Below are positions 1 to 64,000 of a stretch of 64,000 nt of DNA, piece after piece; position 1 is the first letter of the stretch, and the number at the start of each line of letters is the position of its first letter. The stretch is from a virus (Duplodnaviria; Caudoviricetes): positions 288,001 through 352,000 of the IMG/VR virus record IMGVR_UViG_3300014205_000170; one strand, given 5' to 3'. The notes beneath the pieces are model-generated. The model ran no database searches. It was given only the letters and a program-made list of their open reading frames with translations, and was not told the DNA's origin. The position numbers were made by a program, and so were the translations under genes.

Positions 1-509
1 GGTCGTATTAAAGAAGTATCGCCATATATATTACTTAATCTAACATTAATTACTGGAACCTTATCTTTATAAAATTCTACTACTTGCTCTGCTAAATATT
101 TACTGAACAAGTATTCATTTTGATATGGATACACTTCATCACTTTCATTGACTGCTCTTTCTTTTGGTTCATTTCCATAAAGAAGGATACTCGTAAAACA
201 AACAAACTTCTTAAGCTTACGTGTTTGCATATAATGAAGAGCCTGTTTTAAAGGAATCACATTATAGTCAATACTTTTCATACATTCTGAATTCAATAAA
301 TGATGATTTGAATTGCCTATTAAAAATATAACCTTATCAAATTCTACATCATCTAATTGTGATAAATCACTCATATCAGATATGTGAATATGTGTATTTT
401 TAACACCTTCAAAAGGTGATGTTCGTCCAACAGAAATCATATCCGGATACTCACGTAAAAAAACGTTACCTAGAAATCCACTTCCTCCAAATAATAAAGT
501 TTTTGACAT
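1..509 (-). CDS. NAD-dependent epimerase/dehydratase (partial, runs off window start)
   Basis: Manual translation from ATG at 509: MSKTLLFGGSGFLGNVFL..., a Rossmann GGSGFLG motif; absent from the ORF track because it is truncated. Confidence 0.8.
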   Translation of the reverse strand, partial: MSKTLLFGGSGFLGNVFLREYPDMISVGRTSPFEGVKNTHIHISDMSDLSQLDDVEFDKVIFLIGNSNHHLLNSECMKSIDYNVIPLKQALHYMQTRKLKKFVCFTSILLYGNEPKERAVNESDEVYPYQNEYLFSKYLAEQVVEFYKDKVPVINVRLSNIYGDTSLIR

Positions 510-1372
510 TACGATACAAAATGATTTTTAAAATATTTTTCCCACATATAATCTTCTGGAATTACGAATTCTTTAGCTTTTTCAAAGTTTTCTTTGATTG
601 CATCTAAACTATCAATATAATTTTGTTCTGTAGCTTGTAACAAAATTGGCTCCAATTCACTTATATCATCAAAAGACAAAATACCTTTAGGATTAAAAAA
701 ATCTGAAATAGATTTACAACCCCAATAAATAGGAATTGTTCCAGTCATTAAACAATCGATTAATTTTTCACTAAATAAAGCATCACAATTATCTTGTTCA
801 ACAATAATAGAGTATTTAAAATCTTTTAAAGCTTCTATTTTATTTTGAACAAATTGATAACCACCTCCATATAGCCCCTCAATGTGAGTGCCATACTTTT
901 GAATAATTTCATGTCTCAATCTATGACCGGTAGTAGTATTTTTAGAAGATGCGATAATAGATATGTTTTTACTTTTAGGATAAATAAATCTTTCATTAGG
1001 AAGAATCCAACAACCTCCAAATGCATAAAACTTAAATTTATCAGGATTTAAGTTAATTAAATTTTTGTTAAAAGTCAATATGTAGCTAAACTTATTATAG
1101 TTATCTGGATTCGAAATAAAATCATATGGTTTTTGATTGCTTCCAGGGGCTTCAATAATAAAACCTACCTTAAATTTTTCATCGAATTGGTCAACATATT
1201 CTAGGGTATCCTCTGAAAAAACAATTAAATCTCCTATTTTTTGCGTACCTCTATACCAATCAAAATTAACCGGTGGGATATTTAAATCTCCAGTACCAAA
1301 ACTCTTTCCATGTGCAAATTGATTATCAATTAATTTAATTTGTAAACGATTATTTTCTGTCATTTCACTCAT
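509..1372 (-). CDS. Glycosyltransferase family 10 (fucosyltransferase-like)
   Basis: FKYSIIVEQ...FSEKLIDCLMTGTIPIYWG matches the GT10 motif. Confidence 0.75.
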   Translation of the reverse strand: MSEMTENNRLQIKLIDNQFAHGKSFGTGDLNIPPVNFDWYRGTQKIGDLIVFSEDTLEYVDQFDEKFKVGFIIEAPGSNQKPYDFISNPDNYNKFSYILTFNKNLINLNPDKFKFYAFGGCWILPNERFIYPKSKNISIIASSKNTTTGHRLRHEIIQKYGTHIEGLYGGGYQFVQNKIEALKDFKYSIIVEQDNCDALFSEKLIDCLMTGTIPIYWGCKSISDFFNPKGILSFDDISELEPILLQATEQNYIDSLDAIKENFEKAKEFVIPEDYMWEKYFKNHFVS

Positions 1373-2258
1373 AATAAAATTCTTTTAATATTTGTTCTTT
1401 TAATGTAATAATTTCTTTTTTTTCGTCTTCTGTACTGTCTTTAAACACATTATAAATATTGGTCATGTGTTGAATCATTGGATTGTCGTAGTAAGTAGGT
1501 GGATGATTTAAATGAAAGATATCAATTTCAGGATTATCTGATACTTCCATTTTGTGAGTTAAATCCACTTTGCTCCAAAAAAATATATCTTCCGGAGCAT
1601 TAGCTTTAAAAAGTTCTGGGTCATAACCTCCAACTTTGAAGAATAAATCTTTTTCTATAAAGATTGAACCTCCTGGTGCACCAATAAATTGAGGTAAATT
1701 AATGCCTTCTGTGCCTAATTTAAATGAATCAATATTGATAGCACCTTGAATAACTTTATCTGTTAAATCTTGATTTAAATATAATACTCTACGACCATGA
1801 AAACATTGAATAGCTTTACAATTTTTAGTAGCAATATTTTGAAACAATTTCTCAAAAAAATCGCTTTGTATCAAACAATCAATATCATGAAACAAAAAAT
1901 ATTTAGATTTAACTGTAAATAAAGCGCCAACATTAAGACATAAGCATTTGTTAAATAATTCATTCTTCTCTGATTGAATCCAGACATAATTAATTTTATG
2001 ATTCTTACAAAATTTAGAATGTTCCGGTATGTCAGAGAATTCAACAATAGTATAAGCAATCTTTAAATTAGATTTTTCTTTTGCTTTTAAAAAACTATTA
2101 TACATAGGGGCGGCAAAATTCATCCTTCCCCTAACAGGAATAATGAAATTCACATCAAACAATGTATCTTCATTATATAATACTGAAACATTGTTGTTTA
2201 TTACTTTTTTATAATCAACACTATTTCTAGATAATTCCTTTTTTATAAAATCAATCAT
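1365..2258 (-). CDS. Glycosyltransferase (GT2/GT7 galactosyltransferase-like)
   Basis: FNKCLCLNVG, FHDID (DxD), GGYDPELF...PEDIFF. Confidence 0.8.
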   Translation of the reverse strand: MIDFIKKELSRNSVDYKKVINNNVSVLYNEDTLFDVNFIIPVRGRMNFAAPMYNSFLKAKEKSNLKIAYTIVEFSDIPEHSKFCKNHKINYVWIQSEKNELFNKCLCLNVGALFTVKSKYFLFHDIDCLIQSDFFEKLFQNIATKNCKAIQCFHGRRVLYLNQDLTDKVIQGAINIDSFKLGTEGINLPQFIGAPGGSIFIEKDLFFKVGGYDPELFKANAPEDIFFWSKVDLTHKMEVSDNPEIDIFHLNHPPTYYDNPMIQHMTNIYNVFKDSTEDEKKEIITLKEQILKEFYYE

Positions 2259-2276
2259 ATAATAATTTAAATTACT

Positions 2277-2801
2277 TTAATCGTTTTCACCATATTTTTT
2301 AATGAGCCATTCTGAAATAAAACCTTTATATTTTTGTCTATTTTCTAATGGTAAATTTTTATACGACCCTATTTTTTTTCTACAATTCTCAGCTCCACAA
2401 TTACAATTTAAAACCCAATAGTAAAACGAATCTGGATTTTCAGTATCATTATCCTCGCTCATTTCATAATCCCAAGTTATTTCTTCATCAACTTCAATAT
2501 CTCTCATTGCTACTATTTGAAATAAATTTTTAATCCCGCAATTAGGTTCACACGAATGATTTAAATAAATTGCAAGATTGGTAGCGTATTTCCACTTACC
2601 ATCTTCAAATTGAATACAATGGTCATTTAAATGTTCAGTCCAATCTTTTTGTCCATTTGCCGGAACATTACTTACCACATTTTCATCTGTATATATAGAG
2701 CCTTCAAATTCACTTATGATTTCTCCAGCATTTATTTTGCTTTTGGCAAAAACACCTTTGCCAAATTTAGATTCTCTTAATTCAACTTTTAAATTATCCA
2801 T
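2277..2801 (-). CDS. SET-domain protein-lysine methyltransferase
   Basis: GKGVFA, YLNHSCEPN, EEITWDY and post-SET CNCGAENCR. Confidence 0.9.
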   Translation of the reverse strand: MDNLKVELRESKFGKGVFAKSKINAGEIISEFEGSIYTDENVVSNVPANGQKDWTEHLNDHCIQFEDGKWKYATNLAIYLNHSCEPNCGIKNLFQIVAMRDIEVDEEITWDYEMSEDNDTENPDSFYYWVLNCNCGAENCRKKIGSYKNLPLENRQKYKGFISEWLIKKYGEND

Positions 2802-3124
2802 TATATTCGTTTCTCTGTTATTACATTTCTACTTTCCGCTTCTGCATTAAAGTAAGAAGAAATTCTATCTAATTTTTTATCAATAAATTTTATTCTATCT
2901 AAAAAATGTTTTTGTTGTTTTTCAGTTGTTAAAATAGTTGGGACATTTAAACATTCTACTTTTGTGGGCATATCTCTTACGGGTACAAAAATACTTAATA
3001 CTTGGTCTTCATCCCCATCTTTTAATTGAGCTTCTTTTTTAACACGTCTTATATAATTTCCAACGTCTTCTTGGCTCATATTTCCAACATTCATATAAAA
3101 AACAAGTATAGTTTTGTCCAACAT
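2801..3124 (-). CDS. Hypothetical protein (C-terminal RNVITEK motif)
   Basis: ORF in operon; carries the recurrent motif. Confidence 0.6.
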   Translation of the reverse strand: MLDKTILVFYMNVGNMSQEDVGNYIRRVKKEAQLKDGDEDQVLSIFVPVRDMPTKVECLNVPTILTTEKQQKHFLDRIKFIDKKLDRISSYFNAEAESRNVITEKRI

Positions 3125-3135
3125 TTTAAATCGTA

Positions 3136-3939
3136 TTATTTTTCTTGTTGTGTTTCTTCTTCTTTTTTAACCTCTCTACTAGGCTTAGAAATATGTGCCC
3201 AACATCCATCAACATTTTCAAAACTCATTTCTGATAATTCAATTGGCTTATCATTTAGGTACATTTCGTTGATTTGTTTTTGGTCAGGCCCAGCAATATC
3301 TTTCACGATAACATTATTTGTAAACGAATACATTATGTTCTTCGGAAAAAATTCAAACACTTCTGCCATTTTTTCTTCCAATTCATCAAAATTATTAAAA
3401 GATACTTGTTTTAATAATTTCATAAATTCTTTTGTTCTAAAAATATGACCTTCAGTAGAAAAAGGGAATCCATAATCTAAATAATGCTTTAACCAATCCC
3501 ACTTCATAATTTTATCATCCATAAGAAATGTTTCACCAAATAAAGTATTATTAGTATTCATATTTCTACATACTTTTGTATTTTTTCCTAATCGTAAAGA
3601 AAAACAAAACGCATCTTGGTCTGCATTTAAAATATCAGGGATTGCTGCAAAATTCTCTGGCGAATATAAAATATCATCATCTCTTAAAAACATACTGAAT
3701 TGAGCATTACTTTGAAATAACCTTAAAATACCTTCTTTAAAATTAGAATATCCTGTCCAATTAATATTTAAATCTGAAAATTCTTCTTTTACTTTTTCAT
3801 ATAAAGGTTCAAAATCAGAATTGGCAGAACGATGCATTACATTCAAATTGAATGAGTTTAAAGAATTTTTTCTAATGCTTTGTAGTAAAATCCTTAATCT
3901 CGCTGGATTATTTTCACTTAAAATTACTGTGTTTATCAT
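3136..3939 (-). CDS. Glycosyltransferase-like protein
   Basis: GT-A-like N-terminus, FLRDDDILY, FCFSLRLG; located in the GT cluster. Confidence 0.6.
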   Translation of the reverse strand: MINTVILSENNPARLRILLQSIRKNSLNSFNLNVMHRSANSDFEPLYEKVKEEFSDLNINWTGYSNFKEGILRLFQSNAQFSMFLRDDDILYSPENFAAIPDILNADQDAFCFSLRLGKNTKVCRNMNTNNTLFGETFLMDDKIMKWDWLKHYLDYGFPFSTEGHIFRTKEFMKLLKQVSFNNFDELEEKMAEVFEFFPKNIMYSFTNNVIVKDIAGPDQKQINEMYLNDKPIELSEMSFENVDGCWAHISKPSREVKKEEETQQEK

Positions 3940-3959
3940 ATTGTTTTTTTATATTAATA

Positions 3960-4424
3960 TTACTTATCCAAAATCATATCAAAAGAGATAATATTATGAA
4001 ATTGCACTACATCATTTTCAATAGTTCCTGTTGCTCTCAACGAAGTCCTAATTAAGTTATTCAAATATAATTCATGAATAAATTGAGACTTATCAGTATT
4101 TAAAAATTGAATTGTGCCATACACAACTTTATCTTGAATATATATATTCTTTATTATGTGAGTACTATTTTTAAGGTCAACAACAGTTCCGCTACCACCC
4201 TGTAATTCTTGTGCACCAAAAAATTCTCCCAACAAAAAGTCTGTTGATGTGTTTTTTATACAATCTTCTAATGAAATCCAATTAACTTCTCCATAACCCC
4301 AATAAGGAGATTTAAAATCTGTTAAAAAAACATTTTTAAAAACATTATTGTATTTTTCAAATAAAACTTTTCTATTACCCAAATGCCTATCAACATTTAA
4401 AGTAGTGATTGGAAACATTCCCAT
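3960..4424 (-). CDS. Degenerate prohead protease (T4 gp21-like) paralogue with RKVLFEK tag
   Basis: LLGEF...VDLKNSTHII...VYGTIQFLNT...TSLRATG...IISFDMI follows the gp21 layout, but GELDHP and SSRG are altered. Confidence 0.55.
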   Translation of the reverse strand: MGMFPITTLNVDRHLGNRKVLFEKYNNVFKNVFLTDFKSPYWGYGEVNWISLEDCIKNTSTDFLLGEFFGAQELQGGSGTVVDLKNSTHIIKNIYIQDKVVYGTIQFLNTDKSQFIHELYLNNLIRTSLRATGTIENDVVQFHNIISFDMILDK

Positions 4425-4762
4425 TATAATTCCTCCCTCTCAATCCATTTCCAACCCAAAAAGAAAGCAATTGCAAATCTGTTAAATCTAGTTGGTCTTT
4501 TATTTGACATTAATAAAAGTTGTTTATTTCCACCAGTAACATCATATCCACCTTTGGTATCTTGTGTTTTATTTAAAACGACTCTATCTTGAGTAACCAT
4601 TATTCCACAATTTTGATTAACATTGTTTTGAACAGCAAAAAATACATGATTTGCAACAATGGGATTTGGATTATATTTTTCAAATAATACAATGTTTTTA
4701 CGCTTATTTTTAAGCATCTTTCTTGAAACTTCAAATTTCCTTTTTAAAATCTTGAAAATCAT
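4424..4762 (-). CDS. Hypothetical protein (NIVLFEK motif)
   Basis: ORF in operon. Confidence 0.55.
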   Translation of the reverse strand: MIFKILKRKFEVSRKMLKNKRKNIVLFEKYNPNPIVANHVFFAVQNNVNQNCGIMVTQDRVVLNKTQDTKGGYDVTGGNKQLLLMSNKRPTRFNRFAIAFFLGWKWIEREEL

Positions 4763-5445
4763 TTTTTTAGTTTTTTATATTTCCAAACAAAATTGTTGGA
4801 AGTTTTTAATATACCGCGACAAGCTCTTGAGATACCTGTTGGATTTATATTTAAACCTCTACCCGCTTCTCTAATGCTATTCCACTCTTTTATTAATATT
4901 TTATTTAAATCATATTGCAAAATTGGTTTAGATTTTATTTTTATATTATAATTTGACAAATCCTTTCTAATATTTCCTCGATTAACACTCTTTCCTGTAA
5001 TTGCATTTTTGTGTAATTGTCGCCATTTTTTTTCTCTTCTACATGCTTCTTCTGCTCCATATTTCTCATTCCAAATTTTTAATATCATTGCAACAGAGGG
5101 AGCATTTGCCTTTTTATTGATATTGTACCCATGTTGACTAGAATAAGATTGTTTATAGTTAAGCCAATAATCTTCTCTATTCAACAATAAATTTTCAGAT
5201 ACTGTTTCTAATATTTGAAATTCAAATACTTCTGACCCATATTTATTCCAAGCACGTTGAAGTTTATAATTATTGTGTTTATTTTTAATAAGGGCACGTT
5301 TATGCTGTTTAAATCTCTTGTACATATCATTTGAACTGCCAATATATAATTTTTGACTTAACACATTTATGATAGCATAAATTCCCACTATTTTATTTGT
5401 AACTTTCAATTGTATTAAACTTATTTTTTTTAGTAATTGCTTCAT
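4759..5445 (-). mobile_element. GIY-YIG homing endonuclease with C-terminal NUMOD1-like DNA-binding domain
   Basis: VGIYAIINVLSQKLYIGSS; KPILQYDL...WNSIREAGR...ISRAC; overlaps the 3' end of the upstream GT; start uncertain. Confidence 0.85.
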
Positions 5446-6241
5446 GGCAACTCCATTGTAAATTTTGGTCAACTTTATCATCACTTATAGGATTGTTCCT
5501 ATTATATACATATAAAGCTTTGTCATTATGTTTAGTTTTTTCAAATCCAGCTATTTCTAACAAAGGTAAGAACATACAAACATCATATGCTGATTTATAC
5601 CATTCTCCAGTTGCATCTTTAAAACAATTAAAATCTGGGTCTTGTTTACCAATTTCATGATAAATTCCAGCTCTAAATGTTCTTATATGAGATACTTTAA
5701 ATGGTACTTTTCTTAAGCGCGGAAACTCTTCTTTAGTATATGGTGCTGAACAACACTTTCTTCCATCAGTCCACTTTGAACTTCCGTACATTATCCAACA
5801 ATCATGTTCATTATAATACTCATTGATATATGAAAGTGCATTTTTATTTAATAACCAATCGTCTCCATCTAAAATAACTACAATATCATCAGGGTCAGTA
5901 CAAAAATTCATTACTCCATTATGAATATTGGCAAGTGCTGTATTTCTTTGACTAGAACGCCAAGCCAGTACATTACTACATTTAGTAATTTCCAATAAAG
6001 GATGTTTTTCTATAATAACAGGTTTTCCTTCCTCATCCAATTCTGGAGTTCCATCAGCCTTAGTTTTAAATTTACAATCCGGTATTTTACTATAAGACCC
6101 ATCAGTTGAACAATCATCTATAAACAAAACCTCGTAATTTTCATAATTCTGTGTTAATATAGAATTAATGCACATATCCAAAAATTCGCCTGGATTATAG
6201 AAAGGTACAACAATTTTGATTTTATTTAACTTCTTTTCCAT
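5393..6241 (-). CDS. Glycosyltransferase family 2
   Basis: IVVPFYN, FIDDCSTDGS, LDGDDWL. Confidence 0.9.
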   Translation of the reverse strand: MEKKLNKIKIVVPFYNPGEFLDMCINSILTQNYENYEVLFIDDCSTDGSYSKIPDCKFKTKADGTPELDEEGKPVIIEKHPLLEITKCSNVLAWRSSQRNTALANIHNGVMNFCTDPDDIVVILDGDDWLLNKNALSYINEYYNEHDCWIMYGSSKWTDGRKCCSAPYTKEEFPRLRKVPFKVSHIRTFRAGIYHEIGKQDPDFNCFKDATGEWYKSAYDVCMFLPLLEIAGFEKTKHNDKALYVYNRNNPISDDKVDQNLQWSCHEAITKKNKFNTIESYK

Positions 6242-6346
6242 TTTCGTATTCTATTTTAAACAAAAATATCCTATTTATATATCAAAGTCAAGTTGAAAAA
6301 GGAATATTAAATTTTCCTTCATATTTAATTAAAAGTGTTTAAAAAA

Positions 6347-6769
6347 ATGGCTAAAAATAAAATATCTAAAGACAATGTTCTTCAACTAATAAAAGAAGAA
6401 GCTTACATTTTAACCAGAAAAAATGAACTTTTCAAAGAAATTCAAAAAATCGAAGAGGAATTAAAAAACATCAACGAATGTATGGGTATGGCAGGACAAG
6501 GTCTTGTAGGAACTTTCGGTTTTAATAGCCCAACTGATGGTGGAAACAAAAATCATACTGGATTTGTAAATCCAATGAGTATTTCTCATATCGAGCAACT
6601 TGCTAAAGATATGGGTATGGAAAATCCATATAACGATAAAAACAGTGTTGGTTTTGGTGACGAAATTAACCCTGCTCAAAAAGAAGATTCAGCAGCTATT
6701 CAGCAAGAAAATGAACTTCTAAGAAAAGAATTAGGCGAACTTAAAGCTTTGCTTGGTAAAAACAAATAA
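6347..6769 (+). CDS. Putative head-associated protein
   Basis: LIKEEA/INE motifs shared with the next gene; TATTTA promoter-like motif upstream; start placed at MAKNK. Confidence 0.5.
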   Translation: MAKNKISKDNVLQLIKEEAYILTRKNELFKEIQKIEEELKNINECMGMAGQGLVGTFGFNSPTDGGNKNHTGFVNPMSISHIEQLAKDMGMENPYNDKNSVGFGDEINPAQKEDSAAIQQENELLRKELGELKALLGKNK

Positions 6770-6794
6770 ACAAACAACTATAAAAAAATAAAAA

Positions 6795-7526
6795 ATGGGA
6801 AAAATCACTATCACAAAATCAGAACTTAGTAGAATTATCAAAGAAGAAGCTTTGAAATTCAAAAAAGCAATTACGCTTAAAGGCGAGCTTGATAAAATCA
6901 ATAGCGAACTTAAAAAGCTTAATGAAAATGAAGAAATTAGCGAAGTAACAGCTGGTTCAGAAATGAATGCAACCGAAAACGGTGGAGTTCATGCTGGACA
7001 AAGAAAGCCTAACTTTAGCACAAAAAATGGCAATCCAAGCCTTAAAATGGAAGATGAAGAAGAAATCACAGATGTTGAAGCAGATGTAGAAACTGATGCT
7101 GACATGGATGTTGATTCTGACACAGTAAGTAAAGCAGATTTAGTTAAAGCACTTGATGACCTTAAAATGGCATTAGGTTTAATTGAAGGGCCTGCTGATG
7201 ATATGTCTCCAGAAGAAGCTCCAATTGAAGGTGGTGATGATTTAGAAAATGACGAACCGGCTAATGAAGAAGGTGATGAAATTTTCGAATTTGACACAGA
7301 AAGCTCTAAAAAAGAAGAAGGAGCTCCAAAAATGGAAGAATGTGGTATTAAAGAAAACCTTGACGAACCTATCGAAGGGGAGAGTGTTGTTCAAAATGCA
7401 ACAGAAGACAAAGTTAACGATAATATGAAAAAAGATACTCATGTTAGCGAAAACACCGAAGTTAATTCTTTGATGGAGTCTGAAAAGAAGAGAATGGCTC
7501 AACTTGCAGGTATTGTTAAAGGCTAA
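6795..7526 (+). CDS. Acidic putative scaffold/head protein
   Basis: IIKEEA, very D/E-rich, many (I/L)xE sites, C-terminal RMAQLAGI. Confidence 0.5.
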   Translation: MGKITITKSELSRIIKEEALKFKKAITLKGELDKINSELKKLNENEEISEVTAGSEMNATENGGVHAGQRKPNFSTKNGNPSLKMEDEEEITDVEADVETDADMDVDSDTVSKADLVKALDDLKMALGLIEGPADDMSPEEAPIEGGDDLENDEPANEEGDEIFEFDTESSKKEEGAPKMEECGIKENLDEPIEGESVVQNATEDKVNDNMKKDTHVSENTEVNSLMESEKKRMAQLAGIVKG

Positions 7527-7552
7527 TTTTTTAAAAAATAAAGTTGTTTGTA

Positions 7553-7589
7553 AAAAAACTCCGGTAAAAAACATCCGGGGTTTTTTTTT
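7553..7589 (+). terminator. Intrinsic terminator
   Basis: aactccgg...ccggggtt stem followed by a T-run. Confidence 0.75.
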
Positions 7590-7667
7590 AAAAAAAAATT
7601 TTTATCAAAAGTACAATTATAGATTTCAAAACACTATTTATAACAAAACAAATTTAAAACCAAAACG

Positions 7668-8333
7668 ATGATTACATTTTTTAATCCAAAAGCAGGAAAT
7701 CCATTTAGTGTACAATACACAAATGGTAGTAAAGTTTATAAAAAAGAAATCGTACCCAACATGCTTGTTGCAATGAAAGACTTGAGTACATTATCTCAAA
7801 TCAAAAACTTCAGCGCTCTAACAAGAGAAGGTATTACGATTTATGATTATACTAGAAACGTATATGCTTTTAGTGCAGCTACATTCAGAACTGGTTTCAA
7901 AGGAGAAACCAACATGACTGGTATGACTTTTATTACTCCTTTGGTAAGTGTATCAACAGGTTGGACATTTGTTACTTCTGCTGCAACAGCTGGAGTTGCT
8001 TTAAACACAATTACGGCAAACACATTAGGTAATACTATTAGGTTCGCTTATAGTGGCGCAGGTGTTTCAACTACTGCCTGGTTAAATGCCCTTAGAACAA
8101 CAGCGTTTAGCGGAATTCCATTTACAATATTTGGAGAAAGTCCGTTGAATCTCATAACGTCCGGTGCTGCAACAACAGTAGTATTATCAGCTGCAACAGC
8201 AAGTTCTACTCCTTATCAAGCTGTATTTATAGGACATAATGATAAGAAAAATCAATACACTACACTATATGCAATGAATTATGCCACTACACTTTCCGCT
8301 TTACGCGCATTAGTGACTGGAGCAACATCTTAA
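7668..8333 (+). CDS. Putative virion protein (Thr/Ala/Ser-rich)
   Basis: Composition resembles the fibre proteins; TATTTAT motif upstream. Confidence 0.5.
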   Translation: MITFFNPKAGNPFSVQYTNGSKVYKKEIVPNMLVAMKDLSTLSQIKNFSALTREGITIYDYTRNVYAFSAATFRTGFKGETNMTGMTFITPLVSVSTGWTFVTSAATAGVALNTITANTLGNTIRFAYSGAGVSTTAWLNALRTTAFSGIPFTIFGESPLNLITSGAATTVVLSAATASSTPYQAVFIGHNDKKNQYTTLYAMNYATTLSALRALVTGATS

Positions 8334-8350
8334 TTATAGACAACAAAATT

Positions 8351-8440
8351 AAAACCACTAAGAAGACATTTTTAGTGGTTTTTTTATTTCCTTATATGCC
8401 CTAAAATAAAAAAACCGTTAAAAATTATTTAACGGTTTTT
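8351..8440. terminator. Pair of terminator hairpins between convergent genes
   Basis: aaaaccacta/tagtggtttt and aaaaaccgtta/taacggttttt. Confidence 0.7.
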
Positions 8441-8461
8441 AAAATAAGACTGATTTATGTC

Positions 8462-8680
8462 TTACATAATCATTCTACCATTTGAAGTTGAAGGTTGATG
8501 AGATTCAAAACTTCTTCCACAACAAGAACAATTATATACTTTTATCATTTCAGTTAATGCTGGTTGTGATTTTGTAGAATCTAATAATAAGTTAGAGCCT
8601 CCTACAGAAACTCTTTTTACTGATTCGCTCATTATGGAATTTACACATCCAAATGGGCAATTTACTCTTTCTAATAACAT
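8462..8680 (-). CDS. Small zinc-ribbon protein
   Basis: CPFGC...CSCC. Confidence 0.55.
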   Translation of the reverse strand: MLLERVNCPFGCVNSIMSESVKRVSVGGSNLLLDSTKSQPALTEMIKVYNCSCCGRSFESHQPSTSNGRMIM

Positions 8681-8719
8681 AATAATATAGTTTTTAATAT
8701 AAATATGCAGGCAAAAATA

Positions 8720-9445
8720 TTATTCTTTATCCTTATAACGTTCTAAAACTTCTGTAATAAGAGGATTTCTAACCACATCTTGCTCGTTAAATTTAAAAAT
8801 ACCTATTTTTTCTATTCCTTCTAAACGATTTAAAGCATCATACAAACCACTATCTGTATTCTTTTTATATCTATCAGATTGTTCTAAATAACCACTAATA
8901 ATGAATTTGGAATGATGGCCTATACGCGTAATAAGCGTTTTAACTTGTCGAGGAGTTGCATTTTGAAATTCTTCTGCAATAACAATAGAATTATCAATAT
9001 TAATACCTCTCGCATAAGCTAAAGGAAGTATTTGAAGATAACCATTCTCTCTTAATTGATTTGTTCTTTCTTCTCCTATTAATTTATTAAACAAATAAAG
9101 AGTTGAAAATATATAAGGTTGTAATTTTTCATCCGCAGTTCCTGGAAGGAATCCTAATTTCTCATCTGCTTCTACCGCTGGCGTACAGATAATGATTTTA
9201 TAAAATTCATTTTTAGAAGATTTTAAAAGTTCTAATGCTTTCAAAACTGATATCATTGACTTACCAACTCCTGCCGGACCAGAACAGATAATAATTTCTT
9301 TTTGGTCTAAGAGTTCATAAAATATTTTTTGATTATCATTTTTGGGCTTAAAGTAAAGGTCGCCTAATATAACTTCAATTACTCTCTTGGTCTCATTCTT
9401 ATAATCAGAATTACCAGTTTTGTGTTTCTTGTTTTTACCTGCCAT
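8720..9445 (-). CDS. phoH: PhoH-like ATPase
   Basis: GPAGVGKS, LGFLPG, PLAYARG, EEFQN, DVVRNPL. Confidence 0.93.
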   Translation of the reverse strand: MAGKNKKHKTGNSDYKNETKRVIEVILGDLYFKPKNDNQKIFYELLDQKEIIICSGPAGVGKSMISVLKALELLKSSKNEFYKIIICTPAVEADEKLGFLPGTADEKLQPYIFSTLYLFNKLIGEERTNQLRENGYLQILPLAYARGINIDNSIVIAEEFQNATPRQVKTLITRIGHHSKFIISGYLEQSDRYKKNTDSGLYDALNRLEGIEKIGIFKFNEQDVVRNPLITEVLERYKDKE

Positions 9446-9514
9446 TCAAGGGGTTTATCTATAAATATGCTGTTTTTTATAGCTATTTATGTTAGAGCGA
9501 AAAATTTAACAAAA

Positions 9515-10405
9515 ATGGGTCAAAAAATAAATTCTGCTGAAATTGAAGCTTTAATCAGAACAAAGATTAAAGAAAAGGGTCTTTCTGATGATATTACTGA
9601 AGTAAAATTCAGTGAAATTAAAAATGCTATAAAATCTCATTTAAAAAATACAAATACTCAACCAATAGAAGAACAAGCTCCAATAGCACCAGAAGAAACT
9701 ATAAATAACAATATCACACCGGCACAACCAACTGCTAATGCACCTGAAACTATTGCACAAACAATCACTGTTAGTAAAGAAGCAACAGAACTAGCTAAAA
9801 AAGAAGGTGAATTAACACAAAAAGAAAAAGAAATTTCCGACAAACAAGCAGACCTTGCAAATAGAGAAGCTGAATTTCAAAGAAAGCAAGATGAATTAGC
9901 ATATAAACCTCAAATACCAGCTATTTTAAACAATATTGGCAATGAGCAGTTATTTGTTTTTAGTGAAAACGAAATTAGCCTTGGAGCAGAAGCATTATCT
10001 AATACTTATTTCAGATTGATGTCAAATCCTGATGAAAAAAGAACCATGTTAGAATTGTGGACAACTGATGGTAAGAAAAGTGCTGATTTATACATTGTAA
10101 AATTTGAAAAATTAGGTGAAATAACCTTCAATCCTTTCGAAGGAATATCTAAATTTGAAAGCAAACCTATTAGTGATGGACAAAATCCATCAGAAGTACC
10201 AGTTGATGGACTCACACCAGAAGAAGCACAAGCTAGTCAAGAGCCCTCAGAAACAGTTGTAGATGCAATTGAACCGGTGGCTGATGTTTCTTTACCTCTA
10301 TCTAATGATATGGGCTTAAAACCAATAGAATTAGATGGTATTATTAAAAAACGTGTTGAAGATATGATGAATCAATACTTTGCAGAAAAGTTTCCTAAAA
10401 TGTAA
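9515..10405 (+). CDS. Hypothetical coiled-coil protein (possibly head-associated)
   Basis: Start placed at MGQK after a CTATTTAT motif; coiled-coil segment. Confidence 0.55.
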   Translation: MGQKINSAEIEALIRTKIKEKGLSDDITEVKFSEIKNAIKSHLKNTNTQPIEEQAPIAPEETINNNITPAQPTANAPETIAQTITVSKEATELAKKEGELTQKEKEISDKQADLANREAEFQRKQDELAYKPQIPAILNNIGNEQLFVFSENEISLGAEALSNTYFRLMSNPDEKRTMLELWTTDGKKSADLYIVKFEKLGEITFNPFEGISKFESKPISDGQNPSEVPVDGLTPEEAQASQEPSETVVDAIEPVADVSLPLSNDMGLKPIELDGIIKKRVEDMMNQYFAEKFPKM

Positions 10406-10406
10406 T

Positions 10407-10886
10407 ATGACTATTTCAGAACAATATAAAAATCATTTAATAAAATTAGCTGGATTAGTTAAAGAAAATGTTCAATTTAAGGCAACTCAAGGAAGAAGCG
10501 AAGAAAGAACATTAAGCTGGTATTGCGAAGAATATATTTTGGACTTCGCAGAAGATATAGTTAATACACTTGATTTTAACATTTCTAAAATGGAAGGATA
10601 TTTACTGCAAATCAGTAAGGGTTACACAAAAATATCTTCTAATACTTTTAGCACAAAATTAAACATTAAAAAAACAGATAATTCAATAGAACCATTTGAA
10701 TTTCTTTTAACTATTACTGTAAATTTTGAACAAAATTCTAATACTACCGTATCTGTTACATTAAAAGGGGTGACCAATAAATTCACCATGAATTCTAAAC
10801 ATTCAGAAGCTGACCTTTTCGATTTAAAAAATCAGGCAGTAAATTCCTTTTTAAATTCCATTACATTAATCCAAAAGGTTAATTAA
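10407..10886 (+). CDS. Hypothetical protein
   Basis: LIKLAGLVKE resembles the RMAQLAGI motif of 6795..7526. Confidence 0.55.
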   Translation: MTISEQYKNHLIKLAGLVKENVQFKATQGRSEERTLSWYCEEYILDFAEDIVNTLDFNISKMEGYLLQISKGYTKISSNTFSTKLNIKKTDNSIEPFEFLLTITVNFEQNSNTTVSVTLKGVTNKFTMNSKHSEADLFDLKNQAVNSFLNSITLIQKVN

Positions 10887-10944
10887 ATAATAAGAATTTA
10901 CTTTTTCTTACAAAAAAGTACTTTTAACATAAAATAAAACAAAC

Positions 10945-11355
10945 ATGAAAATTTGGAAAATTGAACATTCAAACAAAACAACGGATGGAGCAAAAATTGC
11001 TGTATCTATTTCTTCATCAGAATCAAAAGGTTTAATATTGAATCAAGGCGAATTCGTTTTGTGTCAAGAACAAATTACAGCTGCTCTTGATTCTCAAAAA
11101 AGAAGAGGATTTATCATAATTGAAAATTTTGACAATTCTTCTTTAAGACTTGAGCTAGGAGTAACGTATCCAACTAGTCTTTTAAAGAATTTAGCTGCTC
11201 AAAAAGCTGCAAGTGTAGAAAAAGCAACAGCAGCAATAATTTCAGAATCTTCTGTTAAAGAAGAAGATGAAGAGAATGCTCCGGACATGATAAATAAATT
11301 AGAAAGAGCAAAAAAAGATGCGACTGATTATATAAATGACAACGATAATATCTAA
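10945..11355 (+). CDS. Hypothetical protein
   Basis: ORF with A-rich leader. Confidence 0.55.
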   Translation: MKIWKIEHSNKTTDGAKIAVSISSSESKGLILNQGEFVLCQEQITAALDSQKRRGFIIIENFDNSSLRLELGVTYPTSLLKNLAAQKAASVEKATAAIISESSVKEEDEENAPDMINKLERAKKDATDYINDNDNI

Positions 11356-11360
11356 GTAAC

Positions 11361-12017
11361 ATGCCATCTGAAAACAAACAAGTAACTACATCTGCACAAT
11401 CTTGTGGAGAACCAATCACTGTGACTGGTGCACTAACAGGAACAATAGGTAATTTAGCGTCGTACAATATTGGTAATCCAGTACAACAATCATTAACATA
11501 TACTGCGCCATCTATAAATTATTTTCAAACAGTTAGTTCACCCGCTACTCCTTTAACTTTTTCAAATCTTTCTACTGATTACAGACTTTCTAAAGAAGGA
11601 GAAATTTATATCGATTCTTCAACAAATGACTGTTTTATATACTTAACAGAGTATGGTGGATGGCTTAGATGTGATATTCAAAAGATTAAAAAATCTTTTA
11701 ATAATAAAGGAGAACAAATAAATACAGTTAAAGTGTCTTTTGATTTTAGTGTAGCTAATCTTAAAAAATATTATCAATTAAGAACAGTATTAACAGAAAA
11801 ATATTCAAAATCAAAAATAGTTATTTATGATTTTGCTAGTAGTTCTACAATTACAAGTGCTTATTCTACATATGTACAACCATCATATATATTAAGTACT
11901 CCACTAGCCGGAACTGCAATTGATTGCACTGCCGGATATATTACCACTGATATTTCAACGGTAATTGGTACAAATTATGTTAATTTCAACAATGCACAAA
12001 CGAGCTGTTTAGCTTAA
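11361..12017 (+). CDS. Hypothetical protein (RTVLTEK motif)
   Basis: ORF in operon. Confidence 0.55.
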   Translation: MPSENKQVTTSAQSCGEPITVTGALTGTIGNLASYNIGNPVQQSLTYTAPSINYFQTVSSPATPLTFSNLSTDYRLSKEGEIYIDSSTNDCFIYLTEYGGWLRCDIQKIKKSFNNKGEQINTVKVSFDFSVANLKKYYQLRTVLTEKYSKSKIVIYDFASSSTITSAYSTYVQPSYILSTPLAGTAIDCTAGYITTDISTVIGTNYVNFNNAQTSCLA

Positions 12018-12028
12018 AATTTAAACTT

Positions 12029-13342
12029 ATGAAAAACGATAAAAAATACAGAATTTTAATTATGCCTAGCGACTTAGCAGGTGTAGGACATTTTAGGTCA
12101 ATCTGGTTGGCGCAACAAATTGATAAAGATTTTGCAGATGATTTCTATGTAGAAATTAATGTAATGCCTGATTTTAATGATGTTCATTATTTTAAAAGTT
12201 TTGATTTAATCCATTTTCATAGACAATTAGGTCCTCACGAAAACATGGATGTATTTTTTAAAGATTTAAAAGATGCCGGCGTTATTTTAGTAATGGATTT
12301 AGATGATTATTGGGCACCTCCAACTACTCATCCGTTATATGGAATAGCAGTTAAAGAAAAGCTATCTGAAAAAATCACAAAGACATTAAGAATGTCAGAT
12401 TATGTATCTACCACAACAGATATATTTGCAAAACAAATTATGGCATATAATAAAAATGTTGTTGTTATGCCAAATGGTTTAGATATGAATCAGCAAATGT
12501 GGAAAGATGAAGATACTAGAATAAATGATAAAGTAAGAATTAGTTGGATAGGCGGCTCTAGTCACCAACATGACCTTATGTTATTGAAGCCTTCGATGAA
12601 ATTATTACACAATGATGAAAGTCTTAAAGGTAAATACCAAATCGTTATGTGTGGTTATGACACAAGAGGACACGTTACCATCGTAAATGAAGATGGAGTA
12701 ACACAAGAAACTAGAAAAATTACTCCTGCTGAAACTATTTGGAATAAATTTGAAGAGATTTTTACAGACAATTATAATCCAAATATCATTTCTGCTGAGT
12801 ATCAAAAATGGTTGAAAAAATATAAAAATGAACCATATCCACATGGAAACATATTAGATGAGACATATGTAAGAAGATGGACATTGCCTTTGACTCAATA
12901 TGGAAAACACTATAACTATTGCGATATATGTTTAGCTCCTCTAGAAGAAGAAGAAAAGTATATTAACGAAAAAGGTAAAGAAGCAAAAAGAAGACATTAT
13001 TTTAATGAAGTAAAATCTGAATTGAAAATCATTGAGGCCGGTATGAAGAAAAAAGTTTTAATTGCCCAGGACTTCAGTATTTATAAGGATTTGATTAAAC
13101 ATAACGTAAATGGTCTTCTTGTCAACAAACCAATGCATGAAAAAGGATGGTATGGTCAAATCAAGAAAGTAATTGAGAATAAAGACCTAAGAGAAACATT
13201 GGCCAACAATTTACATCAATTTGTGAAAGAAAGATATAACTTAGAACGTTTAACAGAAGAGAGAATTGACCTTTATTACAAAATGTTGGATGAAGGGAAA
13301 TTAAAAAAAGAAGAATTACAAAAAGAATTACAAAAAGCTTAA
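12029..13342 (+). CDS. Glycosyltransferase (GT-B/GT4-like)
   Basis: GVGHFRS, MDLDDYW, SWIGGSSH, DICLAPL, FNEVKSELKIIEAG. Confidence 0.85.
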   Translation: MKNDKKYRILIMPSDLAGVGHFRSIWLAQQIDKDFADDFYVEINVMPDFNDVHYFKSFDLIHFHRQLGPHENMDVFFKDLKDAGVILVMDLDDYWAPPTTHPLYGIAVKEKLSEKITKTLRMSDYVSTTTDIFAKQIMAYNKNVVVMPNGLDMNQQMWKDEDTRINDKVRISWIGGSSHQHDLMLLKPSMKLLHNDESLKGKYQIVMCGYDTRGHVTIVNEDGVTQETRKITPAETIWNKFEEIFTDNYNPNIISAEYQKWLKKYKNEPYPHGNILDETYVRRWTLPLTQYGKHYNYCDICLAPLEEEEKYINEKGKEAKRRHYFNEVKSELKIIEAGMKKKVLIAQDFSIYKDLIKHNVNGLLVNKPMHEKGWYGQIKKVIENKDLRETLANNLHQFVKERYNLERLTEERIDLYYKMLDEGKLKKEELQKELQKA

Positions 13343-13406
13343 AAAGCTATATTAATTTTACTTCAAATCCACTTTTTAGAAGCTATTTATTGGTAAATCA
13401 AGTACA

Positions 13407-14215
13407 ATGAAACAAATCAGCCTCAATTATGGAGCCATAAGAGATACTATTTTTAAGTATTCTGGAAAACAATTAGTATCAGAAGGTGGTAAATCATCTA
13501 GTATATTAAATTCTTTCTTAAAAAGTGTAAAAGAAATACCAGCACTTAAGCTTCAACATATTGTATTTAAAAATTTAGAAGAAGGTCATTTCACAAAAGA
13601 AAGATTAGCAGAAAGATACATTGCTGAAAATCTAAAAATAATGGAAAGCGTTTCTTGGGATAAGCTTATTGAAGCTAATCGTAATATAAGAATAGGTTTA
13701 TTAGAAAATTGTCACGTAGAAGGAAAAAAGGGTGAATTATACGAAAGTATTCACACTCTTATGGAATCCATATGTAGAAAGGGTTTTACTAATGTAGACC
13801 AATCCAACAAAGCCTATGATGACGTTTTAAATTATCTTTTAAGAGAAATGTTTCAGAAACTACAGCAATTGAGCCGGAAACAGAAGAATTTCCAAAATTA
13901 TTATCCTGGAACTTTGTTACTAATTTAGCCGTAAATAATTTTAACCAAAGATATGCTCATTTGAATGAAAATGAAAAACAACTTTTAAAAGTTCTTCTTT
14001 CAACTAATGAAAATAAAACAAATCACTTAGAAGACCTTAAAAAAGAAAATATTGATTTAATCAACTCTATTTTAAAAACAAATATTGATGAAGAAAGTCA
14101 AAAAGTTCTAATCGGTTTTAAAGAAAATATTGAGTCTAATCTAGCTGAAAACATTGATGATAACATCATTCATTTAGCAGAATTAAGGGACACTTTAATG
14201 GATTTTCAAAACTAA
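13407..14215 (+). CDS. Hypothetical phage protein split by an apparent frameshift near 13845
   Basis: The -1 frame at agagaaatg reads NVSETTAIEPETEEFPKLLSWNFVTNLAVNNFNQRYAHLNENEK, continuous with ORF 13961..14215. Confidence 0.65.
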
Positions 14216-14658
14216 ATTTTCATCTCAATCACATGAGTGGTTGATGTACCACTTACAGTTTGATATATAGGCGTTTGCCAAAAAGAGATTCTTTGTGTTG
14301 TGGAGGTTCCAATACCAATCCCATAAGTCCATAAATCATTAAAATCTTTTACACGAACTTTAAAGGTTTTTTCAACACATACTATTCTAGTTAAAGGCAT
14401 CATATACAATTCCCATTCACAATATTCATTAAAATATGCATTAGAATATAGAGAGCTCTTCTTAATTATATATTTTATTTCATCATTTTCATAAATAACT
14501 GATTCAATAACTCCTTCTCCTGTATTAAAACCTTTAAACCCAACCACATCACCTACTTTAAAAAAAGGTTTTGGCATTCGTTTAGGCATGAAACTTTTAA
14601 AATGATTTTTTTTATCTTTTAAAATTAATTGTTTTTTATTAAACTTAGATTTGTTCAT
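14212..14658 (-). CDS. Hypothetical protein (KOW/SH3-like; RIVCVEK motif)
   Basis: FKVGDVVGFK. Confidence 0.5.
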   Translation of the reverse strand: MNKSKFNKKQLILKDKKNHFKSFMPKRMPKPFFKVGDVVGFKGFNTGEGVIESVIYENDEIKYIIKKSSLYSNAYFNEYCEWELYMMPLTRIVCVEKTFKVRVKDFNDLWTYGIGIGTSTTQRISFWQTPIYQTVSGTSTTHVIEMKI

Positions 14659-14879
14659 TTTTTTTCAAACAAAATCATTCTTTTTAAAGGTTGTGCGATA
14701 AAATATTCTGCTGCACCAAACGTTTCTGGTTCTGGTTGTTGAAAATAAAATACATTATATGAATTAATTCTTTGAAACATATAATAATCTTCAACTTTAT
14801 TATACTCTTTCGTCACTCTATATAGATGTTTTTGATTGTCTCGACTTAAAACAATATCTCCAAATTCAAATCTACCCAT
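14655..14879 (-). CDS. Hypothetical protein (C-terminal RMILFEKK)
   Basis: Start placed at MGRFEFGDIV. Confidence 0.5.
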   Translation of the reverse strand: MGRFEFGDIVLSRDNQKHLYRVTKEYNKVEDYYMFQRINSYNVFYFQQPEPETFGAAEYFIAQPLKRMILFEKK

Positions 14880-15483
14880 TTTCAATAAATGTTGAATATT
14901 GCATAGCCATAGCCTTCGCAATACCCGGAAAAGTTTTACTTCTTAATTTAGCGCGGTCTTCTGTTGGTGATAAACGATGTAATCTTTGTTCTCTACCAGC
15001 TACTATATTAGTAGGGGTTAATAATGGTAAATTTTTTAACCATAAACAAGTTGCTTTAGTTTCTCCATGTCCAAACATCCAAGGTTGTAATACTTGGTCT
15101 GGCTTTCTAAATTCACTGCTCATTACACCAATAGGATTTTCAATTGCAATTCTTGGAATTTCACAATTATACAAATCCATAAAAAATTTTATTGCTTCTA
15201 CTCTTGCTGCTCTTCTTTCTGCACCAACTAAAGTACCGGATTTTCTTGGAGGTTGGTCTTTGTACCATTTATTAGCACTAATAGTCAAATAAGTGCAAGG
15301 TGGAAAAAATATTGCCAAATCCCATTGTTTCATTCTTATTGCTTCAAACACATCCATTTGTAAATGCCACTCAGGATGCCCTCCGGAACATTCTAACATA
15401 TCATTACTATATGCTTCATGTCCTAATGCTCTAAACGCTTTGCACACTTCTTGACTCTCTTCACAGCCTAATAATACTTTCAT
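14872..15483 (-). CDS. DNA cytosine methyltransferase-like protein
   Basis: VLLGCEES, FPPCTY, IENPIG, RSKTFPGIA. Confidence 0.75.
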   Translation of the reverse strand: MKVLLGCEESQEVCKAFRALGHEAYSNDMLECSGGHPEWHLQMDVFEAIRMKQWDLAIFFPPCTYLTISANKWYKDQPPRKSGTLVGAERRAARVEAIKFFMDLYNCEIPRIAIENPIGVMSSEFRKPDQVLQPWMFGHGETKATCLWLKNLPLLTPTNIVAGREQRLHRLSPTEDRAKLRSKTFPGIAKAMAMQYSTFIENG

Positions 15484-15497
15484 CGTTGTTGTTGTTA

Positions 15498-16316
15498 TTA
15501 AGGATTTTGTTCTACGTGTAGATTAACTAAATTTTGAATGATTCTTTTTGTGTCAGAACAAAAATCACCATTTTGAATCCAAGTATGATATTTAGTGTCT
15601 TTAGCAAGTGAACTAGCCACTGGAAGACCTTGATATTTTCCGAAAGTAAAACAAGGTACGCCGGCGTTATTCATTTTAACTTTACCTTGAAAATCTAATT
15701 CATTAGGGTCGTTTACAAAATCATGTAAAATTTGAATATCATTTTGTATTGGAGAATCTATTTGAGTTCCATCTTCCTTATCATACTTAACACCTTCATA
15801 TTTCTGTATTTGTGCTTCTAGAACCTTAATTGTTCCTCGTGTATCAGCCAATGCATCATGTGCATTATCTAGTGTTTCATTACAATAAAAACGAACAGCC
15901 GCTTTCAATGTTCTTGGCTCCATTTGATGAAAGATTCGTTGAACATCCACACATCTTCTCTCTGACATGTCTAATTGTATTCCACAACGTTCAAATTCTT
16001 CCATTAAAATTGGAATATCAAATCTATTAGAATTATAGCCACAAAAATCAGCATCGCCTATCAAAGCCAATAAACCATTTGCAAGAGCTTGAAATGTTGG
16101 TTGTCCTTGCACCATATCATTAGTAATTCCAGTCAATTCAGTAACTTTTTCCGGAATAGGAATTCCTGGATTAATATATCGAACTCTTTCAATTGGAGGT
16201 CTGCCATCGGCAAAATATTTAATTATTGCTAATTGAATTATTCTATCCTTGGAAACTGACAATCCTGTGGTTTCGCAATCTAGAATTACTAAATCTTTTA
16301 TTAAATTTAATTTCAT
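15498..16316 (-). CDS. DEDDh 3'-5' exonuclease (DnaQ/Pol III epsilon-like)
   Basis: LDCETTG, YNSNRFD, HDALAD, FTFGKYQG. Confidence 0.9.
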   Translation of the reverse strand: MKLNLIKDLVILDCETTGLSVSKDRIIQLAIIKYFADGRPPIERVRYINPGIPIPEKVTELTGITNDMVQGQPTFQALANGLLALIGDADFCGYNSNRFDIPILMEEFERCGIQLDMSERRCVDVQRIFHQMEPRTLKAAVRFYCNETLDNAHDALADTRGTIKVLEAQIQKYEGVKYDKEDGTQIDSPIQNDIQILHDFVNDPNELDFQGKVKMNNAGVPCFTFGKYQGLPVASSLAKDTKYHTWIQNGDFCSDTKRIIQNLVNLHVEQNP

Positions 16317-16326
16317 GTTTTTTGTT

Positions 16327-16797
16327 TTATTTTTTTAAAAAATACATATAAGTAGAAGTGGGGAACAAAGATTTTTCGAACAAAACTGTACGACTATTCA
16401 TTGTGGAAACGATAGATTTTATTGTATTAATAATAGAATCAATTTTAAAACCAGAAAGATATCCTGATACAGGAGTGCCTCCAATAACATAAGCACCACA
16501 GTGCTTAATAACACTATAATCAACATCATCTAAATAAGTTTCATAATCAGAAGAAGTCACATCTTCATTCACAACAATAGTTCCTTTATTGTTATAATAA
16601 ATTAATATTTCAAATTCATCATAGTCTGTTAATAATTCTAACGTTTTTCGTGGGTTTGAGTAATGACCTGAACTAGCTTGAATAGAAATAACAAATCCTT
16701 CTCCTAAATCTACATGAGAATTCATTCCATAACCATGTTCAATTTTACGCTCTTTTATTAGAGGAATGAAATCAAATTTATTTATTTCTGGTATCAA
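16327..16797 (-). CDS. Hypothetical protein (RTVLFEK motif)
   Basis: ISIQASSGHYSNPR; motif near the C-terminus. Confidence 0.55.
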   Translation of the reverse strand: MIPEINKFDFIPLIKERKIEHGYGMNSHVDLGEGFVISIQASSGHYSNPRKTLELLTDYDEFEILIYYNNKGTIVVNEDVTSSDYETYLDDVDYSVIKHCGAYVIGGTPVSGYLSGFKIDSIINTIKSIVSTMNSRTVLFEKSLFPTSTYMYFLKK

Positions 16798-17164
16798 TTA
16801 AAGGTAAATTTTTAGCAATTACTTCAGCTTTTAATTCTAAATTTTTAAATTCAAAAGCTGTGTTAATGTTTTTATGTTTTTTATCAGTGATTTTTATTCC
16901 TGGATATAATGATAAAGTATATTTAAATAATCCTTGAGAGATTTTAAATACTTTCTGTTCAGCAATATAACCATCCCAAATATACGAATTATCTTTTTGC
17001 TTCCAAGTAATTAAACCAGAAGAATGTTCTTTTAAGTTTTCAAAATACAATCTGGCTTTGAGTTTATCGGATTCTATTTTTTGTTTCCTTTTAACTCTCT
17101 TTTTTTGAGCTTCGTCTTGTTCTTGCTTAACTCTTTTGTTGTATTTGTTTTGATAGTCATCCAT
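16778..17164 (-). CDS. Hypothetical protein
   Basis: ORF in operon. Confidence 0.5.
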   Translation of the reverse strand: MDDYQNKYNKRVKQEQDEAQKKRVKRKQKIESDKLKARLYFENLKEHSSGLITWKQKDNSYIWDGYIAEQKVFKISQGLFKYTLSLYPGIKITDKKHKNINTAFEFKNLELKAEVIAKNLPLIDTRNK

Positions 17165-17517
17165 TTTTCATTTATAGATTTATGATGTAATCTAACTTCT
17201 TCTATTGGCCAATGCTCCAGAGAAGTTTGTATTTCTGAAATTTCTGCTTTATCAACCCAAAAAAATATTTTCGAATTCATTGCAGTTGAACAAACATTGA
17301 ATTTGTCTGTTTCAATACAAAAACCCACAACAATAAGTGGGTCATCAGAATAAACAATATTATCTTTTCCTAATGTTTTATCTTTAAGCAAAAAAGCATA
17401 TGATACATGTATCGATACGCTGTCTGTGTCCCAGTTAATGTCCGTATTAAATAACGCATCATTATATTTTACATGACCTTTTTTGGAAAATAATATTTCA
17501 TCTGCATTAGGCATCAA
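17074..17517 (-). CDS. Hypothetical protein
   Basis: ORF in operon. Confidence 0.45.
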   Translation of the reverse strand: MMPNADEILFSKKGHVKYNDALFNTDINWDTDSVSIHVSYAFLLKDKTLGKDNIVYSDDPLIVVGFCIETDKFNVCSTAMNSKIFFWVDKAEISEIQTSLEHWPIEEVRLHHKSINEKWMTIKTNTTKELSKNKTKLKKRELKGNKK

Positions 17518-18376
17518 AATGTTGTCTTAAAATAGAACTGTTAACGCGACATTTCAATATTTTTAAAGCGCCATCTTTAATTTGTCTTACTCTTTCTCTT
17601 GTTAACTCAAAATATTCACCAATTTCTTCTAAAGTCATAGCCTGTTGACCTAATAAACCAAAATACATACATACAACAGATTTTTGTCTTGGAGTAAGTC
17701 TATCCAACACTTTTTCTAAGTCCGCTTTCATAGACTCTTTATTTAGGTCACTATCAGGACTGATGCTATCTTTGTTTGGTATAAAATCCATTAACGTTAA
17801 AGCGCCATCATCTTCTGAAATAGGAGTTTCTAATGAAACCGTTCTACCGGTCATCATTCTTACATCCTTAACTTTAACATCAATGCCTTCTAAGGATTGT
17901 TGCACTTCATCATCTGTTGGTTCTCTTTCTAAAATTTGTTCAAGATTAGAAATTGCTTTATTTACTTTATATATGGATGAAGTTTGATTGCTTGGAATAC
18001 GAATTAATCTGGATTGCTCTGCAAGTGATTGCATTATAGCTTGTCTAATCCACCAAACAGCATAAGAAATAAATTTAAATCCACGATTAGAATCAAATTT
18101 TTTGGCTGCTTTTATTAAACCCAAATTACCTTCATTCACCAAATCTTCTAAAGGAAGACCACGATTTTGGTATTGTTTTGCGACGGATATAACAAAACGA
18201 AGGTTACCACGAACTAATTTATCTAAGGCTTTATCATCACCGCTAGTAGCTTTTTTGGCTAAATCAATTTCCTGGGTATCAGTAAGGAGAGGAATCTTAC
18301 TGATTTCATTAAAATATTTTGTAATGGATTCACTATCTCTATTAGTTATCCTTTTGGTAATCTTAAGTTGTCTCAT
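17507..18376 (-). CDS. RpoD/SigA-like sigma-70 factor (Bacteroidota type)
   Basis: MRQLKIT, NLRFVISVAKQYQ, GFKFISYAVWWIRQ, TRERVRQIK. Confidence 0.95.
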   Translation of the reverse strand: MRQLKITKRITNRDSESITKYFNEISKIPLLTDTQEIDLAKKATSGDDKALDKLVRGNLRFVISVAKQYQNRGLPLEDLVNEGNLGLIKAAKKFDSNRGFKFISYAVWWIRQAIMQSLAEQSRLIRIPSNQTSSIYKVNKAISNLEQILEREPTDDEVQQSLEGIDVKVKDVRMMTGRTVSLETPISEDDGALTLMDFIPNKDSISPDSDLNKESMKADLEKVLDRLTPRQKSVVCMYFGLLGQQAMTLEEIGEYFELTRERVRQIKDGALKILKCRVNSSILRQHFDA

Positions 18377-18452
18377 TATTTATTTGCTCTATTGCAAATA
18401 TAATAAATTGACAAGTAGTGAACCAAATTTTAGGACAAGAGAAAAGTAGATA

Positions 18453-19328
18453 TTAGTTTAAATACTTACGAAGCAAGTTCGAACTACTAAACCTTCGCAA
18501 TCTTCTTAAAGCTTTTTCTTTGATTTGTCGAACACGTTCTGCAGAACAATCATATTTCAGTGCTATCTCTGAGAAAGACAAGGGTTGGCGACCATTTAAA
18601 CCAAAAAATAATTCAACCATTTCTCTTTCTTTTTCTGGTAATGTAGCAATGGCTCTATTCACATCTTTTTTAATAGATTCTGTTAATAACAGTGGCTTGT
18701 CTGGAGAGTAAATGTCACTGTCAAGAGGTTGTATAACATCTAATAATGATGGAGAAGTTTCATCATCAGAAAGAGGAGAATCATACGATTGAACTCTTTG
18801 CATAATTTTCATTAAATCACTTATCTCTTTTTGACCCAGACCCATTTTCTCCATTACTTCTTCATCGCATGGTGGTCGACTCAAATCTTGTTCTAATTTA
18901 GAATAAGCAGTTAAAAATTTATTTTGTAAAGAGATTTTATTTAAAGGGATTCTAATTAACCGGCTGTTATCTGCGATATTTTGAAGGATGGATTGTCTAA
19001 TCCACCAAACAGCAAACGAAATAAACTTAAAACCTCTAGTTTCATCGAATTTATAGGCAGCTTTAATAAGCCCTAAATTGCCCTCATTAATAAGGTCTTG
19101 TAAATCAATTCCACGATTCTGATACTGTTTGGCCACAGAGACAACAAAACGTAAATTAGCGCATACCATTTTGTTTAAAGCAGCTTTATCACCCTCTCTA
19201 ATTTTCCTTGTAAGCTCAATTTCTTCTTCATGTGTTATCATGGGAAGTTTGGCAAGTTCAGTAAGATATTTTTCAACCGATTTAGAACTTCGATTGGTAA
19301 CAGAGGGAGTAATTTTTAATTGTCTCAT
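18453..19328 (-). CDS. Second RpoD/SigA-like sigma-70 factor
   Basis: MRQLKIT, NLRFVVSVAKQYQ, FISFAVWWIRQ, SAERVRQIK. Confidence 0.95.
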   Translation of the reverse strand: MRQLKITPSVTNRSSKSVEKYLTELAKLPMITHEEEIELTRKIREGDKAALNKMVCANLRFVVSVAKQYQNRGIDLQDLINEGNLGLIKAAYKFDETRGFKFISFAVWWIRQSILQNIADNSRLIRIPLNKISLQNKFLTAYSKLEQDLSRPPCDEEVMEKMGLGQKEISDLMKIMQRVQSYDSPLSDDETSPSLLDVIQPLDSDIYSPDKPLLLTESIKKDVNRAIATLPEKEREMVELFFGLNGRQPLSFSEIALKYDCSAERVRQIKEKALRRLRRFSSSNLLRKYLN

Positions 19329-19387
19329 ATAGGTTTAAAACGTTGGTCTCATTTTAAACGAATCAATATAAATTTTGTTACAAAAAA

Positions 19388-20188
19388 TTACTTTGTTAGT
19401 AAAAATTGCAGTCTATCTCTGATTTTAGCGCAAAATTCATAGTTTTCCTTATCAATAGCTTTGGTCAACAATGAATTCAAAAATTCCACACTTGTAATTC
19501 TATCCAGATTTTGGTTAAACACTTCTTCAATTTTAACTCCACTATATCCACTTAAAGATTCTGTTTTGTTGTGAATAGCTGGATAATAAAAAAATTCAAC
19601 AGAACCTGTAGTTGCATTTTGTAAAATATTATATAAAATAATATCTTGTTCTTCAAAACTTAATTTGTTGAATCTTTTAAATTCTTCTTGTTCTCTATTT
19701 ACCAGTTCAGATTTTGCTTTATAATAATCATCACACATGTGCTCAACTTCTTGTGGCATATGAGCATAATTCATTCTGATTGAAATTGTGTTCTTTGTAT
19801 TTTTAGTAGAAAGATTTTTAATATCTGATTTTCTAGTCGCAATTAAAAAACAACCGGTTACTTCATGAATTAATCCTAATTTATGAAACATTTTAGGATA
19901 TAACTTTCTCTTATTAATGTGTTGAATAACTTTATCTTGTTCATTTAAAAGACCTTCAACATCTACAATAAAATCATCATTTGGGAAAATTTTGGAATAA
20001 TCTATTTTTTCAGCCATATTAACATATTCTAAAACAATAAAATAATTTAATTTGGATATAGAATCGATTCTCGCAATTCCTTCTTTACCACCCTTACTTT
20101 TAATTTCAAAAAATTTTTCTTGAACTAATTTGTATTCTTCCAACAGGGATTTTGCTCTTCTAAACGAAACTTTTTTAATTATTTTCAT
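19388..20188 (-). CDS. Hypothetical protein with C-terminal UvrB/UvrC motif
   Basis: LTKAIDKENYEFCAKIRDRL. Confidence 0.7.
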   Translation of the reverse strand: MKIIKKVSFRRAKSLLEEYKLVQEKFFEIKSKGGKEGIARIDSISKLNYFIVLEYVNMAEKIDYSKIFPNDDFIVDVEGLLNEQDKVIQHINKRKLYPKMFHKLGLIHEVTGCFLIATRKSDIKNLSTKNTKNTISIRMNYAHMPQEVEHMCDDYYKAKSELVNREQEEFKRFNKLSFEEQDIILYNILQNATTGSVEFFYYPAIHNKTESLSGYSGVKIEEVFNQNLDRITSVEFLNSLLTKAIDKENYEFCAKIRDRLQFLLTK

Positions 20189-20236
20189 CGTCCAAGAATT
20201 ATATGTTATACATAAATATATTAGAAAAATACACTC

Positions 20237-20479
20237 CTATATATTCCAGTCTAATTGATTAAAAAACGCTTTAATCACACCAAAAGATTCTTGGTCAAAA
20301 GTCTTAGCCGTAACCTCTCCTTTTTCATTAATAAAATTAATAGATAAAAACTTAATTTGTTGTCCTTTTTCTCTAAAAGTAACCAAATCAACTTCAAATT
20401 TACCTCCACCCTCTCCATCTGCTAAATGCAAATATGTGGTTTTTTCATTTCCTTGTCCTTGTGTATTGGTACTTTCCAT
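20237..20479 (-). CDS. Hypothetical protein
   Basis: ORF. Confidence 0.5.
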   Translation of the reverse strand: MESTNTQGQGNEKTTYLHLADGEGGGKFEVDLVTFREKGQQIKFLSINFINEKGEVTAKTFDQESFGVIKAFFNQLDWNI

Positions 20480-20533
20480 TATTAAAAGTATTTTTTTTTA
20501 AAATTAAATAGAGATTGTCAAAAAGTAAACAAC

Positions 20534-20767
20534 TCAAAATGAAACAACACCATATAGATTATGGTTCACTTGAATTTTAGCATATCTAGAAGTTACTTTT
20601 TTAGATGGAGTAAAATCATCCACAATAATTGACGTATTATACATAGGTATATAAGGAGCAAAAATATAACCTGCCTCATATTCAAATCGTTTACGTTTTT
20701 TTTCAAACAATACTTTTCGAGTATATGAATCTTTATTTTCTTTTATAATATTATGATGGAAATTCAT
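20534..20767 (-). CDS. Major-capsid-protein C-terminal fragment homologue with RKVLFEK tag
   Basis: EAGYIFAPYIPM...FTPSKKVTSRYAKIQVNHNLYG resembles the C-terminus of gp23-family capsid proteins. Confidence 0.65.
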   Translation of the reverse strand: MNFHHNIIKENKDSYTRKVLFEKKRKRFEYEAGYIFAPYIPMYNTSIIVDDFTPSKKVTSRYAKIQVNHNLYGVVSF

Positions 20768-21113
20768 TTACTTTTTCCTTTTTTAAATTCAAAACTTACA
20801 CTAGTATTTCCTTCAAAAGCAACTATCGTATTTTTTGGAGACAAAACAACTAAATTAAGGTCATTTGAGATTTTTTCAAATAAAACCATTTTTTTATATA
20901 ATGTTGTTATAGTTCCTTCCACTATTATTTTGTTTTAAAAATATTTATTGCGTCTAATGTTAAAAGTAATAATTTTCTTGTCATTCCCCAATAGATTTTC
21001 ATTCTTTTCAAAAAACTAATTGAAATTTCTTCTGTCTTCTCAATAATAACAAAACGCGTATTGTCATGCATTATTAAATCAAAATCTTCTGGCTTTTCAA
21101 CAAAATCTCTCAT
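20764..21113 (-). CDS. Hypothetical protein with apparent frameshift near 20935 (two VxxEK motifs)
   Basis: ORF 20925..21113 continues in the -1 frame as KIIVEGTITTLYKKMVLFEKISND...KKGKSK*. Confidence 0.45.
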
Positions 21114-21328
21114 TAATATTGACTCTTATTATCTTGCCTTTGCTTTTGTATACTTAATCTAAGAGGCAAGATTAATTCTTCAATCAATTTCAATTTTTTT
21201 CGAGCCCTAACAGAAGCTGTATCATTTTTAGTTTTACCTATAAATTTATACAACTCAGATTCACTTTCGTTTAACAGCTTTCTGATTTTTTGAAATTGCT
21301 CATCTATATTATAATCGTCATAAAACAT
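21113..21328 (-). CDS. Histone H1-like (Hc1-family) small protein
   Basis: KNDTASVRARKKLKLI...LRLSIQ pattern. Confidence 0.55.
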   Translation of the reverse strand: MFYDDYNIDEQFQKIRKLLNESESELYKFIGKTKNDTASVRARKKLKLIEELILPLRLSIQKQRQDNKSQY

Positions 21329-21339
21329 TTTTTATTTTT

Positions 21340-23235
21340 TTAATCTAAAATTTCACCTTCTTTTTTATTGATTCCATCTTCAAGGCTCTTGAGATGATTT
21401 TCAATATTTTCCATTAGCATTTTTGTTCTATGATTTACAGCTGCATTATTTTTTTGTAACTTCGTAGGTTGGTTTTTTTTAGGTGCTCCTTCTGAAAGTG
21501 GTTCTTCCGGAATCGTTTCTTCTCCTCCTTCACCACCTTCTGCACCAGCTTCTGCTCCTAAGTTTTCTCCTCCGGCTTCACCGCCTAAGCCTCCCATATC
21601 AGCTCCGCCACCCATATCAACTCCACCACCTAAGCCACCGCCAAGACTACTGCTTATTCCTGCACCAGCACTTGCTCCCATATCAGCTCCACCACCCATG
21701 TCACCATTAGCTGCATCAGGTTGTGCTCCTGGTACAAAATCTGGTCTTCTGAATTTTTTATCAAGGTCTACAAATATTCCAGTTTCAATATATTCAGCAG
21801 CAGCGCCCTCAATTTCAGAAAACATCTTACGTTCAATTTTCTTCTGTCTAATAATTTGTTTTATTTCAGCCTCAGAAAAACCCATAATATATTGCATTGC
21901 CCAAGTATAAGACACTGGAGAAGTAGGTTCAGGAGTAAACATAGCTTGAAACACTTCTAAACGTGCTTTCATTGTTTCCAACTTAAGCAACTCTTGTTGA
22001 GTTGAAGGATTTGCTAATGTTAATTGAAAATTATCTATTTCATCTTCTAGACCTAAAAAATATAAATGAATATTTGCAACTCTTCTTAATTCTATAATAA
22101 TGAATTGTTGAAGTCTGTTTATAGTTCTTGAAAATCTTAAATCCGCTTGAGAAAGTGCTGAACCTCCCGGAATAGTTTCTGCATAATTTAAATAAGGTTT
22201 TGGAACTTTTAAAGCCGCAAATAATTTATTTTGTAGATATTCAATATCCGCAATATCATTTAAATTAGATGCACCTGGTAATGTTTCAATTCTAGAACTT
22301 TTATCTCCTCTTACTGGTAAAAAATAATCTTCTTCATAAGTAATAGGACTATATTTTAAATTTATATTTCCAGTTGTCGGGTCTACTAAAGGAGCTTTTT
22401 TAACTTGCGCTTTAGTTTTCTCCATAAATTGAGGCACATCTGCAGGGTCTATATTTCCAACTTCAATAAAATATACTCTACGCTCTGGTGCTCTTACTAA
22501 TCTATAAACCAACATAGCATCTTCCGCTAATTGTAATTGTTTCCACAATTTTCGAGCTGGTTCTAAAACAGAACGACCATATGGTAATCGACTACTATCA
22601 GAAAGTAATCTAAAGTGTGCAATTTGCCATTCCTCAAAGAACATATTGCCAACATCCCATCTAAATCTACATTTACCCAATTCATTCGTTGGAGATTCTT
22701 CTCTATGAATTTCTCCAACTGGTAATTGAATAATATCATAAACACCTCTTTCTTGGTCTATTTCCAATTTTAAAAATAAATCACCAAATTTTAACAATTC
22801 TCTAGACCAAAAACCAAGATTATAATTTACATTAAGAACATTATAAAATAAATCTTTTAAAGTCTTTTTTACTCTCGAATTTTCACTGTATATAGTTAAA
22901 ATTTCACCTTGTTCAGAACGCGTTACACATTCATCAGCTAAAATATCCAATGCCGCAGAAACTTCCGGAGATTGGTCCATTGCTCTATAATCTTGATAAG
23001 ATGTAAATCTATCTGCTTCATAATATAAAGAACGTGAATATAAATCTTGTGCAATTTTTGAAGATTGTATATCTAAAAATTCTTGTTGTTTTTGTTGTTT
23101 GGATGCAAAAGGATTACTTAAAGCCGGTGTGCTTACAAGTATGTTTTTATTGGTTTCTTCCGCGCTTTGAGGTCGCTGTCTTCTCAGAGCTCTAAACACC
23201 CCTGCGAATATACTATCATCATATTTTTCAGCCAT
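21340..23235 (-). CDS. Portal protein (T4 gp20-like)
   Basis: AEDAMLVYRLVRAPERRVYFIEVGN, EEDYFLP, IETLPGA, ALKVP; Gly-rich C-terminal tail. Confidence 0.95.
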   Translation of the reverse strand: MAEKYDDSIFAGVFRALRRQRPQSAEETNKNILVSTPALSNPFASKQQKQQEFLDIQSSKIAQDLYSRSLYYEADRFTSYQDYRAMDQSPEVSAALDILADECVTRSEQGEILTIYSENSRVKKTLKDLFYNVLNVNYNLGFWSRELLKFGDLFLKLEIDQERGVYDIIQLPVGEIHREESPTNELGKCRFRWDVGNMFFEEWQIAHFRLLSDSSRLPYGRSVLEPARKLWKQLQLAEDAMLVYRLVRAPERRVYFIEVGNIDPADVPQFMEKTKAQVKKAPLVDPTTGNINLKYSPITYEEDYFLPVRGDKSSRIETLPGASNLNDIADIEYLQNKLFAALKVPKPYLNYAETIPGGSALSQADLRFSRTINRLQQFIIIELRRVANIHLYFLGLEDEIDNFQLTLANPSTQQELLKLETMKARLEVFQAMFTPEPTSPVSYTWAMQYIMGFSEAEIKQIIRQKKIERKMFSEIEGAAAEYIETGIFVDLDKKFRRPDFVPGAQPDAANGDMGGGADMGASAGAGISSSLGGGLGGGVDMGGGADMGGLGGEAGGENLGAEAGAEGGEGGEETIPEEPLSEGAPKKNQPTKLQKNNAAVNHRTKMLMENIENHLKSLEDGINKKEGEILD

Positions 23236-23294
23236 TTTGTATCAAGTTTTATATTACAAATAAATTAGTTTTTTAGTCAAAGTAAACCATTAGG

Positions 23295-24980
23295 TTAGGT
23301 GGAAATAGGTCCATATAGCCACCCTAAATCACTATCTGGAGTTTGTATATTTTTCTTTATTTCCTTTTGTATATTAGCAGAAGGCGCATTAGGATTACCA
23401 TTTGTTTGATAGCTGATGGATTCAATCATAGCTTTAAAAAATTCTTTACTTTTAAATACATTATCAAATTCAGTATCTCTCATAAATAATGCTATCGCAA
23501 ATGCAAAAATAAGGTCATCATTATATCCATCAGCATGCTCAGGTTTATCGCCTTTATGGATGAATGTTCGAAATTCAGTCAATAGTCTTTTTGAATAAAT
23601 TTTTACTTGTGTTTCTCTCATATATTTTGCTACACAACTCATTAGTAAAGGTCTAGTTTTTGAAGTTGTTTGAAAACCTGGAATTTCACTATCTTGGTCT
23701 ATAAAATCAAGTCCACCATATCTTACATAGATTTTTTTAATTGATTTAGAATGATGAATTTTATCAGAAGGATATCCTAAAGTATTTTTAAGCGCAAGTG
23801 TCGTTACTAAACCATGGTTATTTCCTTCAATCGCAACAAAGGCCATATTATAATCAATTGCTACCTTCATCACTAATTGTGCAAAAACATCTGGAGGGAT
23901 TTTACCTTGATATTCTGCTACTTGAGTTAAAGTATCTGCATTAATTACTTGTAAAGTTGAAAAGTCAGCACTATCTCCACGGGCAACATCCCCTCCTATA
24001 ATATAATTTGCTTTAGGTTCTGGTTTTTCCCAAACATAAAATGTAGTTTCTCTTTTAATAAATCGCTCTGCTGGTTCTTTGTAATCGTAATACCAAACAG
24101 GTTTAATTGTAGAAATATTATTTTCATATTTGTCAATAATCCAATTTTCAATTACAACAGCAGAAGAGCCTTCAAATGATAAATCTAATTCTTGTGCGAT
24201 TTTAATTTTATCATATTTCATCAATGCGCATTGTTCTTCATACCAAGGACTCCACCAAAATCTTCTTCCATGTTCATCTACTCTTTCTTCTAATCCTCTT
24301 GCATAATAAGGATGTTTACTCCAATGCACTTCTGTTCCAACAAAAGCTTTTTTATCTGTCTTTTGTTTTTTAATTGTTTCTGTCCAAGTTGTATGATATA
24401 AACCACCAGTTCCATTTGGAGTAGAAATCATAATACACTTAGCACTTTCAGCAGATAAAGCCAAACCTGCAGCCATCCAAATTTCTTCTGCGTTTTCAAT
24501 AAACGCAGTCTCATCTAAAATTAACATTGTTAATGTTTCTCCACGTCCAGCATTTCCACCGGAAGCTACCGCCTTACACCAACTACCATTAGATATGATA
24601 ATTTGTTGTGTATTATTTGTAGGAATGCTATCAGGTAAAAGAAAAGGAGGTAAGTAATCTAAAAATTGTTTTACCGATGCTAAAAATCGTCTTGCTCCAG
24701 CACCATCATTTGCTACAATAAGAATTCTTTCATTCTCATTAAAAAGCATTTTCCAACATACATATCCAGATGTAATTACACTAAGTCCTGTCTGGCGAGC
24801 TTTAAGTATAATGTTATTTTTATGATTTGTGTAATTACTTAAAACTTCTTTTTGATATTCGAAAAGAGTTAATCTATCAATAGTATTTTTGGTAATATCA
24901 AAAATATAACCATACGTATTCATAAAATACACAGGGTCTCTAGCACATCTTATAAATTCTATTGTTTCTTGTTGTGTCAT
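23295..24980 (-). CDS. Terminase large subunit (T4 gp17-like)
   Basis: LKARQTGLS, LILDETAFI, ISTPNG, GGDVARGDSADFST, NDDLIFA. Confidence 0.95.
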   Translation of the reverse strand: MTQQETIEFIRCARDPVYFMNTYGYIFDITKNTIDRLTLFEYQKEVLSNYTNHKNNIILKARQTGLSVITSGYVCWKMLFNENERILIVANDGAGARRFLASVKQFLDYLPPFLLPDSIPTNNTQQIIISNGSWCKAVASGGNAGRGETLTMLILDETAFIENAEEIWMAAGLALSAESAKCIMISTPNGTGGLYHTTWTETIKKQKTDKKAFVGTEVHWSKHPYYARGLEERVDEHGRRFWWSPWYEEQCALMKYDKIKIAQELDLSFEGSSAVVIENWIIDKYENNISTIKPVWYYDYKEPAERFIKRETTFYVWEKPEPKANYIIGGDVARGDSADFSTLQVINADTLTQVAEYQGKIPPDVFAQLVMKVAIDYNMAFVAIEGNNHGLVTTLALKNTLGYPSDKIHHSKSIKKIYVRYGGLDFIDQDSEIPGFQTTSKTRPLLMSCVAKYMRETQVKIYSKRLLTEFRTFIHKGDKPEHADGYNDDLIFAFAIALFMRDTEFDNVFKSKEFFKAMIESISYQTNGNPNAPSANIQKEIKKNIQTPDSDLGWLYGPIST

Positions 24981-25060
24981 TGTATTTAACTAACAATAAA
25001 TAGCTTAATTTTTACCTATTTTGGCAAAAAATCAACTATTTTCCTTAATAAAATGATATT

Positions 25061-25504
25061 TTATCTTTCGAAAGAAAAAGCGAAAAAATTAATTATAATT
25101 GATGGTTTACCATCAATAGATGTAATTGAATTTAATTGACATCCACGTAATGATAAAAAATGTTTATAATATTTAGAATTTAAATAAAAAAAAAACATAT
25201 CAACTCCTTTGGTGTTTTTGCCTTGTTCAAACTTACGAAGCCATTTAATGAAATTAGCAGATTGAGTTTTATCATAAGAATCAACTATATTAATAGTAAT
25301 GGGTTCTAGAATTTCAATCCACTTTTCTTCTTCATTCATTTCTAATGTCATTTTTGTACTTACTGTTGGGTCAAATTCAACTAATAACATAGTTTCTAAA
25401 TGTGAATTGTAATCACAAAATTTCATTCCAAATAAATTTTGATTTGATTTTTTTTCAAATAGAACTTTTCTTTTATTAAAATTTTGTAATAACGTCTTTA
25501 TCAT
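25061..25504 (-). CDS. Degenerate tail-tube (gp19-like) paralogue with RKVLFEK tag
   Basis: EPITINIVD...FIKWLR...LSLRGCQLNSI aligns by eye with tube 34977..35465 (ETIDIEFID...VMEWVR...TMVGCQITS). Confidence 0.5.
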   Translation of the reverse strand: MIKTLLQNFNKRKVLFEKKSNQNLFGMKFCDYNSHLETMLLVEFDPTVSTKMTLEMNEEEKWIEILEPITINIVDSYDKTQSANFIKWLRKFEQGKNTKGVDMFFFYLNSKYYKHFLSLRGCQLNSITSIDGKPSIIINFFAFSFER

Positions 25505-25815
25505 AAACCAACATAAACAGTTGCTCCTCCGGCCAATTCGCTGTCAGGCTTAACAATATATGTATCTGACATATAAACAACATTACTTATATCATTTAAT
25601 AATCTATATTGATGATATCCATAAGTTGTAGAAGAAAAAGAAGCTGTAAAAGTTCCGGTTGATGCTTGTGAAAGAGCAATCGTTAAAGTAATTGCTGTTG
25701 TTACAGAACCATCAATAAAAAAAGAAGTTGTAAAAGTAGCAGCAGACAAAGGATTTCCATCTACGTCTAAAGACATAATATTATCATAAACTGTTACTCC
25801 GGTTCTTATATCCAT
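25501..25815 (-). CDS. Putative virion structural protein
   Basis: Thr/Ser-rich; located in the structural operon. Confidence 0.5.
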   Translation of the reverse strand: MDIRTGVTVYDNIMSLDVDGNPLSAATFTTSFFIDGSVTTAITLTIALSQASTGTFTASFSSTTYGYHQYRLLNDISNVVYMSDTYIVKPDSELAGGATVYVGL

Positions 25816-25818
25816 TTT

Positions 25819-25968
25819 TTAAATAATAAATATGCAACTTATTTCTCCAGAAGTTGTAAAATCATAACTAGACCCATCCATTGAGAATGATTCAATATTA
25901 CCTCCAGCATCACCATAAGGTAATTCTAAAATAAAATCTGTTACATCAAAAACTATATCATCAATCAT
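25819..25968 (-). CDS. Small hypothetical protein
   Basis: MIDDIVFDVTDFILELPY...; overlaps the stop of the upstream small ORF. Confidence 0.4.
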   Translation of the reverse strand: MIDDIVFDVTDFILELPYGDAGGNIESFSMDGSSYDFTTSGEISCIFII

Positions 25969-26134
25969 TATAAATTTCTCCTGTTTTAATAAAACATGCT
26001 TGATATTGATAATCTGGTTGTATACTACCATCTTTTATAACTAAAACTAAGTCGCAATTATCAAATATCCCTCCTTCAAAAACTCTTAAAGTTTCATCAT
26101 GTAATAGTTTTTGGTTTGTTTCTAATTGTATCAT
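25961..26134 (-). CDS. Small hypothetical protein (57 aa, not in ORF track)
   Basis: MIQLETNQKLLHDETLRVFEGGIFDNCDLVLVIKDG...IYND*. Confidence 0.5.
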   Translation of the reverse strand: MIQLETNQKLLHDETLRVFEGGIFDNCDLVLVIKDGSIQPDYQYQACFIKTGEIYND

Positions 26135-26136
26135 AA

Positions 26137-28254
26137 TTATCCTTGTGTTAATAATGCCCTAACTCTTATTCCATTTGGAAGAGATGTTGCGGTATATCTT
26201 ATATAATTCCCAACTGCATCTTGACTAGAATCCCATGTCAACCAACTACTTCCACCATTTGTTGAATATTCAAATGTTCCATAACCAGATGTTAAAACAT
26301 CATCATCTAAAACAAGTACTGCTGTTTCTGCGTTATAAATTCTAATTCTCATATTAGGAATAATGCTAGACCAAAGAGTTCCTTGTCTATAGCCAAATAT
26401 TCTATTGGTAACAGATGAGTTGGCAACTGATGGTTCATAATGACTATCTGTTGTATTATCTTCATATGTAAATGTTAATCCCATAATTCTAGCTGGAATA
26501 CAGGTTGTACCTAATATTTTAAATATAAACATAAACTGAATCTCAGTTGCATTAATACCACTCAAATCACCATATTCATCTAACTCTGTCCAATTACCAG
26601 TATTATCATCTATACCACTAATTCTATAATGTGATTTAAATGGTTCTGTCGGTAACGAGAAAGTATCCGTACCTAATTTATTAACAGCTTTAACTGAAAG
26701 ATTATATAATTTATTAGAATCACTAATATCAAATTTAGGTGTGATTAACATTTGATTATTAGCTTCAGCATATCTCTGATGAGCGCCAATTGGTAATGTA
26801 TATAGTTGATTTAATGCTGACGTTGTACCAATTCTTGCAAGATACAATATACCATTTTCTGACCAAATCGACATTGCACTCGCTAAAATTGCTGGATGGG
26901 GTACACCACCACTATCACTAGTTGTGATGTCTTCTTGTTTATCATCATTTAAGAAAATATGGTCGAACGGATTTGAAACCGTGTTATATTGTGTTACATA
27001 ACTTCTAATACCAGCAGCACCAGTTGATGCAATTACTAATCTATCAATAGTACCTGATATTTCACATGAATTCATAGCAGAGCCAGCTAAATAAGTAACC
27101 GTTCCACCAGGTGGAATCTCTACCATAACATCACTTTGCCATGTTGTTGAGCCAGCTGTAATACCAGATATAGCTGCTCTATAAACCCTTGTAGTTGTAA
27201 CAAAATACAGTGATTCAACTCCCGCTCCTGGTCCATGTTGAAGAGTTCCTAGACGACCATTATTAGCTTGAGAGATTGTGCCAGTCACAGCTTGGTTACC
27301 AGTTTTAATGACATTTGTTGTTGTGTCCTTACCAGATGCTAGAGTTAATGCTTTTCTGAAATTATAAGCAAAAACTTTTACAGTAGCTGTATCCAAAACA
27401 TAGGTGTTTCCACTAATCCAAGAAGATTTATCTTGGAGTGTAACTCCACATGCTGCTGTATTAGTGACCACAGCAGCATCAGCAAGCCAATAAACAGCTC
27501 TTATATTATCAGTACCAACTGCTGCTGGAATTGTTGTTCCAACAGATGTAAATATTTCTGGTCGAATACCTTTAGCAACAAACAGACCACCATTTGCAGC
27601 TGTTGCATTTGTTGTTGTCGTTAAAACCATCATGTCTTCAATAACATAGGATGTACCTGTTGAGTATGTCTCACTTAAAGAAGTAGAAAGAGTTAAACCA
27701 GAATTACTTGAAATTGCGCTAATTTCTGCCCACTCAGTTACTAATGTTGGGTCAGAAGAGCCAAATCCAATTCTACATCCTACTGACATCCTATCAGTAA
27801 CCCAAGCAGTGCTTGTTCCTGATACTGTAGTACCAGTTGCACCTATTGTACCAGTAGTATATAATTCTCTAACAATCCTAAATCCTCTAATTGTATGGTT
27901 TGTTACTGTTGGATATGTTAATGTAATAAATCCTTTCCAGTTAAAATCTGATGTATCTTTATTATATTCATACATAATAATTCTTCTTGTTGCAGAAGCT
28001 GTTGCATTTTCAGCTAAAAAACACCAATCAATTTCATTAGAAAAAGTAATTACGTGTGGATAAAAACCAGCAATAGATGTTGATTGTTCGACTGGTCTAG
28101 CCATACCAATCTTTGCTGGTCCAGCAAATACATCTGATACAGTTGCTCCAGAATACTGTTTAATATTAGAACCTAAATTAGTAACACTTGAATCATACGT
28201 TGTGATTCCTGTAGTAGTACCATTAAATCTAAAATTTTTTGCTTTTATTGCCAT
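26137..28254 (-). CDS. Virion structural protein (fibre/baseplate-associated)
   Basis: 705 aa, Thr/Ser/Gly-rich, beta-rich; structural operon. Confidence 0.65.
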   Translation of the reverse strand: MAIKAKNFRFNGTTTGITTYDSSVTNLGSNIKQYSGATVSDVFAGPAKIGMARPVEQSTSIAGFYPHVITFSNEIDWCFLAENATASATRRIIMYEYNKDTSDFNWKGFITLTYPTVTNHTIRGFRIVRELYTTGTIGATGTTVSGTSTAWVTDRMSVGCRIGFGSSDPTLVTEWAEISAISSNSGLTLSTSLSETYSTGTSYVIEDMMVLTTTTNATAANGGLFVAKGIRPEIFTSVGTTIPAAVGTDNIRAVYWLADAAVVTNTAACGVTLQDKSSWISGNTYVLDTATVKVFAYNFRKALTLASGKDTTTNVIKTGNQAVTGTISQANNGRLGTLQHGPGAGVESLYFVTTTRVYRAAISGITAGSTTWQSDVMVEIPPGGTVTYLAGSAMNSCEISGTIDRLVIASTGAAGIRSYVTQYNTVSNPFDHIFLNDDKQEDITTSDSGGVPHPAILASAMSIWSENGILYLARIGTTSALNQLYTLPIGAHQRYAEANNQMLITPKFDISDSNKLYNLSVKAVNKLGTDTFSLPTEPFKSHYRISGIDDNTGNWTELDEYGDLSGINATEIQFMFIFKILGTTCIPARIMGLTFTYEDNTTDSHYEPSVANSSVTNRIFGYRQGTLWSSIIPNMRIRIYNAETAVLVLDDDVLTSGYGTFEYSTNGGSSWLTWDSSQDAVGNYIRYTATSLPNGIRVRALLTQG

Positions 28255-28275
28255 ATCTATTTTAAGTAAATATTA

Positions 28276-29268
28276 TTAATTTTTAATTGTTCTCACGCTT
28301 AAAGTAAGTTTAGAAATTGTAGTTGCTGAAATTAAATTAAATACTATAATTTCACCGTTAGTAACACCAGTAATCCAGGTATTTAATGAGCCAGTATTAG
28401 ATTGAAACTGAATATTATTCAACATAGGTTTTTGAGTTCCAGTTATTGAATCTGATACTGTTGGAAAAGTTGTATTTTTCCAAATATCTATCGCACAATT
28501 TCCACTTGTATTTGCAACAATATCCCAGCCAGTTATTCCTAAATTATATGGTACTATAAAGAAACCTTTTTGACCAGTAGTCAAAACATTTCCATTACCA
28601 TCAATTGTAATTCCAAACGCACCTGTAATTCCAGTTAAATTACCTCCATTACCTAAATATGTTGTAGCTGATAAAGTATTTGCTGTTAATGTGTTTACAG
28701 TTGTATTACCAGTAACAAAAAAATTAGATTTTATTGTTGTTAATCCAGATGTGGTTAAACTATTAATAGATGGTGAATCAATTACATTTATTGTGGGTGC
28801 ACTAGCTGTTCCTCCTGTAGTAATATTTGAACCAGGTTGAACTGATGTTGAAGACCCGTCACCACCTACACCGATTTGTTGGAAAATAGAATATAAATTT
28901 GTATTCCCTGAATAAATTGTGCCTCCAGAAATTGTATTAGCAGAAACAGAATTAAATAAAGTATTGTTGTTTACACTAACAACAGGATTGAAATCAGAAC
29001 CAAATATATTAACATTTGTACCAGCAGATAACTTTACACTATCAACTCTATTAGAATTATATATAATATTATTATGTTCATCTTTTGCTGTAATATACCC
29101 ATTATCAATAGCACTTTGAACAGATTTAGAATTTGTAATTTGAGTTAATGTAAACTCAGAAGTTAAATTATAATTAAGTGTAGTTGCAGTATAAAAAGCT
29201 CTATAACCTAAGTCTGAAAAAACAACTGGGTCTAATGTACCTGTAGTATTTATTATAAAATGTGCCAT
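28276..29268 (-). CDS. Tail fibre-associated protein
   Basis: SANT/LSATT repeats; C-terminal GITIDG...TTGQKG...IDIWK module. Confidence 0.65.
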   Translation of the reverse strand: MAHFIINTTGTLDPVVFSDLGYRAFYTATTLNYNLTSEFTLTQITNSKSVQSAIDNGYITAKDEHNNIIYNSNRVDSVKLSAGTNVNIFGSDFNPVVSVNNNTLFNSVSANTISGGTIYSGNTNLYSIFQQIGVGGDGSSTSVQPGSNITTGGTASAPTINVIDSPSINSLTTSGLTTIKSNFFVTGNTTVNTLTANTLSATTYLGNGGNLTGITGAFGITIDGNGNVLTTGQKGFFIVPYNLGITGWDIVANTSGNCAIDIWKNTTFPTVSDSITGTQKPMLNNIQFQSNTGSLNTWITGVTNGEIIVFNLISATTISKLTLSVRTIKN

Positions 29269-29274
29269 ATATTA

Positions 29275-32200
29275 TTATCCTCTTTGTTTAAAGTAAACAT
29301 CTACTCTTGGGTATGCAATGCTTGAACCACTCATTCCAATATACAATGTTTGACCTGAATTAATATTAATGTTATAATCTGTTTTTGCAGAATACACATT
29401 TGAAGACATTCCTAAAATCGCAACAAAGTCAGTTGCTAATGTTGTTCCTGTAGTAATAAAAGCTTGCCATGTTTCAGATACAGAACCTGCCATTACCAAT
29501 TTTGTTATTGTAGCATCATAAGGAACTCTAAATGGAGTTGTACTATAAAACATTCCATCTTCGTAACTTAAAAATTGTGTAGTTGCACTACTATTTCTTG
29601 CGCCAGTTAATCTTTGTTCACTAGATGATAACCATTTTGTTCTAACACCATCATATATAAATTGTTCATAATCTGTATTTCTAGTCCATGTATTGCCTGT
29701 ATTTATTGGAGCAGTAGCTTTTATAACATTTCCAAAAATTTGTTCTGTATCATTATAATATGTAGTTGCACTTACAGTTGCTGCTGTTAAATTATTTACA
29801 TAAACATTACCACCAACAGTATCAACACGAAATACAGCTGTTGTACCTGTTGAATTAAATACAGATAACCCAGAAGTTGAATTACTTCTAAATAAAGTAT
29901 TTCCACTCACATCTAATTTTGCTAAAGGAGCAGCAAAAGAACCTAAACCAATTCCAATGTTCCCACCTGATAAAATCAAATGTGCAACACTAGCACCAAT
30001 TAATCCAACAGCATTACTAGAAAAACCAATTCCCATTTGATTACTTGCAGTAGATGTAACGCCAGGATAATCCAAACCTCCATTACCATAAAATTGTGAT
30101 TTTAAATCACCGTTATCCATTAAAAATCCTGTATTACCAGCAGAATTTGTAATTCTAAATAAAGAACCAGATGTTGTTCCACTTACATGTAATTGTCCAT
30201 TAGGTGCAGAAGTTCCAACTCCAAGTGGATGACTAAAATACGAAGTTAAACCTGTAGCAATTAAACCAGTCTCGCTTAATACTTTATTGATAGAAGTTCC
30301 ACTTGTAGGTTGTATAATTGGTGTTGCATTCCAAAAAGATAAAAATTGAGAATTAGCAGTTCCTATTCTAGTTCCAGTAGAACCGGTAGAAATTGTAATA
30401 TTATATCCAGCACTAAATTGTAAATCGCCTGCTCTAACTCTAAACACTGCTGCACTAGCACCAATATCAAATATTGTATCTGCACCTGATGCTGCTACAA
30501 TCCTTAAATTTCCAACTGTGTTTCTTAAATATGCATTTGTAGATGTACCATCAAAATCAATAATAGGCCCAGCAACTGTTAAACCAGAAACTTTTGTCAT
30601 TCCTGTTAAGTTGGTTTGAAAACCTGTCATTGATTGCAAACCATTAGAAATACTAGTAGCAGTAAATGCACTTGCGCTTGTAGGAACATTAATAGAAAAA
30701 ACGTTATTAGTTGATAATCTCATTTTTTCAATAGTAGAAATACTAAATATATAATCTGCATTAGTTACATTTAAAGTAGCATTAGAATTCGCATCTGCTC
30801 CTAAAGTTAAACAAGGCGTAACAGTTGCTCTTCTATTAACAATAATTCCTTCTGTTGTGTTTGGTATGAAAACAAAATTTCTACTAGCACTTTGTGCTGC
30901 TAAATCTGAATTCACTACAATACCACTACCCGCTACATGAACACCACCATTAACACCAAATGCATAACCTGCTGTAGCGGAAACATTCACACCTACTCTA
31001 CTATTTAATGTATCTACTACAAACACATTAGTAGTTGAAGTTAATGATTGAACTGTAAATCCAGTTGTGGACATTGACCTAAATACAGTATCTCCAGAAT
31101 CTTTTATTCTTAATGTAGAAACAGCTCTTGTGTAGAAATCAAAACCACCTGTTGTTGATTGATAAAAATTTAAAGCGTTTGGTGTATAATTACTATTTCC
31201 AGTAGATGCTTGCAAAATTTTTGCATCATTACTATTATTTAAAAACTGTAAACTCGCAGCTGCTCCTGCACCTGCATTGGTGTTTTGAACATATATTTTT
31301 GTTTCACCATTTTGAGCTCTAGAAATATTTATTGGTATTGTTGTCGCATTTGGAGTTGCACCAATTCCCAATCCCGTTGATGCAAATATTGTATCAGCAG
31401 AAATTGTTGTTGAAGAAATTGGCAAATCAAAATAAGCAGCAGTAGCACCAGTTCCAATTAAACCAGTATCACTTAAAACTCTATTTAAAGAAGTTCCACT
31501 TGTTGGTTGTATTATTGGTATATTATTCCAAAAAGCAAATTTTGCTGTTGTTGATAAGCCAATTCGAGTTCCTGTAGATGTGCCAAAACTCAAATTTGTT
31601 CCTTCAGCAAAAGTTAATGATGTGCTTGTAAACTGAGCAGCTGTTACATTTGCTATTCTAAAATGAACTGCTGATGCTGCATTAAGATATGTATTAATGT
31701 TGCTAACATCACCTAATAAAGTATAGTTTGTACTTGATGGGACTACACCCATATAGATTGCTCCTAATGTATTTCCAGCAGTCCAATCTCTAATAACAAT
31801 TCCTTGATTAGCTATTGAACCAGCTAATACTTGTACGTTCCCACTAAATGCTCCAGCAAAATTATTTGTGGCACCACTCTGGGCATGTGCAAATATACCA
31901 TATGAATTTGTTACAGCTGTACCAACATATCCTCTTTCAATTAATAAAGCTGATGTTGAAGATAAATAAGTATTTGTTGAAGCAGATGGAGCTCCTGCAA
32001 TTGCTATTGTGGAAACTGATGTTGCAGTTGATGGTGTTGTAAAAGTATAAAGAGGCTGTGTGTAATATACTTCATTTTGATTATCAGTAATATTTCCACC
32101 AACCCATTGTCTTGACCCTAAAGTGTGTAATAAACCATTAACGCTAGTTCCAGAAGTTTGATTTGTATTATTTGGTTTTGTAAAATTATATGAAGTATAA

Positions 32201-34116
32201 GAACCAAACGTAACAGCAATCGGTGAAACATTCCAACTATTCCAATTAATAGAACCTGCTGAAGTACCATTGTGTCTAAAAACAATATCGCCACCGTTAG
32301 GTGAATTAATATTTATAGATGAACCAACTAATGCTAATGAATAATTACTAGCATTAGGAGTTGCAGTATTGAACCAAATTCCAGGATTACCAGTTGAAAG
32401 TGGTAATGAACCAAAATCCATATAAGCTGTATCTTGACCTATCCTAACAATTCTTTGATTTGTTGATGTTGCATTACCAATATTTGTTAAACCACTTATA
32501 TAAAGTGTTGTTGCACTTACAGTATTTGCTGATAAATTAAAAGTGCCTAGGTTAACATTACTAACAGCTCCACTATAAGGAACATATCCTGTTGAACCTG
32601 TTAAATCACTTATATAAGCAAGTTGATTTCTAACAGAAGAATTATTTGTTATAAATAAATTTGTACCATTCCATTCTGTTGCACCAGATTCTGGTAAAGT
32701 TAAAAGAGAACCATTTGAAAATTTTAAAGGTGCAGTAGCTGTTGTACCAACACCTAAATGAAGTTTTGCTGTTGCTGATGTTCCACCACCTATAAATATT
32801 AAACCACCATTACTGATATTCATGTTAGCAGCACCATTATTTCTACTAAAAGTTATAGAACCTTCAGTATTCATATTTAACACTTGGTTATTTGAACTAT
32901 ATTGAAGCGTGTGATTTGTTGTAGATGGGGTTCCAACTCCTAGATATATAGCTGCTTGATTTGCTACAGCTATACTTTCTCTTATTGTTGTTTTAGTAAA
33001 TATATTTGATGTTGGATGAATTATTGTATTACCGCTAATTGTTGCAGTTGTTGCAGTTAATCCACCACCAATTAAAGTATTTCCTGTAACATGTAATTGT
33101 TCTATTGGTGTAAGAGTTCCTAAACCAAACTTACCGTCATCTAATAATCTTGCTCTTACAATATTATTAGATGTTGTTATCCATGCAAATCCTCCATTGG
33201 CAAAATTTACATTACTAACTGAATTTACGGGAAATGTTACGTTAGAACTAGAAAGTAAAGCGATTAATGCATTACCACCATTACTTCTAAATTCAACACC
33301 AGCTCCAGCTGCACTACCTGCTTGTGAATTATCTAATCTTAAAGCTGTTCTGGCATTTTGGTCTATACCAACAAAAATTGGGAAAGGACCAGTTGGTGTT
33401 GTAGCTAATCCAATAGATAAACCGGTTGTTGCACTTAATGTCGATGCTGTTAAATTACCACTTATATAAGCACTACCATTAATTTCAAATCTTTCTCTTG
33501 GAGTATTTGTATTTACACCAAGTCTTGTGATATTAGTTGTTCCAGCAGTATTGATTGTAAAGAAATTAGCAGCATTATTGGATTGAGTTCCAAATCCTAT
33601 ATTTCCATAACCAGCGCCACCTCCAAATGCTTGTGTGTGTAAAAACCATTCAGCATTTGTGTTATTATCATGAAATAAAATCCTTTGATTATAAATTGAC
33701 TTAATACTTAAATCTGGATTTGCAGTCAGAGTAATGTCATCATCAAGATTTAACATGCCTTTTATAGTCATTCCTGCACCACTATAAGTGGTGGCACTTA
33801 ATGTAGAGGCTGTTAAGTTTTGTAAATTAGAATTCCCTGAAACTGTTAAGTTATCTAAACTTGCTCCTGTAATATTTACAGATGCATTCGAAGAAGTTCC
33901 GGCAGTAAATGTGTTGATACCATTACTAATAGATGCTCCACCTGAAGTTGTAGAACCCGTAACGATACTTGTTATAATATTATATAAATTTGTACCTCCT
34001 GAAAATATTGTTGTTGCTGAAAGATTCGCTGTAAACAAAGTATTTCCAGTAACAGTGCCACCACTGAGATTTAAAAATTCCCTTTTTATAGGATAAAAAT
34101 AATTACCATCTCCCAT
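29275..34116 (-). CDS. Long tail fibre / receptor-binding protein
   Basis: 1613 aa with repeated GxGTxxPxxxLHVxG fibre motifs and an internal duplication. Confidence 0.8.
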   Translation of the reverse strand: MGDGNYFYPIKREFLNLSGGTVTGNTLFTANLSATTIFSGGTNLYNIITSIVTGSTTSGGASISNGINTFTAGTSSNASVNITGASLDNLTVSGNSNLQNLTASTLSATTYSGAGMTIKGMLNLDDDITLTANPDLSIKSIYNQRILFHDNNTNAEWFLHTQAFGGGAGYGNIGFGTQSNNAANFFTINTAGTTNITRLGVNTNTPRERFEINGSAYISGNLTASTLSATTGLSIGLATTPTGPFPIFVGIDQNARTALRLDNSQAGSAAGAGVEFRSNGGNALIALLSSSNVTFPVNSVSNVNFANGGFAWITTSNNIVRARLLDDGKFGLGTLTPIEQLHVTGNTLIGGGLTATTATISGNTIIHPTSNIFTKTTIRESIAVANQAAIYLGVGTPSTTNHTLQYSSNNQVLNMNTEGSITFSRNNGAANMNISNGGLIFIGGGTSATAKLHLGVGTTATAPLKFSNGSLLTLPESGATEWNGTNLFITNNSSVRNQLAYISDLTGSTGYVPYSGAVSNVNLGTFNLSANTVSATTLYISGLTNIGNATSTNQRIVRIGQDTAYMDFGSLPLSTGNPGIWFNTATPNASNYSLALVGSSININSPNGGDIVFRHNGTSAGSINWNSWNVSPIAVTFGSYTSYNFTKPNNTNQTSGTSVNGLLHTLGSRQWVGGNITDNQNEVYYTQPLYTFTTPSTATSVSTIAIAGAPSASTNTYLSSTSALLIERGYVGTAVTNSYGIFAHAQSGATNNFAGAFSGNVQVLAGSIANQGIVIRDWTAGNTLGAIYMGVVPSSTNYTLLGDVSNINTYLNAASAVHFRIANVTAAQFTSTSLTFAEGTNLSFGTSTGTRIGLSTTAKFAFWNNIPIIQPTSGTSLNRVLSDTGLIGTGATAAYFDLPISSTTISADTIFASTGLGIGATPNATTIPINISRAQNGETKIYVQNTNAGAGAAASLQFLNNSNDAKILQASTGNSNYTPNALNFYQSTTGGFDFYTRAVSTLRIKDSGDTVFRSMSTTGFTVQSLTSTTNVFVVDTLNSRVGVNVSATAGYAFGVNGGVHVAGSGIVVNSDLAAQSASRNFVFIPNTTEGIIVNRRATVTPCLTLGADANSNATLNVTNADYIFSISTIEKMRLSTNNVFSINVPTSASAFTATSISNGLQSMTGFQTNLTGMTKVSGLTVAGPIIDFDGTSTNAYLRNTVGNLRIVAASGADTIFDIGASAAVFRVRAGDLQFSAGYNITISTGSTGTRIGTANSQFLSFWNATPIIQPTSGTSINKVLSETGLIATGLTSYFSHPLGVGTSAPNGQLHVSGTTSGSLFRITNSAGNTGFLMDNGDLKSQFYGNGGLDYPGVTSTASNQMGIGFSSNAVGLIGASVAHLILSGGNIGIGLGSFAAPLAKLDVSGNTLFRSNSTSGLSVFNSTGTTAVFRVDTVGGNVYVNNLTAATVSATTYYNDTEQIFGNVIKATAPINTGNTWTRNTDYEQFIYDGVRTKWLSSSEQRLTGARNSSATTQFLSYEDGMFYSTTPFRVPYDATITKLVMAGSVSETWQAFITTGTTLATDFVAILGMSSNVYSAKTDYNININSGQTLYIGMSGSSIAYPRVDVYFKQRG

Positions 34117-34475
34117 TATACGTCATTTACATCTTTTAAAATATTCACTTCAATAACCCCTAAAGTTGGTACTGTTAATTTTTTCCCATCACTAAAAAAT
34201 AATTCAAATTCTGCTCGATATTTTCCAGCAGTATCAGTATCTCCTGTTACCCAATCATATTGAATACATCCTCCTGAATAACTTGTTATAAAAGCAGACA
34301 TTGAAGAAATTTTTAAATTTCCACAATCATCTGCCATAGAAAAAGTACAAGCAGTTACAGCACTTAAATTAAAGGCAATAACAGAATCTAAACACCCTCT
34401 TGTTTTCACATTAATTTCTAATGCTGGTAGGGTGTCATTTTGTTTTAGTTGAAATGTTTTTATATTCTGTTGCAT
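34116..34475 (-). CDS. BppU-like baseplate protein
   Basis: LKQNDTLPAL, YDWVTGDTDTAGKYRAEFE, LTVP. Confidence 0.75.
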   Translation of the reverse strand: MQQNIKTFQLKQNDTLPALEINVKTRGCLDSVIAFNLSAVTACTFSMADDCGNLKISSMSAFITSYSGGCIQYDWVTGDTDTAGKYRAEFELFFSDGKKLTVPTLGVIEVNILKDVNDV

Positions 34476-34485
34476 TTTATATATT

Positions 34486-34878
34486 TTATAATATTTCTAT
34501 TTCAATTCCATAGGCTGGATAGGCTACTTCCACATCAAACATTTGTGACATTGCTTCAACTTCCACTGAACCGCTTATGTTTGTTAAATTCAATCTAAAT
34601 CTCGTTGTCAAAGTTTTAACCGGTGACATTGAATTATATATAACATACCATTTTAATTCATAAGTAGAATCTACTGCATATCTAGTCGGTGTAATATTTA
34701 CATAATACTTTCCAACAGCTTCATTATAAATTGTACAAGTTTCTATAACAGTACTTGAACTTGCGATATAAGTAATAGCAGAGAGACTTAATGGATTGAA
34801 TAAAGTATAAGTGTCTGCACTATTCAACAACACATGGTCAATACGATAAAAATCCTTAGATATAGTCAAATTTGCCAT
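34486..34878 (-). CDS. Putative virion protein
   Basis: Structural operon; TATTTAT upstream. Confidence 0.5.
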   Translation of the reverse strand: MANLTISKDFYRIDHVLLNSADTYTLFNPLSLSAITYIASSSTVIETCTIYNEAVGKYYVNITPTRYAVDSTYELKWYVIYNSMSPVKTLTTRFRLNLTNISGSVEVEAMSQMFDVEVAYPAYGIEIEIL

Positions 34879-34920
34879 GAGAAATTATACAAAATATTAC
34901 TTTGAGATAAATAGATTTCA

Positions 34921-34951
34921 AAAAAAGAGACCGGTGTTTTTTACCGGTCTC
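34921..34951 (-). terminator. Intrinsic terminator after tail tube
   Basis: gagaccggt/accggtctc stem, T-run on minus strand. Confidence 0.8.
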
Positions 34952-34976
34952 ATTACAATTTAATATGTATCTTAAA

Positions 34977-35465
34977 TTACGCTAAAAGACATCTGTCTGG
35001 TTGAACAGTAATTTTACATTTAATTACATCATCTGAACCGTAATCGAAGGAATCAAAATCAGCAGAAGTGATTTGACAACCAACCATTGTCCATTTTTCA
35101 ACATCAACACCAACTGGGTCAAGTGCTTTAAGAACAAGGTTTTTCTTGTATCCTACGGCATATCCCATTTTTCCGGTAGCTGATTCAGCATGTAAGCGAA
35201 CCCACTCCATTACCTTTTGTGTTGTAGAAGGACCAATTACATCAATAAATTCAATATCAATAGTTTCCCACTTATAACGACCAGCAACGAATGTTGAGGT
35301 ATTCATAAAAGGAATTTCTGTACTATTAATAGTGATTTTTGGTTTCCCGGATGTTTGAACTAGATAAGATTCAAAACCAAGCTCGGTTGGAAATTCTAGA
35401 TAAAATCTATTTTTACGTTTTGGTTCTTGTTCAACAGGAACCGGTCTAAACATTACTACGCCCAT
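34977..35465 (-). CDS. Tail tube protein (T4 gp19-like)
   Basis: EPKRKNRF, VAGRYKWETI, VMEWVRLHAESATG. Confidence 0.9.
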   Translation of the reverse strand: MGVVMFRPVPVEQEPKRKNRFYLEFPTELGFESYLVQTSGKPKITINSTEIPFMNTSTFVAGRYKWETIDIEFIDVIGPSTTQKVMEWVRLHAESATGKMGYAVGYKKNLVLKALDPVGVDVEKWTMVGCQITSADFDSFDYGSDDVIKCKITVQPDRCLLA

Positions 35466-35531
35466 GTGTTATTAAGTTTTTATATAAATACGGAAGAAAA
35501 AAAAACTTAATAATCTATTAAAAAATATTTT

Positions 35532-35885
35532 TTATATAAATGGGTTTCCTGCTTTTTTTAAATTATCAATAGTATTTTCTATGCTATTACATAGGGGTAA
35601 AAAATCTAAAACGTCTTTTGGAGCCAAATTAAACCATTCACCTTTTAAATATTCAAAATCATAATTAAAATTATCAGTGACTTTTTTTGAATTTAATTTG
35701 TTATGCAATGATTTTTCTGTTTTAAAGGGGTATTTGCTGTTAAAAATAGAGATTATATTGAGTTGTTGAGGAGTTCCAGTTTGTAATTGTTTTACACGTT
35801 TTCCTGGATTTACAGAAATGCCAATTTTATAAAAACTTGTATTGTGGATGTTTATCAAATATAATTTATATTCTCGTTTTGACAC
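35532..35885 (-). CDS. GIY-YIG/T5orf172-family nuclease
   Basis: YKIGIS, RVKQLQTG, EKSLH, GEWF. Confidence 0.8.
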   Translation of the reverse strand: MSKREYKLYLINIHNTSFYKIGISVNPGKRVKQLQTGTPQQLNIISIFNSKYPFKTEKSLHNKLNSKKVTDNFNYDFEYLKGEWFNLAPKDVLDFLPLCNSIENTIDNLKKAGNPFI

Positions 35886-35921
35886 CCTATAAAATAAAAA
35901 GATTTAATTTTAAATTACAAC

Positions 35922-35954
35922 AAAAAAGGGATATATTTTTAGTATATCCCTTTT
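35922..35954 (-). terminator. Intrinsic terminator after tail sheath
   Basis: aaaagggatata/tatatcccttt. Confidence 0.75.
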
Positions 35955-35973
35955 AATTTTTATGATTCTTAGT

Positions 35974-38295
35974 TTAGAAATCTTCGAAATTTGCTCCTTG
36001 TGGTAAAACTTGGAACGTTAAATCGATAAATTCTAAAGTTGGAGTAGGTTTCAATTGAATTTTTCCAGTTAAAGTATTTGGGTCAGCAGCAGGGCTACTA
36101 TCTAAAACCACTTTAAACGCATCTAAACCTCTTTGATTTTGAATTTGTAATAAGATAGGTTCAACTTTTTGTAAGAATTGGTCTCTAACAGTTGCATCAT
36201 TTTGTTCAAACAATAACGTTTGAGATGCAGCAGCGATTAACCTTCTAACTTGAAGTAAAAGCCTTCTAACATTTACTCTATCAAGAGCAGATTGTTTAAT
36301 TTGTAAAGTTTTTTGACCATAAATAACAACACCTTGTTGAACAAAAGTTGCTACCGGATTAATTCTATCTTGATATAATGTATCTCTATCATCTTGAGTT
36401 AATTTCACATCAGCTTTTTGAACCATAGAAGATACTAGACCTCTATTAAATCCAGCCGGTGCAAACCAAGGATAAGCAACATTATCAGTTAAAGCAATCG
36501 CTCTTACAATTTCCATTGTTGGAGACACATATACAAACTTATTAAAGTTTGAATCGTTGATTTGAACCCATGGCCAATATGTAGCAGCATAGTTAGAATC
36601 AATTCCAGTATCTTGAAGGTCAGATACAGCCTCAGAAGCAGTTCCTTTTACAAGACCTTCTGTGATTCTTGGAGAGTCAACAATATAAATTGAATCAGCT
36701 CTGTTTTCAACAGTAGTAAGTGCATATTTTACAACAGCTTCATGATTTTTATAATCAATTCCAGGAACAGCAAATAAATTTATATCTACTTTTTCAGGAT
36801 TTGACATTTCATCAATTGCATCTTCCATTGCAATTACGTTATTCGCATCAATTGCAGCAGAAGTAAAATCAGGGTATCTAAATTTATTCCAACCATCAAA
36901 ACCACCTGCTGGAACCAAAGTAAATTTACGTTCTGATTTTGTATAAGCGCTTACAGCGATTTCATTACCAAGAACATAACTTGCAGAAGGCGCAGTGCTT
37001 TCCATGTGGAATCCTTTAACAGTAGTTGTACCAGTTGGAGTAGCTCCAAGATATTGCCACAAATCAGTTTCTAAAGTTTTAATTGAATTGCTTACAGAAA
37101 CTTGACTTGAAGTAAAGCCGGTATAACCCAATTCAGAAACACCAAGATAAGTTTTAAATACAGAATCTCCAGAGAAATACACAGTTTTGTAATAAACTTG
37201 TGGACTTGTAGAACCGCTTATTGCAGAACTTCTAAAAGTATATCCTTTAAATCCGGCAGGAACTGTATCAGTTGGATGATTTTCTGCTAAATCCAAAGTC
37301 ACATAATTTGACCTTCTTGGATATTCTTCATCTGTTGTACCAATTGCTTTTGCAATATAATTTGGTTGTGTAGAATCTAATGTAAGACTTCTAAATCTTT
37401 CTAATGTAACAATTGCAGCATCAGTATCATTGTAATCTCTAATGATAACATCAAATGTTTTTGTAATATCATCAATGTTCGCAATAGAAATTTTAATTTC
37501 TGAGTTTGCACTATCTCCATCAGAGATAGAAGTAAATTTAAATAATTCTCTAACAATACCACCTGCAACTTTAGATACAATATAAGGTGTTACTGGAGTT
37601 TGATACCCATCTAAATAATCAGTATAAATAGCATCAGTAGAATAAGTAATTGCAGTATTGATAGTTAATATGTTACCTCTTTGAGCAGCTTCTCTTGTGA
37701 AGTGTGGATAAATAGTTTCAACATATAAACCAAGGTCATTTGTAAATTTCTTAGGATTTTTTCCTAAAACTTTTACGATATAATCATCTCTTGTTTCATC
37801 TAAAGAAACAGTGATAGCACTTAAAGTTTGAGCAGTTAAAGGTCCAGTAGTAGCACTTAAAGTGAAAGGAAGTAATATTCCTGTGATGTTTGCAATTTTT
37901 ACAGCACTCTCAGCAGTTGCTAAGAAAGAAACTCCTTCGTTAGCAGATTTACTTCTAATAACACATAAAGGTGAACCACTAAATGTTCCACCACTAGCTT
38001 GAATAATCCAAGCAGCAGAGTTAGTAAAACCTTCATTACCAAGAACTCTTGTAATAGTAAGTTCTTGTGATTGTTTTAAAAATGAATTTGCAACATACGG
38101 CAATTGAATTCTAGTGTCGGTTGTACCGAATCTAGCCAAATATTCGTCTGTACTTGAAATTTTGATAGGTTCAAAAGCTGGTCCTTTTGTTGTTTCACCA
38201 ACAAGACCCAATCTTGTGATACCTATTTGAGATGCAAAAACTGAGAAATCTTGTTCTCTTGTGTAAACACCGGGTGATACGAAAACTGTTGCCAT
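35974..38295 (-). CDS. Tail sheath protein (T4 gp18-like)
   Basis: FVSPGVYTREQD, PWFAPAGFNRG, RINPV, GQKTLQ, DRVNVRRLL. Confidence 0.95.
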   Translation of the reverse strand: MATVFVSPGVYTREQDFSVFASQIGITRLGLVGETTKGPAFEPIKISSTDEYLARFGTTDTRIQLPYVANSFLKQSQELTITRVLGNEGFTNSAAWIIQASGGTFSGSPLCVIRSKSANEGVSFLATAESAVKIANITGILLPFTLSATTGPLTAQTLSAITVSLDETRDDYIVKVLGKNPKKFTNDLGLYVETIYPHFTREAAQRGNILTINTAITYSTDAIYTDYLDGYQTPVTPYIVSKVAGGIVRELFKFTSISDGDSANSEIKISIANIDDITKTFDVIIRDYNDTDAAIVTLERFRSLTLDSTQPNYIAKAIGTTDEEYPRRSNYVTLDLAENHPTDTVPAGFKGYTFRSSAISGSTSPQVYYKTVYFSGDSVFKTYLGVSELGYTGFTSSQVSVSNSIKTLETDLWQYLGATPTGTTTVKGFHMESTAPSASYVLGNEIAVSAYTKSERKFTLVPAGGFDGWNKFRYPDFTSAAIDANNVIAMEDAIDEMSNPEKVDINLFAVPGIDYKNHEAVVKYALTTVENRADSIYIVDSPRITEGLVKGTASEAVSDLQDTGIDSNYAATYWPWVQINDSNFNKFVYVSPTMEIVRAIALTDNVAYPWFAPAGFNRGLVSSMVQKADVKLTQDDRDTLYQDRINPVATFVQQGVVIYGQKTLQIKQSALDRVNVRRLLLQVRRLIAAASQTLLFEQNDATVRDQFLQKVEPILLQIQNQRGLDAFKVVLDSSPAADPNTLTGKIQLKPTPTLEFIDLTFQVLPQGANFEDF

Positions 38296-38346
38296 TTATA
38301 TATGTTGTTTTTTATTTCCAATAAATAGTGAAGAAATTCTCAAAAC

Positions 38347-39057
38347 TTAGAGTTCCTTTATGTCTATTTTTATTTTAGTAATTGTTGGTACTCTTTCAAA
38401 ATTTGTAGGGTCAACTAACTTGCCATAAACAGAAAGTGGAAAAACAATTTGAAATCTTCTATCAGAAGAAATATCATCCATTGTATTTTCTTCACTTGGG
38501 TCTGATAACATCAATGGAATATGATAACCATTGATGTTCATATAACCTTGACCATCTGAAAAACCATCCATAATTATTCTTTCGTAAGAAATATTTGCAT
38601 CTTGCAAATAATGAGTTAAGAATCTTAATTCAAATTGAACATCTACTCTTGGAGGTTGAGGTATTTTATATAAATCATACCCCTTTAAGGTTCCATCAAA
38701 AAGAGGAACCTTAACAAAAGTAAAATTCTTCTTTTTTGGTATAGTTCTTTTTAAAGGATTTTGTCCTGGTTTTACTGTTGTTCTTTTAATAGCCATAAAA
38801 GGCATATTAAGCTCTTCACCACTTTCATCTTTTAAAAATTTCCAATTTAACTTGAATTCTGCCCATCTTTCTTGATTTAAGAATATGAGTGGTACTTTCA
38901 CAAGAACACCATCCGCATTAATCACTGAAATATTTAAAGAATTAATATAATCTACAACTCCTTGGTCAATATCCTCTAAAAGTAGTTTTTTAGGAAGGTA
39001 ATCGTTGTTTTCAAAGCTTTGATTAAGAAGATTATTTATGTTTTTTTGAATTGACAT
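38347..39057 (-). CDS. Tail completion/terminator protein (gp15-like)
   Basis: KVPLIFLNQERW, MPFMAIKR; position between neck and sheath genes. Confidence 0.6.
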   Translation of the reverse strand: MSIQKNINNLLNQSFENNDYLPKKLLLEDIDQGVVDYINSLNISVINADGVLVKVPLIFLNQERWAEFKLNWKFLKDESGEELNMPFMAIKRTTVKPGQNPLKRTIPKKKNFTFVKVPLFDGTLKGYDLYKIPQPPRVDVQFELRFLTHYLQDANISYERIIMDGFSDGQGYMNINGYHIPLMLSDPSEENTMDDISSDRRFQIVFPLSVYGKLVDPTNFERVPTITKIKIDIKEL

Positions 39058-39133
39058 ACCCAATAACAATTTTTAATAAATAGTTTATTTTAAACAAAAC
39101 TTGCTTTTTTTAAAGCTCCCAATTATGTTTACT

Positions 39134-39435
39134 GGTCATAGAACAGAAGTAATTGGACGGGATATATAAAAGACACGCCAATTTTTGGCCTTTGCAGCGA
39201 TTACTTCTTAATGTGTTACTGGGGGTTTCTACTCAACACAGCGCCGGCACTAAGCGGAGAGGCGTACATAGAACGGAGGGCTATACCTTTGAAAGTTGAC
39301 CGCAACCTAAAGCACTATAGTGTTTGACTTTAGGCATACGATAGATACTTGGCTCCGAGAAAAAGGAATAGTAATCAATCAATGGTGGGTGATAATAAAG
39401 GTTTTACAAAATCTTTATTAGGACTCACTATGCAA
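39134..39435 (+). ncRNA. Candidate structured non-coding RNA (about 300 nt)
   Basis: ORF-free, GC-elevated intergenic region with several stems containing G-U pairs on the + strand. Confidence 0.55.
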
Positions 39436-39521
39436 ACTCCTGAAAACTTTCTCCTTAGAAATTCCAATAGATAAATTTAGAAATAAAGTATTATTACGAA
39501 TAAAGATTTTAGATAAGAATA

Positions 39522-40061
39522 TTATCTAGCATTAAATACATCATCCTTAACTCTAATTCCAACAATTTTTATAGAGAAAGCTATATCTCCTGCATAAGAT
39601 TGTTGATTTGCAATATTAGAAGAACCATCATCAATAACTTCATAATAATGACCTTTAAAATAAGTATAATCACCTATTCTGATATTTACGTTTAATTCAG
39701 CTAAATGTGTTCTGTATACACTTGCTGTAATTTTTCCATATCCTTTTTTGATAATTCCACCAGGAACCATGTATTCCGGAGAATCAGATTCTACATTTAT
39801 TCTTCCAAATACTTCTACTGGAGTTAAGTAAACTTTTTTCTTTGATTCACCGTAAAGTTTATGAGTATTAGTTTTTTGATAATCAACTCTATATAAAATG
39901 AAACTTTCCTTTAAAATATCATTGGTTATTTCTCTTCCTACAGTATCAAAAAAAGCTCTTTCTTTTTCTCCAAAGAACAAATCAATACCTTTTTTAGAGA
40001 TATCTTGAGATTTTGCTTCTTCAGGCTTTTCTTCGCCTTCATTATAAGGAGGATTTGCCAT
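39522..40061 (-). CDS. Neck/head-closure protein (gp14-like)
   Basis: HKLYGESKKK, IRIGDYTYF...YYEV; follows the gp13-like gene. Confidence 0.65.
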   Translation of the reverse strand: MANPPYNEGEEKPEEAKSQDISKKGIDLFFGEKERAFFDTVGREITNDILKESFILYRVDYQKTNTHKLYGESKKKVYLTPVEVFGRINVESDSPEYMVPGGIIKKGYGKITASVYRTHLAELNVNIRIGDYTYFKGHYYEVIDDGSSNIANQQSYAGDIAFSIKIVGIRVKDDVFNAR

Positions 40062-40067
40062 AATTTA

Positions 40068-41249
40068 TTATCCTTTCCAAATACTTAAAGGACTATATAT
40101 AAATGTTTTATTAATACTTTCTTGAATAGCAGCATTATTTTCAAGAATTGCTTTATAATTTAATCTTTCTAATGTAGCCTTTAATTCTTCGCGTAACGCA
40201 TCCATATCAGCTCTACCGTTAGTTATTAAAGCATCAGCATTTAATGTAACAGTAGCGTCAGGAATAGGTAATTCACCACTAAATTTACCTCTAATACCTA
40301 ATCCTAATAATTCTTTAGCATTTGCTTGAGAAAATCTTTTCACCCATCTTTTTGCAGGGTCATTAAGTTCACTATAAGTTAAGTTATATAATTTCGCATC
40401 TGATGGTCCGGAAACTAAACCATTACCTTGACTTATATTTCCAAAAACATCAGTTGTTCCAGTAAATCCTGGATTTGCTGTATAACCAGACAAATCAGCA
40501 TTACCACCAACTCCTATTGTGTCATAATAATTATAAAACACAGTTCCTGGTGTATAAAACCCAGGACTTACCAAAGAAGAATTTGCTGAATTAGTTGGAA
40601 TAGGATATAAAGTTAATTTTTTTGTACCATTTGGTCCACCAACAATTCTATATGAATATTCAGAACCTCTTACTTTATTTCTAACTGTTGCTGCTTGAGA
40701 AGTTAGTAATGTATCATAAATTGGCATTACAGATGCTAAAGGAGCACCTGCGAAACTGGCTCCAAATTCAGTAAAGGCAATATTTGCGTTTGAAAATGGG
40801 TCTAACCCATATAAATTTATAAAACTTGGTGTGTGCCATAAAACTTCGATTATTTCTCGATTTGCTTCGATATAATAATTTTGAGTTCCGGCAGTTAAAA
40901 TTATAGCAGCTGTTTTTAATTCTCTTAAAGACATAGAAGAAGTTCCTTCTATATCGGAATATGCTCTTGCAAAAGTTCTTTCAAAACCAAAATTATTTGA
41001 AACAAATTTTAAAGTAAAATCAATATTTTTTGGCAAACCAAGCATTTGAGACATTCTATTTTCAAGTGCCCAATCATTGATATATGTTGAATATTCTTCA
41101 ATAGCTTCGCATACACATTCTTGTAATTGTTCATCACGTAATTCAACACCCATAACAGGTTCACCAAGCTTTCTTCGTATTCTACGATAAAGCCTTGCAA
41201 TGTCGGAAGTTGTCATTCCGGTTAAACAATTATCTGCGCAAATTTCCAT
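40068..41249 (-). CDS. Neck protein (T4 gp13-like)
   Basis: IRRKLGEPVMGVEL, AKELLGLGIRGKFSG, VTLNADAL. Confidence 0.8.
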   Translation of the reverse strand: MEICADNCLTGMTTSDIARLYRRIRRKLGEPVMGVELRDEQLQECVCEAIEEYSTYINDWALENRMSQMLGLPKNIDFTLKFVSNNFGFERTFARAYSDIEGTSSMSLRELKTAAIILTAGTQNYYIEANREIIEVLWHTPSFINLYGLDPFSNANIAFTEFGASFAGAPLASVMPIYDTLLTSQAATVRNKVRGSEYSYRIVGGPNGTKKLTLYPIPTNSANSSLVSPGFYTPGTVFYNYYDTIGVGGNADLSGYTANPGFTGTTDVFGNISQGNGLVSGPSDAKLYNLTYSELNDPAKRWVKRFSQANAKELLGLGIRGKFSGELPIPDATVTLNADALITNGRADMDALREELKATLERLNYKAILENNAAIQESINKTFIYSPLSIWKG

Positions 41250-41263
41250 TTATAATCAATTAA

Positions 41264-41545
41264 TTAGAATTGAGTTGTAGTATAAGAAATACCTTGATTT
41301 TTTGCTCTGAAACCTATAAAAGTCCCAGAATTGACAGTAAGAGTAGCTGGAACAACATCAATATATGAATTGGTTGTACCAGACCAAATAAAATTACCAC
41401 CACCCATTGGGTTTATAGTTATAGTTCCAGTACTTAAACAATAAATTTGATGTACTGTATTTGCTGTAATACCATTACCTAATTGGAATGTTGTCATTGT
41501 ACCACTTAAAGATATTGCTTCGAAATTTTTTGATTGAAGTCCCAT
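41264..41545 (-). CDS. Small virion protein
   Basis: Structural operon; TATTTA upstream. Confidence 0.5.
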   Translation of the reverse strand: MGLQSKNFEAISLSGTMTTFQLGNGITANTVHQIYCLSTGTITINPMGGGNFIWSGTTNSYIDVVPATLTVNSGTFIGFRAKNQGISYTTTQF

Positions 41546-41627
41546 GATTCTTTTTTATTGTAAATAGTCTTCAAAAAACATCTAAAAAGTGTTTTATATT
41601 GCAATTTTAATAATTACCTTTACTATA

Positions 41628-42342
41628 ATGCATTTTGAAGAAAAAAACTTAAACCAAAGGTTAATTAATCTAACAAAAGGGTTCACTCATGAAGATAAAT
41701 TTTCATATAGAAAGGACAGAAATTGGGAAAAGTTTGACAAACTTACATCAATAGAAAAATTAAAAAGCATAATTAAAGAAATTCAAGAATATAAGAATGG
41801 TTATATTGAAGAAGAATATTATTAATTGTAACGCTTATTTATATATAAAAGAATGAAATCAACTACACAAATAAATACGGAAATGGGAATAGAAACAGCA
41901 AAAACTCATTTTGAAAAGAATCTTTTACCTATGTTGGAAGAAGGCTATAATCAAGGAATAATTGAATTTAAATTAAGAATGTTTAATTCTACTAGTTTTT
42001 ATATTCACCCTTACGGTAAAGATGGAAAAACTATAAATATTGATTGGTCTCCATCTAAAGAACCAATTATTGATATTAATGTGGATGAAAGTGAAAAATA
42101 AAAATGTATTATTCTATTTATAAAATACTATGAAAAATGAAGGAATATCACAAGATGTAAAAGATTTTGTAAAAAAAGCAATGTCAGAAATTCGTTTAGA
42201 TGTTGATATTGAGTATTGTAAAAAACACAATATCAAATTTAAAGACACAGTAGATAAAGAAACAGAAGATGAATTGTGGGACAGATTAGCAGATTCTAAA
42301 AGAACAAAAGCAGCTTTTGATATAGTTACAAAAAATTGCTAA
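41628..42342 (+). CDS. Three small hypothetical proteins (41628-41825, 41853-42101, 42130-42342)
   Basis: Consecutive short ORFs. Confidence 0.45.
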
Positions 42343-42770
42343 TTACTTACACCAGTAAGATTTATTGTCTTCTGCAATATAATAATAGTTACGCGTTACA
42401 TCATCATAAATGATATTGTAATAATATCCATTATTATAATAAAAAATAATTTACCATCTGAAGTTTGTTTAAATCTAATATTGTTGTGCATATAATCATA
42501 TAATTGATTATTCATAAAATCGAATACTGGCTCTAAGTGTATTTTTAAAGAAAATATTTCTGCTTTTAATTTTTCATTCTCATTTCGTAAACTATCCATA
42601 TCATTTTTAAATGACATAACTTGTTCTTTTGTAAATTTCACATCTTCTTTCTGAGTATTATAAGTGTGAATTTCCTTGAAAATAATCCAAGAAATTGAGC
42701 AAATTGCACAAACAGCCGTTAAAATTGTTGAAACAGCCTTAAATTTATCTGATATTATATTTAATCCCAT
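42343..42770 (-). CDS. Membrane-anchored coiled-coil protein with apparent frameshift at about 42445
   Basis: N-terminal transmembrane segment and coiled coil; the -1 frame continues YYNGYYYNIIYDDVTRNYYIAEDNKSYWCK*. Confidence 0.5.
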
Positions 42771-42824
42771 AATATGTAAATATTCAAAAAATCACTATAT
42801 TTGTCTCAAATTAAGGAGTAAATA

Positions 42825-43415
42825 ATGGAAACCCCAGAATGGATTCGTACTTATAGTGGAAAAAAATTTTACGTTTTTAACCCACGTTTAAAAGATATTT
42901 CAATAGAAGATATTGCACATGCTCTAAGCTTAATGTGTAGATTTACTGGACATACAGAAGAATTGTATTCAGTAGGTCAACATTCACTTATAGTAATGGA
43001 ATTATGCCCAGAAGAATTTAAATTAGAAGGTTTAACTCATGATTTTCCGGAAGCATATATTACAGATTTAGCTACACCAGTCAAAAGAAGAATGCCAAGT
43101 TTTAAAGAATGTGAAGATACTCTTCATACAGCAATAGCTAAAAAGTTTCATTTGCAATTTCCAATGCCTAAAATTATTAAAGAAATTGACCAAGAAGTTT
43201 TTAAGATGGAGTGGGCATATTTGATGGAAAGGAATAAAACTTTGAAAAATAATAAATTTCGCATGAGTAAAGAGGAATTTAAGATTTTATCTCCAAAAGA
43301 AGTAGAAAGAAGGATAATTGAGAGTTTTAATCAGTTGTATGCCAAGAGATTAACAAAAGTAAAAACCGAATCGATTTATAGTAACATTTTAACGAAAAAA
43401 TCGTTAAAACAATAA
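42825..43415 (+). CDS. HD-domain nucleotide phosphohydrolase (YfbR/YfdR-like)
   Basis: IEDIAHALS, RFTGH, YSVGQHS, LTHDFPEAY. Confidence 0.85.
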   Translation: METPEWIRTYSGKKFYVFNPRLKDISIEDIAHALSLMCRFTGHTEELYSVGQHSLIVMELCPEEFKLEGLTHDFPEAYITDLATPVKRRMPSFKECEDTLHTAIAKKFHLQFPMPKIIKEIDQEVFKMEWAYLMERNKTLKNNKFRMSKEEFKILSPKEVERRIIESFNQLYAKRLTKVKTESIYSNILTKKSLKQ

Positions 43416-43424
43416 ATACCTACT

Positions 43425-44207
43425 ATGAAAAATGTCTTATTAATCATTGACCCTCAAAATGATTTTTGTTTACCAACCGGAAGTCTTTATGTTAAAGGAG
43501 CCGATAAGGATATGGAACGATTAGCTTCTTTTATATTAAAAAATATAGAACATATTGACGAAATACATGTTAGTCGTGATATGCATAATTATGATGACAT
43601 TGCTCATGCAAGGTATTGGAAAAATTTTAATGGAGAACTTCCAAAACCTTTTACTAATATCACAGTAGATGATATGAAAAATGGAATTTGGACAACAGCA
43701 AAAGAAGAAGATTATGAAATTGCATTGAAGTATCTTCAAACATTAAAAGATAAAAATAAATTTACACATACAATTTGGCCAGACCATTGTGTTCATGGGA
43801 CAACAGGATTTCAACTTTTCCCTGCTTTAAATGATGTTTTGAATATTTGGGAAGGAAAAACCGAAAAATCTTATATCGTTTATGTTAAAGGAATGAATAG
43901 AAATACGGAACATTTTGGAATGTTTCAAACAGAAGACGATTCAGAAGAATTTAATGAACAAGCATTTAGAAATATTTTTTCAAAAGCGGATAATGTATTT
44001 GTTTCTGGGGAAGCAAAATCACATTGTGTTGCAACTTCTTTACAACAAATAATGGAGCGTGATTCCGAGATGATTTCAAAAATTACCTTATTAACTGATG
44101 CAACATCAGATGTTGAGGGGTTAGGGCATTTAGCAAGTCCTATCTATAAAAAATTACGCGCAAAAGGAATGAAAGAAAATACTACAATAGAAATCACTCT
44201 TGATTAA
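43425..44207 (+). CDS. Nicotinamidase/isochorismatase-family hydrolase
   Basis: IIDPQNDF, WPDHCVHGT, GEAKSHCV. Confidence 0.88.
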   Translation: MKNVLLIIDPQNDFCLPTGSLYVKGADKDMERLASFILKNIEHIDEIHVSRDMHNYDDIAHARYWKNFNGELPKPFTNITVDDMKNGIWTTAKEEDYEIALKYLQTLKDKNKFTHTIWPDHCVHGTTGFQLFPALNDVLNIWEGKTEKSYIVYVKGMNRNTEHFGMFQTEDDSEEFNEQAFRNIFSKADNVFVSGEAKSHCVATSLQQIMERDSEMISKITLLTDATSDVEGLGHLASPIYKKLRAKGMKENTTIEITLD

Positions 44208-44958
44208 TCCATTTACTATAATACAAGGATTTGACGCAAACTTAGCTGAAAACGGTAAAGTAATTGCTATTGCTTCTAGTGCAGCAGGTGGTAGAACTAC
44301 TACTGCTAGTTCTTTAATATATCATTATATAAATCTAGGAATCAATGTTTTTTTATTTTCAGAAGATAAAAAACATTCTGATGTTTTGTTAGAAGAAATT
44401 AAAAATCAAAAAACAGAAAATCAAAATATAGGTTGTTTAATTACGTTTTCTGTTGAAAATTTAAATTATTACTATATTAATGAAAATATTAGAAAAAATC
44501 TACGTTTTTTAACAGGCAATAGTATTGTTGTTATAGATAATAGCTTTTATGAAATATCATTAAAATTTTTTAGCGAAAGGCCAGAAAATGTATTTAGTCG
44601 TTTTGTGTTAACTGAAAAAACTATTATTCTAGATGAATCAAAATCAGATATATTTTATCAAACTCTTTTAAATAAAAAAAGATTTTTGGAACATATAAGA
44701 AAAATAGCATATAACTTTAATATACCAGTTATATTAACAGCCCAGCAAATAAGAACTACAAATAGCAATACTGATTATTTTGGTACTACATTAATGTATA
44801 TGTGTGATGTGTATCTACAATCAGAGAAACTAACAAACAATAGAAAATTTAATTTAAAAGTTATAAAAAGCAGATACGCATCAGCTGCCCAAAATGTTAT
44901 TTGTGAAATTGATGCGAAAAAGTTAATGTTTGTAACAAATTCAAGGATTTTACGTTAA
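44200..44958 (+). CDS. Degenerate RecA/DnaB-like P-loop protein (RFVLTEK motif)
   Basis: Decayed Walker A (AGGRTT), IVVID, IPVILTAQQ, VIKSRY. Confidence 0.55.
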   Translation: MINPFTIIQGFDANLAENGKVIAIASSAAGGRTTTASSLIYHYINLGINVFLFSEDKKHSDVLLEEIKNQKTENQNIGCLITFSVENLNYYYINENIRKNLRFLTGNSIVVIDNSFYEISLKFFSERPENVFSRFVLTEKTIILDESKSDIFYQTLLNKKRFLEHIRKIAYNFNIPVILTAQQIRTTNSNTDYFGTTLMYMCDVYLQSEKLTNNRKFNLKVIKSRYASAAQNVICEIDAKKLMFVTNSRILR

Positions 44959-44976
44959 AATTAAAAAACACAAAAA

Positions 44977-45663
44977 ATGGCAAAGAAAAGATGGACAGAG
45001 TTATTTGTAACAAAGAATGAAAGCTCAGAAGAGCAAAATACTTCTAATTCAAATAATGAGAAGAATACTACTCAAAATAATACCGTTATAAATACTACTA
45101 ATACTAGTAATTTTTTACAAAATTCTACAACTAACAGCAATTCTGGAGCTGTAGACCAAAATTTGATAAATAAATTACAGAGCATTTTTGATAGTGCGAA
45201 TATGCCTGGCCCAGACCTGCATGAATTTATTGTTGCAGTAAAAAAATTAGAAAACAAATCAATAGATGATAAAACCAAATATGAAATGGTTTTTGATGCA
45301 CAAAGTTCAGTAGGTTTAACTAAACAAAAACTTATTGATAGTGGAAAATTTTATATCGACACTTTTAATGATGTAAAGTCTGAATTTGAAAAAGAATACA
45401 AAACAACCTTACAAAATTCAGTAACCAGTCTCAATACTCAGGCAGATAATGTAATTAAAGAAAATGCAGATTTCCAAAAAAGTATTGAAGATATAAATAA
45501 AAAAATTCAAGAAAACTTAATAAGAATGCAAAAACTTAGAACAGACGCATCTGTAAATGAAAATAAGTTGATGCAAGAAAAAATGGCTTTTGAAGGGACT
45601 TTCTCAACATTTTTATCAGGTATTCAAAAATACATTGATGGAGTAAATGTGCATATTAATTAA
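44977..45663 (+). CDS. Coiled-coil protein of the ABC cassette
   Basis: ANMPGPDLHEF followed by a long coiled coil. Confidence 0.6.
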   Translation: MAKKRWTELFVTKNESSEEQNTSNSNNEKNTTQNNTVINTTNTSNFLQNSTTNSNSGAVDQNLINKLQSIFDSANMPGPDLHEFIVAVKKLENKSIDDKTKYEMVFDAQSSVGLTKQKLIDSGKFYIDTFNDVKSEFEKEYKTTLQNSVTSLNTQADNVIKENADFQKSIEDINKKIQENLIRMQKLRTDASVNENKLMQEKMAFEGTFSTFLSGIQKYIDGVNVHIN

Positions 45664-45693
45664 ATCGTAAATTAAAAAACAAAACAAAATAAA

Positions 45694-46710
45694 ATGAATC
45701 TACCAGTTGTTCAATCAAATGATTCTTCAAATAAGAAGAAATTTAAACCGGAACATATCACTCAAGTTTTAGTAGGTGGTGCTCTTATTTATGCATTATA
45801 TTCCGCTGTACCTTTTTTACTTGGAGCTATCCATGGTGCAGTATTGTTAGGAATATTAGGTGCAATACTTTGTATTACGTTTGGAGTGGGTAAAATCGGC
45901 GGAGGCATTCGAAGACTTATTACAACAGCGTTTGTTATTGGTATTAGAGCTTTAACATCGGCTTTTGTAAAAGTTAATCCTTGGGCCATAGTTAAAAATC
46001 ATATTAAAAATATGAAACAATCTCGCGAAGAGATGGATGCTCAAATTACAAACTTAAATGAAGCTGTTGGAAACAATGAATTGCTCATTGAAAAAAATAC
46101 TGCTGAAATGAAGGATGAAAAAGACTGGGGCAGAAAAGAAATTGAGAAAGGAAATAAAGAGAAAGCGGCAGTACATGCAAATCAAGTTGGTCGTCTTGAT
46201 AAATTCAATTCAAAATTAATTACCTTAACTGGTAAAATGCGTTACTTACTTGGATTTTTGGAAAATTTACATGAAAAAGTAGGATACTCAATTACTGATT
46301 TGGAAAATGACCTTAAAGTTCAAGAAATGGAGTATAAGTCTTTATTAGCCGGTACTAATGCTTTTCAAAAGGCCATGAACATTTATAAAGGAAATGTAGA
46401 TGAACTTGAATTGAAAAATATGGCGATTGAAGAAATTGAAACTAAAATAGGTAACTTCCGTGGTCAAATAGATAAAGCATTGCGTGATTCTTCTAAATTT
46501 ATGGCAAGTATGGAAACTATGGATGAAGTAAATATTGAAAGAGGTTTAAAATTATTAGAAAATTTTGACGACAATCAATATGATGACATTTTAAAACAAT
46601 TAGATGCTAATCCGGTTAACTCAGCAGTTAAAATACAGGCCAATCAAGGACAAAACAAATATGGTTCTTTTTTAAATAATAATGTTAAAGACGTAGAAAT
46701 TCAAAAATAA
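45694..46710 (+). CDS. Membrane-anchored PspA-like coiled-coil protein
   Basis: N-terminal transmembrane helices, long coiled coil. Confidence 0.6.
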   Translation: MNLPVVQSNDSSNKKKFKPEHITQVLVGGALIYALYSAVPFLLGAIHGAVLLGILGAILCITFGVGKIGGGIRRLITTAFVIGIRALTSAFVKVNPWAIVKNHIKNMKQSREEMDAQITNLNEAVGNNELLIEKNTAEMKDEKDWGRKEIEKGNKEKAAVHANQVGRLDKFNSKLITLTGKMRYLLGFLENLHEKVGYSITDLENDLKVQEMEYKSLLAGTNAFQKAMNIYKGNVDELELKNMAIEEIETKIGNFRGQIDKALRDSSKFMASMETMDEVNIERGLKLLENFDDNQYDDILKQLDANPVNSAVKIQANQGQNKYGSFLNNNVKDVEIQK

Positions 46711-46764
46711 AACAAAAAATAAATCCAAAACAAAAACAAATAAAAAACAAAAAAAACAAAAATT

Positions 46765-48300
46765 ATGGGAAAGTATACACTTGGGCCAGCGACTAAAATA
46801 TTAGGAATCGTGGCAATCTTAGCAGCAGTATGGTATTTTACACCTTCAAGCTGGTTTTCAAAAACTTCTGGTAAATCCTCAAAAGGAGAAGATATTAGCA
46901 CACCATTATCCGCAGACGAAACAGAAGATGTAATTACAATCGCTGTTCCTACTTGGGGTGGTTATGCCGGTGCGCAGTATTTTAATAACGGATTTAAAGC
47001 AAATAAAGAATCTCGTTTTTATACTGAATATGGGATTTTGGTTGAATTTAAATTAATTGATGATTTCAATGATTCTCGTAATGCATGGAAAAGCGGAGAT
47101 ATTGATTTATTATGGGCAACTGCTGATGCATTCCCAACCGAAGCCGGTGGATTATCAGAATTTAAACCACAAATTTTCTTTCAATGTGATTGGTCTCGCG
47201 GTGGTGATGCTATTGTAGTGCGTCAAGGTATTAAAACTGTATCTGACCTTAAAGGTAAAAAGATTGCAGTTGCACCTATGACTCCATCACATACTTTTTT
47301 ACTTAATTTATTTAAAGCAGGTGAAATTGAAATGAAGGATGTAACTATTATAGAAGTTGCAAATGCAATTGATGCTGCTGATTTATTTAAAAAAGGAGAA
47401 GTTGATGCAGCAGTTTGTTGGAGTCCAGATGATGAAGATTGTGTTGCTAAAGTAAAAGGCTCAAAAGTATTAGTTAATACAAAAACAGCTACAAATATTA
47501 TTGCCGATGTATTTGTTATTAAACAAGATTACTTAGATAAAAACGCTAAAAAACTTGCTAAACTTGTTGAAGGTTGGTTAAAGGGTAATGCTGAGTTAAA
47601 CGCATCAGAAGAAAAATGTAAAGATGCTGCAAAAATTTTAGCAGATGGTTTAAATCAACCAGAAGATTTTTGCTTAACAGCTATTAAAAATGCAAGATTA
47701 TGTACATTTGGAGATAATCAAAATTTCTTTAATGTTACAGGTAAATTTACAGGAGTAACTGGCGAAGCCCTATATAACAACATGAGTATTTTATATTCAA
47801 AAGTGGGTTATTTAAAGAAAAATGTTTCTTGGAGAAATGTAGGTAATTCAGATATTATCAACATGGTTGATTTATCAAATGAAAAAGGTCAGGAAGCAGA
47901 AGTTGATTTTAAATTTACAGCTACTACTGATAAAATGAAGACCGAAGAAGCTATCTCTTCTAAAAAAGTTAGCATTTCTTTTGCGACTGGCCAATGGGAG
48001 CTTGATGATAATACAAAATATATTATCGACCATGAATTTATCGACATTGCAAAAGGATTCTCTAATTCACGTATAAGGATTGAAGGAAATACTGATAATA
48101 CCGGTAATACTTCTCAAAACAAATCTTTATCTTATAAGAGAGCACAATCAGTTGCAAATTATCTTCAAACAACACATGGATTTGATTCTAATCGTTTCGT
48201 GATTGTAGGTAATGGTCCTGATAAACCGGTTTCCGATAATCATACGGAAGAAGGAAAAAGAAAGAACCGTCGTACTGATTTCGAATTGTTACCTAATTAA
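46765..48300 (+). CDS. ABC substrate-binding protein (NMT1/SsuA-like) fused to an OmpA peptidoglycan-binding domain
   Basis: DWSRGGDAIV, DLKGKKIA; IEGNTDNTG...LSYKRAQSV...NRRTDF. Confidence 0.88.
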   Translation: MGKYTLGPATKILGIVAILAAVWYFTPSSWFSKTSGKSSKGEDISTPLSADETEDVITIAVPTWGGYAGAQYFNNGFKANKESRFYTEYGILVEFKLIDDFNDSRNAWKSGDIDLLWATADAFPTEAGGLSEFKPQIFFQCDWSRGGDAIVVRQGIKTVSDLKGKKIAVAPMTPSHTFLLNLFKAGEIEMKDVTIIEVANAIDAADLFKKGEVDAAVCWSPDDEDCVAKVKGSKVLVNTKTATNIIADVFVIKQDYLDKNAKKLAKLVEGWLKGNAELNASEEKCKDAAKILADGLNQPEDFCLTAIKNARLCTFGDNQNFFNVTGKFTGVTGEALYNNMSILYSKVGYLKKNVSWRNVGNSDIINMVDLSNEKGQEAEVDFKFTATTDKMKTEEAISSKKVSISFATGQWELDDNTKYIIDHEFIDIAKGFSNSRIRIEGNTDNTGNTSQNKSLSYKRAQSVANYLQTTHGFDSNRFVIVGNGPDKPVSDNHTEEGKRKNRRTDFELLPN

Positions 48301-48307
48301 TTTTAAC

Positions 48308-48335
48308 AAGAAGGGCTTTTAATCGAGCCCTTCTT
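48308..48335 (+). terminator. Hairpin after the binding-protein gene
   Basis: aagaagggct/agcccttctt. Confidence 0.6.
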
Positions 48336-48348
48336 AATTTTAAACAAT

Positions 48349-49134
48349 ATGTCAAACAAACTTTTTAAACTTAGAGGAGTCGTTGATAAACGATGGGTAA
48401 TTGCTTTAGAAACTGGAGGAATAATCTTATTTTTATTAATATGGCAACTCTTATCTTTTAGATTTCCAGCAGCAGTATTACCATCTCCTGGAGAAGTTTT
48501 ATCTTCTTTTGGAGAATTAAATACACAAGATTTTCTTATTGAAAATACGATGTATTCAATTAAATTAAATTATTATGGTTATTTTGAGGCGATTCTAATT
48601 GCAGTACCATTAGGTTTTCTTATTGGATTATTTCCATTTTTTAAACATATTGCAAGTAAACATGTAGATGCAACAAGATTTATTCCATTAACTGCAATTA
48701 CCGGACTTTTTATTGCTTGGTTTGGCATTCAAGATGGAATGAAAATCCATTTCTTAGCATTTGGTATTATTGTTTATTTGTTACCAGTTGTAGTTCAGCG
48801 AATTTCAGAAGTTGAAGAAGTATATATTCAAACTATACACACTTTAGGTGGTTCTACATTACAAAAGATTTTTCTTGTTTTTGTTCCTGCTGTGTTATCA
48901 AAACTTTTTGATGATATTCGCGTATTAGTTGCTATTAGCTGGACTTATATTATCGTTGCAGAAATGATAAATAAAGAACACGGTATAGGAGCAATGATTT
49001 TTACAGCAGCAAGACAATCACGACTTGATAAAGTATTTGCTATTTTATTTGTGATTATTATAGTAGGTTTTTTACAAGATAAATTATTTAAACTTGTTGA
49101 TAACATGATTTTTAGACACAAATACCAAAAATAA
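48349..49134 (+). CDS. ABC transporter permease (SsuC/TauC-like)
   Basis: LPSPGEV, multiple transmembrane helices, WTYIIVAE. Confidence 0.9.
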   Translation: MSNKLFKLRGVVDKRWVIALETGGIILFLLIWQLLSFRFPAAVLPSPGEVLSSFGELNTQDFLIENTMYSIKLNYYGYFEAILIAVPLGFLIGLFPFFKHIASKHVDATRFIPLTAITGLFIAWFGIQDGMKIHFLAFGIIVYLLPVVVQRISEVEEVYIQTIHTLGGSTLQKIFLVFVPAVLSKLFDDIRVLVAISWTYIIVAEMINKEHGIGAMIFTAARQSRLDKVFAILFVIIIVGFLQDKLFKLVDNMIFRHKYQK

Positions 49135-49937
49135 TGGAAACAGTTAAATTTATAAATACAGAATTACCTGACCTTATTGAGTTAAAAGGCATTAAACAAA
49201 CTTACGATAACAACAAGAAAATAGTTCTTGATAATTTAGATTTACTTATAGAAGACAAACCAAATGCAGCACAATCAGTAGCTATATTAGGAGAGTCCGG
49301 ATGTGGTAAATCAACACTTTTAAGATATATTTGTGGTTTACAAATACCAACAGAAGGAGATGTTTTAATTCGTGGTAAAAAAATCGAACGCAAAGATAGA
49401 ACCGGAATGGTATTCCAACAATACTCGTCTTTGCCTTGGTTAACGGTTTTAGATAATGTTGCACTCGGATTAAAAATTCAAGGAATTGCAAGAAGCGAAA
49501 GAGAAGACCGAGCCATGGAAATGATACGTACTGTAGGTTTAGAAGGTCATGAAAATAAGTATGCAATGTATCCTTCTTTATCTGGAGGTCAATTACAAAG
49601 AGTAGCCATTGGAAGAAGTTTATTGACCAATCCTGACATGATTGTAATGGATGAGCCATTTGGAGCTTTAGACATTAACACTAGGTCTAAAATGCAGGAT
49701 ATGATGCTAAAAATATTGGAAAAATATCAACCAACAGTTGTGTTTGTAACACATGATATTGCGGAAGCTGTATATGTAGCTGATGATGTTTTTATTATGA
49801 AAGCAAATCCTGGACAAATTGTAAAACATATAAAAGTAAGCGAAATGATTTTGGGTCCAAAAACTCGTTTAACAAAAAGAAGCAAAGAATTCATTGATAC
49901 TGTTTGTATGATTGAAGATTTTATGACAAGTATGTAA
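49134..49937 (+). CDS. ABC transporter ATP-binding protein (SsuB/TauB-like)
   Basis: GESGCGKST, LSGGQLQR, MDEPFGALD, VTHD. Confidence 0.95.
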   Translation: METVKFINTELPDLIELKGIKQTYDNNKKIVLDNLDLLIEDKPNAAQSVAILGESGCGKSTLLRYICGLQIPTEGDVLIRGKKIERKDRTGMVFQQYSSLPWLTVLDNVALGLKIQGIARSEREDRAMEMIRTVGLEGHENKYAMYPSLSGGQLQRVAIGRSLLTNPDMIVMDEPFGALDINTRSKMQDMMLKILEKYQPTVVFVTHDIAEAVYVADDVFIMKANPGQIVKHIKVSEMILGPKTRLTKRSKEFIDTVCMIEDFMTSM

Positions 49938-49938
49938 T

Positions 49939-50706
49939 ATGCAAAAAATCTTTTTTATCATATTGTTTTTTATATCCTTATCAGGATATTCAAACAAAGA
50001 TTCAATTAATGTTGATACAACTAAATGTAAAATCGAAAGTTTTTATGAAGTAAATTTATCAAGTAGAAATATTTGGAGAGGAATCGATTTTGGAAATTAC
50101 AGTCCTTGTGTGTTTGGATTAGTTGGAATTACATATAAAAAACTTGAAATAGGTGCTTATGGAATTACATCTCTAACTGGAACTAACATTGGATATGGCA
50201 ATACTTTTAATGTTTATTCAGCATTAAAATTTAAATACATTTCTTTCTATATTGAAGATTATTATTTTAACGGTGATATTTCTAATATTCAAACAGATTA
50301 TCTAGATTGGAATAATACACATTTTCTTGAAAATAGAATAAAAATTGAGCATAAAGGATTTCATCTTATAGGTGGTTATACACTTGCCGGTGGTAAATTT
50401 TACAACATAACTTCACCTTTTAATAATACACAAGCAGTATATTTAGAAGTTGGATACAAACTTAAACATTGGTCTTTATCTATTGGTGGAATTACTGGAC
50501 CTAGCGCTTTAAATTTTCACGACAAAGAGGGGATAACAAACATTCTTTTAAAACATAAAAGTGAGATACAAAAATTAGGAAACCTACCAGTTGAAATTGG
50601 AATGTGTTATAATCCTAATTACAATAATATTGCACCAAAAGGTATTCCTCGTTATGGATACGGAAATAATGCATTTAATTTTTTAATAACAATCATATTA
50701 ATTTAA
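49939..50706 (+). CDS. Putative outer-membrane beta-barrel protein
   Basis: Signal peptide, SRNIWRG, alternating beta pattern. Confidence 0.6.
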   Translation: MQKIFFIILFFISLSGYSNKDSINVDTTKCKIESFYEVNLSSRNIWRGIDFGNYSPCVFGLVGITYKKLEIGAYGITSLTGTNIGYGNTFNVYSALKFKYISFYIEDYYFNGDISNIQTDYLDWNNTHFLENRIKIEHKGFHLIGGYTLAGGKFYNITSPFNNTQAVYLEVGYKLKHWSLSIGGITGPSALNFHDKEGITNILLKHKSEIQKLGNLPVEIGMCYNPNYNNIAPKGIPRYGYGNNAFNFLITIILI

Positions 50707-50708
50707 AA

Positions 50709-51464
50709 ATGGAAAAACGCATAAAAGAGTTAAGAAGTCAACTAGAAGCAGTTGGTCTTACAAGAAAAACTAATTTCTTTTCACTTAATAAAGAACAATT
50801 AAGTGCAGAAACATTATCTTGGACAATTAAAGAATATTCGGCATTATCAAATTCTGCCATCCATCTTTTAATGGATTCTGCAGTAAGAGTTCATGATTGG
50901 GAAAAATTAAAAAATGAAGTTTTAGAAAACATTAATGAAGAAATGGGACTTGAAACAAAAAAAGTTCCTCATCTTGAAATGATGCGAATTGGATATATGA
51001 AAGAATTAGGTATTATTACAGATGAGGTGATACCATCTGATGTTACTAAATCTTTTTTAAATCACATTACAAAAGTTTTCAAACACAATGATAACGCTTT
51101 TCAGGCCGGCGCGTTATTAGCTTTAGAAGGAAGTGCAGTAGAAGAATTTCATATTATGGATGAAATTATTCAAGAATATGCGAAGAAAAGTAAATTAGAT
51201 TTTCAAAAAAATTGGTTAACCAACCTTTATATAGATGGTCATAAGACTTTCGAAATTGGTCATGAGCAACATTTGTTAGATGCTATGTTGCCATATATTA
51301 CAGAAGAAAATTTTTCTAAATTTGAATTAGGATATTCAATAGTAGTAAAATTATTTTCAACTTGGTGGCAACAATTATCTTTAGAAACAGAAGTGTTTCA
51401 ACTAAACAGGAAAATCGCTACAATAAACACTGAAGAACCAGATTTACATAAAGTCTTCGCATAA
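50709..51464 (+). CDS. Heme-oxygenase-like/TenA-PqqC-fold protein
   Basis: NINEEMG...PHLE, ALEG, HKTFEIGHE. Confidence 0.55.
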   Translation: MEKRIKELRSQLEAVGLTRKTNFFSLNKEQLSAETLSWTIKEYSALSNSAIHLLMDSAVRVHDWEKLKNEVLENINEEMGLETKKVPHLEMMRIGYMKELGIITDEVIPSDVTKSFLNHITKVFKHNDNAFQAGALLALEGSAVEEFHIMDEIIQEYAKKSKLDFQKNWLTNLYIDGHKTFEIGHEQHLLDAMLPYITEENFSKFELGYSIVVKLFSTWWQQLSLETEVFQLNRKIATINTEEPDLHKVFA

Positions 51465-51466
51465 AC

Positions 51467-52495
51467 ATGGGTAGTTGGTCAGTCAATTGTGGTATAAGTA
51501 ATATTGCAATAACATCAGGAAATAAATGTGTATTGTTACCTTTAAAAGAAAATAAAGGTGATGAGTCAAAAAAATGGCAAGCAGCCACATTACCAATTTT
51601 TGGTCAATATAATGACTATGGAGGGATTGATGCAATTGAGATTGATGATAATACAAAATTAATTGCAGAGCACTTCGGTGTTAGTATAGAAGAGTTTGCA
51701 ACATTCCTGGTAGACGGTAAATTTACTTATAATAGAGATGAAGCGCAAGAAGTTGCTGCAAAGATTAAAAATCTAGATGAATGTAAAAAATGGAGATTCA
51801 TGTGGATTGATAGACAAGTTTATGATTTTATGATTATAAACTATAGTAAACACAATAAAGGTTATTTAGATTATGGTACACCAGAAATGTTGAAACTCTT
51901 AGGGTTTAAATTAATTGCAGAATCAGATGATTTTAAAAATTATGACCCAAAAAGATTTAATCAACTATGGAAAAAAGGTAATGTTGAAATGTTTAGTGAT
52001 AGCACAACTTTATTATCAAAGAACGGTAAATTTGTTTATCATTATGGAAAAGGAGATGAGTCGAGTATTGAAACGTATTTTGAAGTTCCAAAAGAGCTAG
52101 AATATCTTAAAAACAAAACGAAAAATGAAACATGGAGACTTTTAAGTACTAAAGATGCAAAGGCAATGCTTAGTCCTATTCTAGGAAGTAGATATGATTT
52201 TAATGGGTTATCTGAAATGGTAGAAGAGATAAGACTTAAAAATATAATTGCACCTACTATTTTATATAAAAAATATTATGCAAATCTAGAAATGTTTGGA
52301 GATAAAATTGTTCATCTTATAAACATGATACATAATTTATATCCAATGTCCGGACAATTTGTTCCACATGTATTATATTTAACTCCACAATGTGGTGAAT
52401 ATAAAAAACATCAATCAATACTGGAAAAGTTTGCAGAAATCAACAAAACCTACATTGAACCAGATGATGACACAGATGATTATGATATAGAGTAG
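51467..52495 (+). CDS. Hypothetical phage protein
   Basis: MGSWSVNCGIS...PIFGQYNDYG. Confidence 0.6.
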   Translation: MGSWSVNCGISNIAITSGNKCVLLPLKENKGDESKKWQAATLPIFGQYNDYGGIDAIEIDDNTKLIAEHFGVSIEEFATFLVDGKFTYNRDEAQEVAAKIKNLDECKKWRFMWIDRQVYDFMIINYSKHNKGYLDYGTPEMLKLLGFKLIAESDDFKNYDPKRFNQLWKKGNVEMFSDSTTLLSKNGKFVYHYGKGDESSIETYFEVPKELEYLKNKTKNETWRLLSTKDAKAMLSPILGSRYDFNGLSEMVEEIRLKNIIAPTILYKKYYANLEMFGDKIVHLINMIHNLYPMSGQFVPHVLYLTPQCGEYKKHQSILEKFAEINKTYIEPDDDTDDYDIE

Positions 52496-52608
52496 CAATA
52501 GCCAGTACTTTAAGAGTTACAAAAAGCCAGATATGTGTTGATAATTTTTTTTGTTACTTCGAAAAAAAATATTATATTTGAAAACTTAAAATCACAAAAA
52601 CCATAAAA

Positions 52609-52911
52609 ATGAAAGCAAAAAAAACAAACAATCGCAAGCAGATTAGAAAATCTGTTTCAAAAACAACAAAAAGGAACACGACCAACACTGACAAAACAGT
52701 ACAAAGTGTTGAAAATGGAATTAAAATTGTACAGTATGCAATCAGAAAGAAAACATCTCTTTCAAAAGCATCAGATGATAATGGTCGCGGAAGAAATTAC
52801 GTGTCTGATATCAAAGCTCGTATCGAAAATAACTATAAAAATCGCAGCATCAATCGCGAACTTTATACTACTTTCAAAACCACTTTGAAAAATTACGAAA
52901 GTCAACGATAA
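52609..52911 (+). CDS. Basic small protein, possibly nucleic-acid binding
   Basis: K/R-rich; preceded by TATATTTG (Bacteroidota -7 box) and followed by a terminator at 52934-52964. Confidence 0.55.
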   Translation: MKAKKTNNRKQIRKSVSKTTKRNTTNTDKTVQSVENGIKIVQYAIRKKTSLSKASDDNGRGRNYVSDIKARIENNYKNRSINRELYTTFKTTLKNYESQR

Positions 52912-52969
52912 TATTTCAAAAACAACGACAGAGAAAGGGAATAAATTTATTTATTCCCTTTTTTATTAA

Positions 52970-53248
52970 ATGAAAACATTCATTATAAAATATAAATGTC
53001 AATTTTGTTCTCGGTTAAACTTTGAAAAACCGATGCCTCATAAATGTGTTGGTGGTTATCGAAGAAGAAAACTCATTTGGCACCAATATTTAGTACCTAA
53101 CCAAATTGTTCTGGTTGAAAAATTTTTCCCCGATAATCCAAGAAAAAACGATTATTATTTCATTTTAAAAAACACATTACCATTTTTTTCTTTAAATTCG
53201 TATCTAATAAAACGAAAAGGAGAAAAAAATAATGAAGAAACTATTTAA
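52970..53248 (+). CDS. Hypothetical protein (QIVLVEK motif)
   Basis: CxxC...HxC. Confidence 0.45.
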   Translation: MKTFIIKYKCQFCSRLNFEKPMPHKCVGGYRRRKLIWHQYLVPNQIVLVEKFFPDNPRKNDYYFILKNTLPFFSLNSYLIKRKGEKNNEETI

Positions 53249-54056
53249 AAATGACTGGGTTTCATTTTACATTGGTATTGACAGAAGTAGGTTTACTTTA
53301 AGTCCAGCTTCTTATTTTGATGAAAGATTCTACATCATTTTAACCCCAACTCTATTAATTCCTATTATAGGTGTGTTTTTTACCGGTTTAAGCTTCTGGT
53401 CTCTTGTATGGTTATTATTCATTCCATATGGTTATGGATGTCTATATATTCATCTTCCTATATATTCAGGTCTTGACGAATGTGACCCTCCGGAATATGG
53501 TTTTTATTTTTTTGGAGAAAATCTTTTAAGAATAAATTCATTTGTTGTTTGTAGGGGGAAAACTAGTAATAAATACTTTAACATGCCATGGTATTGGGTT
53601 TGGGAACGAACTAGTAAATTAAAAAAAGATGGTACTTGGCAACATGATTTGAGAAAAAAGAAATTTGATTTTTATACTAAAGAATGGGAAAACGAAGTTT
53701 GGAAAGAAGAATATCCGTTTACTTATATTTTAAAGAATGGTAATATACAACAAAGACTAGCGATAATTACTGTGCATGAAATGGAATGGCGTTGGAAAGC
53801 TTTAAAAATTTTACCATTTCCACGGATGATTCGTAAAAGTATCGATATTCAATTTGAATATGGGGGTCCAATTGAAAGAGAAATATTTTTTGAAAAACAA
53901 GGAAATAAATCCAAGTATTTAGAAAAATACACCGGAGAAGTTGGTGAAAGAACTGGAGGTTGGAAAGGCGGAACCACTGGGTGTAGTTACAGTATGCGAC
54001 AAAATGAAACTCCTCTTGAAACTTTAAGAAGAATGGAAAAAGAAAGAAAATTTTAG
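53232..54056 (+). CDS. Hypothetical membrane protein (REIFFEK motif)
   Basis: Transmembrane segment; GEVGERTGGWKGG. Confidence 0.6.
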   Translation: MKKLFKNDWVSFYIGIDRSRFTLSPASYFDERFYIILTPTLLIPIIGVFFTGLSFWSLVWLLFIPYGYGCLYIHLPIYSGLDECDPPEYGFYFFGENLLRINSFVVCRGKTSNKYFNMPWYWVWERTSKLKKDGTWQHDLRKKKFDFYTKEWENEVWKEEYPFTYILKNGNIQQRLAIITVHEMEWRWKALKILPFPRMIRKSIDIQFEYGGPIEREIFFEKQGNKSKYLEKYTGEVGERTGGWKGGTTGCSYSMRQNETPLETLRRMEKERKF

Positions 54057-54128
54057 TAAAAGCTTTAAATTTTAAAACTTTTTCTTAACTTTAACGTATA
54101 ATAAGAAAAATAGACTACTTATAATTAT

Positions 54129-54215
54129 ATGATTACTAAAAATACATATCACTATTTGACACTTAATGTGGTCGTGGCGCACTTTTTACAAGTCGTCCAG
54201 CCGGACTATATTTAA
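54129..54215 (+). CDS. Val-rich attenuator leader peptide (28 aa)
   Basis: MITKNTYHYLTLNVVVAHFLQVVQPDYI*; Val codons GTG GTC GTG...GTC GTC. Confidence 0.8.
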   Translation: MITKNTYHYLTLNVVVAHFLQVVQPDYI

Positions 54216-54240
54216 ACTTTAGTGTATTATAATACATTCA

Positions 54241-54275
54241 GACTCCGGCTAAACAAGTCGGAGTTTTTTATTTTT
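54241..54275 (+). terminator. Attenuator terminator upstream of ValRS
   Basis: actccggct/agtcggagt plus T-run; the 5' arm can alternatively pair with agccgga in the leader. Confidence 0.85.
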
Positions 54276-54289
54276 AAAAAATTAATTTT

Positions 54290-55642
54290 ATGAAAACAGA
54301 TAATAAATACAAAATAGATATGCCACCACCAACGATAAGTGGTAAATTACATATGGGTCACGCTTTTTCTTATACACAAATGGATTTTATAGCGCGATAT
54401 CAACGAATGAAAAATAAAGAGTTGATTTACCCATTTGGTTATGATAACAATGGAATACCAACAGAAAAGTTTGCTTACAAAAAAAGAATAACAGATACAC
54501 AAAAGATAATCGAACTTTCAAATGAAACTTCTAAAATGTATATGGAATTTTTCAATAATATAAATATGGGGTTTTCTAATCATAGTTATAACACATTTGA
54601 TAAGCTTTCCACTGAAATTGCCTTACTGTCTTTTTATGACCTCAAAGAGAAAGGGTTGCTTTATAAAGGAAAAGAAAATTATTCTTTTTGTACTTCTTGT
54701 AATAAATCGATTCCTAATTCTGAAATTGAAAATAATAAACACATTAGAGATAATGGTGATATTATTGAAAAAGAAGGGGAAGGTTATTTTATTAAAACCA
54801 AAGACTTTAAACAAGAACTTATAGAACAAATTGAAAAAATAGAATGGAAACCTGAAAAATTCAAGAATAGAATTTTAAGTTGGATTAATGATATGGATAG
54901 AGATTGGTCAATTGCTAGACGCAGAGATTATGGAATTTCAATTCCAGGAGAATCTGAACTAAAGTTTGATACATGGTTTACCTCTTCTTTAACTCCTCAA
55001 ATAGCATGGGCATCTCATACCGGTATTGCTTCTTTAGAATGTCCTATTTTTGATTTAAGATTTCAAGCACATGATATTATTAGTACTTGGGCGCTATATA
55101 CCATCATTAAATCTTATCACCACAATAAACAAATACCATGGAAACAGATTATTATCACTGGACATGCGCTTGATAAAAATGGTGATAAACTTGCAAAGAG
55201 TAAAGGAAATTGTACCACCACTGATTATTACATAAAAGAATTTGGTGGAGAAGGAATAAGATATTGGGCAGCTCAAACTCAAATTGGAACCGATACATTA
55301 TTAGATGATGAAACAATGAAAAATTGTAAAAAGCTTATGATTAAACTTAAAAATGCATATAAATTCATAGAGTTTCAAAAATCCAAAGAATGGCTTGGTT
55401 TCAATAAAGAGAAAGAAATTGAGTGGGGAACAATTAAAATAAAAATAGAAGAATATTTTGAACAAGGAGATTGGGCAAAAGCATTTGAAGAATTGTTTAA
55501 TTTCTTCTGGAAAAGATTTTGCGATATTTTTATTGAAGATTCAAAAAAAGAGAGTTGTTCACAAAGCTTAGAGCTAATTTTAAATGAAATGATGATTTAT
55601 TGGCAAATTTTCTTCCCAAAAATTCAAGAAAACATAAAATAA
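54290..55642 (+). CDS. valS: Minimal valyl-tRNA synthetase
   Basis: PPPTISGKLHMGHA (HIGH), DFIARYQRM, FDTWFTSS, QAHDII, KLAKSKGN (KMSKS); Val leader upstream. Confidence 0.85.
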   Translation: MKTDNKYKIDMPPPTISGKLHMGHAFSYTQMDFIARYQRMKNKELIYPFGYDNNGIPTEKFAYKKRITDTQKIIELSNETSKMYMEFFNNINMGFSNHSYNTFDKLSTEIALLSFYDLKEKGLLYKGKENYSFCTSCNKSIPNSEIENNKHIRDNGDIIEKEGEGYFIKTKDFKQELIEQIEKIEWKPEKFKNRILSWINDMDRDWSIARRRDYGISIPGESELKFDTWFTSSLTPQIAWASHTGIASLECPIFDLRFQAHDIISTWALYTIIKSYHHNKQIPWKQIIITGHALDKNGDKLAKSKGNCTTTDYYIKEFGGEGIRYWAAQTQIGTDTLLDDETMKNCKKLMIKLKNAYKFIEFQKSKEWLGFNKEKEIEWGTIKIKIEEYFEQGDWAKAFEELFNFFWKRFCDIFIEDSKKESCSQSLELILNEMMIYWQIFFPKIQENIK

Positions 55643-55826
55643 AACTGAAATTATTCTATTGATTTATAGAGAATTAAGAAAAAAAACATAAAAAAACTTT
55701 GTTTTATTGAAACTTTACCTTAAATTTGACGTTAGAATATAAAATTGTACTATTTATTATAAGTTGAACCCCATATAAATGGGAGATACAGTGCGGGGTC
55801 TCTCACAGCTTATTTAGAATTAGAAA

Positions 55827-55928
55827 ATGAAAAATGTAAATACATACACGGTTAATACACTAAGACAATTAGTGTTAGAACAACTTATAGAAAGTTGTCC
55901 AGCTGGGATATGTTCGTTTACAAGTTAA
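55827..55928 (+). CDS. Attenuator leader peptide (33 aa) of the tRNA array
   Basis: MKNVNTYTVNTLRQLVLEQLIESCPAGICSFTS*; contains the antiterminator agctggg. Confidence 0.7.
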   Translation: MKNVNTYTVNTLRQLVLEQLIESCPAGICSFTS

Positions 55929-55951
55929 TTATATATAACTAAACGTTCTTC

Positions 55952-55984
55952 AAGAACCCCGGCTTTAAAAGGTCGGGGTTTTTT
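55952..55984 (+). terminator. Attenuator terminator upstream of the tRNA array
   Basis: aaccccggct/ggtcggggtt plus T-run, ending about 14 nt before the first tRNA. Confidence 0.85.
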
Positions 55985-55998
55985 GTTTTATTGATATT

Positions 55999-56070
55999 GC
56001 CTTATTAGCTCAGTTGTAAGAGCGCTCGTTTCGTAAACGAGAGGTCATCAGGTCGAACTGATATGAGGCT
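55999..56070 (+). tRNA. tRNA-Thr(CGT), atypical T-loop
   Basis: Acceptor gccttat/atgaggc; ctcgt-ttCGTaa-acgag. Confidence 0.75.
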
Positions 56071-56081
56071 CAAAAAAATAT

Positions 56082-56168
56082 GCCTTCGTGGTGAAATTGG
56101 ACAGAGACACAAGGGTCTTAAAAACCCTCGGATTTAATTCCATGCGGATTCGAGTTCCGCCGAAGGTA
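56082..56168 (+). tRNA. tRNA-Leu(TAA)
   Basis: agggt-ctTAAaa-accct; long variable arm. Confidence 0.9.
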
Positions 56169-56181
56169 CAAAAAAAGAGAA

Positions 56182-56349
56182 ATGGGAAAAGTAGAAAAGA
56201 AAAAATTAAGATTACAAGAAAGGATTCAAACTTTAGAAAATGAATTAAGAACTTCTTTGACAAAAAAAACATCTGATGTAAAAGAAATCAATGTTGCTGT
56301 TCATCAAAGAAAAATTTATGATTTAAAATTAGAATTACAAAAAATGTAA
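56182..56349 (+). CDS. Small coiled-coil protein within the tRNA array (55 aa)
   Basis: MGKVEKKKLRLQERIQTLENELR...LELQKM*. Confidence 0.55.
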   Translation: MGKVEKKKLRLQERIQTLENELRTSLTKKTSDVKEINVAVHQRKIYDLKLELQKM

Positions 56350-56355
56350 CAACAC

Positions 56356-56429
56356 GCCTTCGTAGCACAACGGATTAGTGTCTCTGTTTTCTAAACAGGT
56401 GGGTGGAGGTTCGAATCCTCTCGAAGGTA
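56356..56429 (+). tRNA. tRNA-Arg(TCT)
   Basis: tctgt-ttTCTaa-acagg; ggttcgaatcc. Confidence 0.88.
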
Positions 56430-56449
56430 CAAATGGTTCTTTGACATAT

Positions 56450-56534
56450 GCCAGAATGGTGAAATCGTGTAGACACACCATCCTCAAAAGATGGCGCTAT
56501 AAAAAGCGTGAGAGTTCGAATCTCTCTTCTGGTA
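56450..56534 (+). tRNA. tRNA-Leu(CAA)
   Basis: ccatc-ctCAAaa-gatgg; variable arm. Confidence 0.9.
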
Positions 56535-56539
56535 CAATA

Positions 56540-56614
56540 GCTCCCTTAGCTCAGCTGGTTAGCAGCATCAGACTCATAATCTGAGGGTCGTTGGTTCGAG
56601 CCCAACAGGGAGCA
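56540..56614 (+). tRNA. tRNA with CAT anticodon (Met or Ile2)
   Basis: tcaga-ctCATaa-tctga. Confidence 0.9.
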
Positions 56615-56619
56615 CAAAT

Positions 56620-56704
56620 GTTACGGTATGCAAACTGGCTGAAGCACCTAGATTTTCAATCTAGTTTCGAAAGAAAATTGCAGGTTCGAACCCCGTCCGT
56701 AATA
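56620..56704 (+). tRNA. tRNA with TTC (Glu) anticodon and long variable arm
   Basis: ctaga-ttTTCaa-tctag; extra arm tttcgaaagaaa. Confidence 0.75.
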
Positions 56705-56709
56705 CAAAT

Positions 56710-56784
56710 GGCCACATAGCTCAATCGCGTTGGAGCAGGATGCTTATATCATCAAGGTTGGGAGTTCAAATCTCTCTGTGGCTA
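56710..56784 (+). tRNA. tRNA-Ile(TAT)
   Basis: gatg-ctTATat-catc; acceptor ggccaca/tgtggct. Confidence 0.8.
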
Positions 56785-56797
56785 CAAAAAAATAAAT

Positions 56798-56879
56798 GCT
56801 CCGTTGGCGGAATGCAGACGCACTTGGCTTAGGACCAAGCTCTCGAAAGGGAATGAAGATTCGAATTCTTCACGGAGTA
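56798..56879 (+). tRNA. tRNA-Leu(TAG)
   Basis: cttgg-ctTAGga-ccaag; variable arm. Confidence 0.9.
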
Positions 56880-56959
56880 CAAAATTGTTCTTTGAATATT
56901 TGAAATACATGTTATTTTAGAAATATAGTGTGTATAACATTTTTTGTCTATTTATAATC

Positions 56960-57421
56960 ATGAGAAATGATATAATAAAACAAAAAAAAATAATTTTGAA
57001 ATTAATAAATGAAAATAGACCAAAATCATTTATTTGTAAGTTTTTAGATTGTAGACCTCTTACGTTAGATAATTATTTAAAAAAGTGGAACATAAATTAT
57101 GTTGGGAATAAAGGAGGAAAGGGATATAAAATTTCACCGATAAAAAAAACAGCTATTCAATATATGAATAGCACTGGACATATAAGTTCTTATAAATTAG
57201 GGAAAAAACTTATAGAAGATGGATTAAAAGAAAAAAAATGCGAATGTTGTAATTTAACAAAATGGATAAATAAAGACATACCTTTAGAATTACATCACAA
57301 AGATGGAAATAGGTTTAATAATGAATTACAAAATTTACAATTATTATGTCCTAATTGTCATGCTTTAACTGAAAATTATGGTAGCAAAAATAAAAAAAAT
57401 AAAAATGGCCCATTCGTCTAG
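56960..57421 (+). mobile_element. HNH homing endonuclease inserted in the tRNA array
   Basis: CECC...LELHHKDGN...NLQLLCPNCH; 3' end overlaps tRNA-Glu. Confidence 0.88.
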
Positions 57422-57479
57422 GGGTTTAGGACGCTGCCCTTTCACGGCAGAAACACGGATTCGAATTCCGTATGGGCTA
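57407..57479 (+). tRNA. tRNA-Glu(TTC)
   Basis: ctgcc-ctTTCac-ggcag. Confidence 0.92.
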
Positions 57480-57488
57480 CAATAAAAT

Positions 57489-57561
57489 GCTCTTATCGAC
57501 AAGTGGTTTAAGTCACCGCTTTCTCAAAGCGGAGTCACGGGTTCAAGTCCCGTTAAGAGTA
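57489..57561 (+). tRNA. tRNA-Glu(CTC)
   Basis: ccgct-ttCTCaa-agcgg. Confidence 0.88.
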
Positions 57562-57566
57562 CAAAT

Positions 57567-57645
57567 GCCGATGTGATGTAATGGTAGCCATACTGGTTTA
57601 AGAAGCCAGTGCGAAAGCGTTTCGGTTCGAGTCCGAACATCGGTA
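57567..57645 (+). tRNA. tRNA-Leu(AAG)
   Basis: ctggt-ttAAGaa-gccag; short extra arm gcgaaagc. Confidence 0.85.
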
Positions 57646-57661
57646 CAAAAAAAGGAAAAAA

Positions 57662-57991
57662 ATGGAAACAACAGAAGTAAAAATTAATGCAATCGAAGTA
57701 AAAAAAGAACTGTATAAAAGTAAGGTAAATGCAAAATTAAGTCATTTTGACAAACCAAACTTGTATTACACAGTAGAATTGTCTACGGGAACATATCAGT
57801 TTCCTATTGCAACTACTGTAAAAAAAACATTAACTCTAATGGATGGAGATGAAGTTATTTCAATGTTTGACATTGATAAAGCTGCTCCGGACTTAGCAGG
57901 CGCTAACTTTGGTTTAGAGGTAAAAGCCTCTGATTTGAACCGTTGGATTGAGAGAGCAATAAAGAACGACGATTTTATAAAAATCAGTTAG
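57662..57991 (+). CDS. Hypothetical protein
   Basis: ORF. Confidence 0.55.
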   Translation: METTEVKINAIEVKKELYKSKVNAKLSHFDKPNLYYTVELSTGTYQFPIATTVKKTLTLMDGDEVISMFDIDKAAPDLAGANFGLEVKASDLNRWIERAIKNDDFIKIS

Positions 57992-58028
57992 TAGATTTTT
58001 TTGTGTTTATATTTATATATAAACGCAA

Positions 58029-58442
58029 ATGAAAAAATTTCTGTTAATATTTTTTATAGTTTTAAGTTTAGCGTGCAAATCTCAAACTAAAAATTTGTGG
58101 CAAAAAATTCCAGATGACGCAAAACATGTTTATTCTGGTGTGATAATTACAATGGTAACTGGTGATTTAGTTTATAAATATTCAAAAGGAAGAACAGGAT
58201 TAGCGGTAGGAGTTGGTTTTTTATCAGGAGTAACCGCAGGAGTGGCAAAAGAATTGATATGGGACAAGTGGATGGGAAAAGGCGTTCCGAGTAAGTGGGA
58301 TGCATTTAGTACTGCGTGGGGAGCAGGAATAGGCACTATATCACTTAGGGTAATGATAGATGTTAGAGAACGAAAGCAGTATGATGAATACTCAATAGAA
58401 AAATTAGGTAAAAAGAAAAAAAGAAGACATAGAAATGGTTAA
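58029..58442 (+). CDS. Putative lipoprotein/membrane protein (YfiM-like)
   Basis: Lipobox-like SLAC, DDAKH, GVAKELIWD, WDA. Confidence 0.6.
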   Translation: MKKFLLIFFIVLSLACKSQTKNLWQKIPDDAKHVYSGVIITMVTGDLVYKYSKGRTGLAVGVGFLSGVTAGVAKELIWDKWMGKGVPSKWDAFSTAWGAGIGTISLRVMIDVRERKQYDEYSIEKLGKKKKRRHRNG

Positions 58443-58515
58443 CATAACAATTAATATTCAACAACAACAGCAACAACAAACTCTAAATAAGGGTTCCGGA
58501 ATTGCTTTGTCTTGA
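58435..58515 (+). CDS. Poly-Gln attenuator leader peptide (26 aa)
   Basis: MVNITINIQQQQQQQTLNKGSGIALS*; 6 CAA + 1 CAG. Confidence 0.88.
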   Translation: MVNITINIQQQQQQQTLNKGSGIALS

Positions 58516-58537
58516 CGTTATTAATTTAACAAATTAC

Positions 58538-58571
58538 AAAAAGCCTGGAACTTAAAGTTTCAGGCTTTTTT
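58538..58571 (+). terminator. Attenuator terminator upstream of the tRNA-Gln cluster and GlnRS
   Basis: aagcctggaact/agtttcaggctt plus T-run; the 5' arm can pair with ggttccgg in the leader. Confidence 0.88.
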
Positions 58572-58577
58572 ATTTAT

Positions 58578-58648
58578 TGTCCTATAGTGTAATGGCAGCA
58601 CAAGAGATTTTGACTCTCTTAGTCTAGGTTCGAGTCCTAGTGGGACAA
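58578..58648 (+). tRNA. tRNA-Gln(TTG)
   Basis: agaga-ttTTGac-tctct. Confidence 0.92.
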
Positions 58649-58653
58649 CATAT

Positions 58654-58725
58654 TCCTCGTTGGTCTAATGGCAATGACGTTGGTTTTTGACACCAAAAGT
58701 GGTAGTTCGATTCTATCACGAGGAA
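58654..58725 (+). tRNA. tRNA-Gln(TTG)
   Basis: ttggt-ttTTGac-accaa. Confidence 0.88.
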
Positions 58726-58730
58726 CAAAT

Positions 58731-58803
58731 TGCTCCATAGTATAATGGCCTATTATCGCTGCCTTTGAAGCAGAAGACCTTGGTTCGATTCCAAGTGGAG
58801 CAT
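58731..58803 (+). tRNA. tRNA-Gln(TTG)
   Basis: ctgc-ctTTGaa-gcag. Confidence 0.88.
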
Positions 58804-58810
58804 CTAAAAT

Positions 58811-58883
58811 TGCCTTATAGTATAATGGTTATTATTCTCGTTTCTGAGACGATGAGATGTTGGTTCGAATCCAGCTTAGGTAA
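58811..58883 (+). tRNA. tRNA-Gln(CTG)
   Basis: tcgt-ttCTGag-acga. Confidence 0.82.
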
Positions 58884-58906
58884 CAAACAAAAAAAATCGT
58901 AACTTT

Positions 58907-59392
58907 ATGGTTATGAAAACGAGAGAAGAACAAATAAAAAATGCTACAGTTCAAATAGGCAATACTGTTAAGGTTAATAAGCGATTATTGGATAAAAAAC
59001 TATCAATAGAACTTTTTAAAGAAACTGCGGAAGAATTATTTAAAGAACATTCAGAATATTATAAGCCAAAACATTTTAATACTATTGTTTATAAATTGTT
59101 TTCTATGAAAAACGTTTTTGTTGCAACAGCTCCATGTGAAGATTTTTTTGATAAAAAAGGAAAATGGATTACAGAAATACCAACTCGTTCACACAGAAGC
59201 TTAGAAGCATTTGATATTATTGATTCTATTCAAAATTATTTAAATGAAGGAGCATTGGTATATTTATATACATTTTATAGTATGAAACAGGATATTGTTA
59301 CAGGTTATAGAAATAATGATTTTACAGACACAATAGTAGAACCAAATGTTGATACATATTGGTGGAGATTAATAGTAAAAAAAGAAGAATAA
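58907..59392 (+). CDS. Hypothetical protein in the Gln operon
   Basis: ORF between the tRNA-Gln genes and GlnRS. Confidence 0.55.
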   Translation: MVMKTREEQIKNATVQIGNTVKVNKRLLDKKLSIELFKETAEELFKEHSEYYKPKHFNTIVYKLFSMKNVFVATAPCEDFFDKKGKWITEIPTRSHRSLEAFDIIDSIQNYLNEGALVYLYTFYSMKQDIVTGYRNNDFTDTIVEPNVDTYWWRLIVKKEE

Positions 59393-59394
59393 TT

Positions 59395-61011
59395 ATGAAT
59401 TTTATTGAAGAAAAAATAATTGAAAAAGGAAATGTTGAGAAATTTAAACTTAGATTTCCACCAGAAAATAATGGCCACCTTCATGTTGGTCATGCGAAAT
59501 CCATATGTCTTAACTTTGGGTTGTCTGAAAAATACAATAGACCTTGTAATTTAAGATTTGATGATACAAATCCTTCTAATGAATCAGATGAATATACAAA
59601 GTCTATTATAAAAGATATTGAATGGTTAAATTATAAGCCGGCAGAAATTTTACATACTTCTGACTATTTCTCTTTTCTTTATGAATCAGCCATAAAATTA
59701 ATCAAAAAAGGATTGGCATATGTTGACGATTCAACATCAGAAGAAATTGCAAAATTAAAAGGTACTCCAACTATGTCTGGAAAACCGTCTCCTTATTATT
59801 CGCGTACCGTTGAAGAAAATTTAGATTTGTTCGAAAGAATGAAAAACGGAGAGTTTACAGAAGGTTCAAAAATTCTTAGAGCTAAAATTGATATGGCTTC
59901 TCCTAATATGATTTTAAGAGACCCAGTGATGTATAGAATTATAAATACAACACATCATCATACAGGAGATGTTTGGAAAATTTATCCAATGTATGATTTC
60001 GCACATCCTTTATCAGATTATACTGAAGGAATCACAGATTCTTTATGTACTTTAGAATTTGAAGTTCATAGACCACTTTATAATTGGTTTTTGGAAAATT
60101 TGAATTTACCAAATCCATTGCCGGAAGAAACAGAATTTGCTCGTTTAAACATTGAATATACAGTACTTTCAAAACGTAAATTAAAAAGATTGGTTGAAGA
60201 GAAATTTGTTTCAGGATGGGACGACCCAAGAATGCCAACCATTTCAGGATTAAGAAGAAGAGGATATACTCCAACAGCTATTAAAGATTTTTGTGAACGA
60301 GTTGGCGTTACAAAAAAAGAATCTTTAATAAGTTATTTGCTTTTAGAAGAATGTTTAAGAAATGACTTAAATAAATCTACCAATAGATTTATGGGAATAA
60401 TGAATCCTGTTAAAATAACAATTACAAACTGGAATAATGGCGTTGAAATGGTTGAAGTTGAGAACAATCCAGAGGATGAAACTGCCGGAAAAAGATTAAT
60501 TCCTTTTTCAAAAGAATTGTGGATTGATAGAGACGATTTTAGAGAAGAAGCTGATAATAAATTTTTCAGATTAAAATTAGGGAGTGAAGTTAGATTGAAA
60601 GGTGCTTATGTCATAAAAGCAGAAGAAGTGATTAAGAATGGAGATGTTATTACGGAAATAAAATGTACATATGACCCTTTAACGAAATCTGGATTAGGCA
60701 CTAACAGAAAAGTTAAAGGAACAATTCATTGGGTTTCTTGCGAACATGGAGTTAAGGCAGAAGTTAGAGAATATTCAAAATTATTCACTCATATCACACC
60801 GGATAAGTCTGAAGATGATTTTGTAAACTATATTGATGCCAACTCTTTGGTTATTAATAACAATGCAATATTTGAACCGGCTGTTTTAAATTGTATTCCT
60901 GGAAAACCAGTTCAAATGATAAGAGTAGGTTATTACGTAAGAGATACGAATGATGAATCTCTTATTTTTAATAAGACCGTGTCTCTTAAGGAGGATAAGT
61001 ATAAATCATAG
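59395..61011 (+). CDS. glnS: Glutaminyl-tRNA synthetase
   Basis: RFPPENNGHLHVGHAKS, LRFDDTNP, IYPMYDFAH, SLCTLEF, LSKRKL, WDDPRMPTISGLRRRG; start placed at MNFIEE. Confidence 0.95.
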   Translation: MNFIEEKIIEKGNVEKFKLRFPPENNGHLHVGHAKSICLNFGLSEKYNRPCNLRFDDTNPSNESDEYTKSIIKDIEWLNYKPAEILHTSDYFSFLYESAIKLIKKGLAYVDDSTSEEIAKLKGTPTMSGKPSPYYSRTVEENLDLFERMKNGEFTEGSKILRAKIDMASPNMILRDPVMYRIINTTHHHTGDVWKIYPMYDFAHPLSDYTEGITDSLCTLEFEVHRPLYNWFLENLNLPNPLPEETEFARLNIEYTVLSKRKLKRLVEEKFVSGWDDPRMPTISGLRRRGYTPTAIKDFCERVGVTKKESLISYLLLEECLRNDLNKSTNRFMGIMNPVKITITNWNNGVEMVEVENNPEDETAGKRLIPFSKELWIDRDDFREEADNKFFRLKLGSEVRLKGAYVIKAEEVIKNGDVITEIKCTYDPLTKSGLGTNRKVKGTIHWVSCEHGVKAEVREYSKLFTHITPDKSEDDFVNYIDANSLVINNNAIFEPAVLNCIPGKPVQMIRVGYYVRDTNDESLIFNKTVSLKEDKYKS

Positions 61012-61146
61012 GAGAAAAGTAGTTAATTCTATAAAAATCATATTTTTTTGAACATTTTCAATGTTAAGTTTTTTATATATTGCTTTTTTTCATATATTTG
61101 TTTATATTTATCTAACATACAGATAACAATTTAATAACACAGAAAT

Positions 61147-61542
61147 ATGAAAAAGCTAATATTATTATTAATCTTCTTTGTAACATTTACATCATTTGCT
61201 ACAAATATTACTGAGAAAAACATTGATTATTATTCTAATGGTAATGTGAAAACTAAACTTTTCAAATATGAAGAATATTCTACATTAGTTAAGTATTATG
61301 AAACTGGCAAAATTCAAGAAATTGGATATTTTGATTTATCTGGTAATAAAACCGGTCATTGGCTTAGTTTTTATGATAATGGAAGAATGATGTCAGAAGC
61401 TAATTTTAAAAATGGCAGAAAGCATGGAGAGTGGAAATCTTATGACACTAATGGAAAAATGATTGTTTTTATTAAATATAAACGTGGTCAAAAAATTCTG
61501 GGTTGTCTTGTAAATGATAAAAATGAATTGGTAGTTCGTTAA
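61147..61542 (+). CDS. Secreted MORN-variant repeat protein
   Basis: Signal peptide; YYSNGN, YYETGK, FYDNGR, KHGEWKSY. Confidence 0.75.
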   Translation: MKKLILLLIFFVTFTSFATNITEKNIDYYSNGNVKTKLFKYEEYSTLVKYYETGKIQEIGYFDLSGNKTGHWLSFYDNGRMMSEANFKNGRKHGEWKSYDTNGKMIVFIKYKRGQKILGCLVNDKNELVVR

Positions 61543-61558
61543 TGCTAAAACATATATT

Positions 61559-61593
61559 TAAAAGGGTTAAAATTAAGGTTTTAACCCTTTTTT
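61559..61593 (+). terminator. Intrinsic terminator
   Basis: aaagggttaaaa/ttttaacccttt plus T-run. Confidence 0.75.
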
Positions 61594-61669
61594 ATTGTAA
61601 TAAACTTTTAGCTGGGTTTTTCGTTTAAATTATATTGAAATATCATTATTTTTTAGTATTTTTGACATC

Positions 61670-61978
61670 GTGGAGCAGATAAATAATTTCCAACCTAAAG
61701 TAGTGTGGGATAATAATTTTTTTTTAAACAAACTTACAAGGGAAGTTTTTATAGAAAAGATTTTTTTGCACATAAAATATGCTGTTTTAAATGAATGGAA
61801 ACGAGAAAATGGAATACTTTCTTTTTCTATAAAAACAAAATGTGATTTTTGTAAAAAAGAATCAACTGCAATTTTTGATTATGGTTCTAAAAAGAGTAAT
61901 AAAACATTAGGAGTTTGTATTTATTGTGATGAATTAATTATATGTTGGAGTAAATATTTTAATGGAAGAATCAACTAA
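61670..61978 (+). CDS. Zinc-finger hypothetical protein (REVFIEK motif)
   Basis: CDFC...CIYC. Confidence 0.45.
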   Translation: MEQINNFQPKVVWDNNFFLNKLTREVFIEKIFLHIKYAVLNEWKRENGILSFSIKTKCDFCKKESTAIFDYGSKKSNKTLGVCIYCDELIICWSKYFNGRIN

Positions 61979-62765
61979 ATATTCACGTACATTACACTTT
62001 CCAATTTCGAAGGGAACAACTTCGGATGATAGAATATTGTCCGCTGGGTACTTAGATATTGTTTCTAAGATGAATCTAATTGTTACTGAAAAATTAGATG
62101 GTCAAAATGATTGTTTAAAAAAAGATGGAGTTTTTGCGAGGTCACACACAGCTCCTAGTGCGCATCCTTGGGATAAACCTTTGTGGGATAGATGGAATTT
62201 AATTAAGAACGATTTAAAAGACCTTGAAATATTTGGAGAAAACATGTATGGAATACATTCAGTGGCTTATAGTAAACTTGAATCATTTTATTATGTTTTT
62301 GCAGTAAGAGAAAAAGGAGTTTGGCTTTCTTGGGAAGAAGTTAAATTTTATGCAGCAATGTTGGATTTTCCAGTTGTACCTGAGTTAAAATATGATAATA
62401 CACTTTCTTCATTTGTTAATCCTAAAAAATCAGAGAATGATTGTTTGAAAGAATGGTTACAATCGTTTTTAAAAATGGATTGGGAAGATTACACAAACAC
62501 TTCCGGAGCATTAGGTGGTTATAATCCAAAAAACAATAACAAGCCAGCATGTGAAGGTTTCGTAATTAGAAATTCAACTGCATTTAAAACAAATGATGGA
62601 ATTATAAAAACGCAACCAAATGAATTTCGCAATGTGTTTAAATTAGTTAGAGGAGGCCATGTTCAAACAGATGAACATTGGACTAAAAATTGGCAACCAG
62701 CTACATTAATTAACGGTGAAAAATATGGTTGGTATGGATATGAAAACAATTATAAAAATAAATAA
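61962..62765 (+). CDS. ATP-dependent RNA ligase family protein
   Basis: KYSRTLH, TEKLDGQN (motif I), FGENM, EGFVIR, FKLVR. Confidence 0.85.
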   Translation: MEESTKYSRTLHFPISKGTTSDDRILSAGYLDIVSKMNLIVTEKLDGQNDCLKKDGVFARSHTAPSAHPWDKPLWDRWNLIKNDLKDLEIFGENMYGIHSVAYSKLESFYYVFAVREKGVWLSWEEVKFYAAMLDFPVVPELKYDNTLSSFVNPKKSENDCLKEWLQSFLKMDWEDYTNTSGALGGYNPKNNNKPACEGFVIRNSTAFKTNDGIIKTQPNEFRNVFKLVRGGHVQTDEHWTKNWQPATLINGEKYGWYGYENNYKNK

Positions 62766-62767
62766 AA

Positions 62768-63273
62768 ATGAAAATAAGTACACTTTTTAAATATATTGCA
62801 CTTGTGTGTTGTATTACGAATTTGATTTCATCAATTATTTGGTCTTTTGTAGTACATGATTATAATAAAGCTTATGAAAGGTCAGAAATGGCAATGGTCT
62901 TTTTGCTATTTTATGGTGTTTTATATACTATAGATAAAAATAAATGTCAGAAACCATAATTAAAACAATTCATAAAGTAAGAGTTTCTGGTAGATGGGTT
63001 GAGTTTTGGTTTAAAGAAAATTTATCTAAAGACAAAAATTACAAAAGTGAATGGGGAGAGTTTATAGGAGAAGAGTGTTTCCATGCTTGTGTAAAAATTA
63101 GTAAGTTATTTCAGGTTTTGAACGAAAAAGAAAATGAACCCATAAGAGAAGAAATGGTAGCAGCAAAACTTAAGAACATTAAGACGGTTTGGGTACATAG
63201 TCACTTTAAAGGTAATTTAGAATTTGTAAGTTTTTTAGAGGGGGTACGAACAGTTTTAATAGAAAAAAAATAA
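62768..63273 (+). CDS. Two small hypothetical proteins (62768-62959 membrane protein; 62944-63273 ending RTVLIEKK)
   Basis: Overlapping ORFs in operon. Confidence 0.5.
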
Positions 63274-64000
63274 TGAATGATAAAATAGATATATTGAAAT
63301 CTTTAGAATCATATTGGAATTGGGATGATGAAGCTTTAGGGTGCATCTCAGCCCTAAAAGGTTGTCAGCAAAGCAAGATTCATCATGCTGAAGGAGATGT
63401 TTATGTTCATACTCAAATGGTGACCAACGAAATGGAACAAGCTCTTAAAACAAAAAACTTTAATCAAACTCAAAAAGATACTTTATTATTATCAGCTCTT
63501 TTACATGATATTGCAAAACCAGACACAACTTATATTGATGAAGAGTCTAAGGATTGGGTAAGTCCGGGTCATGCAAAATTAGGAGAAAAACTTGCAAGAG
63601 AATTGTTGTTTAAAAAATTCCCCTTTTTACAGAGAGAAGAAATTTCTGCACTTGTTCGATATCACGGTTTACCTATTTGGGCAGAAGTAAAACCTAATCC
63701 GGATAAAGCTATTATAGAAGCTTCTTTAAGATGTAATTTAAATGAACTTTCATTATTGGCTGAATGTGATTTTAAAGGAAGAATATGTCAAGATTTAGAT
63801 GATATGCTTCTTCGTATTGAAATATTTAAAGAGAGAGCAGAAAAGCTTAATTGTTTAAATCAACCATATCCATTTGCAAATGACTGGTCTAGATTACATT
63901 GTTTTCGTAGAGATAGTTATCATGCTGCCGAAATATGGGAACCCAAAAAAGGTTGGTTAACAATAATGTGTGGTTTGCCTGGTTCTGGTAAAAACACATG
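63273..64000 (+). CDS. HD-domain plus P-loop kinase protein (PNK-like RNA end-healing; partial)
   Basis: Manual translation: HHAEGDVYVHT, LLHDIAK, GHA, ECDFKGR, then MCGLPGSGKNT at the window end. Confidence 0.8.
   Translation, partial: MNDKIDILKSLESYWNWDDEALGCISALKGCQQSKIHHAEGDVYVHTQMVTNEMEQALKTKNFNQTQKDTLLLSALLHDIAKPDTTYIDEESKDWVSPGHAKLGEKLARELLFKKFPFLQREEISALVRYHGLPIWAEVKPNPDKAIIEASLRCNLNELSLLAECDFKGRICQDLDDMLLRIEIFKERAEKLNCLNQPYPFANDWSRLHCFRRDSYHAAEIWEPKKGWLTIMCGLPGSGKNT

Follow-up and report, generated by a model that had tools for sequence, protein, structure and literature searches.

A short peptide tag carried by about 190 small proteins of an uncultured T4-like megaphage

The 518,809-bp genome of an uncultured T4-like phage carries the peptide T-R-x-V-L-x-E-K on ~23% of its proteins, or one in four to five. 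The data demonstrate a short linear motif that is portable and is maintained by purifying selection on the protein sequence, with the consensus [T]-[RK]-x-[VI]-[LIF]-[IFTLV]-E-K. One megaphage lineage acquired it in the course of its evolution as a graft, mostly a single copy per protein, on the N-terminal leaders, C-terminal tails and surface loops of about 190 small, soluble, fast-evolving, mostly unrelated accessory proteins. Its behaviour is that of an address or docking label; the combination of a strict motif with free placement suggests that it is read by one common partner. Literature searches found no published description of it.

Frequency and codon usage of the motif

Matches were counted for a strict motif, R-x-[VI]-[LFI]-x-E-K, and for a relaxed form. 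In the window (the whole stretch of 64,000 nucleotides that was analysed; Table 1), 12 strict matches were found compared to a mean of 0.11 in shuffled proteins (maximum 2 in 300 shuffles), and 14 relaxed matches compared to 0.45. Across the whole genome, the strict motif yielded 134 matches in 132 of 839 ORF-proteins against 1.24 in shuffled proteins, and the relaxed motif 195 matches in 191 proteins against 4.55. The top 5-mer among distinct window proteins was VLFEK (6 vs. ~0.02 expected from composition). When the genome was scanned in six frames, 136 of 139 matches were located inside ORFs of at least 60 aa, almost always in the sense frame of a called gene. The Arg, Val, Leu, Ile, Glu and Lys codons within the motif followed genome-wide usage, including AGA/CGN and TTR/CTN switches, and third positions varied as in the rest of the genome. 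Five positions of the tag were nearly invariant, with Arg and Lys as invariant as Glu genome-wide, and the flanking positions carried almost no information.

At the first position, Lys was the sole accepted substitute for Arg in the genome (32 vs. 3.4 expected), and Asn and Gln occurred at background frequency. NIVLFEK may represent a degenerate copy because Asn stands at this position, and QIVLVEK, with Gln, is possibly another. The Cys of RIVCVEK was enriched at its position genome-wide (5 vs. 0.07 expected). KPVIIEK is probably a chance match, the orthologue in the relative G001 (55% identity over the whole protein) having EPIVESK there.

All 16 peptides listed in a preliminary description of this DNA were recovered from their ORFs, with one correction: KMVLFEK, which had been assigned to a shifted frame of ORF 20925, belongs to a neighbouring ORF of its own.

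Table 1. Motif matches in the window (window positions) and other genes discussed (genome positions)
Feature	Position	Strand	Protein	Place of peptide
RNVITEK	2810..2830	-	ORF 2801-3124, 107 aa	2 residues from C-terminus
RKVLFEK	4353..4373	-	ORF 3960-4424, 154 aa	residues 18-24
NIVLFEK (variant without Arg/Lys at first position)	4676..4696	-	ORF 4424-4762, 112 aa	near N-terminus
KPVIIEK	6005..6025	-	ORF 5393-6241, 282 aa	
RTVLTEK	11781..11801	+	ORF 11361-12017, 218 aa	internal, residues 141-147
RIVCVEK (variant)	14368..14388	-	ORF 14212-14658, 148 aa	
RMILFEK	14661..14681	-	ORF 14655-14921, 88 aa	1 residue from C-terminus
RTVLFEK	16372..16392	-	ORF 16327-16797, 156 aa	14 residues from C-terminus
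RKVLFEK	20699..20719	-	ORF 20534-20767, 77 aa	residues 17-23
KMVLFEK	20872..20892	-	ORF 20764-20922, 52 aa	
RFVIIEK	21036..21056	-	ORF 20925-21113, 62 aa	
RKVLFEK	25451..25471	-	ORF 25061-25504, 147 aa	residues 12-18
RFVLTEK	44599..44619	+	ORF 44200-44958, 252 aa	internal
QIVLVEK (variant without Arg/Lys)	53102..53122	+	ORF 52970-53248, 92 aa	
REIFFEK	53877..53897	+	Acb3 anti-CBASS homologue, ORF 53232-54056, 274 aa	
REVFIEK	61739..61759	+	ORF 61670-61978, 102 aa	residues 24-30
RTVLIEK	63247..63267	+	ORF 62944-63273, 109 aa	1 residue from C-terminus
ClpP	genome 172443-173189			
ClpC-like	genome 173917-175938			
Dead prohead-protease paralogue	genome 270303-270773		156 aa	untagged
Major capsid protein	genome 355857-357416			
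Soluble AAA-peptidase M41, FtsH-like	genome 484139-486160			

Tagged proteins and grafting of the tag

Tags were carried by 157 of 474 proteins of 75-200 aa, by none of 72 proteins of 300-500 aa and by 3 of 55 longer ones. Sixty-one tags were located within 35 residues of the N-terminus and 104 within 35 residues of the C-terminus, i.e., 85% near one end on variable leaders or tails, and 30 were internal; the extremes ranged from residue 2 in some proteins to the final residues in others. The 191 tagged proteins formed 153 BLAST clusters, and a scan of 135 of them against Pfam and PHROGs returned scattered matches only. The tagged proteins were small and slightly more basic, with few membrane-like segments (1.6% vs. 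8.5%). Among them were homologues of Acb3 and Tad3, families annotated as immune inhibitors, as well as truncated or inactive versions of proteins that the phage itself encodes, namely the capsid protein, prohead protease, terminase and tail-tube proteins. The body of ORF 3960-4424, for instance, is a diverged prohead-protease-like domain with the catalytic His and Ser positions substituted, which matched the PHROG head maturation protease (E 1.4e-4, in a search among the window's tagged proteins) and the phage's S77 protease (BLASTP E 0.001). Many tagged genes were found in long same-strand runs adjoining the early-promoter region, and two local tandem families, of 12 genes at 49-70 kb and 10 genes at 505-508 kb, were nearly all tagged.

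Alignment to untagged homologues placed the tag on added segments. The Acb3 homologue (Pfam E 6e-37) carries REIFFEK within a 24-25-residue insert at about residues 209-233. Of 120 database homologues, 99 had no such insert; the 21 closest had both the insert and the tag, and within the tag they varied at the x positions only. The Acb3 homologue of the tag-less genome G008 had no insert, and in the Acb3 of another phage the tag occupied a different loop. In an AlphaFold2 model with a mean pLDDT of 93.7, the insert was the least confident part (pLDDT ~79) and mostly coil with one helical turn. Apart from its tagged part, ORF 20534-20767 is a copy of the C-terminal ~65 residues of the major capsid protein (47% identity to residues 440-506, BLASTP E 2e-15; Pfam Gp23 match), and the tags of capsid-protein fragments were located in 19-26-residue inserts. 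A single untagged tail-tube gene of G001 corresponded to two tagged paralogues here, one with the tag in a 45-residue N-terminal extension and the other in a 25-residue insert near the C-terminus.

Orthologues with only 39-47% identity still carried the tag. The L008 orthologue of ORF 61670-61978 (39% identity) had TREILVEK at the aligned place, the L007 and L008 orthologues of ORF 62944-63273 (45-47% identity) ended in TRIVLFEKVK and TRIVLIEKIKCLI, and in the Tad3 homologue and its orthologues the tag formed the C-terminal end.

The tag is specific to one lineage and was absent from seven relatives (G001 to G006 and G008). AT-rich relatives (26-34% G+C) yielded 0-2 motif matches, equal to the reversed-pattern control. 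The G001 orthologue of ORF 2801-3124 (30% identity) ended in NELLIEKK, thus a weaker look-alike.

The preliminary description had proposed a phage-wide short linear tag, conserved at the protein level, in unrelated small proteins, often near a terminus and not in the core enzymes or virion proteins. Enrichment, codon usage, clusters, orthologues and grafts all bore this out: the motif stood above compositional background, was not equally common in core genes and was conserved in orthologues. For function, that description had put forward a signal for capsid packaging or injection, a head-protease site after Glu, or docking to one hub protein; each is a candidate here.

Candidate readers of the tag

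Our best guess, a tentative one, places the reader in the T4-type head-assembly machinery, since part of the tag is a gp21-type hydrophobic-x-Glu site, the pattern cut by T4-type prohead proteases; the preferred site of gp21 is Leu/Ile-x-Glu. The S77 prohead protease and/or the scaffold core would then act as reader and hold the tag as an extended strand, the Leu/Ile occupying P3 and the Glu P1 in the manner of gp21-type sites. In this model the prohead would take up the tagged proteins as a large set of internal proteins destined for ejection, after which tags at a terminus would be cleaved behind the Glu; in T4 this happens to the capsid targeting sequences of the internal proteins and to both propeptides of Alt, N- and C-terminal. 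The phage encodes a Gp23 capsid protein, a scaffold-like acidic protein and an S77 protease in T4 order. In a paralogue that corresponds to an N-terminal fragment of the capsid protein, the tag insert exactly replaced the conserved H-M-L-N-E site, the position of cleavage in T4 gp23; M-L-N-E is presumed to be the maturation site of the capsid protein. In T4, gp21 cleaves after Glu (PMC5694885). The T4 internal proteins are hypervariable, one being an anti-restriction protein, and a capsid targeting sequence of 10 residues directs them; Alt undergoes processing at its N- and its C-terminus, and gp21 itself is expected to be processed at the C-terminus (PMC9026906).

Several observations argue against a head reader. 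The invariant Arg and Lys exceed the needs of a gp21-type site, some of the 104 C-terminal tags have just 0-3 residues past the Lys, and cleavage at the internal-loop tags, such as that of Acb3, would be expected to cut a folded domain. About 23% of all genes would need to be head cargo. Few tagged genes stood first behind the CTATTTAT box (2/26), which precedes head and tail operons, and many lay in the same-strand runs near the early-promoter region. Tail-tube paralogues are tagged, and in T4-like phages tails are assembled separately from heads. Head-gene homologues were present in the tag-less G001, G003 and G008 (protease 51-65% identical), and the capsid maturation site was unchanged in the capsid loci of G001, G002, G003 and G005, also tag-less; the head machinery alone thus does not demand the tag.

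The main alternative, which we consider rather unlikely, is that the tag serves a cytosolic hub as docking handle or degron, the likeliest hub being one of the phage's own AAA+ proteases. The hub would either remove tagged proteins at set times or receive them as adaptors, with host targets bound by their variable parts (immune inhibitors, decoys copied from virion proteins) and the complex brought in by the shared handle. A position near a terminus, on a leader or tail, as seen for most of the tags, is where AAA+ degrons and adaptor tethering peptides are sited, and loop placement, awkward for cleavage, suits docking. The cargo is consistent with this reading, since bacterial immune sensors are known to respond to capsid, terminase and tail-tube proteins, and dead copies of these are tagged alongside that of the protease and the inhibitors Acb3 and Tad3. 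The phage encodes ClpC-like, ClpP and AAA-M41 proteins, and a 228-aa gene with a tag variant lies between ClpC and ClpP, which are adjacent in G001; the tag-less G001, however, has both. M41 homologues (56-63% identity) were found on two other tag-bearing contigs with 4 tags per 22 kb each and none in the tag-less G001-G005, but this co-occurrence is biased because both contigs were found through M41. The M41 protease is also insufficient, as the tag was absent from G008 (326 kb, complete; M41 40% identical) and G006 (46% identical), and the tag showed no resemblance to the degrons compared.

Improbable, in our view, is a reader in the form of a catalytically dead prohead-protease paralogue that would keep the groove of a gp21-type protease, bind hydrophobic-x-Glu without cutting and thereby serve tagged proteins as hub, shield or chaperone. 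The candidate aligned with the active S77 protease and had lost the positions aligned to the catalytic His and Ser (ECAI for ECDHP; PKGKG for SSRGVG). It was far more conserved than the tagged proteins (44-81% identity across 53 database proteins, with nearly invariant blocks), and none of the 54 family members carried the tag. Close homologues (71-78% identity) were located on tag-rich contigs (6 and 8 tags per 20 kb), adjoining a tagged Tad3. However, an orthologue (44% identity) was present in the tag-less G001 and a 48%-identical one on a contig without a tag in 20 kb, indicating that the paralogue is older than the tag; compared with the active enzyme, it is also missing the N-terminal and C-terminal parts.

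A conserved core (fold element or active site) of one divergent small-protein superfamily, or a self-association strand, is very improbable. The nearly all-tagged tandem families would fit, R, E and K are typical functional residues, and the alternating pattern would suit a beta-strand. Against it stand the range of placement from residue 2 to the final residues, the unrelated carriers (Acb3, Tad3, tail tube, capsid-protein and terminase fragments, dead protease), the inserts absent from untagged homologues, the use of different loops of the same fold and the nearly information-free flanks.

Most improbable by far is a DNA or RNA signal (promoter, binding site, recombination junction, mobile mini-element) or an AT-rich artefact: tags do cluster near gene starts and ends, and at 30% G+C codons for Lys, Glu, Ile, Leu and Phe are common, but shuffles, codon variation (including six-fold families), the six-frame scan and the AT-rich relatives came out against it.

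Comparison with known systems

The ssrA tag and the XB peptide of SspB, which is read by the ClpX N-domain, are short near-terminal peptides on flexible tails that serve one machine. The tag resembles such AAA+ degrons and adaptor peptides in length and position, and the phage encodes ClpC-like/ClpP and soluble FtsH-like proteases; it differs in occurring also in loops, and the candidate machines are found in tag-less genomes as well. Encapsulin cargo-loading peptides are likewise short, terminal (C or N) and borne by unrelated cargo, and dock inside an HK97-fold shell. Their consensus differs, their cargo consists of few proteins, which are enzymes, there is no protease step and they are not a phage system.

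In the giant phages phiKZ, 201phi2-1 and SPN3US, many head-loaded proteins are cut after Glu in a gp21-like manner, and their propeptides probably direct cargo into the prohead (PMC5694885, PMC7411985). They differ in their A/S/G-x-E motif, which covers three residues and is statistically inconspicuous, and in N-terminal propeptides of more than 100 residues on a few dozen virion proteins, known by mass spectrometry; for a strict tag of 7-8 residues spread over a quarter of the proteome, no counterpart is described there (PMC5694885, PMC7411985).

The capsid targeting sequence of T4 (IPI-III and Alt; removed by gp21; PMC9026906, PMC5694885) is N-terminal only, ~10 residues long and limited to a handful of proteins, compared to about 190 proteins in this phage. 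Its targeting residues are loosely defined and do not require Arg/Lys, whereas the tag has its near-invariant positions, may be N-terminal, C-terminal or in a loop, is missing in relatives with the same head genes, and has a putative role in packaging and cleavage. What they share is a short peptide found on small, unrelated and rapidly evolving proteins, in a phage whose capsid is of the Gp23 type and whose protease is of the S77 family; both end in hydrophobic-x-Glu and are portable to foreign proteins, and in both the cargo includes an anti-host-defence protein, with T4 Alt being trimmed at both termini.

Sequence and placement of the tag

All 16 peptides listed in the preliminary description were found where it had placed them. 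The copy KMVLFEK was present, but it had been assigned to a shifted frame of the ORF at 20925, and it lies instead in an ORF of its own (see the table). A blind k-mer count returned VLFEK as the commonest 5-mer over distinct window proteins (six proteins versus about 0.02 expected by composition). The strict motif R-x-[VI]-[LFI]-x-E-K, here called the tag, matched 12 times among the window proteins, where within-protein shuffling gave 0.11 on average, so it lies well above background. In the whole genome, 134 strict matches fell in 132 of 839 heuristic ORF-proteins (1.24 expected), and a six-frame search placed 136 of 139 matches inside ORFs of at least 60 aa. A relaxed pattern reached 191 proteins, or 23% of the set, with 4.6 matches expected.

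The strictness of the motif was measured genome-wide by substituting each position in turn. The first position accepted Arg (134 copies) or Lys (32 versus 3.4 expected); after the variable residue came Val or Ile, then Leu, Ile or Phe with a few Met or Cys. The fifth position was hydrophobic or Thr, and all alternatives to the closing Glu and Lys were at background. Thr immediately before the Arg was enriched 5.4-fold, and positions 3-5 of the tag read [LIF]-[IFTLV]-E in 134 of 134 strict copies.

Synonymous codons had been said to vary inside the motif, and usage at each fixed residue indeed equalled genome-wide usage, including AGA/CGN switches for Arg and TTR/CTN switches for Leu. Nearly every match fell in a long ORF and read in the sense frame of a called gene. 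A nucleic-acid signal could not produce the codon pattern inside the motif; a DNA- or RNA-level repeat or regulatory site was rejected, with synonymous sites varying as they do genome-wide and no codon-independent nucleotide conservation.

The 191 tagged proteins formed 153 clusters in all-against-all BLASTP, the residues flanking the motif carried almost no information, and the tagged proteins compared within the window had nothing in common beyond it. A single paralogous family was rejected on these grounds and because the motif occupies different ends or loops of paralogues and homologues. Pfam and PHROGs left nearly all tagged proteins unnamed; kinds that could be named are in the table. 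The carriers are small: 157 of 474 proteins of 75-200 aa were tagged, compared with 0 of 72 in the 300-500 aa range and 3 of the 55 longer than 500 aa. Membrane-like segments were found in 1.6% of tagged proteins versus 8.5% of untagged ones comparable in size, and tagged proteins were slightly more basic. A protein nearly always carries one tag; of all tags, 61 sit at the N-terminal end, 104 at the C-terminal end and 30 internally, and 85% lie no more than 35 residues from an end. An AlphaFold2 model of the 62944-63273 protein (three sequences, mean pLDDT 51.6) was too poor to judge the exposure of its C-terminal tag.

Tagged proteins and other features of the phage, in window or whole-record (genome) coordinates
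Feature	Scale	Coordinates	Remark
Acb3 homologue (CBASS inhibitor)	window	53232-54056	tagged
Tad3 homologue (Thoeris inhibitor)	genome	268856-269506	tagged; weak second copy too
Tail-tube paralogues, two			tagged
Terminase large-subunit fragment			tagged
Fragments of the phage's own capsid protein, three	window	20534-20767 (one of them)	tagged
Diverged prohead-protease-like protein	window	3960-4424	tagged
ORF of KMVLFEK	window	20764-20922 (-)	tagged
Small protein ending ...RNVITEKRI	window	2801-3124	tagged
Proteins with orthologues on L007/L008	window	61670-61978; 62944-63273	tagged
Third protein with such orthologues	genome	354258-354488	tagged; just past the window's right end
228-aa protein	genome	173195-173881	tag variant RDVMIEK
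Catalytically dead prohead-protease paralogue	genome	270303-270773	untagged
Gp23-family major capsid protein	genome	355905-357212	Pfam Gp23, E 3.5e-76
Acidic 491-aa scaffold-like protein	genome	357450-358925	between capsid protein and protease
S77 prohead protease	genome	359153-359566	Peptidase_S77, E 2.9e-32; gene at 358997-359665
AAA-M41 protein	genome	484139-486160	673 aa
1613-aa repeat protein	window	28276-34116	
tRNA cluster	window	56082-58884 (+)	14 genes: Leu x4, Glu x3, Gln x4, Arg, Met, Ile

Grafting and spread of the tag

The most informative result is that the tag has been grafted onto existing proteins. The Acb3 homologue of a tag-less megaphage genome (G008) aligned with that of the present phage end to end except for a 25-residue gap holding the tag. 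Among 120 database homologues of Acb3, the 21 closest (46-60% identical over their full length, with two shorter fragments at 58-70%) all have, at that one place, an insert of 24 residues that bears the tag, and the remaining 99 have a median of zero residues there. The motif is thus kept in orthologues: the 21 proteins retain Arg, Val/Ile, Leu/Ile/Phe, Glu and Lys, with the x positions varying freely, and the variants seen among them were REIFFEK, REVIVEK, RFVLLEK, RMILFEK, RYVILEK and RNVLVEK. In the homologue on another virus contig, L232, the usual insert is absent and the tag RNVLLEK sits on another insert of about 20 residues in a different loop, so the Acb3 fold has gained the tag twice, at different places.

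The tag of the present Acb3 occupies residues 216-222 of 274, in a loop. In an AlphaFold2 model (mean pLDDT 93.7) the insert was the least confident part (about 79), mostly coil with one helical turn after a long strand. The protein has a second insert at residues ~35-65, with about 27 hydrophobic residues and two modelled helices (39-51 and 55-63), which is missing from the L232 homologue and may be a membrane hairpin. A Protein Data Bank sequence search with the Acb3 homologue gave no match.

Both tagged tail-tube paralogues match one untagged gene of the tag-less relative G001; in one, the tag lies within an extra 45 residues at the N-terminus, and in the other it lies on an insert of 25 residues close to the C-terminus. 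In the Tad3 homologue the known domain spans about residues 12-135 and the tag forms the end, at residue 216, and orthologues on two other contigs have the same tagged ending. All three capsid-protein fragments bear tags on 19-26-residue inserts or at ends, and a truncated copy of the terminase N-terminal domain bears one at its end. The tag is a portable, protein-level, lineage-specific short linear motif, repeatedly grafted on the ends and loops of unrelated accessory proteins.

Contigs L007 and L008 carry orthologues of three of the small tagged proteins (see the table), which are 39-47% identical overall and keep the tag at the aligned place, despite capsid proteins 89-90% identical to that of this phage; the carriers therefore evolve fast and the tag does not. 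Four further contigs reached via other genes (L102, L103, L230 and L231) carry 4-8 tags per ~20 kb, and L232 carries one. Relatives G001-G005 (222-388 kb, two complete; capsid proteins 67-82% identical) gave 0-2 matches to the back-translated pattern, equal to the reversed-pattern control; the present genome gave 82. A de novo gapped k-mer enrichment revealed no comparable tag of any sequence in G001, G003, G006 or G008, the yield being only zinc-ribbon CxxC patterns for G003 and, for G006, a weak HGDxYDY pattern. Loci of 22 kb centred on M41 protease genes were too small for this search. In one of them, from another megaphage (L196), 8 of 37 ORFs share MKIRxGFVSN, which represents a tandem family or else a further tag of this type.

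Homologues in G001 were found for just 11 of the 191 carriers, versus 136 of all 839 proteins, and the genome is 130-300 kb larger than those of G001-G005. Because the tag is absent from these relatives and few carriers have G001 homologues, the tag and most of its carriers are a recent, lineage-specific development. The boundary lies between capsid proteins at most 82% identical, without the tag, and those 89-90% identical, with it. The orthologue of the small protein ending ...RNVITEKRI ends ...NELLIEKK in tag-less G001; this ending may represent a forerunner of the tag, or the likeness may be coincidental.

The head machinery and other candidate readers

The parent record, of which the window covers bases 288001-352000, is a single 518,809-bp virus sequence of 30% G+C with direct terminal repeats, rated complete, and megablast and blastn found no useful or close relative of the window among GenBank phages. 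The window contains genes for tail and packaging functions, numerous small ORFs and the tRNA cluster. Its 1613-aa protein has several internal repeats, which also match the neighbouring 330-aa protein (BLASTP E down to 4e-15), and it probably serves as a fibre or as another tail component built from repeats. A portal-clip identity for the small protein ending ...RNVITEKRI and a tube identity for the protein at window 25061-25504 had no PHROGs or Pfam support at E <=1e-3. Just past the right end of the window, the phage has what is by sequence a T4-type head module: a Gp23 capsid protein, an S77 protease and, between them, an acidic 491-aa scaffold-like protein, in T4 order.

We infer that one partner reads the tag, and we tentatively place this reader in the head machinery. 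Tagged proteins would be loaded into the prohead as cargo via the tag, which would be cut after its Glu. T4 gp21 and its giant-phage relatives cleave after Glu (PMC5694885). The internal proteins of T4 are loaded through a 10-residue capsid targeting sequence in which residues 8 and 10 govern processing, and T4 Alt loses residues from both ends, while gp21 itself is expected to be shortened at the C-terminal end (PMC9026906). As a match in sequence, the tag contains hydrophobic-x-Glu, the pattern of gp21-type sites (Leu/Ile-x-Glu). The capsid-fragment paralogue that copies residues 19-107 has its 19-residue tag insert exactly at the H-M-L-N-E site. H-M-L-N-E followed by V-T-L-D is common to all capsid proteins of the group, tag-bearing and tag-less, and by comparison with T4 gp23 we take it to be the maturation site. 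However, this site is the same, and the S77 protease 65% identical, in tag-less relatives; G001, G003 and G008 have head-gene homologues and G001-G005 related capsid proteins, yet no tag. Loading and cutting by the head machinery also fit poorly with the invariant Arg and Lys of the tag, with the many tags that lie in loops or leave nothing to remove, and with the CTATTTAT box of head and tail operons, behind which tagged genes stood first in only 2 of 26 cases.

Taken with a second promoter class, that count did not settle the timing of the tagged genes. A strong two-part promoter-like motif, AAGTGTAAC and, about 16 bases on, TCGTATAGTAC, lies 10-40 bases before 48 gene starts at genome 1-46000 and 516000-518809, outside the window. 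Since almost all of them share a strand and adjoin the terminal repeat, these genes probably form the early block; only 4 of the 48 are tagged. A further box, TATATTTG, occurs upstream of 37 genes genome-wide (5.7-fold enriched upstream of genes) and fits TAnnTTTG. Promoters of Bacteroidota have this sequence as their -7 element, a hint that the host belongs to that phylum.

The main rival reading, somewhat less likely, is that the reader is a cytosolic hub such as an AAA+ protease. The phage does encode a ClpC-like double ATPase (AAA_2, E 6e-66, two ATPase modules) beside ClpP (E 1e-61), but so does tag-less G001, where no gene separates the two. The present phage has, between them, the gene of the 228-aa protein that carries a tag variant and a hydrophobic N-terminal segment. 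The phage also encodes a soluble, FtsH-like AAA + Peptidase_M41 protein (E 1.4e-14, HEAGH motif; no membrane segment or anchor seen). This protein is present in three tag-bearing lineages, including L102 and L103, and absent from tag-less G001-G005, but because tag-less G006 and G008 also have it, it is not sufficient for the tag. With that presence, and with the family widespread in 200-480-kb phage contigs (1881 homologues, 78 IMG/VR loci), the AAA-M41 protein was rejected as a lineage-specific reader.

A catalytically dead paralogue of the prohead protease, so classed from its sequence, is a very unlikely reader. Its family (150-165 aa) has lost the residues aligned with the catalytic Ser and His of the active enzyme and yet is strongly conserved, with 53 database members at 44-81% identity and a nearly invariant block, PKGKGAVKNQ...VQDDYELYGFN. 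None of the members examined is tagged, and on tag-rich contigs the gene adjoins tagged Tad3; the paralogue is, however, also found in tag-less G001. The gene is flanked by a PcfJ-like gene. Complex prediction of the paralogue with the tagged 62944-63273 protein, run without controls, scored 0.00, 0.84 and 0.00 and speaks neither for nor against this reader. The remaining probability falls to self-association or a cryptic family. Phylogenetic profiling of untagged genes shared with tag-bearing contigs and absent from four tag-less genomes, which had low power as it covered only ~80 kb of tag-bearing sequence, gave no obvious peptide-binding candidate; it yielded a PAPS-reductase-like protein, a PcfJ-like protein, DUF6642, DUF7873, a nucleotidyltransferase and unknowns.

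A possible counter-defence role of the cargo and comparison with known targeting peptides

Bacterial immune sensors are known to respond to capsid, terminase and tail-tube proteins, and the composition of the cargo appears to fit an anti-defence role. A rather improbable extension is that the tag is the handle of a bait-and-handle counter-defence, in which ~190 small, fast-evolving baits, each with its own host target, would share one machine. Among the baits would be the CBASS and Thoeris inhibitors, along with inactive or shortened versions of the phage's own capsid, protease, terminase and tail-tube proteins. Possible machines are an AAA+ protease, the dead protease paralogue and the prohead, which would be loaded in advance and inject the baits; once targets were bound, the machine would destroy, sequester or deliver them.

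The tag sorts ~190 functionally uncharacterised proteins into one functional class, which makes much megaphage 'dark matter' testable, and it offers a ready handle with which the reader could be pulled down. Were it a packaging or delivery tag, it would provide a compact tool for loading foreign proteins. Such tags can, moreover, arise and sweep an accessory proteome over a short evolutionary distance.

A full-text literature search returned descriptions of the T4 capsid targeting sequence and of giant-phage processing and no tag of the present kind. To our knowledge, short portable targeting peptides of phages are known on a very small scale only; the chief example is the capsid targeting sequence of T4, borne by a few of its internal proteins. 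That sequence is an N-terminal leader of ~10-20 residues, whereas the tags here are mostly C-terminal (104) and also internal (30). In the present phage a single strict label of 7-8 residues is found on between one-fifth and one-quarter of the gene products of a half-megabase genome, grafted independently and repeatedly, including onto homologues of two immune-inhibitor families and onto crippled copies of virion proteins.

Follow-up and report, generated by a model that had tools for sequence, protein, structure and literature searches.

The window analysed here is a 64,000-nt stretch from the genome of a 519-kb uncultured phage. Three of its ORFs have exactly RKVLFEK within their first 25 residues (residues 18–24, 17–23 and 12–18), as was originally predicted. 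They resemble, respectively, a prohead protease, the C-terminus of the capsid protein (MCP) and a tail tube protein. RKVLFEK is one form of a wider peptide, [RK]-x-[VI]-[LIVM]-x-E-K, termed here the tag, and further ORFs in the window carry variants of it (Table 1). The original prediction missed the adjacent tagged or near-tagged ORFs at 4424–4762, 20764–20922 and 20925–21113, as well as the genome-wide occurrence of the tag.

Table 1. Tagged ORFs and reference features in the 64,000-nt window (window coordinates)
Feature	Position	Strand	Tag (location)	Remarks
Tagged ORF, 107 aa	2801–3124	-	RNVITEK (residue 99, near C-terminus)	
Tagged pseudo-protease, 154 aa	3960–4424	-	RKVLFEK (residues 18–24; DNA 4353–4373)	
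Near-tagged ORF, 112 aa	4424–4762	-	RKNIVLFEK	Adjoins pseudo-protease; unrelated to protease family
Tagged ORF, 218 aa	11361–12017	+	RTVLTEK (internal, residue 141)	
Tagged ORF, 88 aa	14655–14921	-	KRMILFEKK-stop (extreme C-terminus)	
Tagged ORF, 156 aa	16327–16797	-	RTVLFEK (15 residues from C-terminus)	
Tagged mini-MCP, 77 aa	20534–20767	-	RKVLFEK (residues 17–23; DNA 20699–20719)	
Tagged ORF, 52 aa	20764–20922	-	KKMVLFEK (DNA 20872–20892)	No known family; orthologues keep tag
Tagged ORF, 62 aa	20925–21113	-	TRFVIIEK	No known family; orthologues keep tag
Portal protein	21340–23235	-		Followed by tagged mini-ORFs
Large terminase	23295–24980	-		Heads operon
Late-promoter-like CTATTTAT	about 24996–25003	-		Upstream of terminase
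Tagged tail-tube/Hcp-fold protein, 147 aa	25061–25504	-	RKVLFEK (residues 12–18; DNA 25451–25471)	
True tail tube	34977–35465	-		Untagged reference copy
Orphan P-loop protein, 252 aa	44200–44958	+	RFVLTEK (internal, residues 134–140)	
Tagged ORF, 109 aa	62944–63273	+	RTVLIEKK-stop (C-terminal)	

The pseudo-protease represents the core of a prohead protease only; the portions N- and C-terminal to this core are missing. Comparison with a 50-sequence gp21-family alignment by hhalign gives a probability of 95.3% and an E value of 2.3e-8, with residues 52–152 matching positions 58–162 of the phage's own T4-type prohead protease. The E value against the PHROG head maturation protease is 1.4e-4. This ORF had been described as a gp21-like protease with altered catalytic His and Ser motifs. 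The homology stands and Gln is present in place of the catalytic His (T4 H85), but the catalytic Ser, which corresponds to T4 S140 and comes first in the SS pair, is kept and only its motif is changed, from SSRG to SLRA. Among 5.8 billion proteins the ORF has no homologue except itself.

The mini-MCP, previously taken for a piece of a gp23-like C-terminus, is confirmed as such by BLASTP. Residues 31–75 align with residues 460–506 of the phage's own MCP (genome positions 355857–357416) with 53% identity over 47 residues and an E value of 1e-12. The match to positions 309–349 of Pfam Gp23 (E 6.9e-5) is slightly below the curated cut-off. Orthologues in relatives are 83, 116–117 and 208 aa in length. 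The order of genes in the operon is terminase, portal, an Hc1-like ORF and then three tagged mini-ORFs, and no terminator-like site is found between the terminase, the portal and the tagged ORFs. The small prohead-core genes of T4 occupy the corresponding place.

An AlphaFold2 model of the tube copy (pLDDT 76) shows the tube fold at residues 17–147. The tag lies outside this fold, on an N-terminal arm that is disordered (pLDDT <50). Alignment of the model with AFP/PVC tube proteins by VIA-align gives a Z score of 10.1 over 123 residues with an rmsd of 4.0; the top 50 fold matches are nearly all Hcp or tail-tube chains, and DSR2-tail-tube structures are found among the fold matches. In sequence, the ORF resembles the true tube only marginally (hhalign E 0.0085), and the assignment as a diverged tail-tube copy is thus borne out at the fold level only.

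The ORF at 44200–44958 had been proposed to be a decayed helicase-like fold with the same motif. This is not confirmed. The motif is a variant in an internal position, and the fold comes from weak matches only: colinear Pfam hits to DnaB_C (0.05), nSTAND3 (0.008–0.025) and Rad51 (0.059). The Walker A motif reads GGRTT, with Lys changed to Arg. The single-sequence fold has a pLDDT of 38 and no relatives of the ORF were found. The protein is possibly RecA/DnaB-like, judging from these matches.

The tag is not special to copies of structural proteins. The pattern is present in 163 of 821 genes (reversed motif, 5), or about 20% of the proteome. Most of these genes encode small proteins without a known family, and paralogue clusters contain only 49 of them. 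An explanation must therefore begin from a genome-wide tag system, in which the virion-protein copies are one cargo class. Genome-wide, these copies represent the tube and the MCP (three each) and the terminase ATPase and the protease (one each). The extended consensus is (T/S)-[RK]-x-[VI]-[LIVM]-h-E-K. The tag lies near the N-terminus in 53 cases, near the C-terminus in 82 (about half, some as ...EK-stop) and internally in 31. The three tube paralogues carry it on two different N-extensions and a C-extension. In an MCP copy termed mini-MCP-N (genome positions 432124–432528) the tag is in a 19-residue insert, within the stretch of the candidate LxE maturation sites of the MCP. Half of the genes are tagged in two dense small-gene blocks (40–80 kb and 500–520 kb), which look like non-late genes. 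With up to two mismatches allowed, the window contains 7 matches to the back-translated RKVLFEK pattern vs 0.77 expected. Within 118 tags, synonymous codon usage equals genome-wide usage, showing that selection acts on the protein and not on the DNA.

Orthologues of the mini-genes are found at the same positions in 8–11 related contigs with intact frames; in contigs L016–L026 they are syntenic and every frame is open. The tag residues are invariant across orthologues. The bodies are 34–51% identical between close relatives, compared with 82–86% for the terminase. Values of pN/pS in the closest pairs are 0.19 for the tube copy, 0.13 for ORF 20764, 0.28 for ORF 20925 and 0.42–0.64 for the mini-MCP, and neutral evolution is rejected; this evidence covers the ORFs that have relatives, as the pseudo-protease and the RecA-like ORF have none. 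Estimates of dN/dS (NG86) are 0.15–0.6 for the mini-genes vs 0.03–0.18 for terminase and portal. The intact frames, invariant tag and pN/pS below 1 imply that the mini-genes are not pseudogenes, the outcome that the original prediction had set against its own. The ORFs are very probably real, selected genes that encode truncated or catalytically dead paralogues of the phage's own virion-assembly proteins joined to a portable linear peptide.

The presence of one tag on about one-fifth of all proteins suggests a sorting or bait system of a kind not yet described. The peptide is likely a docking or sorting signal that lies outside any fold and is read by one common partner. Our leading guess for this reader, a tentative one, is the T4-type prohead protease together with the prohead core. 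The phage encodes a gp21-family protease (5JBL match, E 1e-19), gp21 cleaves after the Glu of I/LxE (PMC12991175), and this I/L-x-E site is present in every tag. The place of the tagged mini-ORFs after terminase and portal, behind a late-promoter-like motif, and the tagged insert of mini-MCP-N also speak for this link. By analogy with the capsid targeting sequence (CTS) of T4, the tag would bring a protein into the assembling head, where the prohead protease may cut after the tag's Glu and release it. The released protein could then leave the head together with the DNA and enter the next host.

The T4 CTS, found on IPI–III and Alt and processed by gp21, is the nearest known system. It is likewise a short conserved portable peptide with an I/L-x-E site, carried by unrelated, fast-evolving proteins. 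The internal proteins of T-even phages are defence proteins of diverse kinds whose only common element is the CTS, through which they are targeted to the scaffolding core (PMC3012670). Among the T4 cargo are anti-defence proteins injected along with the DNA (PMC3012670; PMC12991175). However, the CTS comprises the first ~10 residues of a handful of proteins, whereas 163 genes have the tag, at either end or in the interior of the protein, and packaging and cleavage of these proteins would be the counterpart of what is known in T4. The tag also has an additional invariant Arg, Val and Lys. In the phage's own bona fide prohead substrates (the MCP N-terminus and an acidic 491-aa scaffold) the LxE sites are plain and lack these residues, and protease preference alone therefore does not account for the extended tag. 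Known prohead substrates lose N-terminal propeptides (PMC10052503), and this speaks against a prohead route, as does the fact that cleavage at C-terminal tags would remove almost nothing. Tagging of 20% of the proteome would also represent a large packaging load, and the seemingly non-late character of the two dense small-gene blocks counts against this route as well. A different precedent is given by the cargo-loading peptides of encapsulins, which are short, terminal and dock otherwise unrelated cargo inside an HK97-fold shell. The phage MCP belongs to the HK97-fold family, but the encapsulin peptide has another sequence and its cargo consists of enzymes.

The bodies possibly bait or antagonise host sensors that respond to capsid, tube and protease, or else serve as extra core components. 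What they retain of these three proteins may be just the parts recognised by other molecules. Bacterial sensors are reported to be triggered by MCP, tail tube, terminase ATPase, prohead protease and RecA-type ATPase (bioRxiv 10.64898/2026.01.04.697583; PMC12991175), and the classes of the tagged copies (MCP, tube, terminase ATPase, protease and perhaps RecA-type ATPase) coincide exactly with these. The sensors with such triggers are Avs families, DSR2, CapRel and protease-sensing CBASS. A decoy role of the tagged copies is plausible. Known phage inhibitors of sensors, i.e., anti-defence binders such as DSAD1, are not trigger fragments, unlike the proposed bait bodies, and a full-text literature search found no paper on phage-encoded trigger fragments as decoys. 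The best explanation of the whole, put forward with considerable reserve, is that the ORFs are tagged virion-protein copies that are routed to the prohead and have bodies that act as baits, antagonists or core components.

An unlikely alternative is that an AAA+ protease, most probably ClpP with the ClpC-like unfoldase that the phage itself encodes, recognises the tag as a degron or adaptor handle. Scheduled degradation would then keep fragments of capsid, tube and protease from poisoning the phage's own assembly, or tagged adaptors would deliver the partner of the body, e.g., a host sensor, for destruction. The genome encodes ClpP (172443–173189) and a 673-aa two-ring Clp ATPase (173917–175938), with a tagged ORF between them. 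AAA+ protease recognition peptides are short, portable and functional at either terminus, and degrons and adaptor-docking peptides (the ssrA tag, the SspB XB peptide, ClpC adaptors) have one reading machine. The bimodal N/C position of the tag fits such a peptide better than it fits a propeptide, and the disordered arm of the tube copy is also in accord. However, to our knowledge the tag has no likeness to ClpX, ClpA or ClpC degrons, and a distant 484-kb phage (LR756508.1) with the same kind of Clp ATPase shows no tag enrichment in the 41 kb sampled.

The mini-proteins might also be assembly regulators or dominant-negative subunits that co-assemble with the capsid, tube or protease of the phage itself or of a co-infecting relative, the tag merely bringing them to the assembly site. 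Their location in late structural operons is consistent with this, and the parts retained in the bodies are conserved and rich in interfaces: the C-terminal segment and the N-arm of the MCP, a spine-helix piece, the whole tube domain and the protease core. This is improbable in that the low identity of the bodies relative to the terminase is unusual for parts that fit conserved partners, and the same tag on ~150 unrelated small proteins is left unexplained.

Mimicry of the N-terminal strand of host uL23, with the tag recruiting or titrating a host factor specific for this strand, e.g., trigger factor, is very unlikely. The Glu of uL23 docks trigger factor, and the strand motif, which we take to be [RK]-P-[ILV]-[ILV]-[ST]-E-K, agrees with the tag pattern apart from the Pro. 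A PDB sequence search with ORF 44200–44958 matched the uL23 N-terminus over 47 residues from the tag onward (E 0.04). However, this likeness was noticed post hoc, the tag segment of the ORF scores Rad51 and not L23, and the Pfam Ribosomal_L23 model has no match in the genome. Position 2 of the tag shows no enrichment of Pro, and the uL23 strand is part of a fold whereas the tag is a free peptide.

Decaying pseudogene remnants of duplicated structural genes, or a DNA-level signal (promoter or recombination site) read through by chance, would account for the short, highly diverged bodies and the lost catalytic His of the protease copy, but both are largely refuted by the selection and codon usage described above, by the lack of conservation in the DNA flanking the tag, and by the tag being always in frame on the coding strand, with 14 forward and 14 reverse matches, each in the orientation of its gene (control, 1).

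The phage is T4-related, and its virus record, of which the window spans bases 288001-352000, is complete (518,809 bp, direct terminal repeats, 30% G+C). Three ORFs, all on the minus strand, have the heptapeptide RKVLFEK exactly as first noticed: at residues 18-24 of a truncated homologue of the prohead protease (pseudo-protease), at residues 17-23 of a small piece of the major capsid protein (mini-MCP) and at residues 12-18 of a diverged tail tube copy (tube copy). At up to two mismatches, the back-translated pattern has 7 occurrences in the window versus 0.77 expected. Genome-wide, [RK]-x-[VI]-L-x-E-K is found in 122 ORFs versus 4 for the reversed pattern. The relaxed form [RK]-x-[VI]-[LIVM]-x-E-K has 166 occurrences, in 163 of 821 genes, versus 5 reversed. 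In this peptide tag, L, I or M occupies position 4 in 98% of cases, position 5 has I, F, T, L or V, and the Glu at position 6 is fixed by the definition of the search pattern. A Thr or Ser often comes directly before the tag, and the flanking residues show no conservation. Placement along the protein is bimodal, with 53 tags close to the N-terminus and 82 close to the C-terminus; another 31 are internal. The proteins are mostly shorter than 250 aa. Paralogue clusters take in only 49 tagged genes.

Synonymous codons at every tag position match genome-wide usage, the DNA around the tags is not conserved, and tag matches track gene orientation. Selection is therefore on the peptide and not on a DNA signal; the codon usage and the non-conserved flanking DNA rule out a DNA-level motif. 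Tagging is very uneven along the genome: the first 40 kb has just 1 tagged gene out of 93, and tags are present on 45 of the 89 genes at 40-80 kb and on 24 of the 48 at 500-520 kb. Large tagged blocks are long operons without gaps, and no k-mers are specifically enriched upstream of tagged genes. Nearly every gene in the first 40 kb has TTCGTATAGTACA 13 nt 5' of its start. This motif, with about 55 copies at genome positions 535-46105 and 516067-518487 among small genes adjoining the terminal repeat, probably represents a distinct promoter class, possibly the earliest.

Structural genes of the phage and tagged genes discussed in the text (genome, coordinates in the whole virus record; other coordinates are those of the window)
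Feature	Location	Tag	Remarks
Major capsid protein (MCP), gp23-type	genome 355857-357416		
Prohead protease, gp21-type	genome 358997-359665		
Scaffold gene	genome 357450-358925, between MCP and prohead protease genes		acidic, 491 aa
Large terminase	23295-24980		
Portal	21340-23235		
Sheath	35974-38295		
True tail tube	34977-35465		
Pseudo-protease	3960-4424	RKVLFEK	sole tagged protease copy
Small ORF adjoining pseudo-protease	4424-4762	RKNIVLFEK (near-tag)	missed in the original prediction
Mini-MCP	20534-20767	RKVLFEK	
Small ORF neighbouring mini-MCP	20764-20922	KKMVLFEK	missed in the original prediction
Small ORF neighbouring mini-MCP	20925-21113	TRFVIIEK	missed in the original prediction
Tube copy	25061-25504	RKVLFEK	third tube-fold copy
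Tube-fold copy	genome 261867-262433	on N-terminal extension	39% identical to tube
Tube-fold copy	genome 367880-368494	on C-terminal extension	31% identical to tube
MCP pieces, three			cover MCP residues 29-107, 275-323, 460-506; the last is the mini-MCP
Terminase piece (ATPase part of large terminase)	genome 472490-473170	C-terminal	

The mini-MCP was proposed to resemble the C-terminus of gp23, and this is confirmed by comparison with the MCP of the phage itself. Residues 31-75 are 53% identical to MCP 460-506 (47 residues, E 1e-12). The match to Pfam Gp23 (PF07068, positions 309-349) has an E value of 6.9e-5 and 22.9 bits, with a cut-off of 24.4. At 77 aa, representing only MCP residues 460-506, the mini-MCP does not have a complete capsid protein fold.

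The gp21-like character of the pseudo-protease (154 aa) is also upheld. An hhalign comparison with a 50-sequence alignment of the gp21 family gives a probability of 95.3% and E 2.3e-8 over 99 columns. Residues 52-152 correspond to 58-162 of the phage enzyme (BLASTP E 0.002), of which approximately the first 57 and the last 60 residues are missing. There is a match to PHROG 207 (head maturation protease, E 1.4e-4) and none to Pfam PF03420 at E 0.1. Both catalytic motifs had been described as altered, which is correct for the invariant His (T4 H85), replaced by Gln, but the catalytic Ser is retained within a motif changed from SSRG to SLRA. This Ser, the first of the SS pair, corresponds to T4 S140 (mutated in the 5JBL chain); H85A/S140A is a dead mutant of the gp21 protease (PMC12991175). 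By its sequence, with an incomplete catalytic His-Ser pair, the ORF represents a homologue of the prohead protease and not an active member. The adjoining ORF 4424-4762 was considered as its missing N-terminal half and rejected (hhalign probability 0.5%). Among 5.8 billion proteins, no homologue of the pseudo-protease was found beyond itself. In the public library, many proteins closely related to the prohead protease (P0005-P0010 and others) are 550-770 aa and match in two stretches, split near residue 80, as expected for an intein interruption or a domain fusion.

The tube copy was predicted to be a diverged tail tube, and this is found to hold at the level of the fold, but the sequence match to the true tube is not significant (hhalign E 0.0085 over 31 colinear columns). 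It has no Pfam or PHROG tube match; the true tube itself scores just 21 bits on PF06841. An AlphaFold2 model of the 147 aa sequence, with six orthologues as input, has a pLDDT of 76 and a pTM of 0.70. Residues 17-147 of the model superimpose on AFP/PVC tube proteins with Z 10.1 over 123 residues (rmsd 4.0, 6rao_F). The best 50 chains are almost all Hcp or phage tail tube proteins (Foldseek E 1.5e-3). The modeling thus shows a tail tube/Hcp fold over the whole domain. The tag is outside the fold, within the sole segment with pLDDT below 50.

A fourth ORF, 44200-44958, had been described as a decayed helicase-like fold with the same motif. The exact heptapeptide is absent, and there is only an internal variant, RFVLTEK. 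Weak colinear P-loop matches are present (DnaB_C 0.05, nSTAND3 0.008, Rad51 0.059), and Walker A reads GGRTT. A single-sequence fold model has a pLDDT of 38, and database searches found no homologues. From the tag variant on, residues 135-182 (44602-44745, plus strand) resemble the N-terminus of uL23 (PDB 9nri_BT, E 0.04). Pfam L23 has no match anywhere in the genome, and the model that the segment does score on is Rad51; this reduces the resemblance to a short-motif likeness and rules out uL23 domain homology of the tag region. With no L23 domain detectable, the likeness in this ORF may be due to chance. The uL23 strand [RK]-P-[ILV]-[ILV]-[ST]-E-K fits the tag pattern.

A comparison of all tagged genes with the genome by BLAST shows that tagged copies of tube, MCP, terminase and protease are a recurring class. 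Two of the MCP pieces have two tags each. The N-terminal piece has a 19-residue insert with TRIVIFEK where MCP has two candidate LxE maturation sites. A homing endonuclease gene of the GIY-YIG/NUMOD1 type (4759-5484, minus strand), located between a glycosyltransferase gene and the tagged ORF pair that includes the pseudo-protease, raised the suspicion that introns or homing endonucleases had split genes, with the mini-ORFs as their 3' exons. This was rejected, as full-length MCP, protease and tube genes are present elsewhere; an Rfam search found tRNAs only. Stop-codon recoding is not needed, since under table 11 (standard code) the large late genes have open frames.

The motif CTATTTAT, the probable late promoter, is upstream of large structural genes, among them those for terminase, sheath and scaffold. 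No terminator-like site was found between 19000 and 28500, and the operon appears to have the order terminase, portal, a histone-like ORF (Hc1) and three tagged mini-ORFs that include the mini-MCP. In T4, small prohead-core genes occupy the position corresponding to these mini-ORFs after the portal. The tube copy is the last gene of the preceding structural operon, with an ATGA overlap with its upstream neighbour. The Hc1-like ORF (21113-21328, minus strand, 71 aa) is located directly 3' of the portal gene; its score on Pfam Hc1 (histone H1-like) is 25.5 bits, above cut-off. It is untagged and, with a dN/dS of 0.01-0.04, is the best conserved of the small genes in the region; it may encode a DNA-condensing head protein.

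Gene order is maintained in eleven related IMG/VR contigs with terminases that are 82-86% identical. The tube copy, the mini-MCP and the two small tagged ORFs neighbouring the mini-MCP have orthologues there, all with open frames. The tag is invariant in these orthologues (R/K, V/I, L/I, E, K); identity between the bodies is just 34-51%. Orthologues of the mini-MCP are 77, 83, 116-117 and 208 aa in length, those of 116-208 aa being internally deleted copies of MCP 285-519. The 208 aa form is colinear with MCP and has the tag between the spine-helix and C-terminal pieces. By the NG86 method, these mini-genes have dN/dS values of 0.15-0.6, compared with 0.03-0.18 for the terminase and portal genes. 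Among the closest pairs, pN/pS ranges from 0.13 to 0.64, which rejects neutrality with p-values between 0.049 and 1e-9. The open frames and these ratios indicate that the mini-genes are fast-evolving genes under purifying selection and not pseudogenes; neutral decay, which would have contradicted the original prediction, is rejected for the closest pairs.

Approximately 118 kb of the relatives has 37 tags versus 1 reversed. No tags above background were found in 41-kb terminase-centred samples of a 484-kb uncultured phage and a Flavobacterium phage, whose terminases are 32-34% identical. This comparison indicates that the form of the tag is specific to the clade. In four of the related contigs (L023-L026, e.g., L023:3879-6776 and 6839-11335), the match to terminase and the match to portal are both split in two, with gaps of about 1 kb and 2.6 kb, which suggests inserted elements (intein, intron or homing endonuclease gene) that are absent from this phage.

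The best-supported interpretation of the tag is a docking or sorting signal with one partner as its reader. It is a portable, strongly selected peptide that is fused to many unrelated bodies, including fast-evolving, cut-down or dead copies of virion assembly proteins. A candidate reader would be the prohead protease or the prohead core. Every tag contains an I/L-x-E-type site as cut by gp21-family proteases, and this favors a prohead reader, the specificity of gp21 being I/L-x-E (PMC12991175). T-even phages provide a precedent, as their varied defence-related internal proteins share a conserved capsid targeting sequence (PMC3012670); the presence of the window's mini-genes in late operons and of one tag near the MCP maturation region points in the same direction. 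Other properties argue against it: half of all tags have a C-terminal location, in some cases right at the end of the protein, and known prohead substrates shed N-terminal propeptides (PMC10052503); the phage's own MCP and scaffold sites do not have the extended tag; and one fifth of the proteome is much to package. A complex prediction for the phage protease and the tag-bearing arm of the tube copy gave a score of 0.00 and favors neither side. The T4 capsid targeting sequence is the closest known analogue, but it differs in position, extent and sequence. It is at the extreme N-terminus, whereas the tag starts at residues 2-60, is near the C-terminus or is internal. No earlier description of this tag was found by full-text searches of the literature.

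The main rival candidate reader is the phage's own ClpC-like ATPase together with ClpP. The genes are identified (ClpP, E 1.8e-62; Clp ATPase, AAA_2, E 1.8e-65, 673 aa), and there is a tagged ORF between them, which supports this alternative. Peptides read by AAA+ protease machines function at either end of a protein; that those read by ClpC-like machines do so also favors it. The locus (genome 172443-175938) consists of ClpP, the tagged ORF of 228 aa and the Clp ATPase (genome 173917-175938), which has two rings and no N-domain. A similar Clp ATPase is present in the distant 484-kb phage LR756508.1.

The copied proteins match classes reported to trigger bacterial sensors. Avs families are triggered by MCP, tail tube, portal and RecA-type ATPases (bioRxiv 10.64898/2026.01.04.697583), and CBASS by prohead protease activity (PMC12991175). 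This correlation is suggestive, with detection of copies biased towards proteins with recognisable paralogues. The original prediction had suggested that the copies may be decoys, dominant negatives or assembly regulators. The analysis agrees in that the genes are functional, as judged by selection, and that the target set is plausible; the roles themselves are putative. No description of trigger-fragment decoys was found by full-text searches of the literature. A "bait-and-handle" type of counter-defence may be envisaged, which we consider unlikely, where dead trigger copies would bind receptors without activating them and the heptapeptide would couple the baits and about 150 effectors to one phage machine. 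The baits would derive, as fragments or as inactive copies, from capsid, tail tube, terminase, prohead protease and RecA-type ATPase, and their targets would be host pattern-recognition receptors. The machine could be the phage ClpC-ClpP, destroying whatever the bait holds, or the prohead, pre-loading baits for injection.

Should the tag be an address label, this one peptide would open about 160 otherwise unannotatable megaphage proteins to experiment. As it is portable to either end, it could serve in cargo loading into phage heads or in targeted degradation. If the receptors that sense capsid, tube, terminase and protease are antagonised by the truncated copies of these proteins, self-derived decoys would represent a new principle of counter-defence, and true decoys would be a natural guide to the surfaces of core phage proteins that receptors read.

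No HSP70 gene was found in the phage genome. Two adjacent genes at 17507-18376 and 18453-19328 (minus strand) are paralogues that encode sigma-70-like factors (PHROG 351, E 1e-70 and 1e-66). The sequence TCGTTTAA is upstream of the second of these genes and recurs before about 20 genes genome-wide.

What the first reader, a model, noticed from the sequence alone, without database searches (positions are those of the whole stretch)
54129..61011. Three leader-peptide attenuators appear to put the phage's aaRS and tRNA genes under codon-sensing control
Seen: the same architecture occurs three times. A 26-33 aa leader ORF (54129, 55827, 58435) is followed 22-25 nt after its stop by an intrinsic terminator, immediately before translation genes. 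Each leader's 3' part has a segment complementary to the terminator 5' arm: agccgga/tccggct, agctggg/cccggct and ggttccgg/ctggaact. The first two share GTCCAGC(C/T)GG and near-identical terminators, which suggests a duplicated module. Control codons match the downstream cargo: Val for ValRS, Gln7 for 4 tRNA-Gln + GlnRS, and mixed codons for the mixed tRNA array. Established: ribosome-mediated attenuation (trp, his, ilv, pheST) works this way. Inference: the phage transcribes replacement tRNAs and synthetases only when ribosomes stall on those codons, for example during starvation or after host anticodon nucleases (PrrC- or PARIS-type) destroy tRNAs. I do not know of leader-peptide attenuation controlling phage tRNA arrays.
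Basis: partly seen in the sequence, partly recalled or inferred. Interest (0 to 1): 0.95.

Follow-up and report, generated by a model that had tools for sequence, protein, structure and literature searches.

The report
Cascaded attenuators gating phage tRNA genes
A 519-kb phage puts each block of its tRNA genes, and two tRNA-charging enzymes, behind a tiny "test" gene written in the codons those tRNAs read plus a switchable transcription stop, so it probably makes them only when ribosomes read those codons slowly; I found no published case of this trp-operon-style control for tRNA genes.

Summary
Observation confirmed. The window lies in a complete 519-kb phage, host probably Bacteroidota. The three leader/terminator units are real, and three more gate the genome's other large tRNA blocks; together the six cover all 20 amino acids. 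In this phage and relatives, 41 of 43 terminators just before tRNA genes carry such a leader, against 16 of 142 other terminators. The true leader-cargo pairing ranks first of 720 permutations here. Cargo codons crowd the ~12 codons before the predicted switch point, follow isoacceptors (Ile ATA with anticodon TAT, ATT with GAT), and the antiterminator helix changes compensatorily. Upstream leaders also carry the codons of the next module (61 of 171 vs 11 expected), suggesting gates in series; this explains the Gln codons in leader 2. Caveats: no expression data; the antiterminator wins only kinetically; leaders 1 and 2 are weak alone (p about 0.06); relatives are not independent; the trigger (tRNA cleavage, overload or starvation) is untested. 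The mechanism is classical; control of tRNA genes in a phage was not found in the literature searched. This scan already noted the system in at least 16 other genomes (unchecked AI notes).

The parts
54064..54093 (+). Near-consensus Bacteroidota sigma-A promoter for module 1 (one mismatch in each box)
   Evidence: Motif scan; consensus from PMC9723704; not experimentally shown
54129..54215 (+). Leader ORF 1 (28 aa); Val codons at 54168-54176 (control) and 54192-54197 (at the switch edge), all five G/C-ending
54199..54205 (+). Antiterminator strand 1, pairs with 54244-54250
54240..54269 (+). Intrinsic terminator 1
54290..55642 (+). Compact valyl-tRNA synthetase (450 aa; editing insert and C-terminal part missing)
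   Evidence: best hits are ValRS but below curated cut-offs
55698..55728 (+). Perfect Bacteroidota sigma-A promoter for module 2 (19-nt spacer), conserved in L113
55760..55812 (+). Conserved structured 5' UTR ahead of leader 2, role unknown
   Evidence: 3 of 15 pairs with two-sided changes in 5 sequences; no Rfam match
55827..55928 (+). Leader ORF 2 (33 aa); control region about 55848-55892 with Thr ACG, Leu CTA/TTA/CTT, Arg AGA, Glu GAA, Ile ATA and two Gln CAA
55901..55907 (+). Antiterminator strand 2, pairs with 55958-55964
55952..55984 (+). Intrinsic terminator 2
55999..57646 (+). Array of 11 tRNAs: Thr-CGT, Leu-TAA, Arg-TCT, Leu-CAA, CAT (Met or Ile2), Glu-TTC (long arm), Ile-TAT, Leu-TAG, Glu-TTC, Glu-CTC, Leu-AAG
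56948..57421 (+). HNH endonuclease inserted in the array, preceded by a phage promoter-like motif that could bypass gate 2
   Evidence: absent from the matching arrays of L113, L128, L137, L140
57662..58442 (+). Two unknown ORFs (109 and 137 aa) between the array and leader 3; the second overlaps leader 3 by 8 nt; absent in L113
58435..58515 (+). Leader ORF 3 (26 aa); seven Gln codons (6 CAA, 1 CAG) at 58459-58479
58492..58499 (+). Antiterminator strand 3, pairs with 58545-58552; compensatory changes in L037
58538..58571 (+). Intrinsic terminator 3
58578..58884 (+). Four tRNA-Gln genes (3 TTG, 1 CTG)
59395..61011 (+). Glutaminyl-tRNA synthetase (538 aa), after an unknown 161-aa ORF at 58907-59392

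Best explanation
These are ribosome-mediated transcription attenuators that let the phage top up its decoding supply by negative feedback. Host RNA polymerase starts at a sigma-A-type promoter and a ribosome translates the leader (inferred). If the control codons are read quickly, the ribosome covers the antiterminator strand, the terminator folds and transcription stops before the cargo. If the ribosome lingers on a control codon, the strand pairs with the terminator's 5' arm before the 3' arm emerges, and the tRNAs or synthetase are transcribed (structures computed; kinetics inferred). The codons sample the isoacceptors of the cargo, so the sensed quantity is most likely charged tRNA per codon. 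Gates are placed in series: leader 2 also carries Gln codons so that Gln shortage lets polymerase reach gate 3 (pattern shown, function inferred). Shortage could come from tRNA-cleaving immunity, host tRNA decay, overload by the phage's AT-rich codons, or starvation (not distinguished).
For: 41/43 vs 16/142 leader presence. True pairing ranks 1/720 here, 1/5040 in two relatives, 1/120 and 0/200000 in two more. Cargo-codon excess 0.34-0.52 in the 12 codons before the switch point, 0.08 or less after it. Ile ATA 6/8 with TAT cargo, 0/8 with GAT cargo; 89/125 informative codons read by cargo anticodons vs 64 expected. Rare synonymous codons 86/209 vs 29 expected. 5' arm sequestered at P 0.82-0.97 up to codons 21, 22 and 17, and at 0.2 or less near the stop; stable to footprint choice. 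Cognate leader/arm duplexes beat non-cognate ones, -9.8 vs -6.9 kcal/mol. Two two-sided changes in the 8-bp Gln helix, with cross pairs much weaker. Leader 2 kept in frame in L113 with ACG, AGA, GAA, ATA retained. Val, Leu, Asp, Asn and His leaders before the matching synthetases in relatives. Next-module codons 61/171 vs 11. No phage multisubunit RNA polymerase, three sigma factors.
Against: No RNA, ribosome or reporter data. With the full terminator present, equilibrium gives termination at P about 1.0 for all stall positions in modules 1-3, and the terminator state is 6.2, 7.0 and 0.7 kcal/mol more stable, so everything depends on folding order. Leaders 1 and 2 are borderline alone. The cognate arm ranks first for only 13 of 45 modules. 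A promoter-like motif at 56948 could bypass gate 2. Several second leaders in relatives have their own promoter-like box, which weakens strict series gating there. The relatives share ancestry, so pooled p-values overstate independence. Transcription-translation coupling in the host was not tested.
Confidence: 0.85

Rival explanations
1. General translation sensor: the units open whenever the leader is not translated to its end (initiation shut-off, ribosome shortage, antibiotics), and codon identity matters little in practice.
For: The antiterminator forms in nascent RNA even with the ribosome at codon 2, so an untranslated leader is predicted to give read-through. Leaders 1 and 2 have weak codon signals.
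Against: Does not explain why codons track cargo between modules and genomes, down to isoacceptor, and stop at the switch point. It may be a second input of the same device.
Confidence: 0.06
2. The switches exist but are overridden in infection by phage sigma promoters or an antitermination factor, so expression is set by timing and attenuation only trims it.
For: A phage-enriched motif occurs at 55750 and 56948; three phage sigma factors; unexplained conserved 5' UTR.
Against: The 55750 motif lies upstream of the leader, so its transcripts still meet the gate. The 56948 motif came with an HNH insertion absent from relatives. Strong conservation of leaders argues for a large effect.
Confidence: 0.05
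3. Plain terminators or processing hairpins with chance small ORFs in AT-rich DNA; cargo is made from other promoters.
For: Short ORFs are common (212 in 16 kb); 16 of 142 other terminators have one.
Against: 6-20 nt between U-tract and cargo; permutation ranks; Gln7 run (one Q4+ run in 160,000 residues of called ORFs); compensatory changes.
Confidence: 0.02
4. RNA-only sensing (T-box or metabolite riboswitch) with the ORFs as by-products.
For: T-boxes control synthetase genes by antitermination (own knowledge); a conserved structure precedes leader 2.
Against: No T-box or riboswitch match at E up to 1; multi-codon in-frame runs and frame-preserving indels fit translation.
Confidence: 0.02

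Closest known systems
Leader-peptide attenuators of amino-acid biosynthetic operons (trp, his, leu, thr, pheA; multivalent ilvGMEDA), reviewed in PMC1183508
   Same: Short leader with control codons, antiterminator strand in the leader's 3' part, intrinsic terminator before the cargo; multivalent leaders for mixed cargo. Module 3 gives a weak Rfam Thr_leader hit (31 bits, cut-off 55).
   Different: Cargo is tRNA genes, not biosynthetic enzymes; it is viral; codons are spread over synonymous isoacceptors, whereas classical leaders favour one starvation-sensitive codon; gates are in series; no protector hairpin holds the antiterminator strand in the nascent fold.
Attenuators of synthetase genes: E. 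coli pheST (own knowledge) and those predicted by Lopatovskaya et al. 2010 (cited in PMC4833913)
   Same: Module 1 (Val leader before ValRS) is the same logic; feedback on charging capacity.
   Different: Phage-borne, compact synthetase; GlnRS is co-gated with its tRNAs.
Leader-peptide attenuation in Flavobacterium psychrophilum (PMC9723704)
   Same: Same inferred host phylum and promoter type; strong clues for leader attenuation reported before amino-acid biosynthesis operons, structured UTRs before synthetases.
   Different: No tRNA-gene attenuation mentioned; a Gln-leader plus tRNA-Gln pattern gave no true module among 71 hits in 185,579 prokaryote genomes but 9 among 12 viral hits.
Phage tRNAs as counter-defence (T5 tRNA-Lys against PARIS, PMC11464382; hypothesis of PMC10264068)
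   Same: Phage tRNAs replacing depleted host tRNAs is a plausible purpose.
   Different: Those papers' abstracts concern nuclease-resistant tRNAs, not shortage-triggered transcription.
Huge Bacteroidetes phages of Al-Shayeb et al. 2020 (PMC7162821)
   Same: Records LR745206.1 and LR756502.1 carry the same leaders; by their size they probably belong to that study (inference).
   Different: The paper's main text never uses 'attenuat' or 'leader'.

Membership tests
Ribosome-mediated transcription attenuator | Short leader ORF upstream of the cargo | tested here: met
   conserved in frame in L113
Ribosome-mediated transcription attenuator | Control codons cognate to the cargo's product | tested here: met
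   strong for module 3 and the set, borderline for modules 1 and 2 alone
Ribosome-mediated transcription attenuator | Intrinsic terminator between leader and cargo | tested here: met
   (prediction)
Ribosome-mediated transcription attenuator | Mutually exclusive antiterminator, free when the ribosome stalls and covered at the stop | tested here: met
   for nascent RNA; at equilibrium the terminator wins
Ribosome-mediated transcription attenuator | 1:2 protector / pause hairpin that causes super-attenuation without translation | tested here: inconclusive
   Hairpin at 55879-55899 and 1:2 pairing in full-length folds, but the antiterminator still forms in nascent folds
Ribosome-mediated transcription attenuator | Single promoter upstream of the leader, none after the terminator | tested here: met
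   Motifs at 54064 and 55698; 6-20 nt after the U-tracts; one internal motif at 56948. Start sites not mapped
Ribosome-mediated transcription attenuator | Leader is translated and read-through depends on decoding speed | not testable with these tools
   No RNA holder listed; needs reporters or Ribo-seq/Term-seq
T-box riboswitch | Stem I with specifier loop and conserved T-box bulge | tested here: not met
   No Rfam T-box match at E up to 1 in 53500-61500 or E up to 0.5 in L001
Valyl-tRNA synthetase | HIGH/KMSKS class Ia core nearest to ValRS | tested here: met
   under curated cut-offs because about 170 residues of editing insert and the C-terminus are missing; specificity for Val not assayed
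Glutaminyl-tRNA synthetase | TIGR00440 above cut-off | tested here: met
   655 vs 426 bits

The most novel reading that the evidence does not exclude
A phage-specific, code-wide surveillance circuit: cascaded attenuators read the charged level of individual tRNA isoacceptors and switch on replacement tRNA blocks specifically when host immunity or host decay destroys them, making it an inducible counter-defence that detects the effect of an immune nuclease rather than the nuclease.
Probability: 0.35. Interest if true: 0.92.

Novelty: new variant of a known kind. Interest (0 to 1): 0.82.

Why it matters
Why phages carry tRNAs is a long-open question (codon compensation vs. replacing destroyed tRNAs; PMC10264068). 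A phage that transcribes tRNAs only when the matching codons are read slowly shows they are a conditional back-up, and each leader states which tRNAs the phage expects to run short. That makes the question testable with small reporters. It also extends attenuation from enzymes to tRNA genes, where the product directly relieves the sensed stall, and offers natural codon-specific sensors of tRNA supply.

Tried and rejected
Equilibrium folding as a test of the switch: uninformative for modules 1-3, terminator always wins. Expression data: no RNA holder listed. Leaders before this genome's other synthetases (Met, Arg, Leu, Ile, Pro, Glu, Trp, Asn/Asp): none found. Cultured model: crAss001's 24-tRNA array and Lak-A1's array lack leader-terminator units; no cultured phage with the system was found. 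Cellular counterpart: one Gln-only pattern, no true module; this does not exclude other forms. My arm-pairing metric missed the Lys module's antiterminator, which pairs higher in the stem. Literature: ten searches and three phage papers read by keyword gave no prior description; subscription journals are largely missing from the library.
Full report
Context. The window is 288001-352000 of a complete 518,809-bp virus record with direct terminal repeats and 55 tRNA-like matches. It has no multisubunit RNA polymerase but three sigma factors. The Bacteroidota -7 box is enriched upstream of genes (44 vs 13 in shuffles; bipartite form 9 vs 0.4), and start regions are A-rich with little G (consensus from PMC9723704). 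The host is therefore probably Bacteroidota (inference). The only run holding the DNA is a landfill metagenome, possibly its source.

Observation. All three units are as described. Leaders of 28, 33 and 26 codons end 24, 23 and 22 nt before strong hairpins with U-tracts. The U-tracts end 20, 14 and 6 nt before the cargo, too close for a separate promoter. Module 2 has a perfect promoter at 55698-55728 and module 1 a near-consensus one at 54064-54093. Module 3 has none nearby; its leader overlaps the stop of a 137-aa ORF. ARAGORN missed the first tRNA of array 2, a Thr(CGT); leader 2 has the matching rare ACG codon.

The rest of the genome. A blind terminator scan found three more units at genome positions 419848, 422294 and 427383. 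Their leaders are rich in Thr/Ser/His/Asn/Phe, in Lys, and in twelve other amino acids, and they precede Phe-Ser-Asn-His-Thr tRNAs, five tRNA-Lys, and a block of about twenty tRNAs for those twelve. The six units cover all 20 amino acids. Of 720 ways to pair leaders with cargos the real one scores best. The other synthetase genes have no such unit.

Relatives. Huge phages found through GlnRS and ValRS group their tRNAs differently, and the leaders change with the grouping: Pro/Asp, His/Lys/Phe/Trp, Ser/Arg, Glu/Tyr, Gly/Ala/Ile, Leu/Phe/Val/Arg. Stand-alone synthetases have Val, Leu, Asp, Asn or His leaders, including Val runs before two different ValRS classes. 41 of 43 tRNA-preceding terminators have a leader, against 16 of 142 others. 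The true pairing ranks first in every genome tested. These genomes are related, so pooled statistics overstate independence. The closest relatives (L113, L128, L137, L140) keep modules 2 and 3 with nearly the same tRNA order. Their ValRS-family relatives usually hold ValRS inside a tRNA operon, so module 1 looks like a lineage-specific split, possibly by duplication of module 2 (inference).

Switch anatomy. With a ribosome modelled on successive codons, the terminator's 5' arm is bound by the leader at P 0.82-0.97 up to codons 21, 22 and 17, and released beyond. The edge moves by one codon for footprints of 9-15 nt. Across modules, cargo-matched codons are in excess by 0.34-0.52 in the 12 codons before this edge and by 0.08 or less after it; the edge was computed without using codon identity. 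The Gln helix carries two two-sided and two one-sided changes between this phage and L037, and the crossed pairs are much weaker (-5.5 and -0.9 vs about -10 kcal/mol). The weak point is thermodynamic: with the 3' arm present the terminator wins everywhere, by 6.2, 7.0 and 0.7 kcal/mol. The switch must rest on the antiterminator folding first. It also forms with no ribosome downstream of codon 2, so an untranslated leader should give read-through.

What is sensed. Classical leaders favour the one codon most sensitive to starvation (PMC1183508). These leaders spread over synonymous codons: 86 of 209 control codons are rare ones (29 expected), and 89 of 125 informative codons are read by cargo anticodons (64 expected). 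Ile is ATA in 6 of 8 cases when the cargo has anticodon TAT and 0 of 8 when it has GAT. Within this genome, leader 2 uses ATA and AGA, and the large-block leader uses ATT, AGG and CGC, as the local anticodons predict. Thr and Ser fit less well. More tRNA can relieve a tRNA shortage but not an amino-acid shortage, so tRNA supply is the likelier target (inference). All five Val codons of leader 1 are rare G/C-ending ones, though structure may contribute.

Gates in series. Leader 2's off-cargo codons include two Gln, kept in L113, where leader 3 starts right after the last tRNA of array 2 with no promoter-like box. The same holds more widely: 61 of 171 off-cargo residues in upstream leaders match the next module's cargo, 11 expected, in several distinct leader families (mixed to Gln, Phe/His/Asn to Lys, Pro/Asp to Gln, His/Lys/Phe/Trp to Ser/Arg). 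With Gln counted, leader 2 reaches 13/20 (p 0.015, post hoc). Nine of the 22 second leaders do have a promoter-like box, so series gating is not universal.

Distribution and prior art. A Gln-leader pattern gave 9 true modules among 12 viral hits and none among 71 hits in 185,579 prokaryote genomes. crAss001 and Lak-A1 lack the system. The public huge-phage records LR745206.1 and LR756502.1 have it, but the 2020 huge-phage paper and two jumbo-phage overviews never mention attenuation or leaders, and ten searches found no description. Earlier notes of this scan report the same system in at least 16 genomes; these are unchecked and were not used as support.

Verdict. It works like, and by every testable criterion is, a set of ribosome-mediated attenuators (confidence 0.85). 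Translation of the leaders and regulated read-through are not shown. The mechanism is old; its use on tRNA genes, in a virus, across the whole code and in series appears undescribed. New variant of a known kind; interest 0.82.

Noticed in passing
window 55760-55812: Structured 5' UTR (two stems, possible pseudoknot) conserved with compensatory changes in four close relatives; no Rfam match; could be a second regulatory input to module 2.
   Followed up: partly
window 56620-56705; L001 2794-2881, 3004-3090, 4330-4415, 9695-9779, 10162-10247, 11718-11803: tRNAs for Glu, Asn, His, Lys, Met, Trp and Thr carry long variable arms normally limited to Leu/Ser/Tyr, often beside a normal copy; also seen for Gln in relatives. 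Possibly nuclease-evading variants.
   Followed up: partly
window 54290-55642; genome 113426-114700, 193906-195873, 207543-208283, 192267-193388; L001 3107-3751: Several synthetases are very short (ValRS 450, LeuRS-like 424, IleRS-like 655, TrpRS-like 246, ProRS-like 373, HisRS-like 214 aa). The 450-aa ValRS is a family of over 100 similar-length homologues lacking the editing insert.
   Followed up: partly
window 53232-54056: Pfam Acb3 (CBASS inhibitor) hit, 128 bits, directly upstream of module 1.
   Followed up: no
window 61962-62765: RNA ligase (PF09414) just after GlnRS; relative L037 has RtcB near its arrays. Fits tRNA repair.
   Followed up: no
window 57567-57646 and 56710-56785: Leu(AAG) and Ile(TAT) anticodons, uncommon in bacteria, match the phage's frequent CTT and ATA codons.
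   Followed up: partly
window 46765-49937: ABC-transporter-like operon: binding protein with OmpA-like tail, permease, ATPase (read from the translations only).
   Followed up: no
genome 0-46 kb and 516-518 kb: A 9-nt motif occurs 42 times just before genes near the genome ends (candidate early promoter); a second AT-rich motif precedes 26 genes elsewhere. Permuted tmRNA predicted at 17780-18274.
   Followed up: no
L017 2620; L036 14019; L018 6630; L025 5132; L029 4412: Relatives carry tRNAs with stop-reading anticodons (TTA, CTA).
   Followed up: no
L038 (GCA_038044045.1): A contig binned as a Nanoarchaeota MAG carries this phage-type module set and is probably a mis-binned phage.
   Followed up: no

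Follow-up and report, generated by a model that had tools for sequence, protein, structure and literature searches.

A leader peptide upstream of a jumbo-phage tRNA array is predicted to be a multivalent transcription attenuator

In enterobacteria, multivalent leader attenuators are found at ilvGMEDA (Leu/Ile/Val) and thrL (Thr/Ile). A synthetase operon is controlled by an attenuator in the case of E. coli pheST (pheM), and attenuators have reportedly been predicted for other aminoacyl-tRNA synthetase operons in earlier work. T-box riboswitches represent a tRNA-responsive type of antitermination that acts on translation-supply genes. Leader-peptide attenuation has been indicated in Flavobacterium (PMC9723704), and theory predicts that a low fraction of regulatory codons results in low sensitivity (PMC1183508).

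The leader described here was found in a 64,000-nt window (the whole stretch of DNA that was analysed) from a complete virus record of 518,809 bp, a jumbo phage genome of 30% GC that has direct terminal repeats and codes for about 50 tRNAs and a tmRNA. The leader is located upstream of an array of 11 tRNAs. On the basis of the sequence, in silico alternative pairings, codon enrichment and covariation, we consider it highly likely that this is a multivalent, ribosome-dependent leader-peptide transcription attenuator with tRNA genes as its cargo. The phage probably makes this set of tRNAs only when the corresponding codons are decoded slowly. That the leader is translated, that coupling takes place and that termination is regulated is inferred, as is the physiological trigger.

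As in ilvGMEDA and thrL, and as in trpL, hisL and leuL (PMC1183508), there is a short leader ORF and an intrinsic terminator, pairings of the 1:2, 2:3 and 3:4 type are predicted, and the regulatory codons are located just before the antiterminator strand. With a leader ORF, a terminator, a predicted mutually exclusive antiterminator and regulatory codons that are tied to the cargo, the locus shares these sequence features with the leader-peptide attenuator class. In contrast to the enterobacterial attenuators, it is encoded by a phage, its cargo consists of tRNA genes instead of biosynthetic enzymes, five or six amino acids are covered, for the most part with one codon each, and leaders of this kind are rewritten when tRNAs move between arrays. 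Assignment to the amino-acid biosynthesis attenuator families (thrL, ilvL, leuL) was rejected because of the tRNA cargo and because no Rfam leader model reached its cut-off between positions 54000 and 60000, a sub-threshold match to Thr_leader (31 bits versus 55) being the only one, and this on the neighbouring Gln leader. As for pheST, feedback would act on charged-tRNA supply and not on amino-acid synthesis, and the neighbouring valS and glnS modules resemble pheST closely; unlike pheST, the tRNAs themselves would be controlled, several of them together. A T-box riboswitch was also rejected, as the Rfam search of 54000-60000 returned no T-box match up to E=1; in contrast to a T-box, sensing would require a translated ORF and would cover many codons.

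Huge phages (Al-Shayeb et al. 2020, PMC7162821) have an equal gene content, with tRNA arrays and synthetases, and Pro/Asp and Gln leaders of the same design were found in the public huge phage LR745206. The string "attenuat" is absent from the main text of PMC7162821. No paper describing tRNA genes under the control of an attenuator was found, in a search outside of which most subscription papers lay. The mechanism class is textbook knowledge, but we found nothing published on such a target, on as many inputs or on attenuators wired in series.

Table 1. Features of the leader, its tRNA array and the adjacent modules (window coordinates).
Feature	Start	End	Strand	Remarks
Val module	54129	55642	+	Val-rich leader 54129-54215, terminator 54243-54263, short valS 54290-55642
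Candidate promoter, Bacteroidota primary-sigma type	55698	55728	+	TTTG 55698-55701, 19-nt spacer, TAAATTTG 55721-55728
5'-UTR stem-loop (predicted)	55760	55812	+	folds in window and L114, with compensatory changes between them
Leader ORF	55827	55928	+	33 codons / 33 aa; about 94 nt after expected start site
Segment 1, protector strand (predicted)	55835	55853	+	codons 3-9 including ACG; pairs with codons 25-32
Core control block	55860	55892	+	codons 12-22: 8 exactly cognate to array, 2 Gln, 1 other
Segment 2, antiterminator 5' strand (predicted)	55901	55907	+	pairs with 55958-55964 (terminator 5' arm)
Intrinsic terminator (predicted), segments 3 and 4 and U tract	55952	55985	+	14 pairs
tRNA-Thr(CGT)	55999	56070	+	atypical T arm; missed by ARAGORN; Rfam RF00005, 56.4 bits
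tRNA-Leu(TAA), Arg(TCT), Leu(CAA), CAT, Glu(TTC, long extra arm), Ile(TAT), Leu(TAG)	56082	56880	+	
55-aa ORF within array	56182	56349	+	no family; conserved in L114 and L004
HNH endonuclease gene within array	56960	57421	+	PHROG 14736, E 5e-28
tRNA-Glu(TTC), Glu(CTC), Leu(AAG)	57407	57646	+	last three of the array
Gln module	58435	58884	+	seven-Gln leader 58435-58515, terminator 58543-58565, four tRNA-Gln

For the candidate promoter (TTTG-N19-TAnnTTTG), the Bacteroidota consensus and the -12 to -5 position were taken from PMC9723704, and transcription is expected to start near 55733. A TAnnTTTG box with a TTG upstream is present in all six orthologues (see below). Genome-wide, 48 of 117 matches are intergenic, compared to an intergenic share of 14% of the genome. 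The stem-loop in the 5'-UTR is absent from the four remaining orthologues and has no Rfam match, and a pattern search for further copies in viral contigs resulted in ten matches, all of them unrelated. Its internal loop contains a CCCC to which the GGGG of the hairpin could pair.

The earlier note on this DNA had read the leader as a codon index of the array. Its codons are indeed located where they had been placed (ACG at 55848, CTA at 55860, AGA at 55863, TTA at 55869 and 55875, GAA at 55878 and 55890, CTT at 55884 and ATA at 55887). The cognate array of 11 tRNAs is present downstream, ten of them being reported by ARAGORN and tRNA-Thr(CGT) by Rfam, and Leu-CAA and Glu-CTC are correctly described as having no exact codon, since TTG and GAG are absent from the leader. 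Chance was modelled from genome codon usage, where exact-cognate codons represent 20.7% of all codons. For the whole leader, 10 of 32 codons are exact-cognate (p=0.11), and the occurrence of at least 7 distinct cognate codons has a p of about 0.02. Some stretch of 15 codons with at least 9 matches, at least 7 of them distinct, is found with a p of about 4e-4 when the choice of the stretch is allowed for, with real genes and simulation giving the same picture. When the region is bounded by the antiterminator and not by eye (codons 6-22), 9 of 17 codons are cognate (p=0.003); only 1 of 11 is cognate in codons 23-33. The codon match is real but local, being confined to the control region, so that a match above codon usage is seen for this region but not for the leader as a whole. 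Three Leu codons for three isoacceptors are present as claimed, but this is unsurprising by itself (three classes among four Leu codons, p=0.42). Given the peptide that is encoded, 7 distinct exact codons have a p of 0.087 and 10 exact matches a p of 0.021.

Beyond the earlier note, we found two Gln codons as well as the predicted terminator/antiterminator pair on which a sensing function of the leader would rest. The leader alone is predicted to fold with -22 kcal/mol, and an equivalent of the long protector helix is predicted in all six orthologues. The antiterminator 5' strand is thus predicted to have codons 3-9 as an alternative partner. The energy of the antiterminator duplex (-15.2 kcal/mol) was equalled by none of 200 shuffles, and three of its base pairs have compensatory changes across the six orthologues. 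The core stem of the terminator begins 28 nt past the leader stop, between leader and array. An initial switch model, in which any pairing of the terminator arm was counted, turned out to be uninformative for the window and was rejected in favour of a helix-specific equilibrium model with a 30-nt ribosome mask. The full-length RNA is predicted to fold to the terminator. In the model, a ribosome with its A site at codons 3-21 gives the antiterminator a probability of about 1.0, which drops to 0.28 at codon 22 and to 0 at codons 23-32, where the ribosome blocks the antiterminator. The cognate block ends at this predicted switch boundary (codon 21/22), and the same boundary is obtained for L114, L018 and L110. 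At equilibrium, the antiterminator is also the favoured structure (0.96-0.99) in naked RNA and when the ribosome has reached codons 33-34, so that the off state would depend on timing or on re-forming of the protector. ACG, CAA and CTT are located in RNA stems (ACG in the protector, CAA-CTT in a hairpin that is kept in L114), and their conservation is therefore not independent evidence. As a control, we looked at 51 other terminators of this genome: a leader-like ORF was found at 7, and a significant antiterminator at none of them.

In the proposed mechanism, host RNA polymerase would start near 55733 and a ribosome would translate the leader. Slow decoding up to codon 21 (four Leu codons, Glu, Arg-AGA, Ile-ATA, two Gln codons and possibly Thr-ACG) would leave 55901-55907 free to pair with the 5' arm of the terminator, and transcription would enter the 11 tRNA genes and probably continue to the Gln module. 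With fast decoding, the ribosome would cover the antiterminator strand and the terminator would form. The signal would be the supply of charged tRNA for these codons, wobble included, and thus the array would correct its own shortage. Starvation and tRNA loss would look alike to a ribosome; as extra tRNA helps against tRNA loss and not against starvation, depletion or cleavage of tRNAs during infection appears to be the likelier trigger. Arg, Ile and Thr have one leader codon apiece, and such single-copy inputs should each be weak because a low fraction of regulatory codons lowers sensitivity (PMC1183508).

A genome-wide terminator scan revealed that a leader precedes each of five tRNA arrays and, in addition, valS. 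Among the sister leaders, seven Gln codons are found before four tRNA-Gln and five Lys codons before five tRNA-Lys, while a leader with Ser, His, Asn, Phe and Thr codons precedes tRNAs for those amino acids. In a sister leader of 46 codons, 22 of the 25 control codons are cognate to its array of 21 tRNAs. All five leaders of the genome reach their highest score with their own array, and among 120 pairings the actual one has rank 1 at the amino-acid, wobble and exact level; the leader described here is the weakest of the five at the amino-acid level (z 2.5). Isoacceptors are split between arrays within the genome: ATA and AGA occur here together with Ile-TAT and Arg-TCT, and ATT occurs three times in the leader of the array with Ile-GAT.

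Several observations concern the neighbouring modules. ValRS has only 450 aa, which we take to be about half the usual bacterial size, and many relatives are of equal size. While valS has its own Val-rich leader here, it is found inside a Leu/Val array operon in orthologous loci. The start of the Gln leader overlaps the end of the preceding gene, and glnS follows at 59395-61011. In host glnS loci (a Bacteroidota-dominated set, n=67), an upstream terminator was found in two, with a leader in neither. Further leader/array modules begin at 419729, 422198 and 427205 (whole-record positions; locus L001). The first of these leaders has Lys codons although its array lacks tRNA-Lys, and a promoter-less Lys module follows, a possible second cascade.

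Related loci were gathered via valS, glnS and two array ORFs, and their leaders were called automatically. Of the 50 automatic pairs, four were excluded (two mis-called leaders, one truncated, and one for which no antiterminator was found), and a few missed tRNAs were entered by hand after inspection. The 46 leader/array pairs analysed, five from this genome and 41 from relatives, have a mean z of 5.8 on their own array compared to 0.5 on others. The frequency of cognate codons is highest at 4-10 codons before the antiterminator strand; they occur at -5 in 44 and at -7 in 42 of the 46 leaders, compared to 7.4 expected, and are at background from -2 onward. The spacing between leader stop and terminator stem is 20-37 nt. 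When each of the 16 families was represented by one leader, none of 5000 permutations reached the observed score, and this was true in all 20 draws.

Based on sequence and gene neighbourhood, six of the leaders are orthologues (those of the window, L114, L112, L018, L032 and L110). The leader ORF is conserved in all of them and has, in the closest orthologue L114, the same length, with every substitution being frame-preserving. Among the six, Glu/Thr are swapped for Phe/Val in leader and array together. Glu codons are found solely in the three leaders with tRNA-Glu in the array, Phe codons solely in the three with tRNA-Phe, and Thr codons solely in the two with tRNA-Thr; there are 3-4 Val codons in leaders with tRNA-Val and 0-2 in those without. 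This is the covariation between leader codons and tRNA content in relatives which the earlier note had proposed to look for. With the match above codon usage in the control region, neither of the outcomes that the earlier note had named as refuting its reading was observed. In L114, all 9 cognate positions stay cognate, two of them by change (TTA to TTG, GAA to TTA); 4 of the 8 other positions change their amino acid. The L112 leader contains Arg and Ile codons, and no such tRNA was detected in its array.

A short AT-rich ORF might happen to precede an ordinary terminator and match a large array with its common codons just by chance. The whole-leader p value of 0.11 is in line with this, as is the combined share of TTA, GAA, ATA and AGA, about 16% of codons, but ORF, promoter and the 20-37 nt spacing are conserved, the antiterminator is compensated, and leaders match their arrays both genome-wide and across phages, so that we assign hardly any weight to this explanation. 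The leader could also be a general sensor of translation speed or coupling, where any slowing of the ribosome opens the array and single codons matter little. This would fit to the many different single codons and to the prediction that the antiterminator forms at every ribosome position from codon 3 to 21 as well as in naked RNA. Such a sensor, which we regard as quite improbable, need not track array content, yet the leaders do so in 16 families and in the orthologue swap.

The attenuator might work at the amino-acid level only, sensing Leu, Glu, Ile, Arg, Thr and Gln, with the choice among synonymous codons resulting from AT bias and RNA pairing. Consistent with this, exact Watson-Crick matches show no enrichment over the 34 non-Gln leaders once the amino acid is fixed (96 observed, 113.5 expected), and the six orthologues have 36 where 36.0 are expected. 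An exact Watson-Crick index was thus rejected as a general rule, and the strict one-codon-per-anticodon version of the earlier note's multi-input isoacceptor sensor is unsupported. Furthermore, ACG and the orthologues' CGN Arg codons lie in protector segment 1, which must mimic the terminator arm; ATA is common in control regions of leaders without tRNA-Ile (18 of 34), and CGN is frequent past the control region in those without tRNA-Arg (9 of 15). The positional profile peaks far away from codon 8 (ACG), and Thr sensing is the weakest link. Against an index restricted to amino acids, wobble-inclusive matches amount to 79 of 92 compared to 60.4 expected (Arg 15 of 17, Ile 7 of 8), ATA accounts for 7 of 8 Ile codons with Ile-TAT arrays but for 0 of 6 with Ile-GAT arrays, where all six are ATT/ATC, and the Leu codons across relatives cover 21 decoding classes compared to 15.6 expected (p=0.002), all of these counts including related sequences. 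In addition, extra tRNA would not be expected to relieve a lack of amino acid. We consider amino-acid-only control rather unlikely and lean, with modest confidence, towards sensing of isoacceptor classes, wobble included, a signal for which RNA pairing and kinship are partial confounders. The multiple inputs and the isoacceptor-class match across relatives are what stands of the sensor that had been proposed.

Leader codons 14 and 19 are CAA and are conserved in L114, and the array contains no tRNA-Gln. A Gln codon is found in 13 of 14 leaders which have a tRNA-Gln within 9.5 kb downstream, compared to 1 of 20 others, with about three independent families being represented. When Gln is counted, which was done post hoc, 10 of the 11 codons from 12 to 22 are accounted for. 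Both of these conserved codons are probably there for the Gln module downstream. Neither in the window nor in L114 was a full promoter or terminator found between this terminator and the Gln leader; the interval contains bare TAnnTTTG boxes at 56991 and 57904, which could be internal promoters. The co-occurrence with Gln and the promoter/terminator-free interval suggest that attenuators act in series, while the two bare -7 boxes and the Gln leaders of several relatives, which have their own promoter, count against a cascade. It is conceivable, although we rate this as somewhat short of an even chance, that the leaders constitute a closed-loop tRNA surveillance with isoacceptor resolution, where they report lost decoding classes and free the replacement set, and where serial attenuators carry each other's codons. 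If true, classes might be lost, e.g., from cleavage by host anticodon nucleases, a Gln shortage would pass this gate to the Gln module 2.6 kb downstream, and leaders could be read as a record of the tRNAs that run short in infected cells.

It has long been an open question why phages carry tRNAs, with codon-bias compensation on one side and replacement of tRNAs destroyed or drained in infection on the other. An array that is opened only upon slow reading of its own codons would favour on-demand replacement, and the question becomes testable with a short (~300-nt) reporter. The scope of leader-peptide attenuation would widen beyond enzyme operons and take in tRNA genes as well as viruses, and its regulatory codons would be altered along with the movement of tRNAs between arrays.

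The array itself has several peculiarities. As in the window, tRNA-Thr(CGT) heads the array of L114. The CAT tRNA carries C4-G69 and C5-G68, which we take to be TilS/Ile2 determinants, and is probably an Ile2 tRNA; TilS was looked for in the phage genome and not found. The tRNA-Glu(TTC) at 56620-56705 has a long extra arm and A73, traits more typical of Leu tRNAs, and a short-armed tRNA-Glu is found at the matching place in L114. The A34 anticodon of tRNA-Leu(AAG) (57567-57646), which is rare in bacteria, occurs in 5 of 6 orthologous arrays, and a Pro(AGG) tRNA is likewise present in the genome. The HNH endonuclease gene overlaps the start of tRNA-Glu at 57407. It is missing from the L114 array, a similar gene is found in L112, and it is probably a mobile insert.

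The nearest cellular matches of the phage glnS are from Flavobacteriales and other Bacteroidota (55-58%), which together with the Bacteroidota-type promoter before the leader points to a species of the Bacteroidota as the probable host. No close cultured relative was found among 50,697 phage records. The genome codes for three sigma-70 proteins, and an RNA polymerase beta gene was looked for in it and not found. The 82,120-bp contig with loci L021 and L032 is filed in NCBI under a Nanoarchaeota MAG; it contains a locus of this phage type with Bacteroidota-type promoters and is probably a mis-binned phage contig. ARAGORN reported a permuted-type tmRNA at 17780-18274 and, at 4818 and 17799, two tRNA-like elements whose anticodon loop has 8 nt (all whole-record positions). 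Three more class I synthetase genes were recognized by motif (Met-, Leu- and Ile-like; 82898-84352, 113426-114700 and 193906-195873, whole-record positions), with no evident leader-terminator upstream of them. An Acb3 homologue (CBASS inhibitor; PF25187, E 6e-37) is encoded at 53232-54056 of the window, just 5' of the tRNA-supply region, and is found upstream in L114 too.
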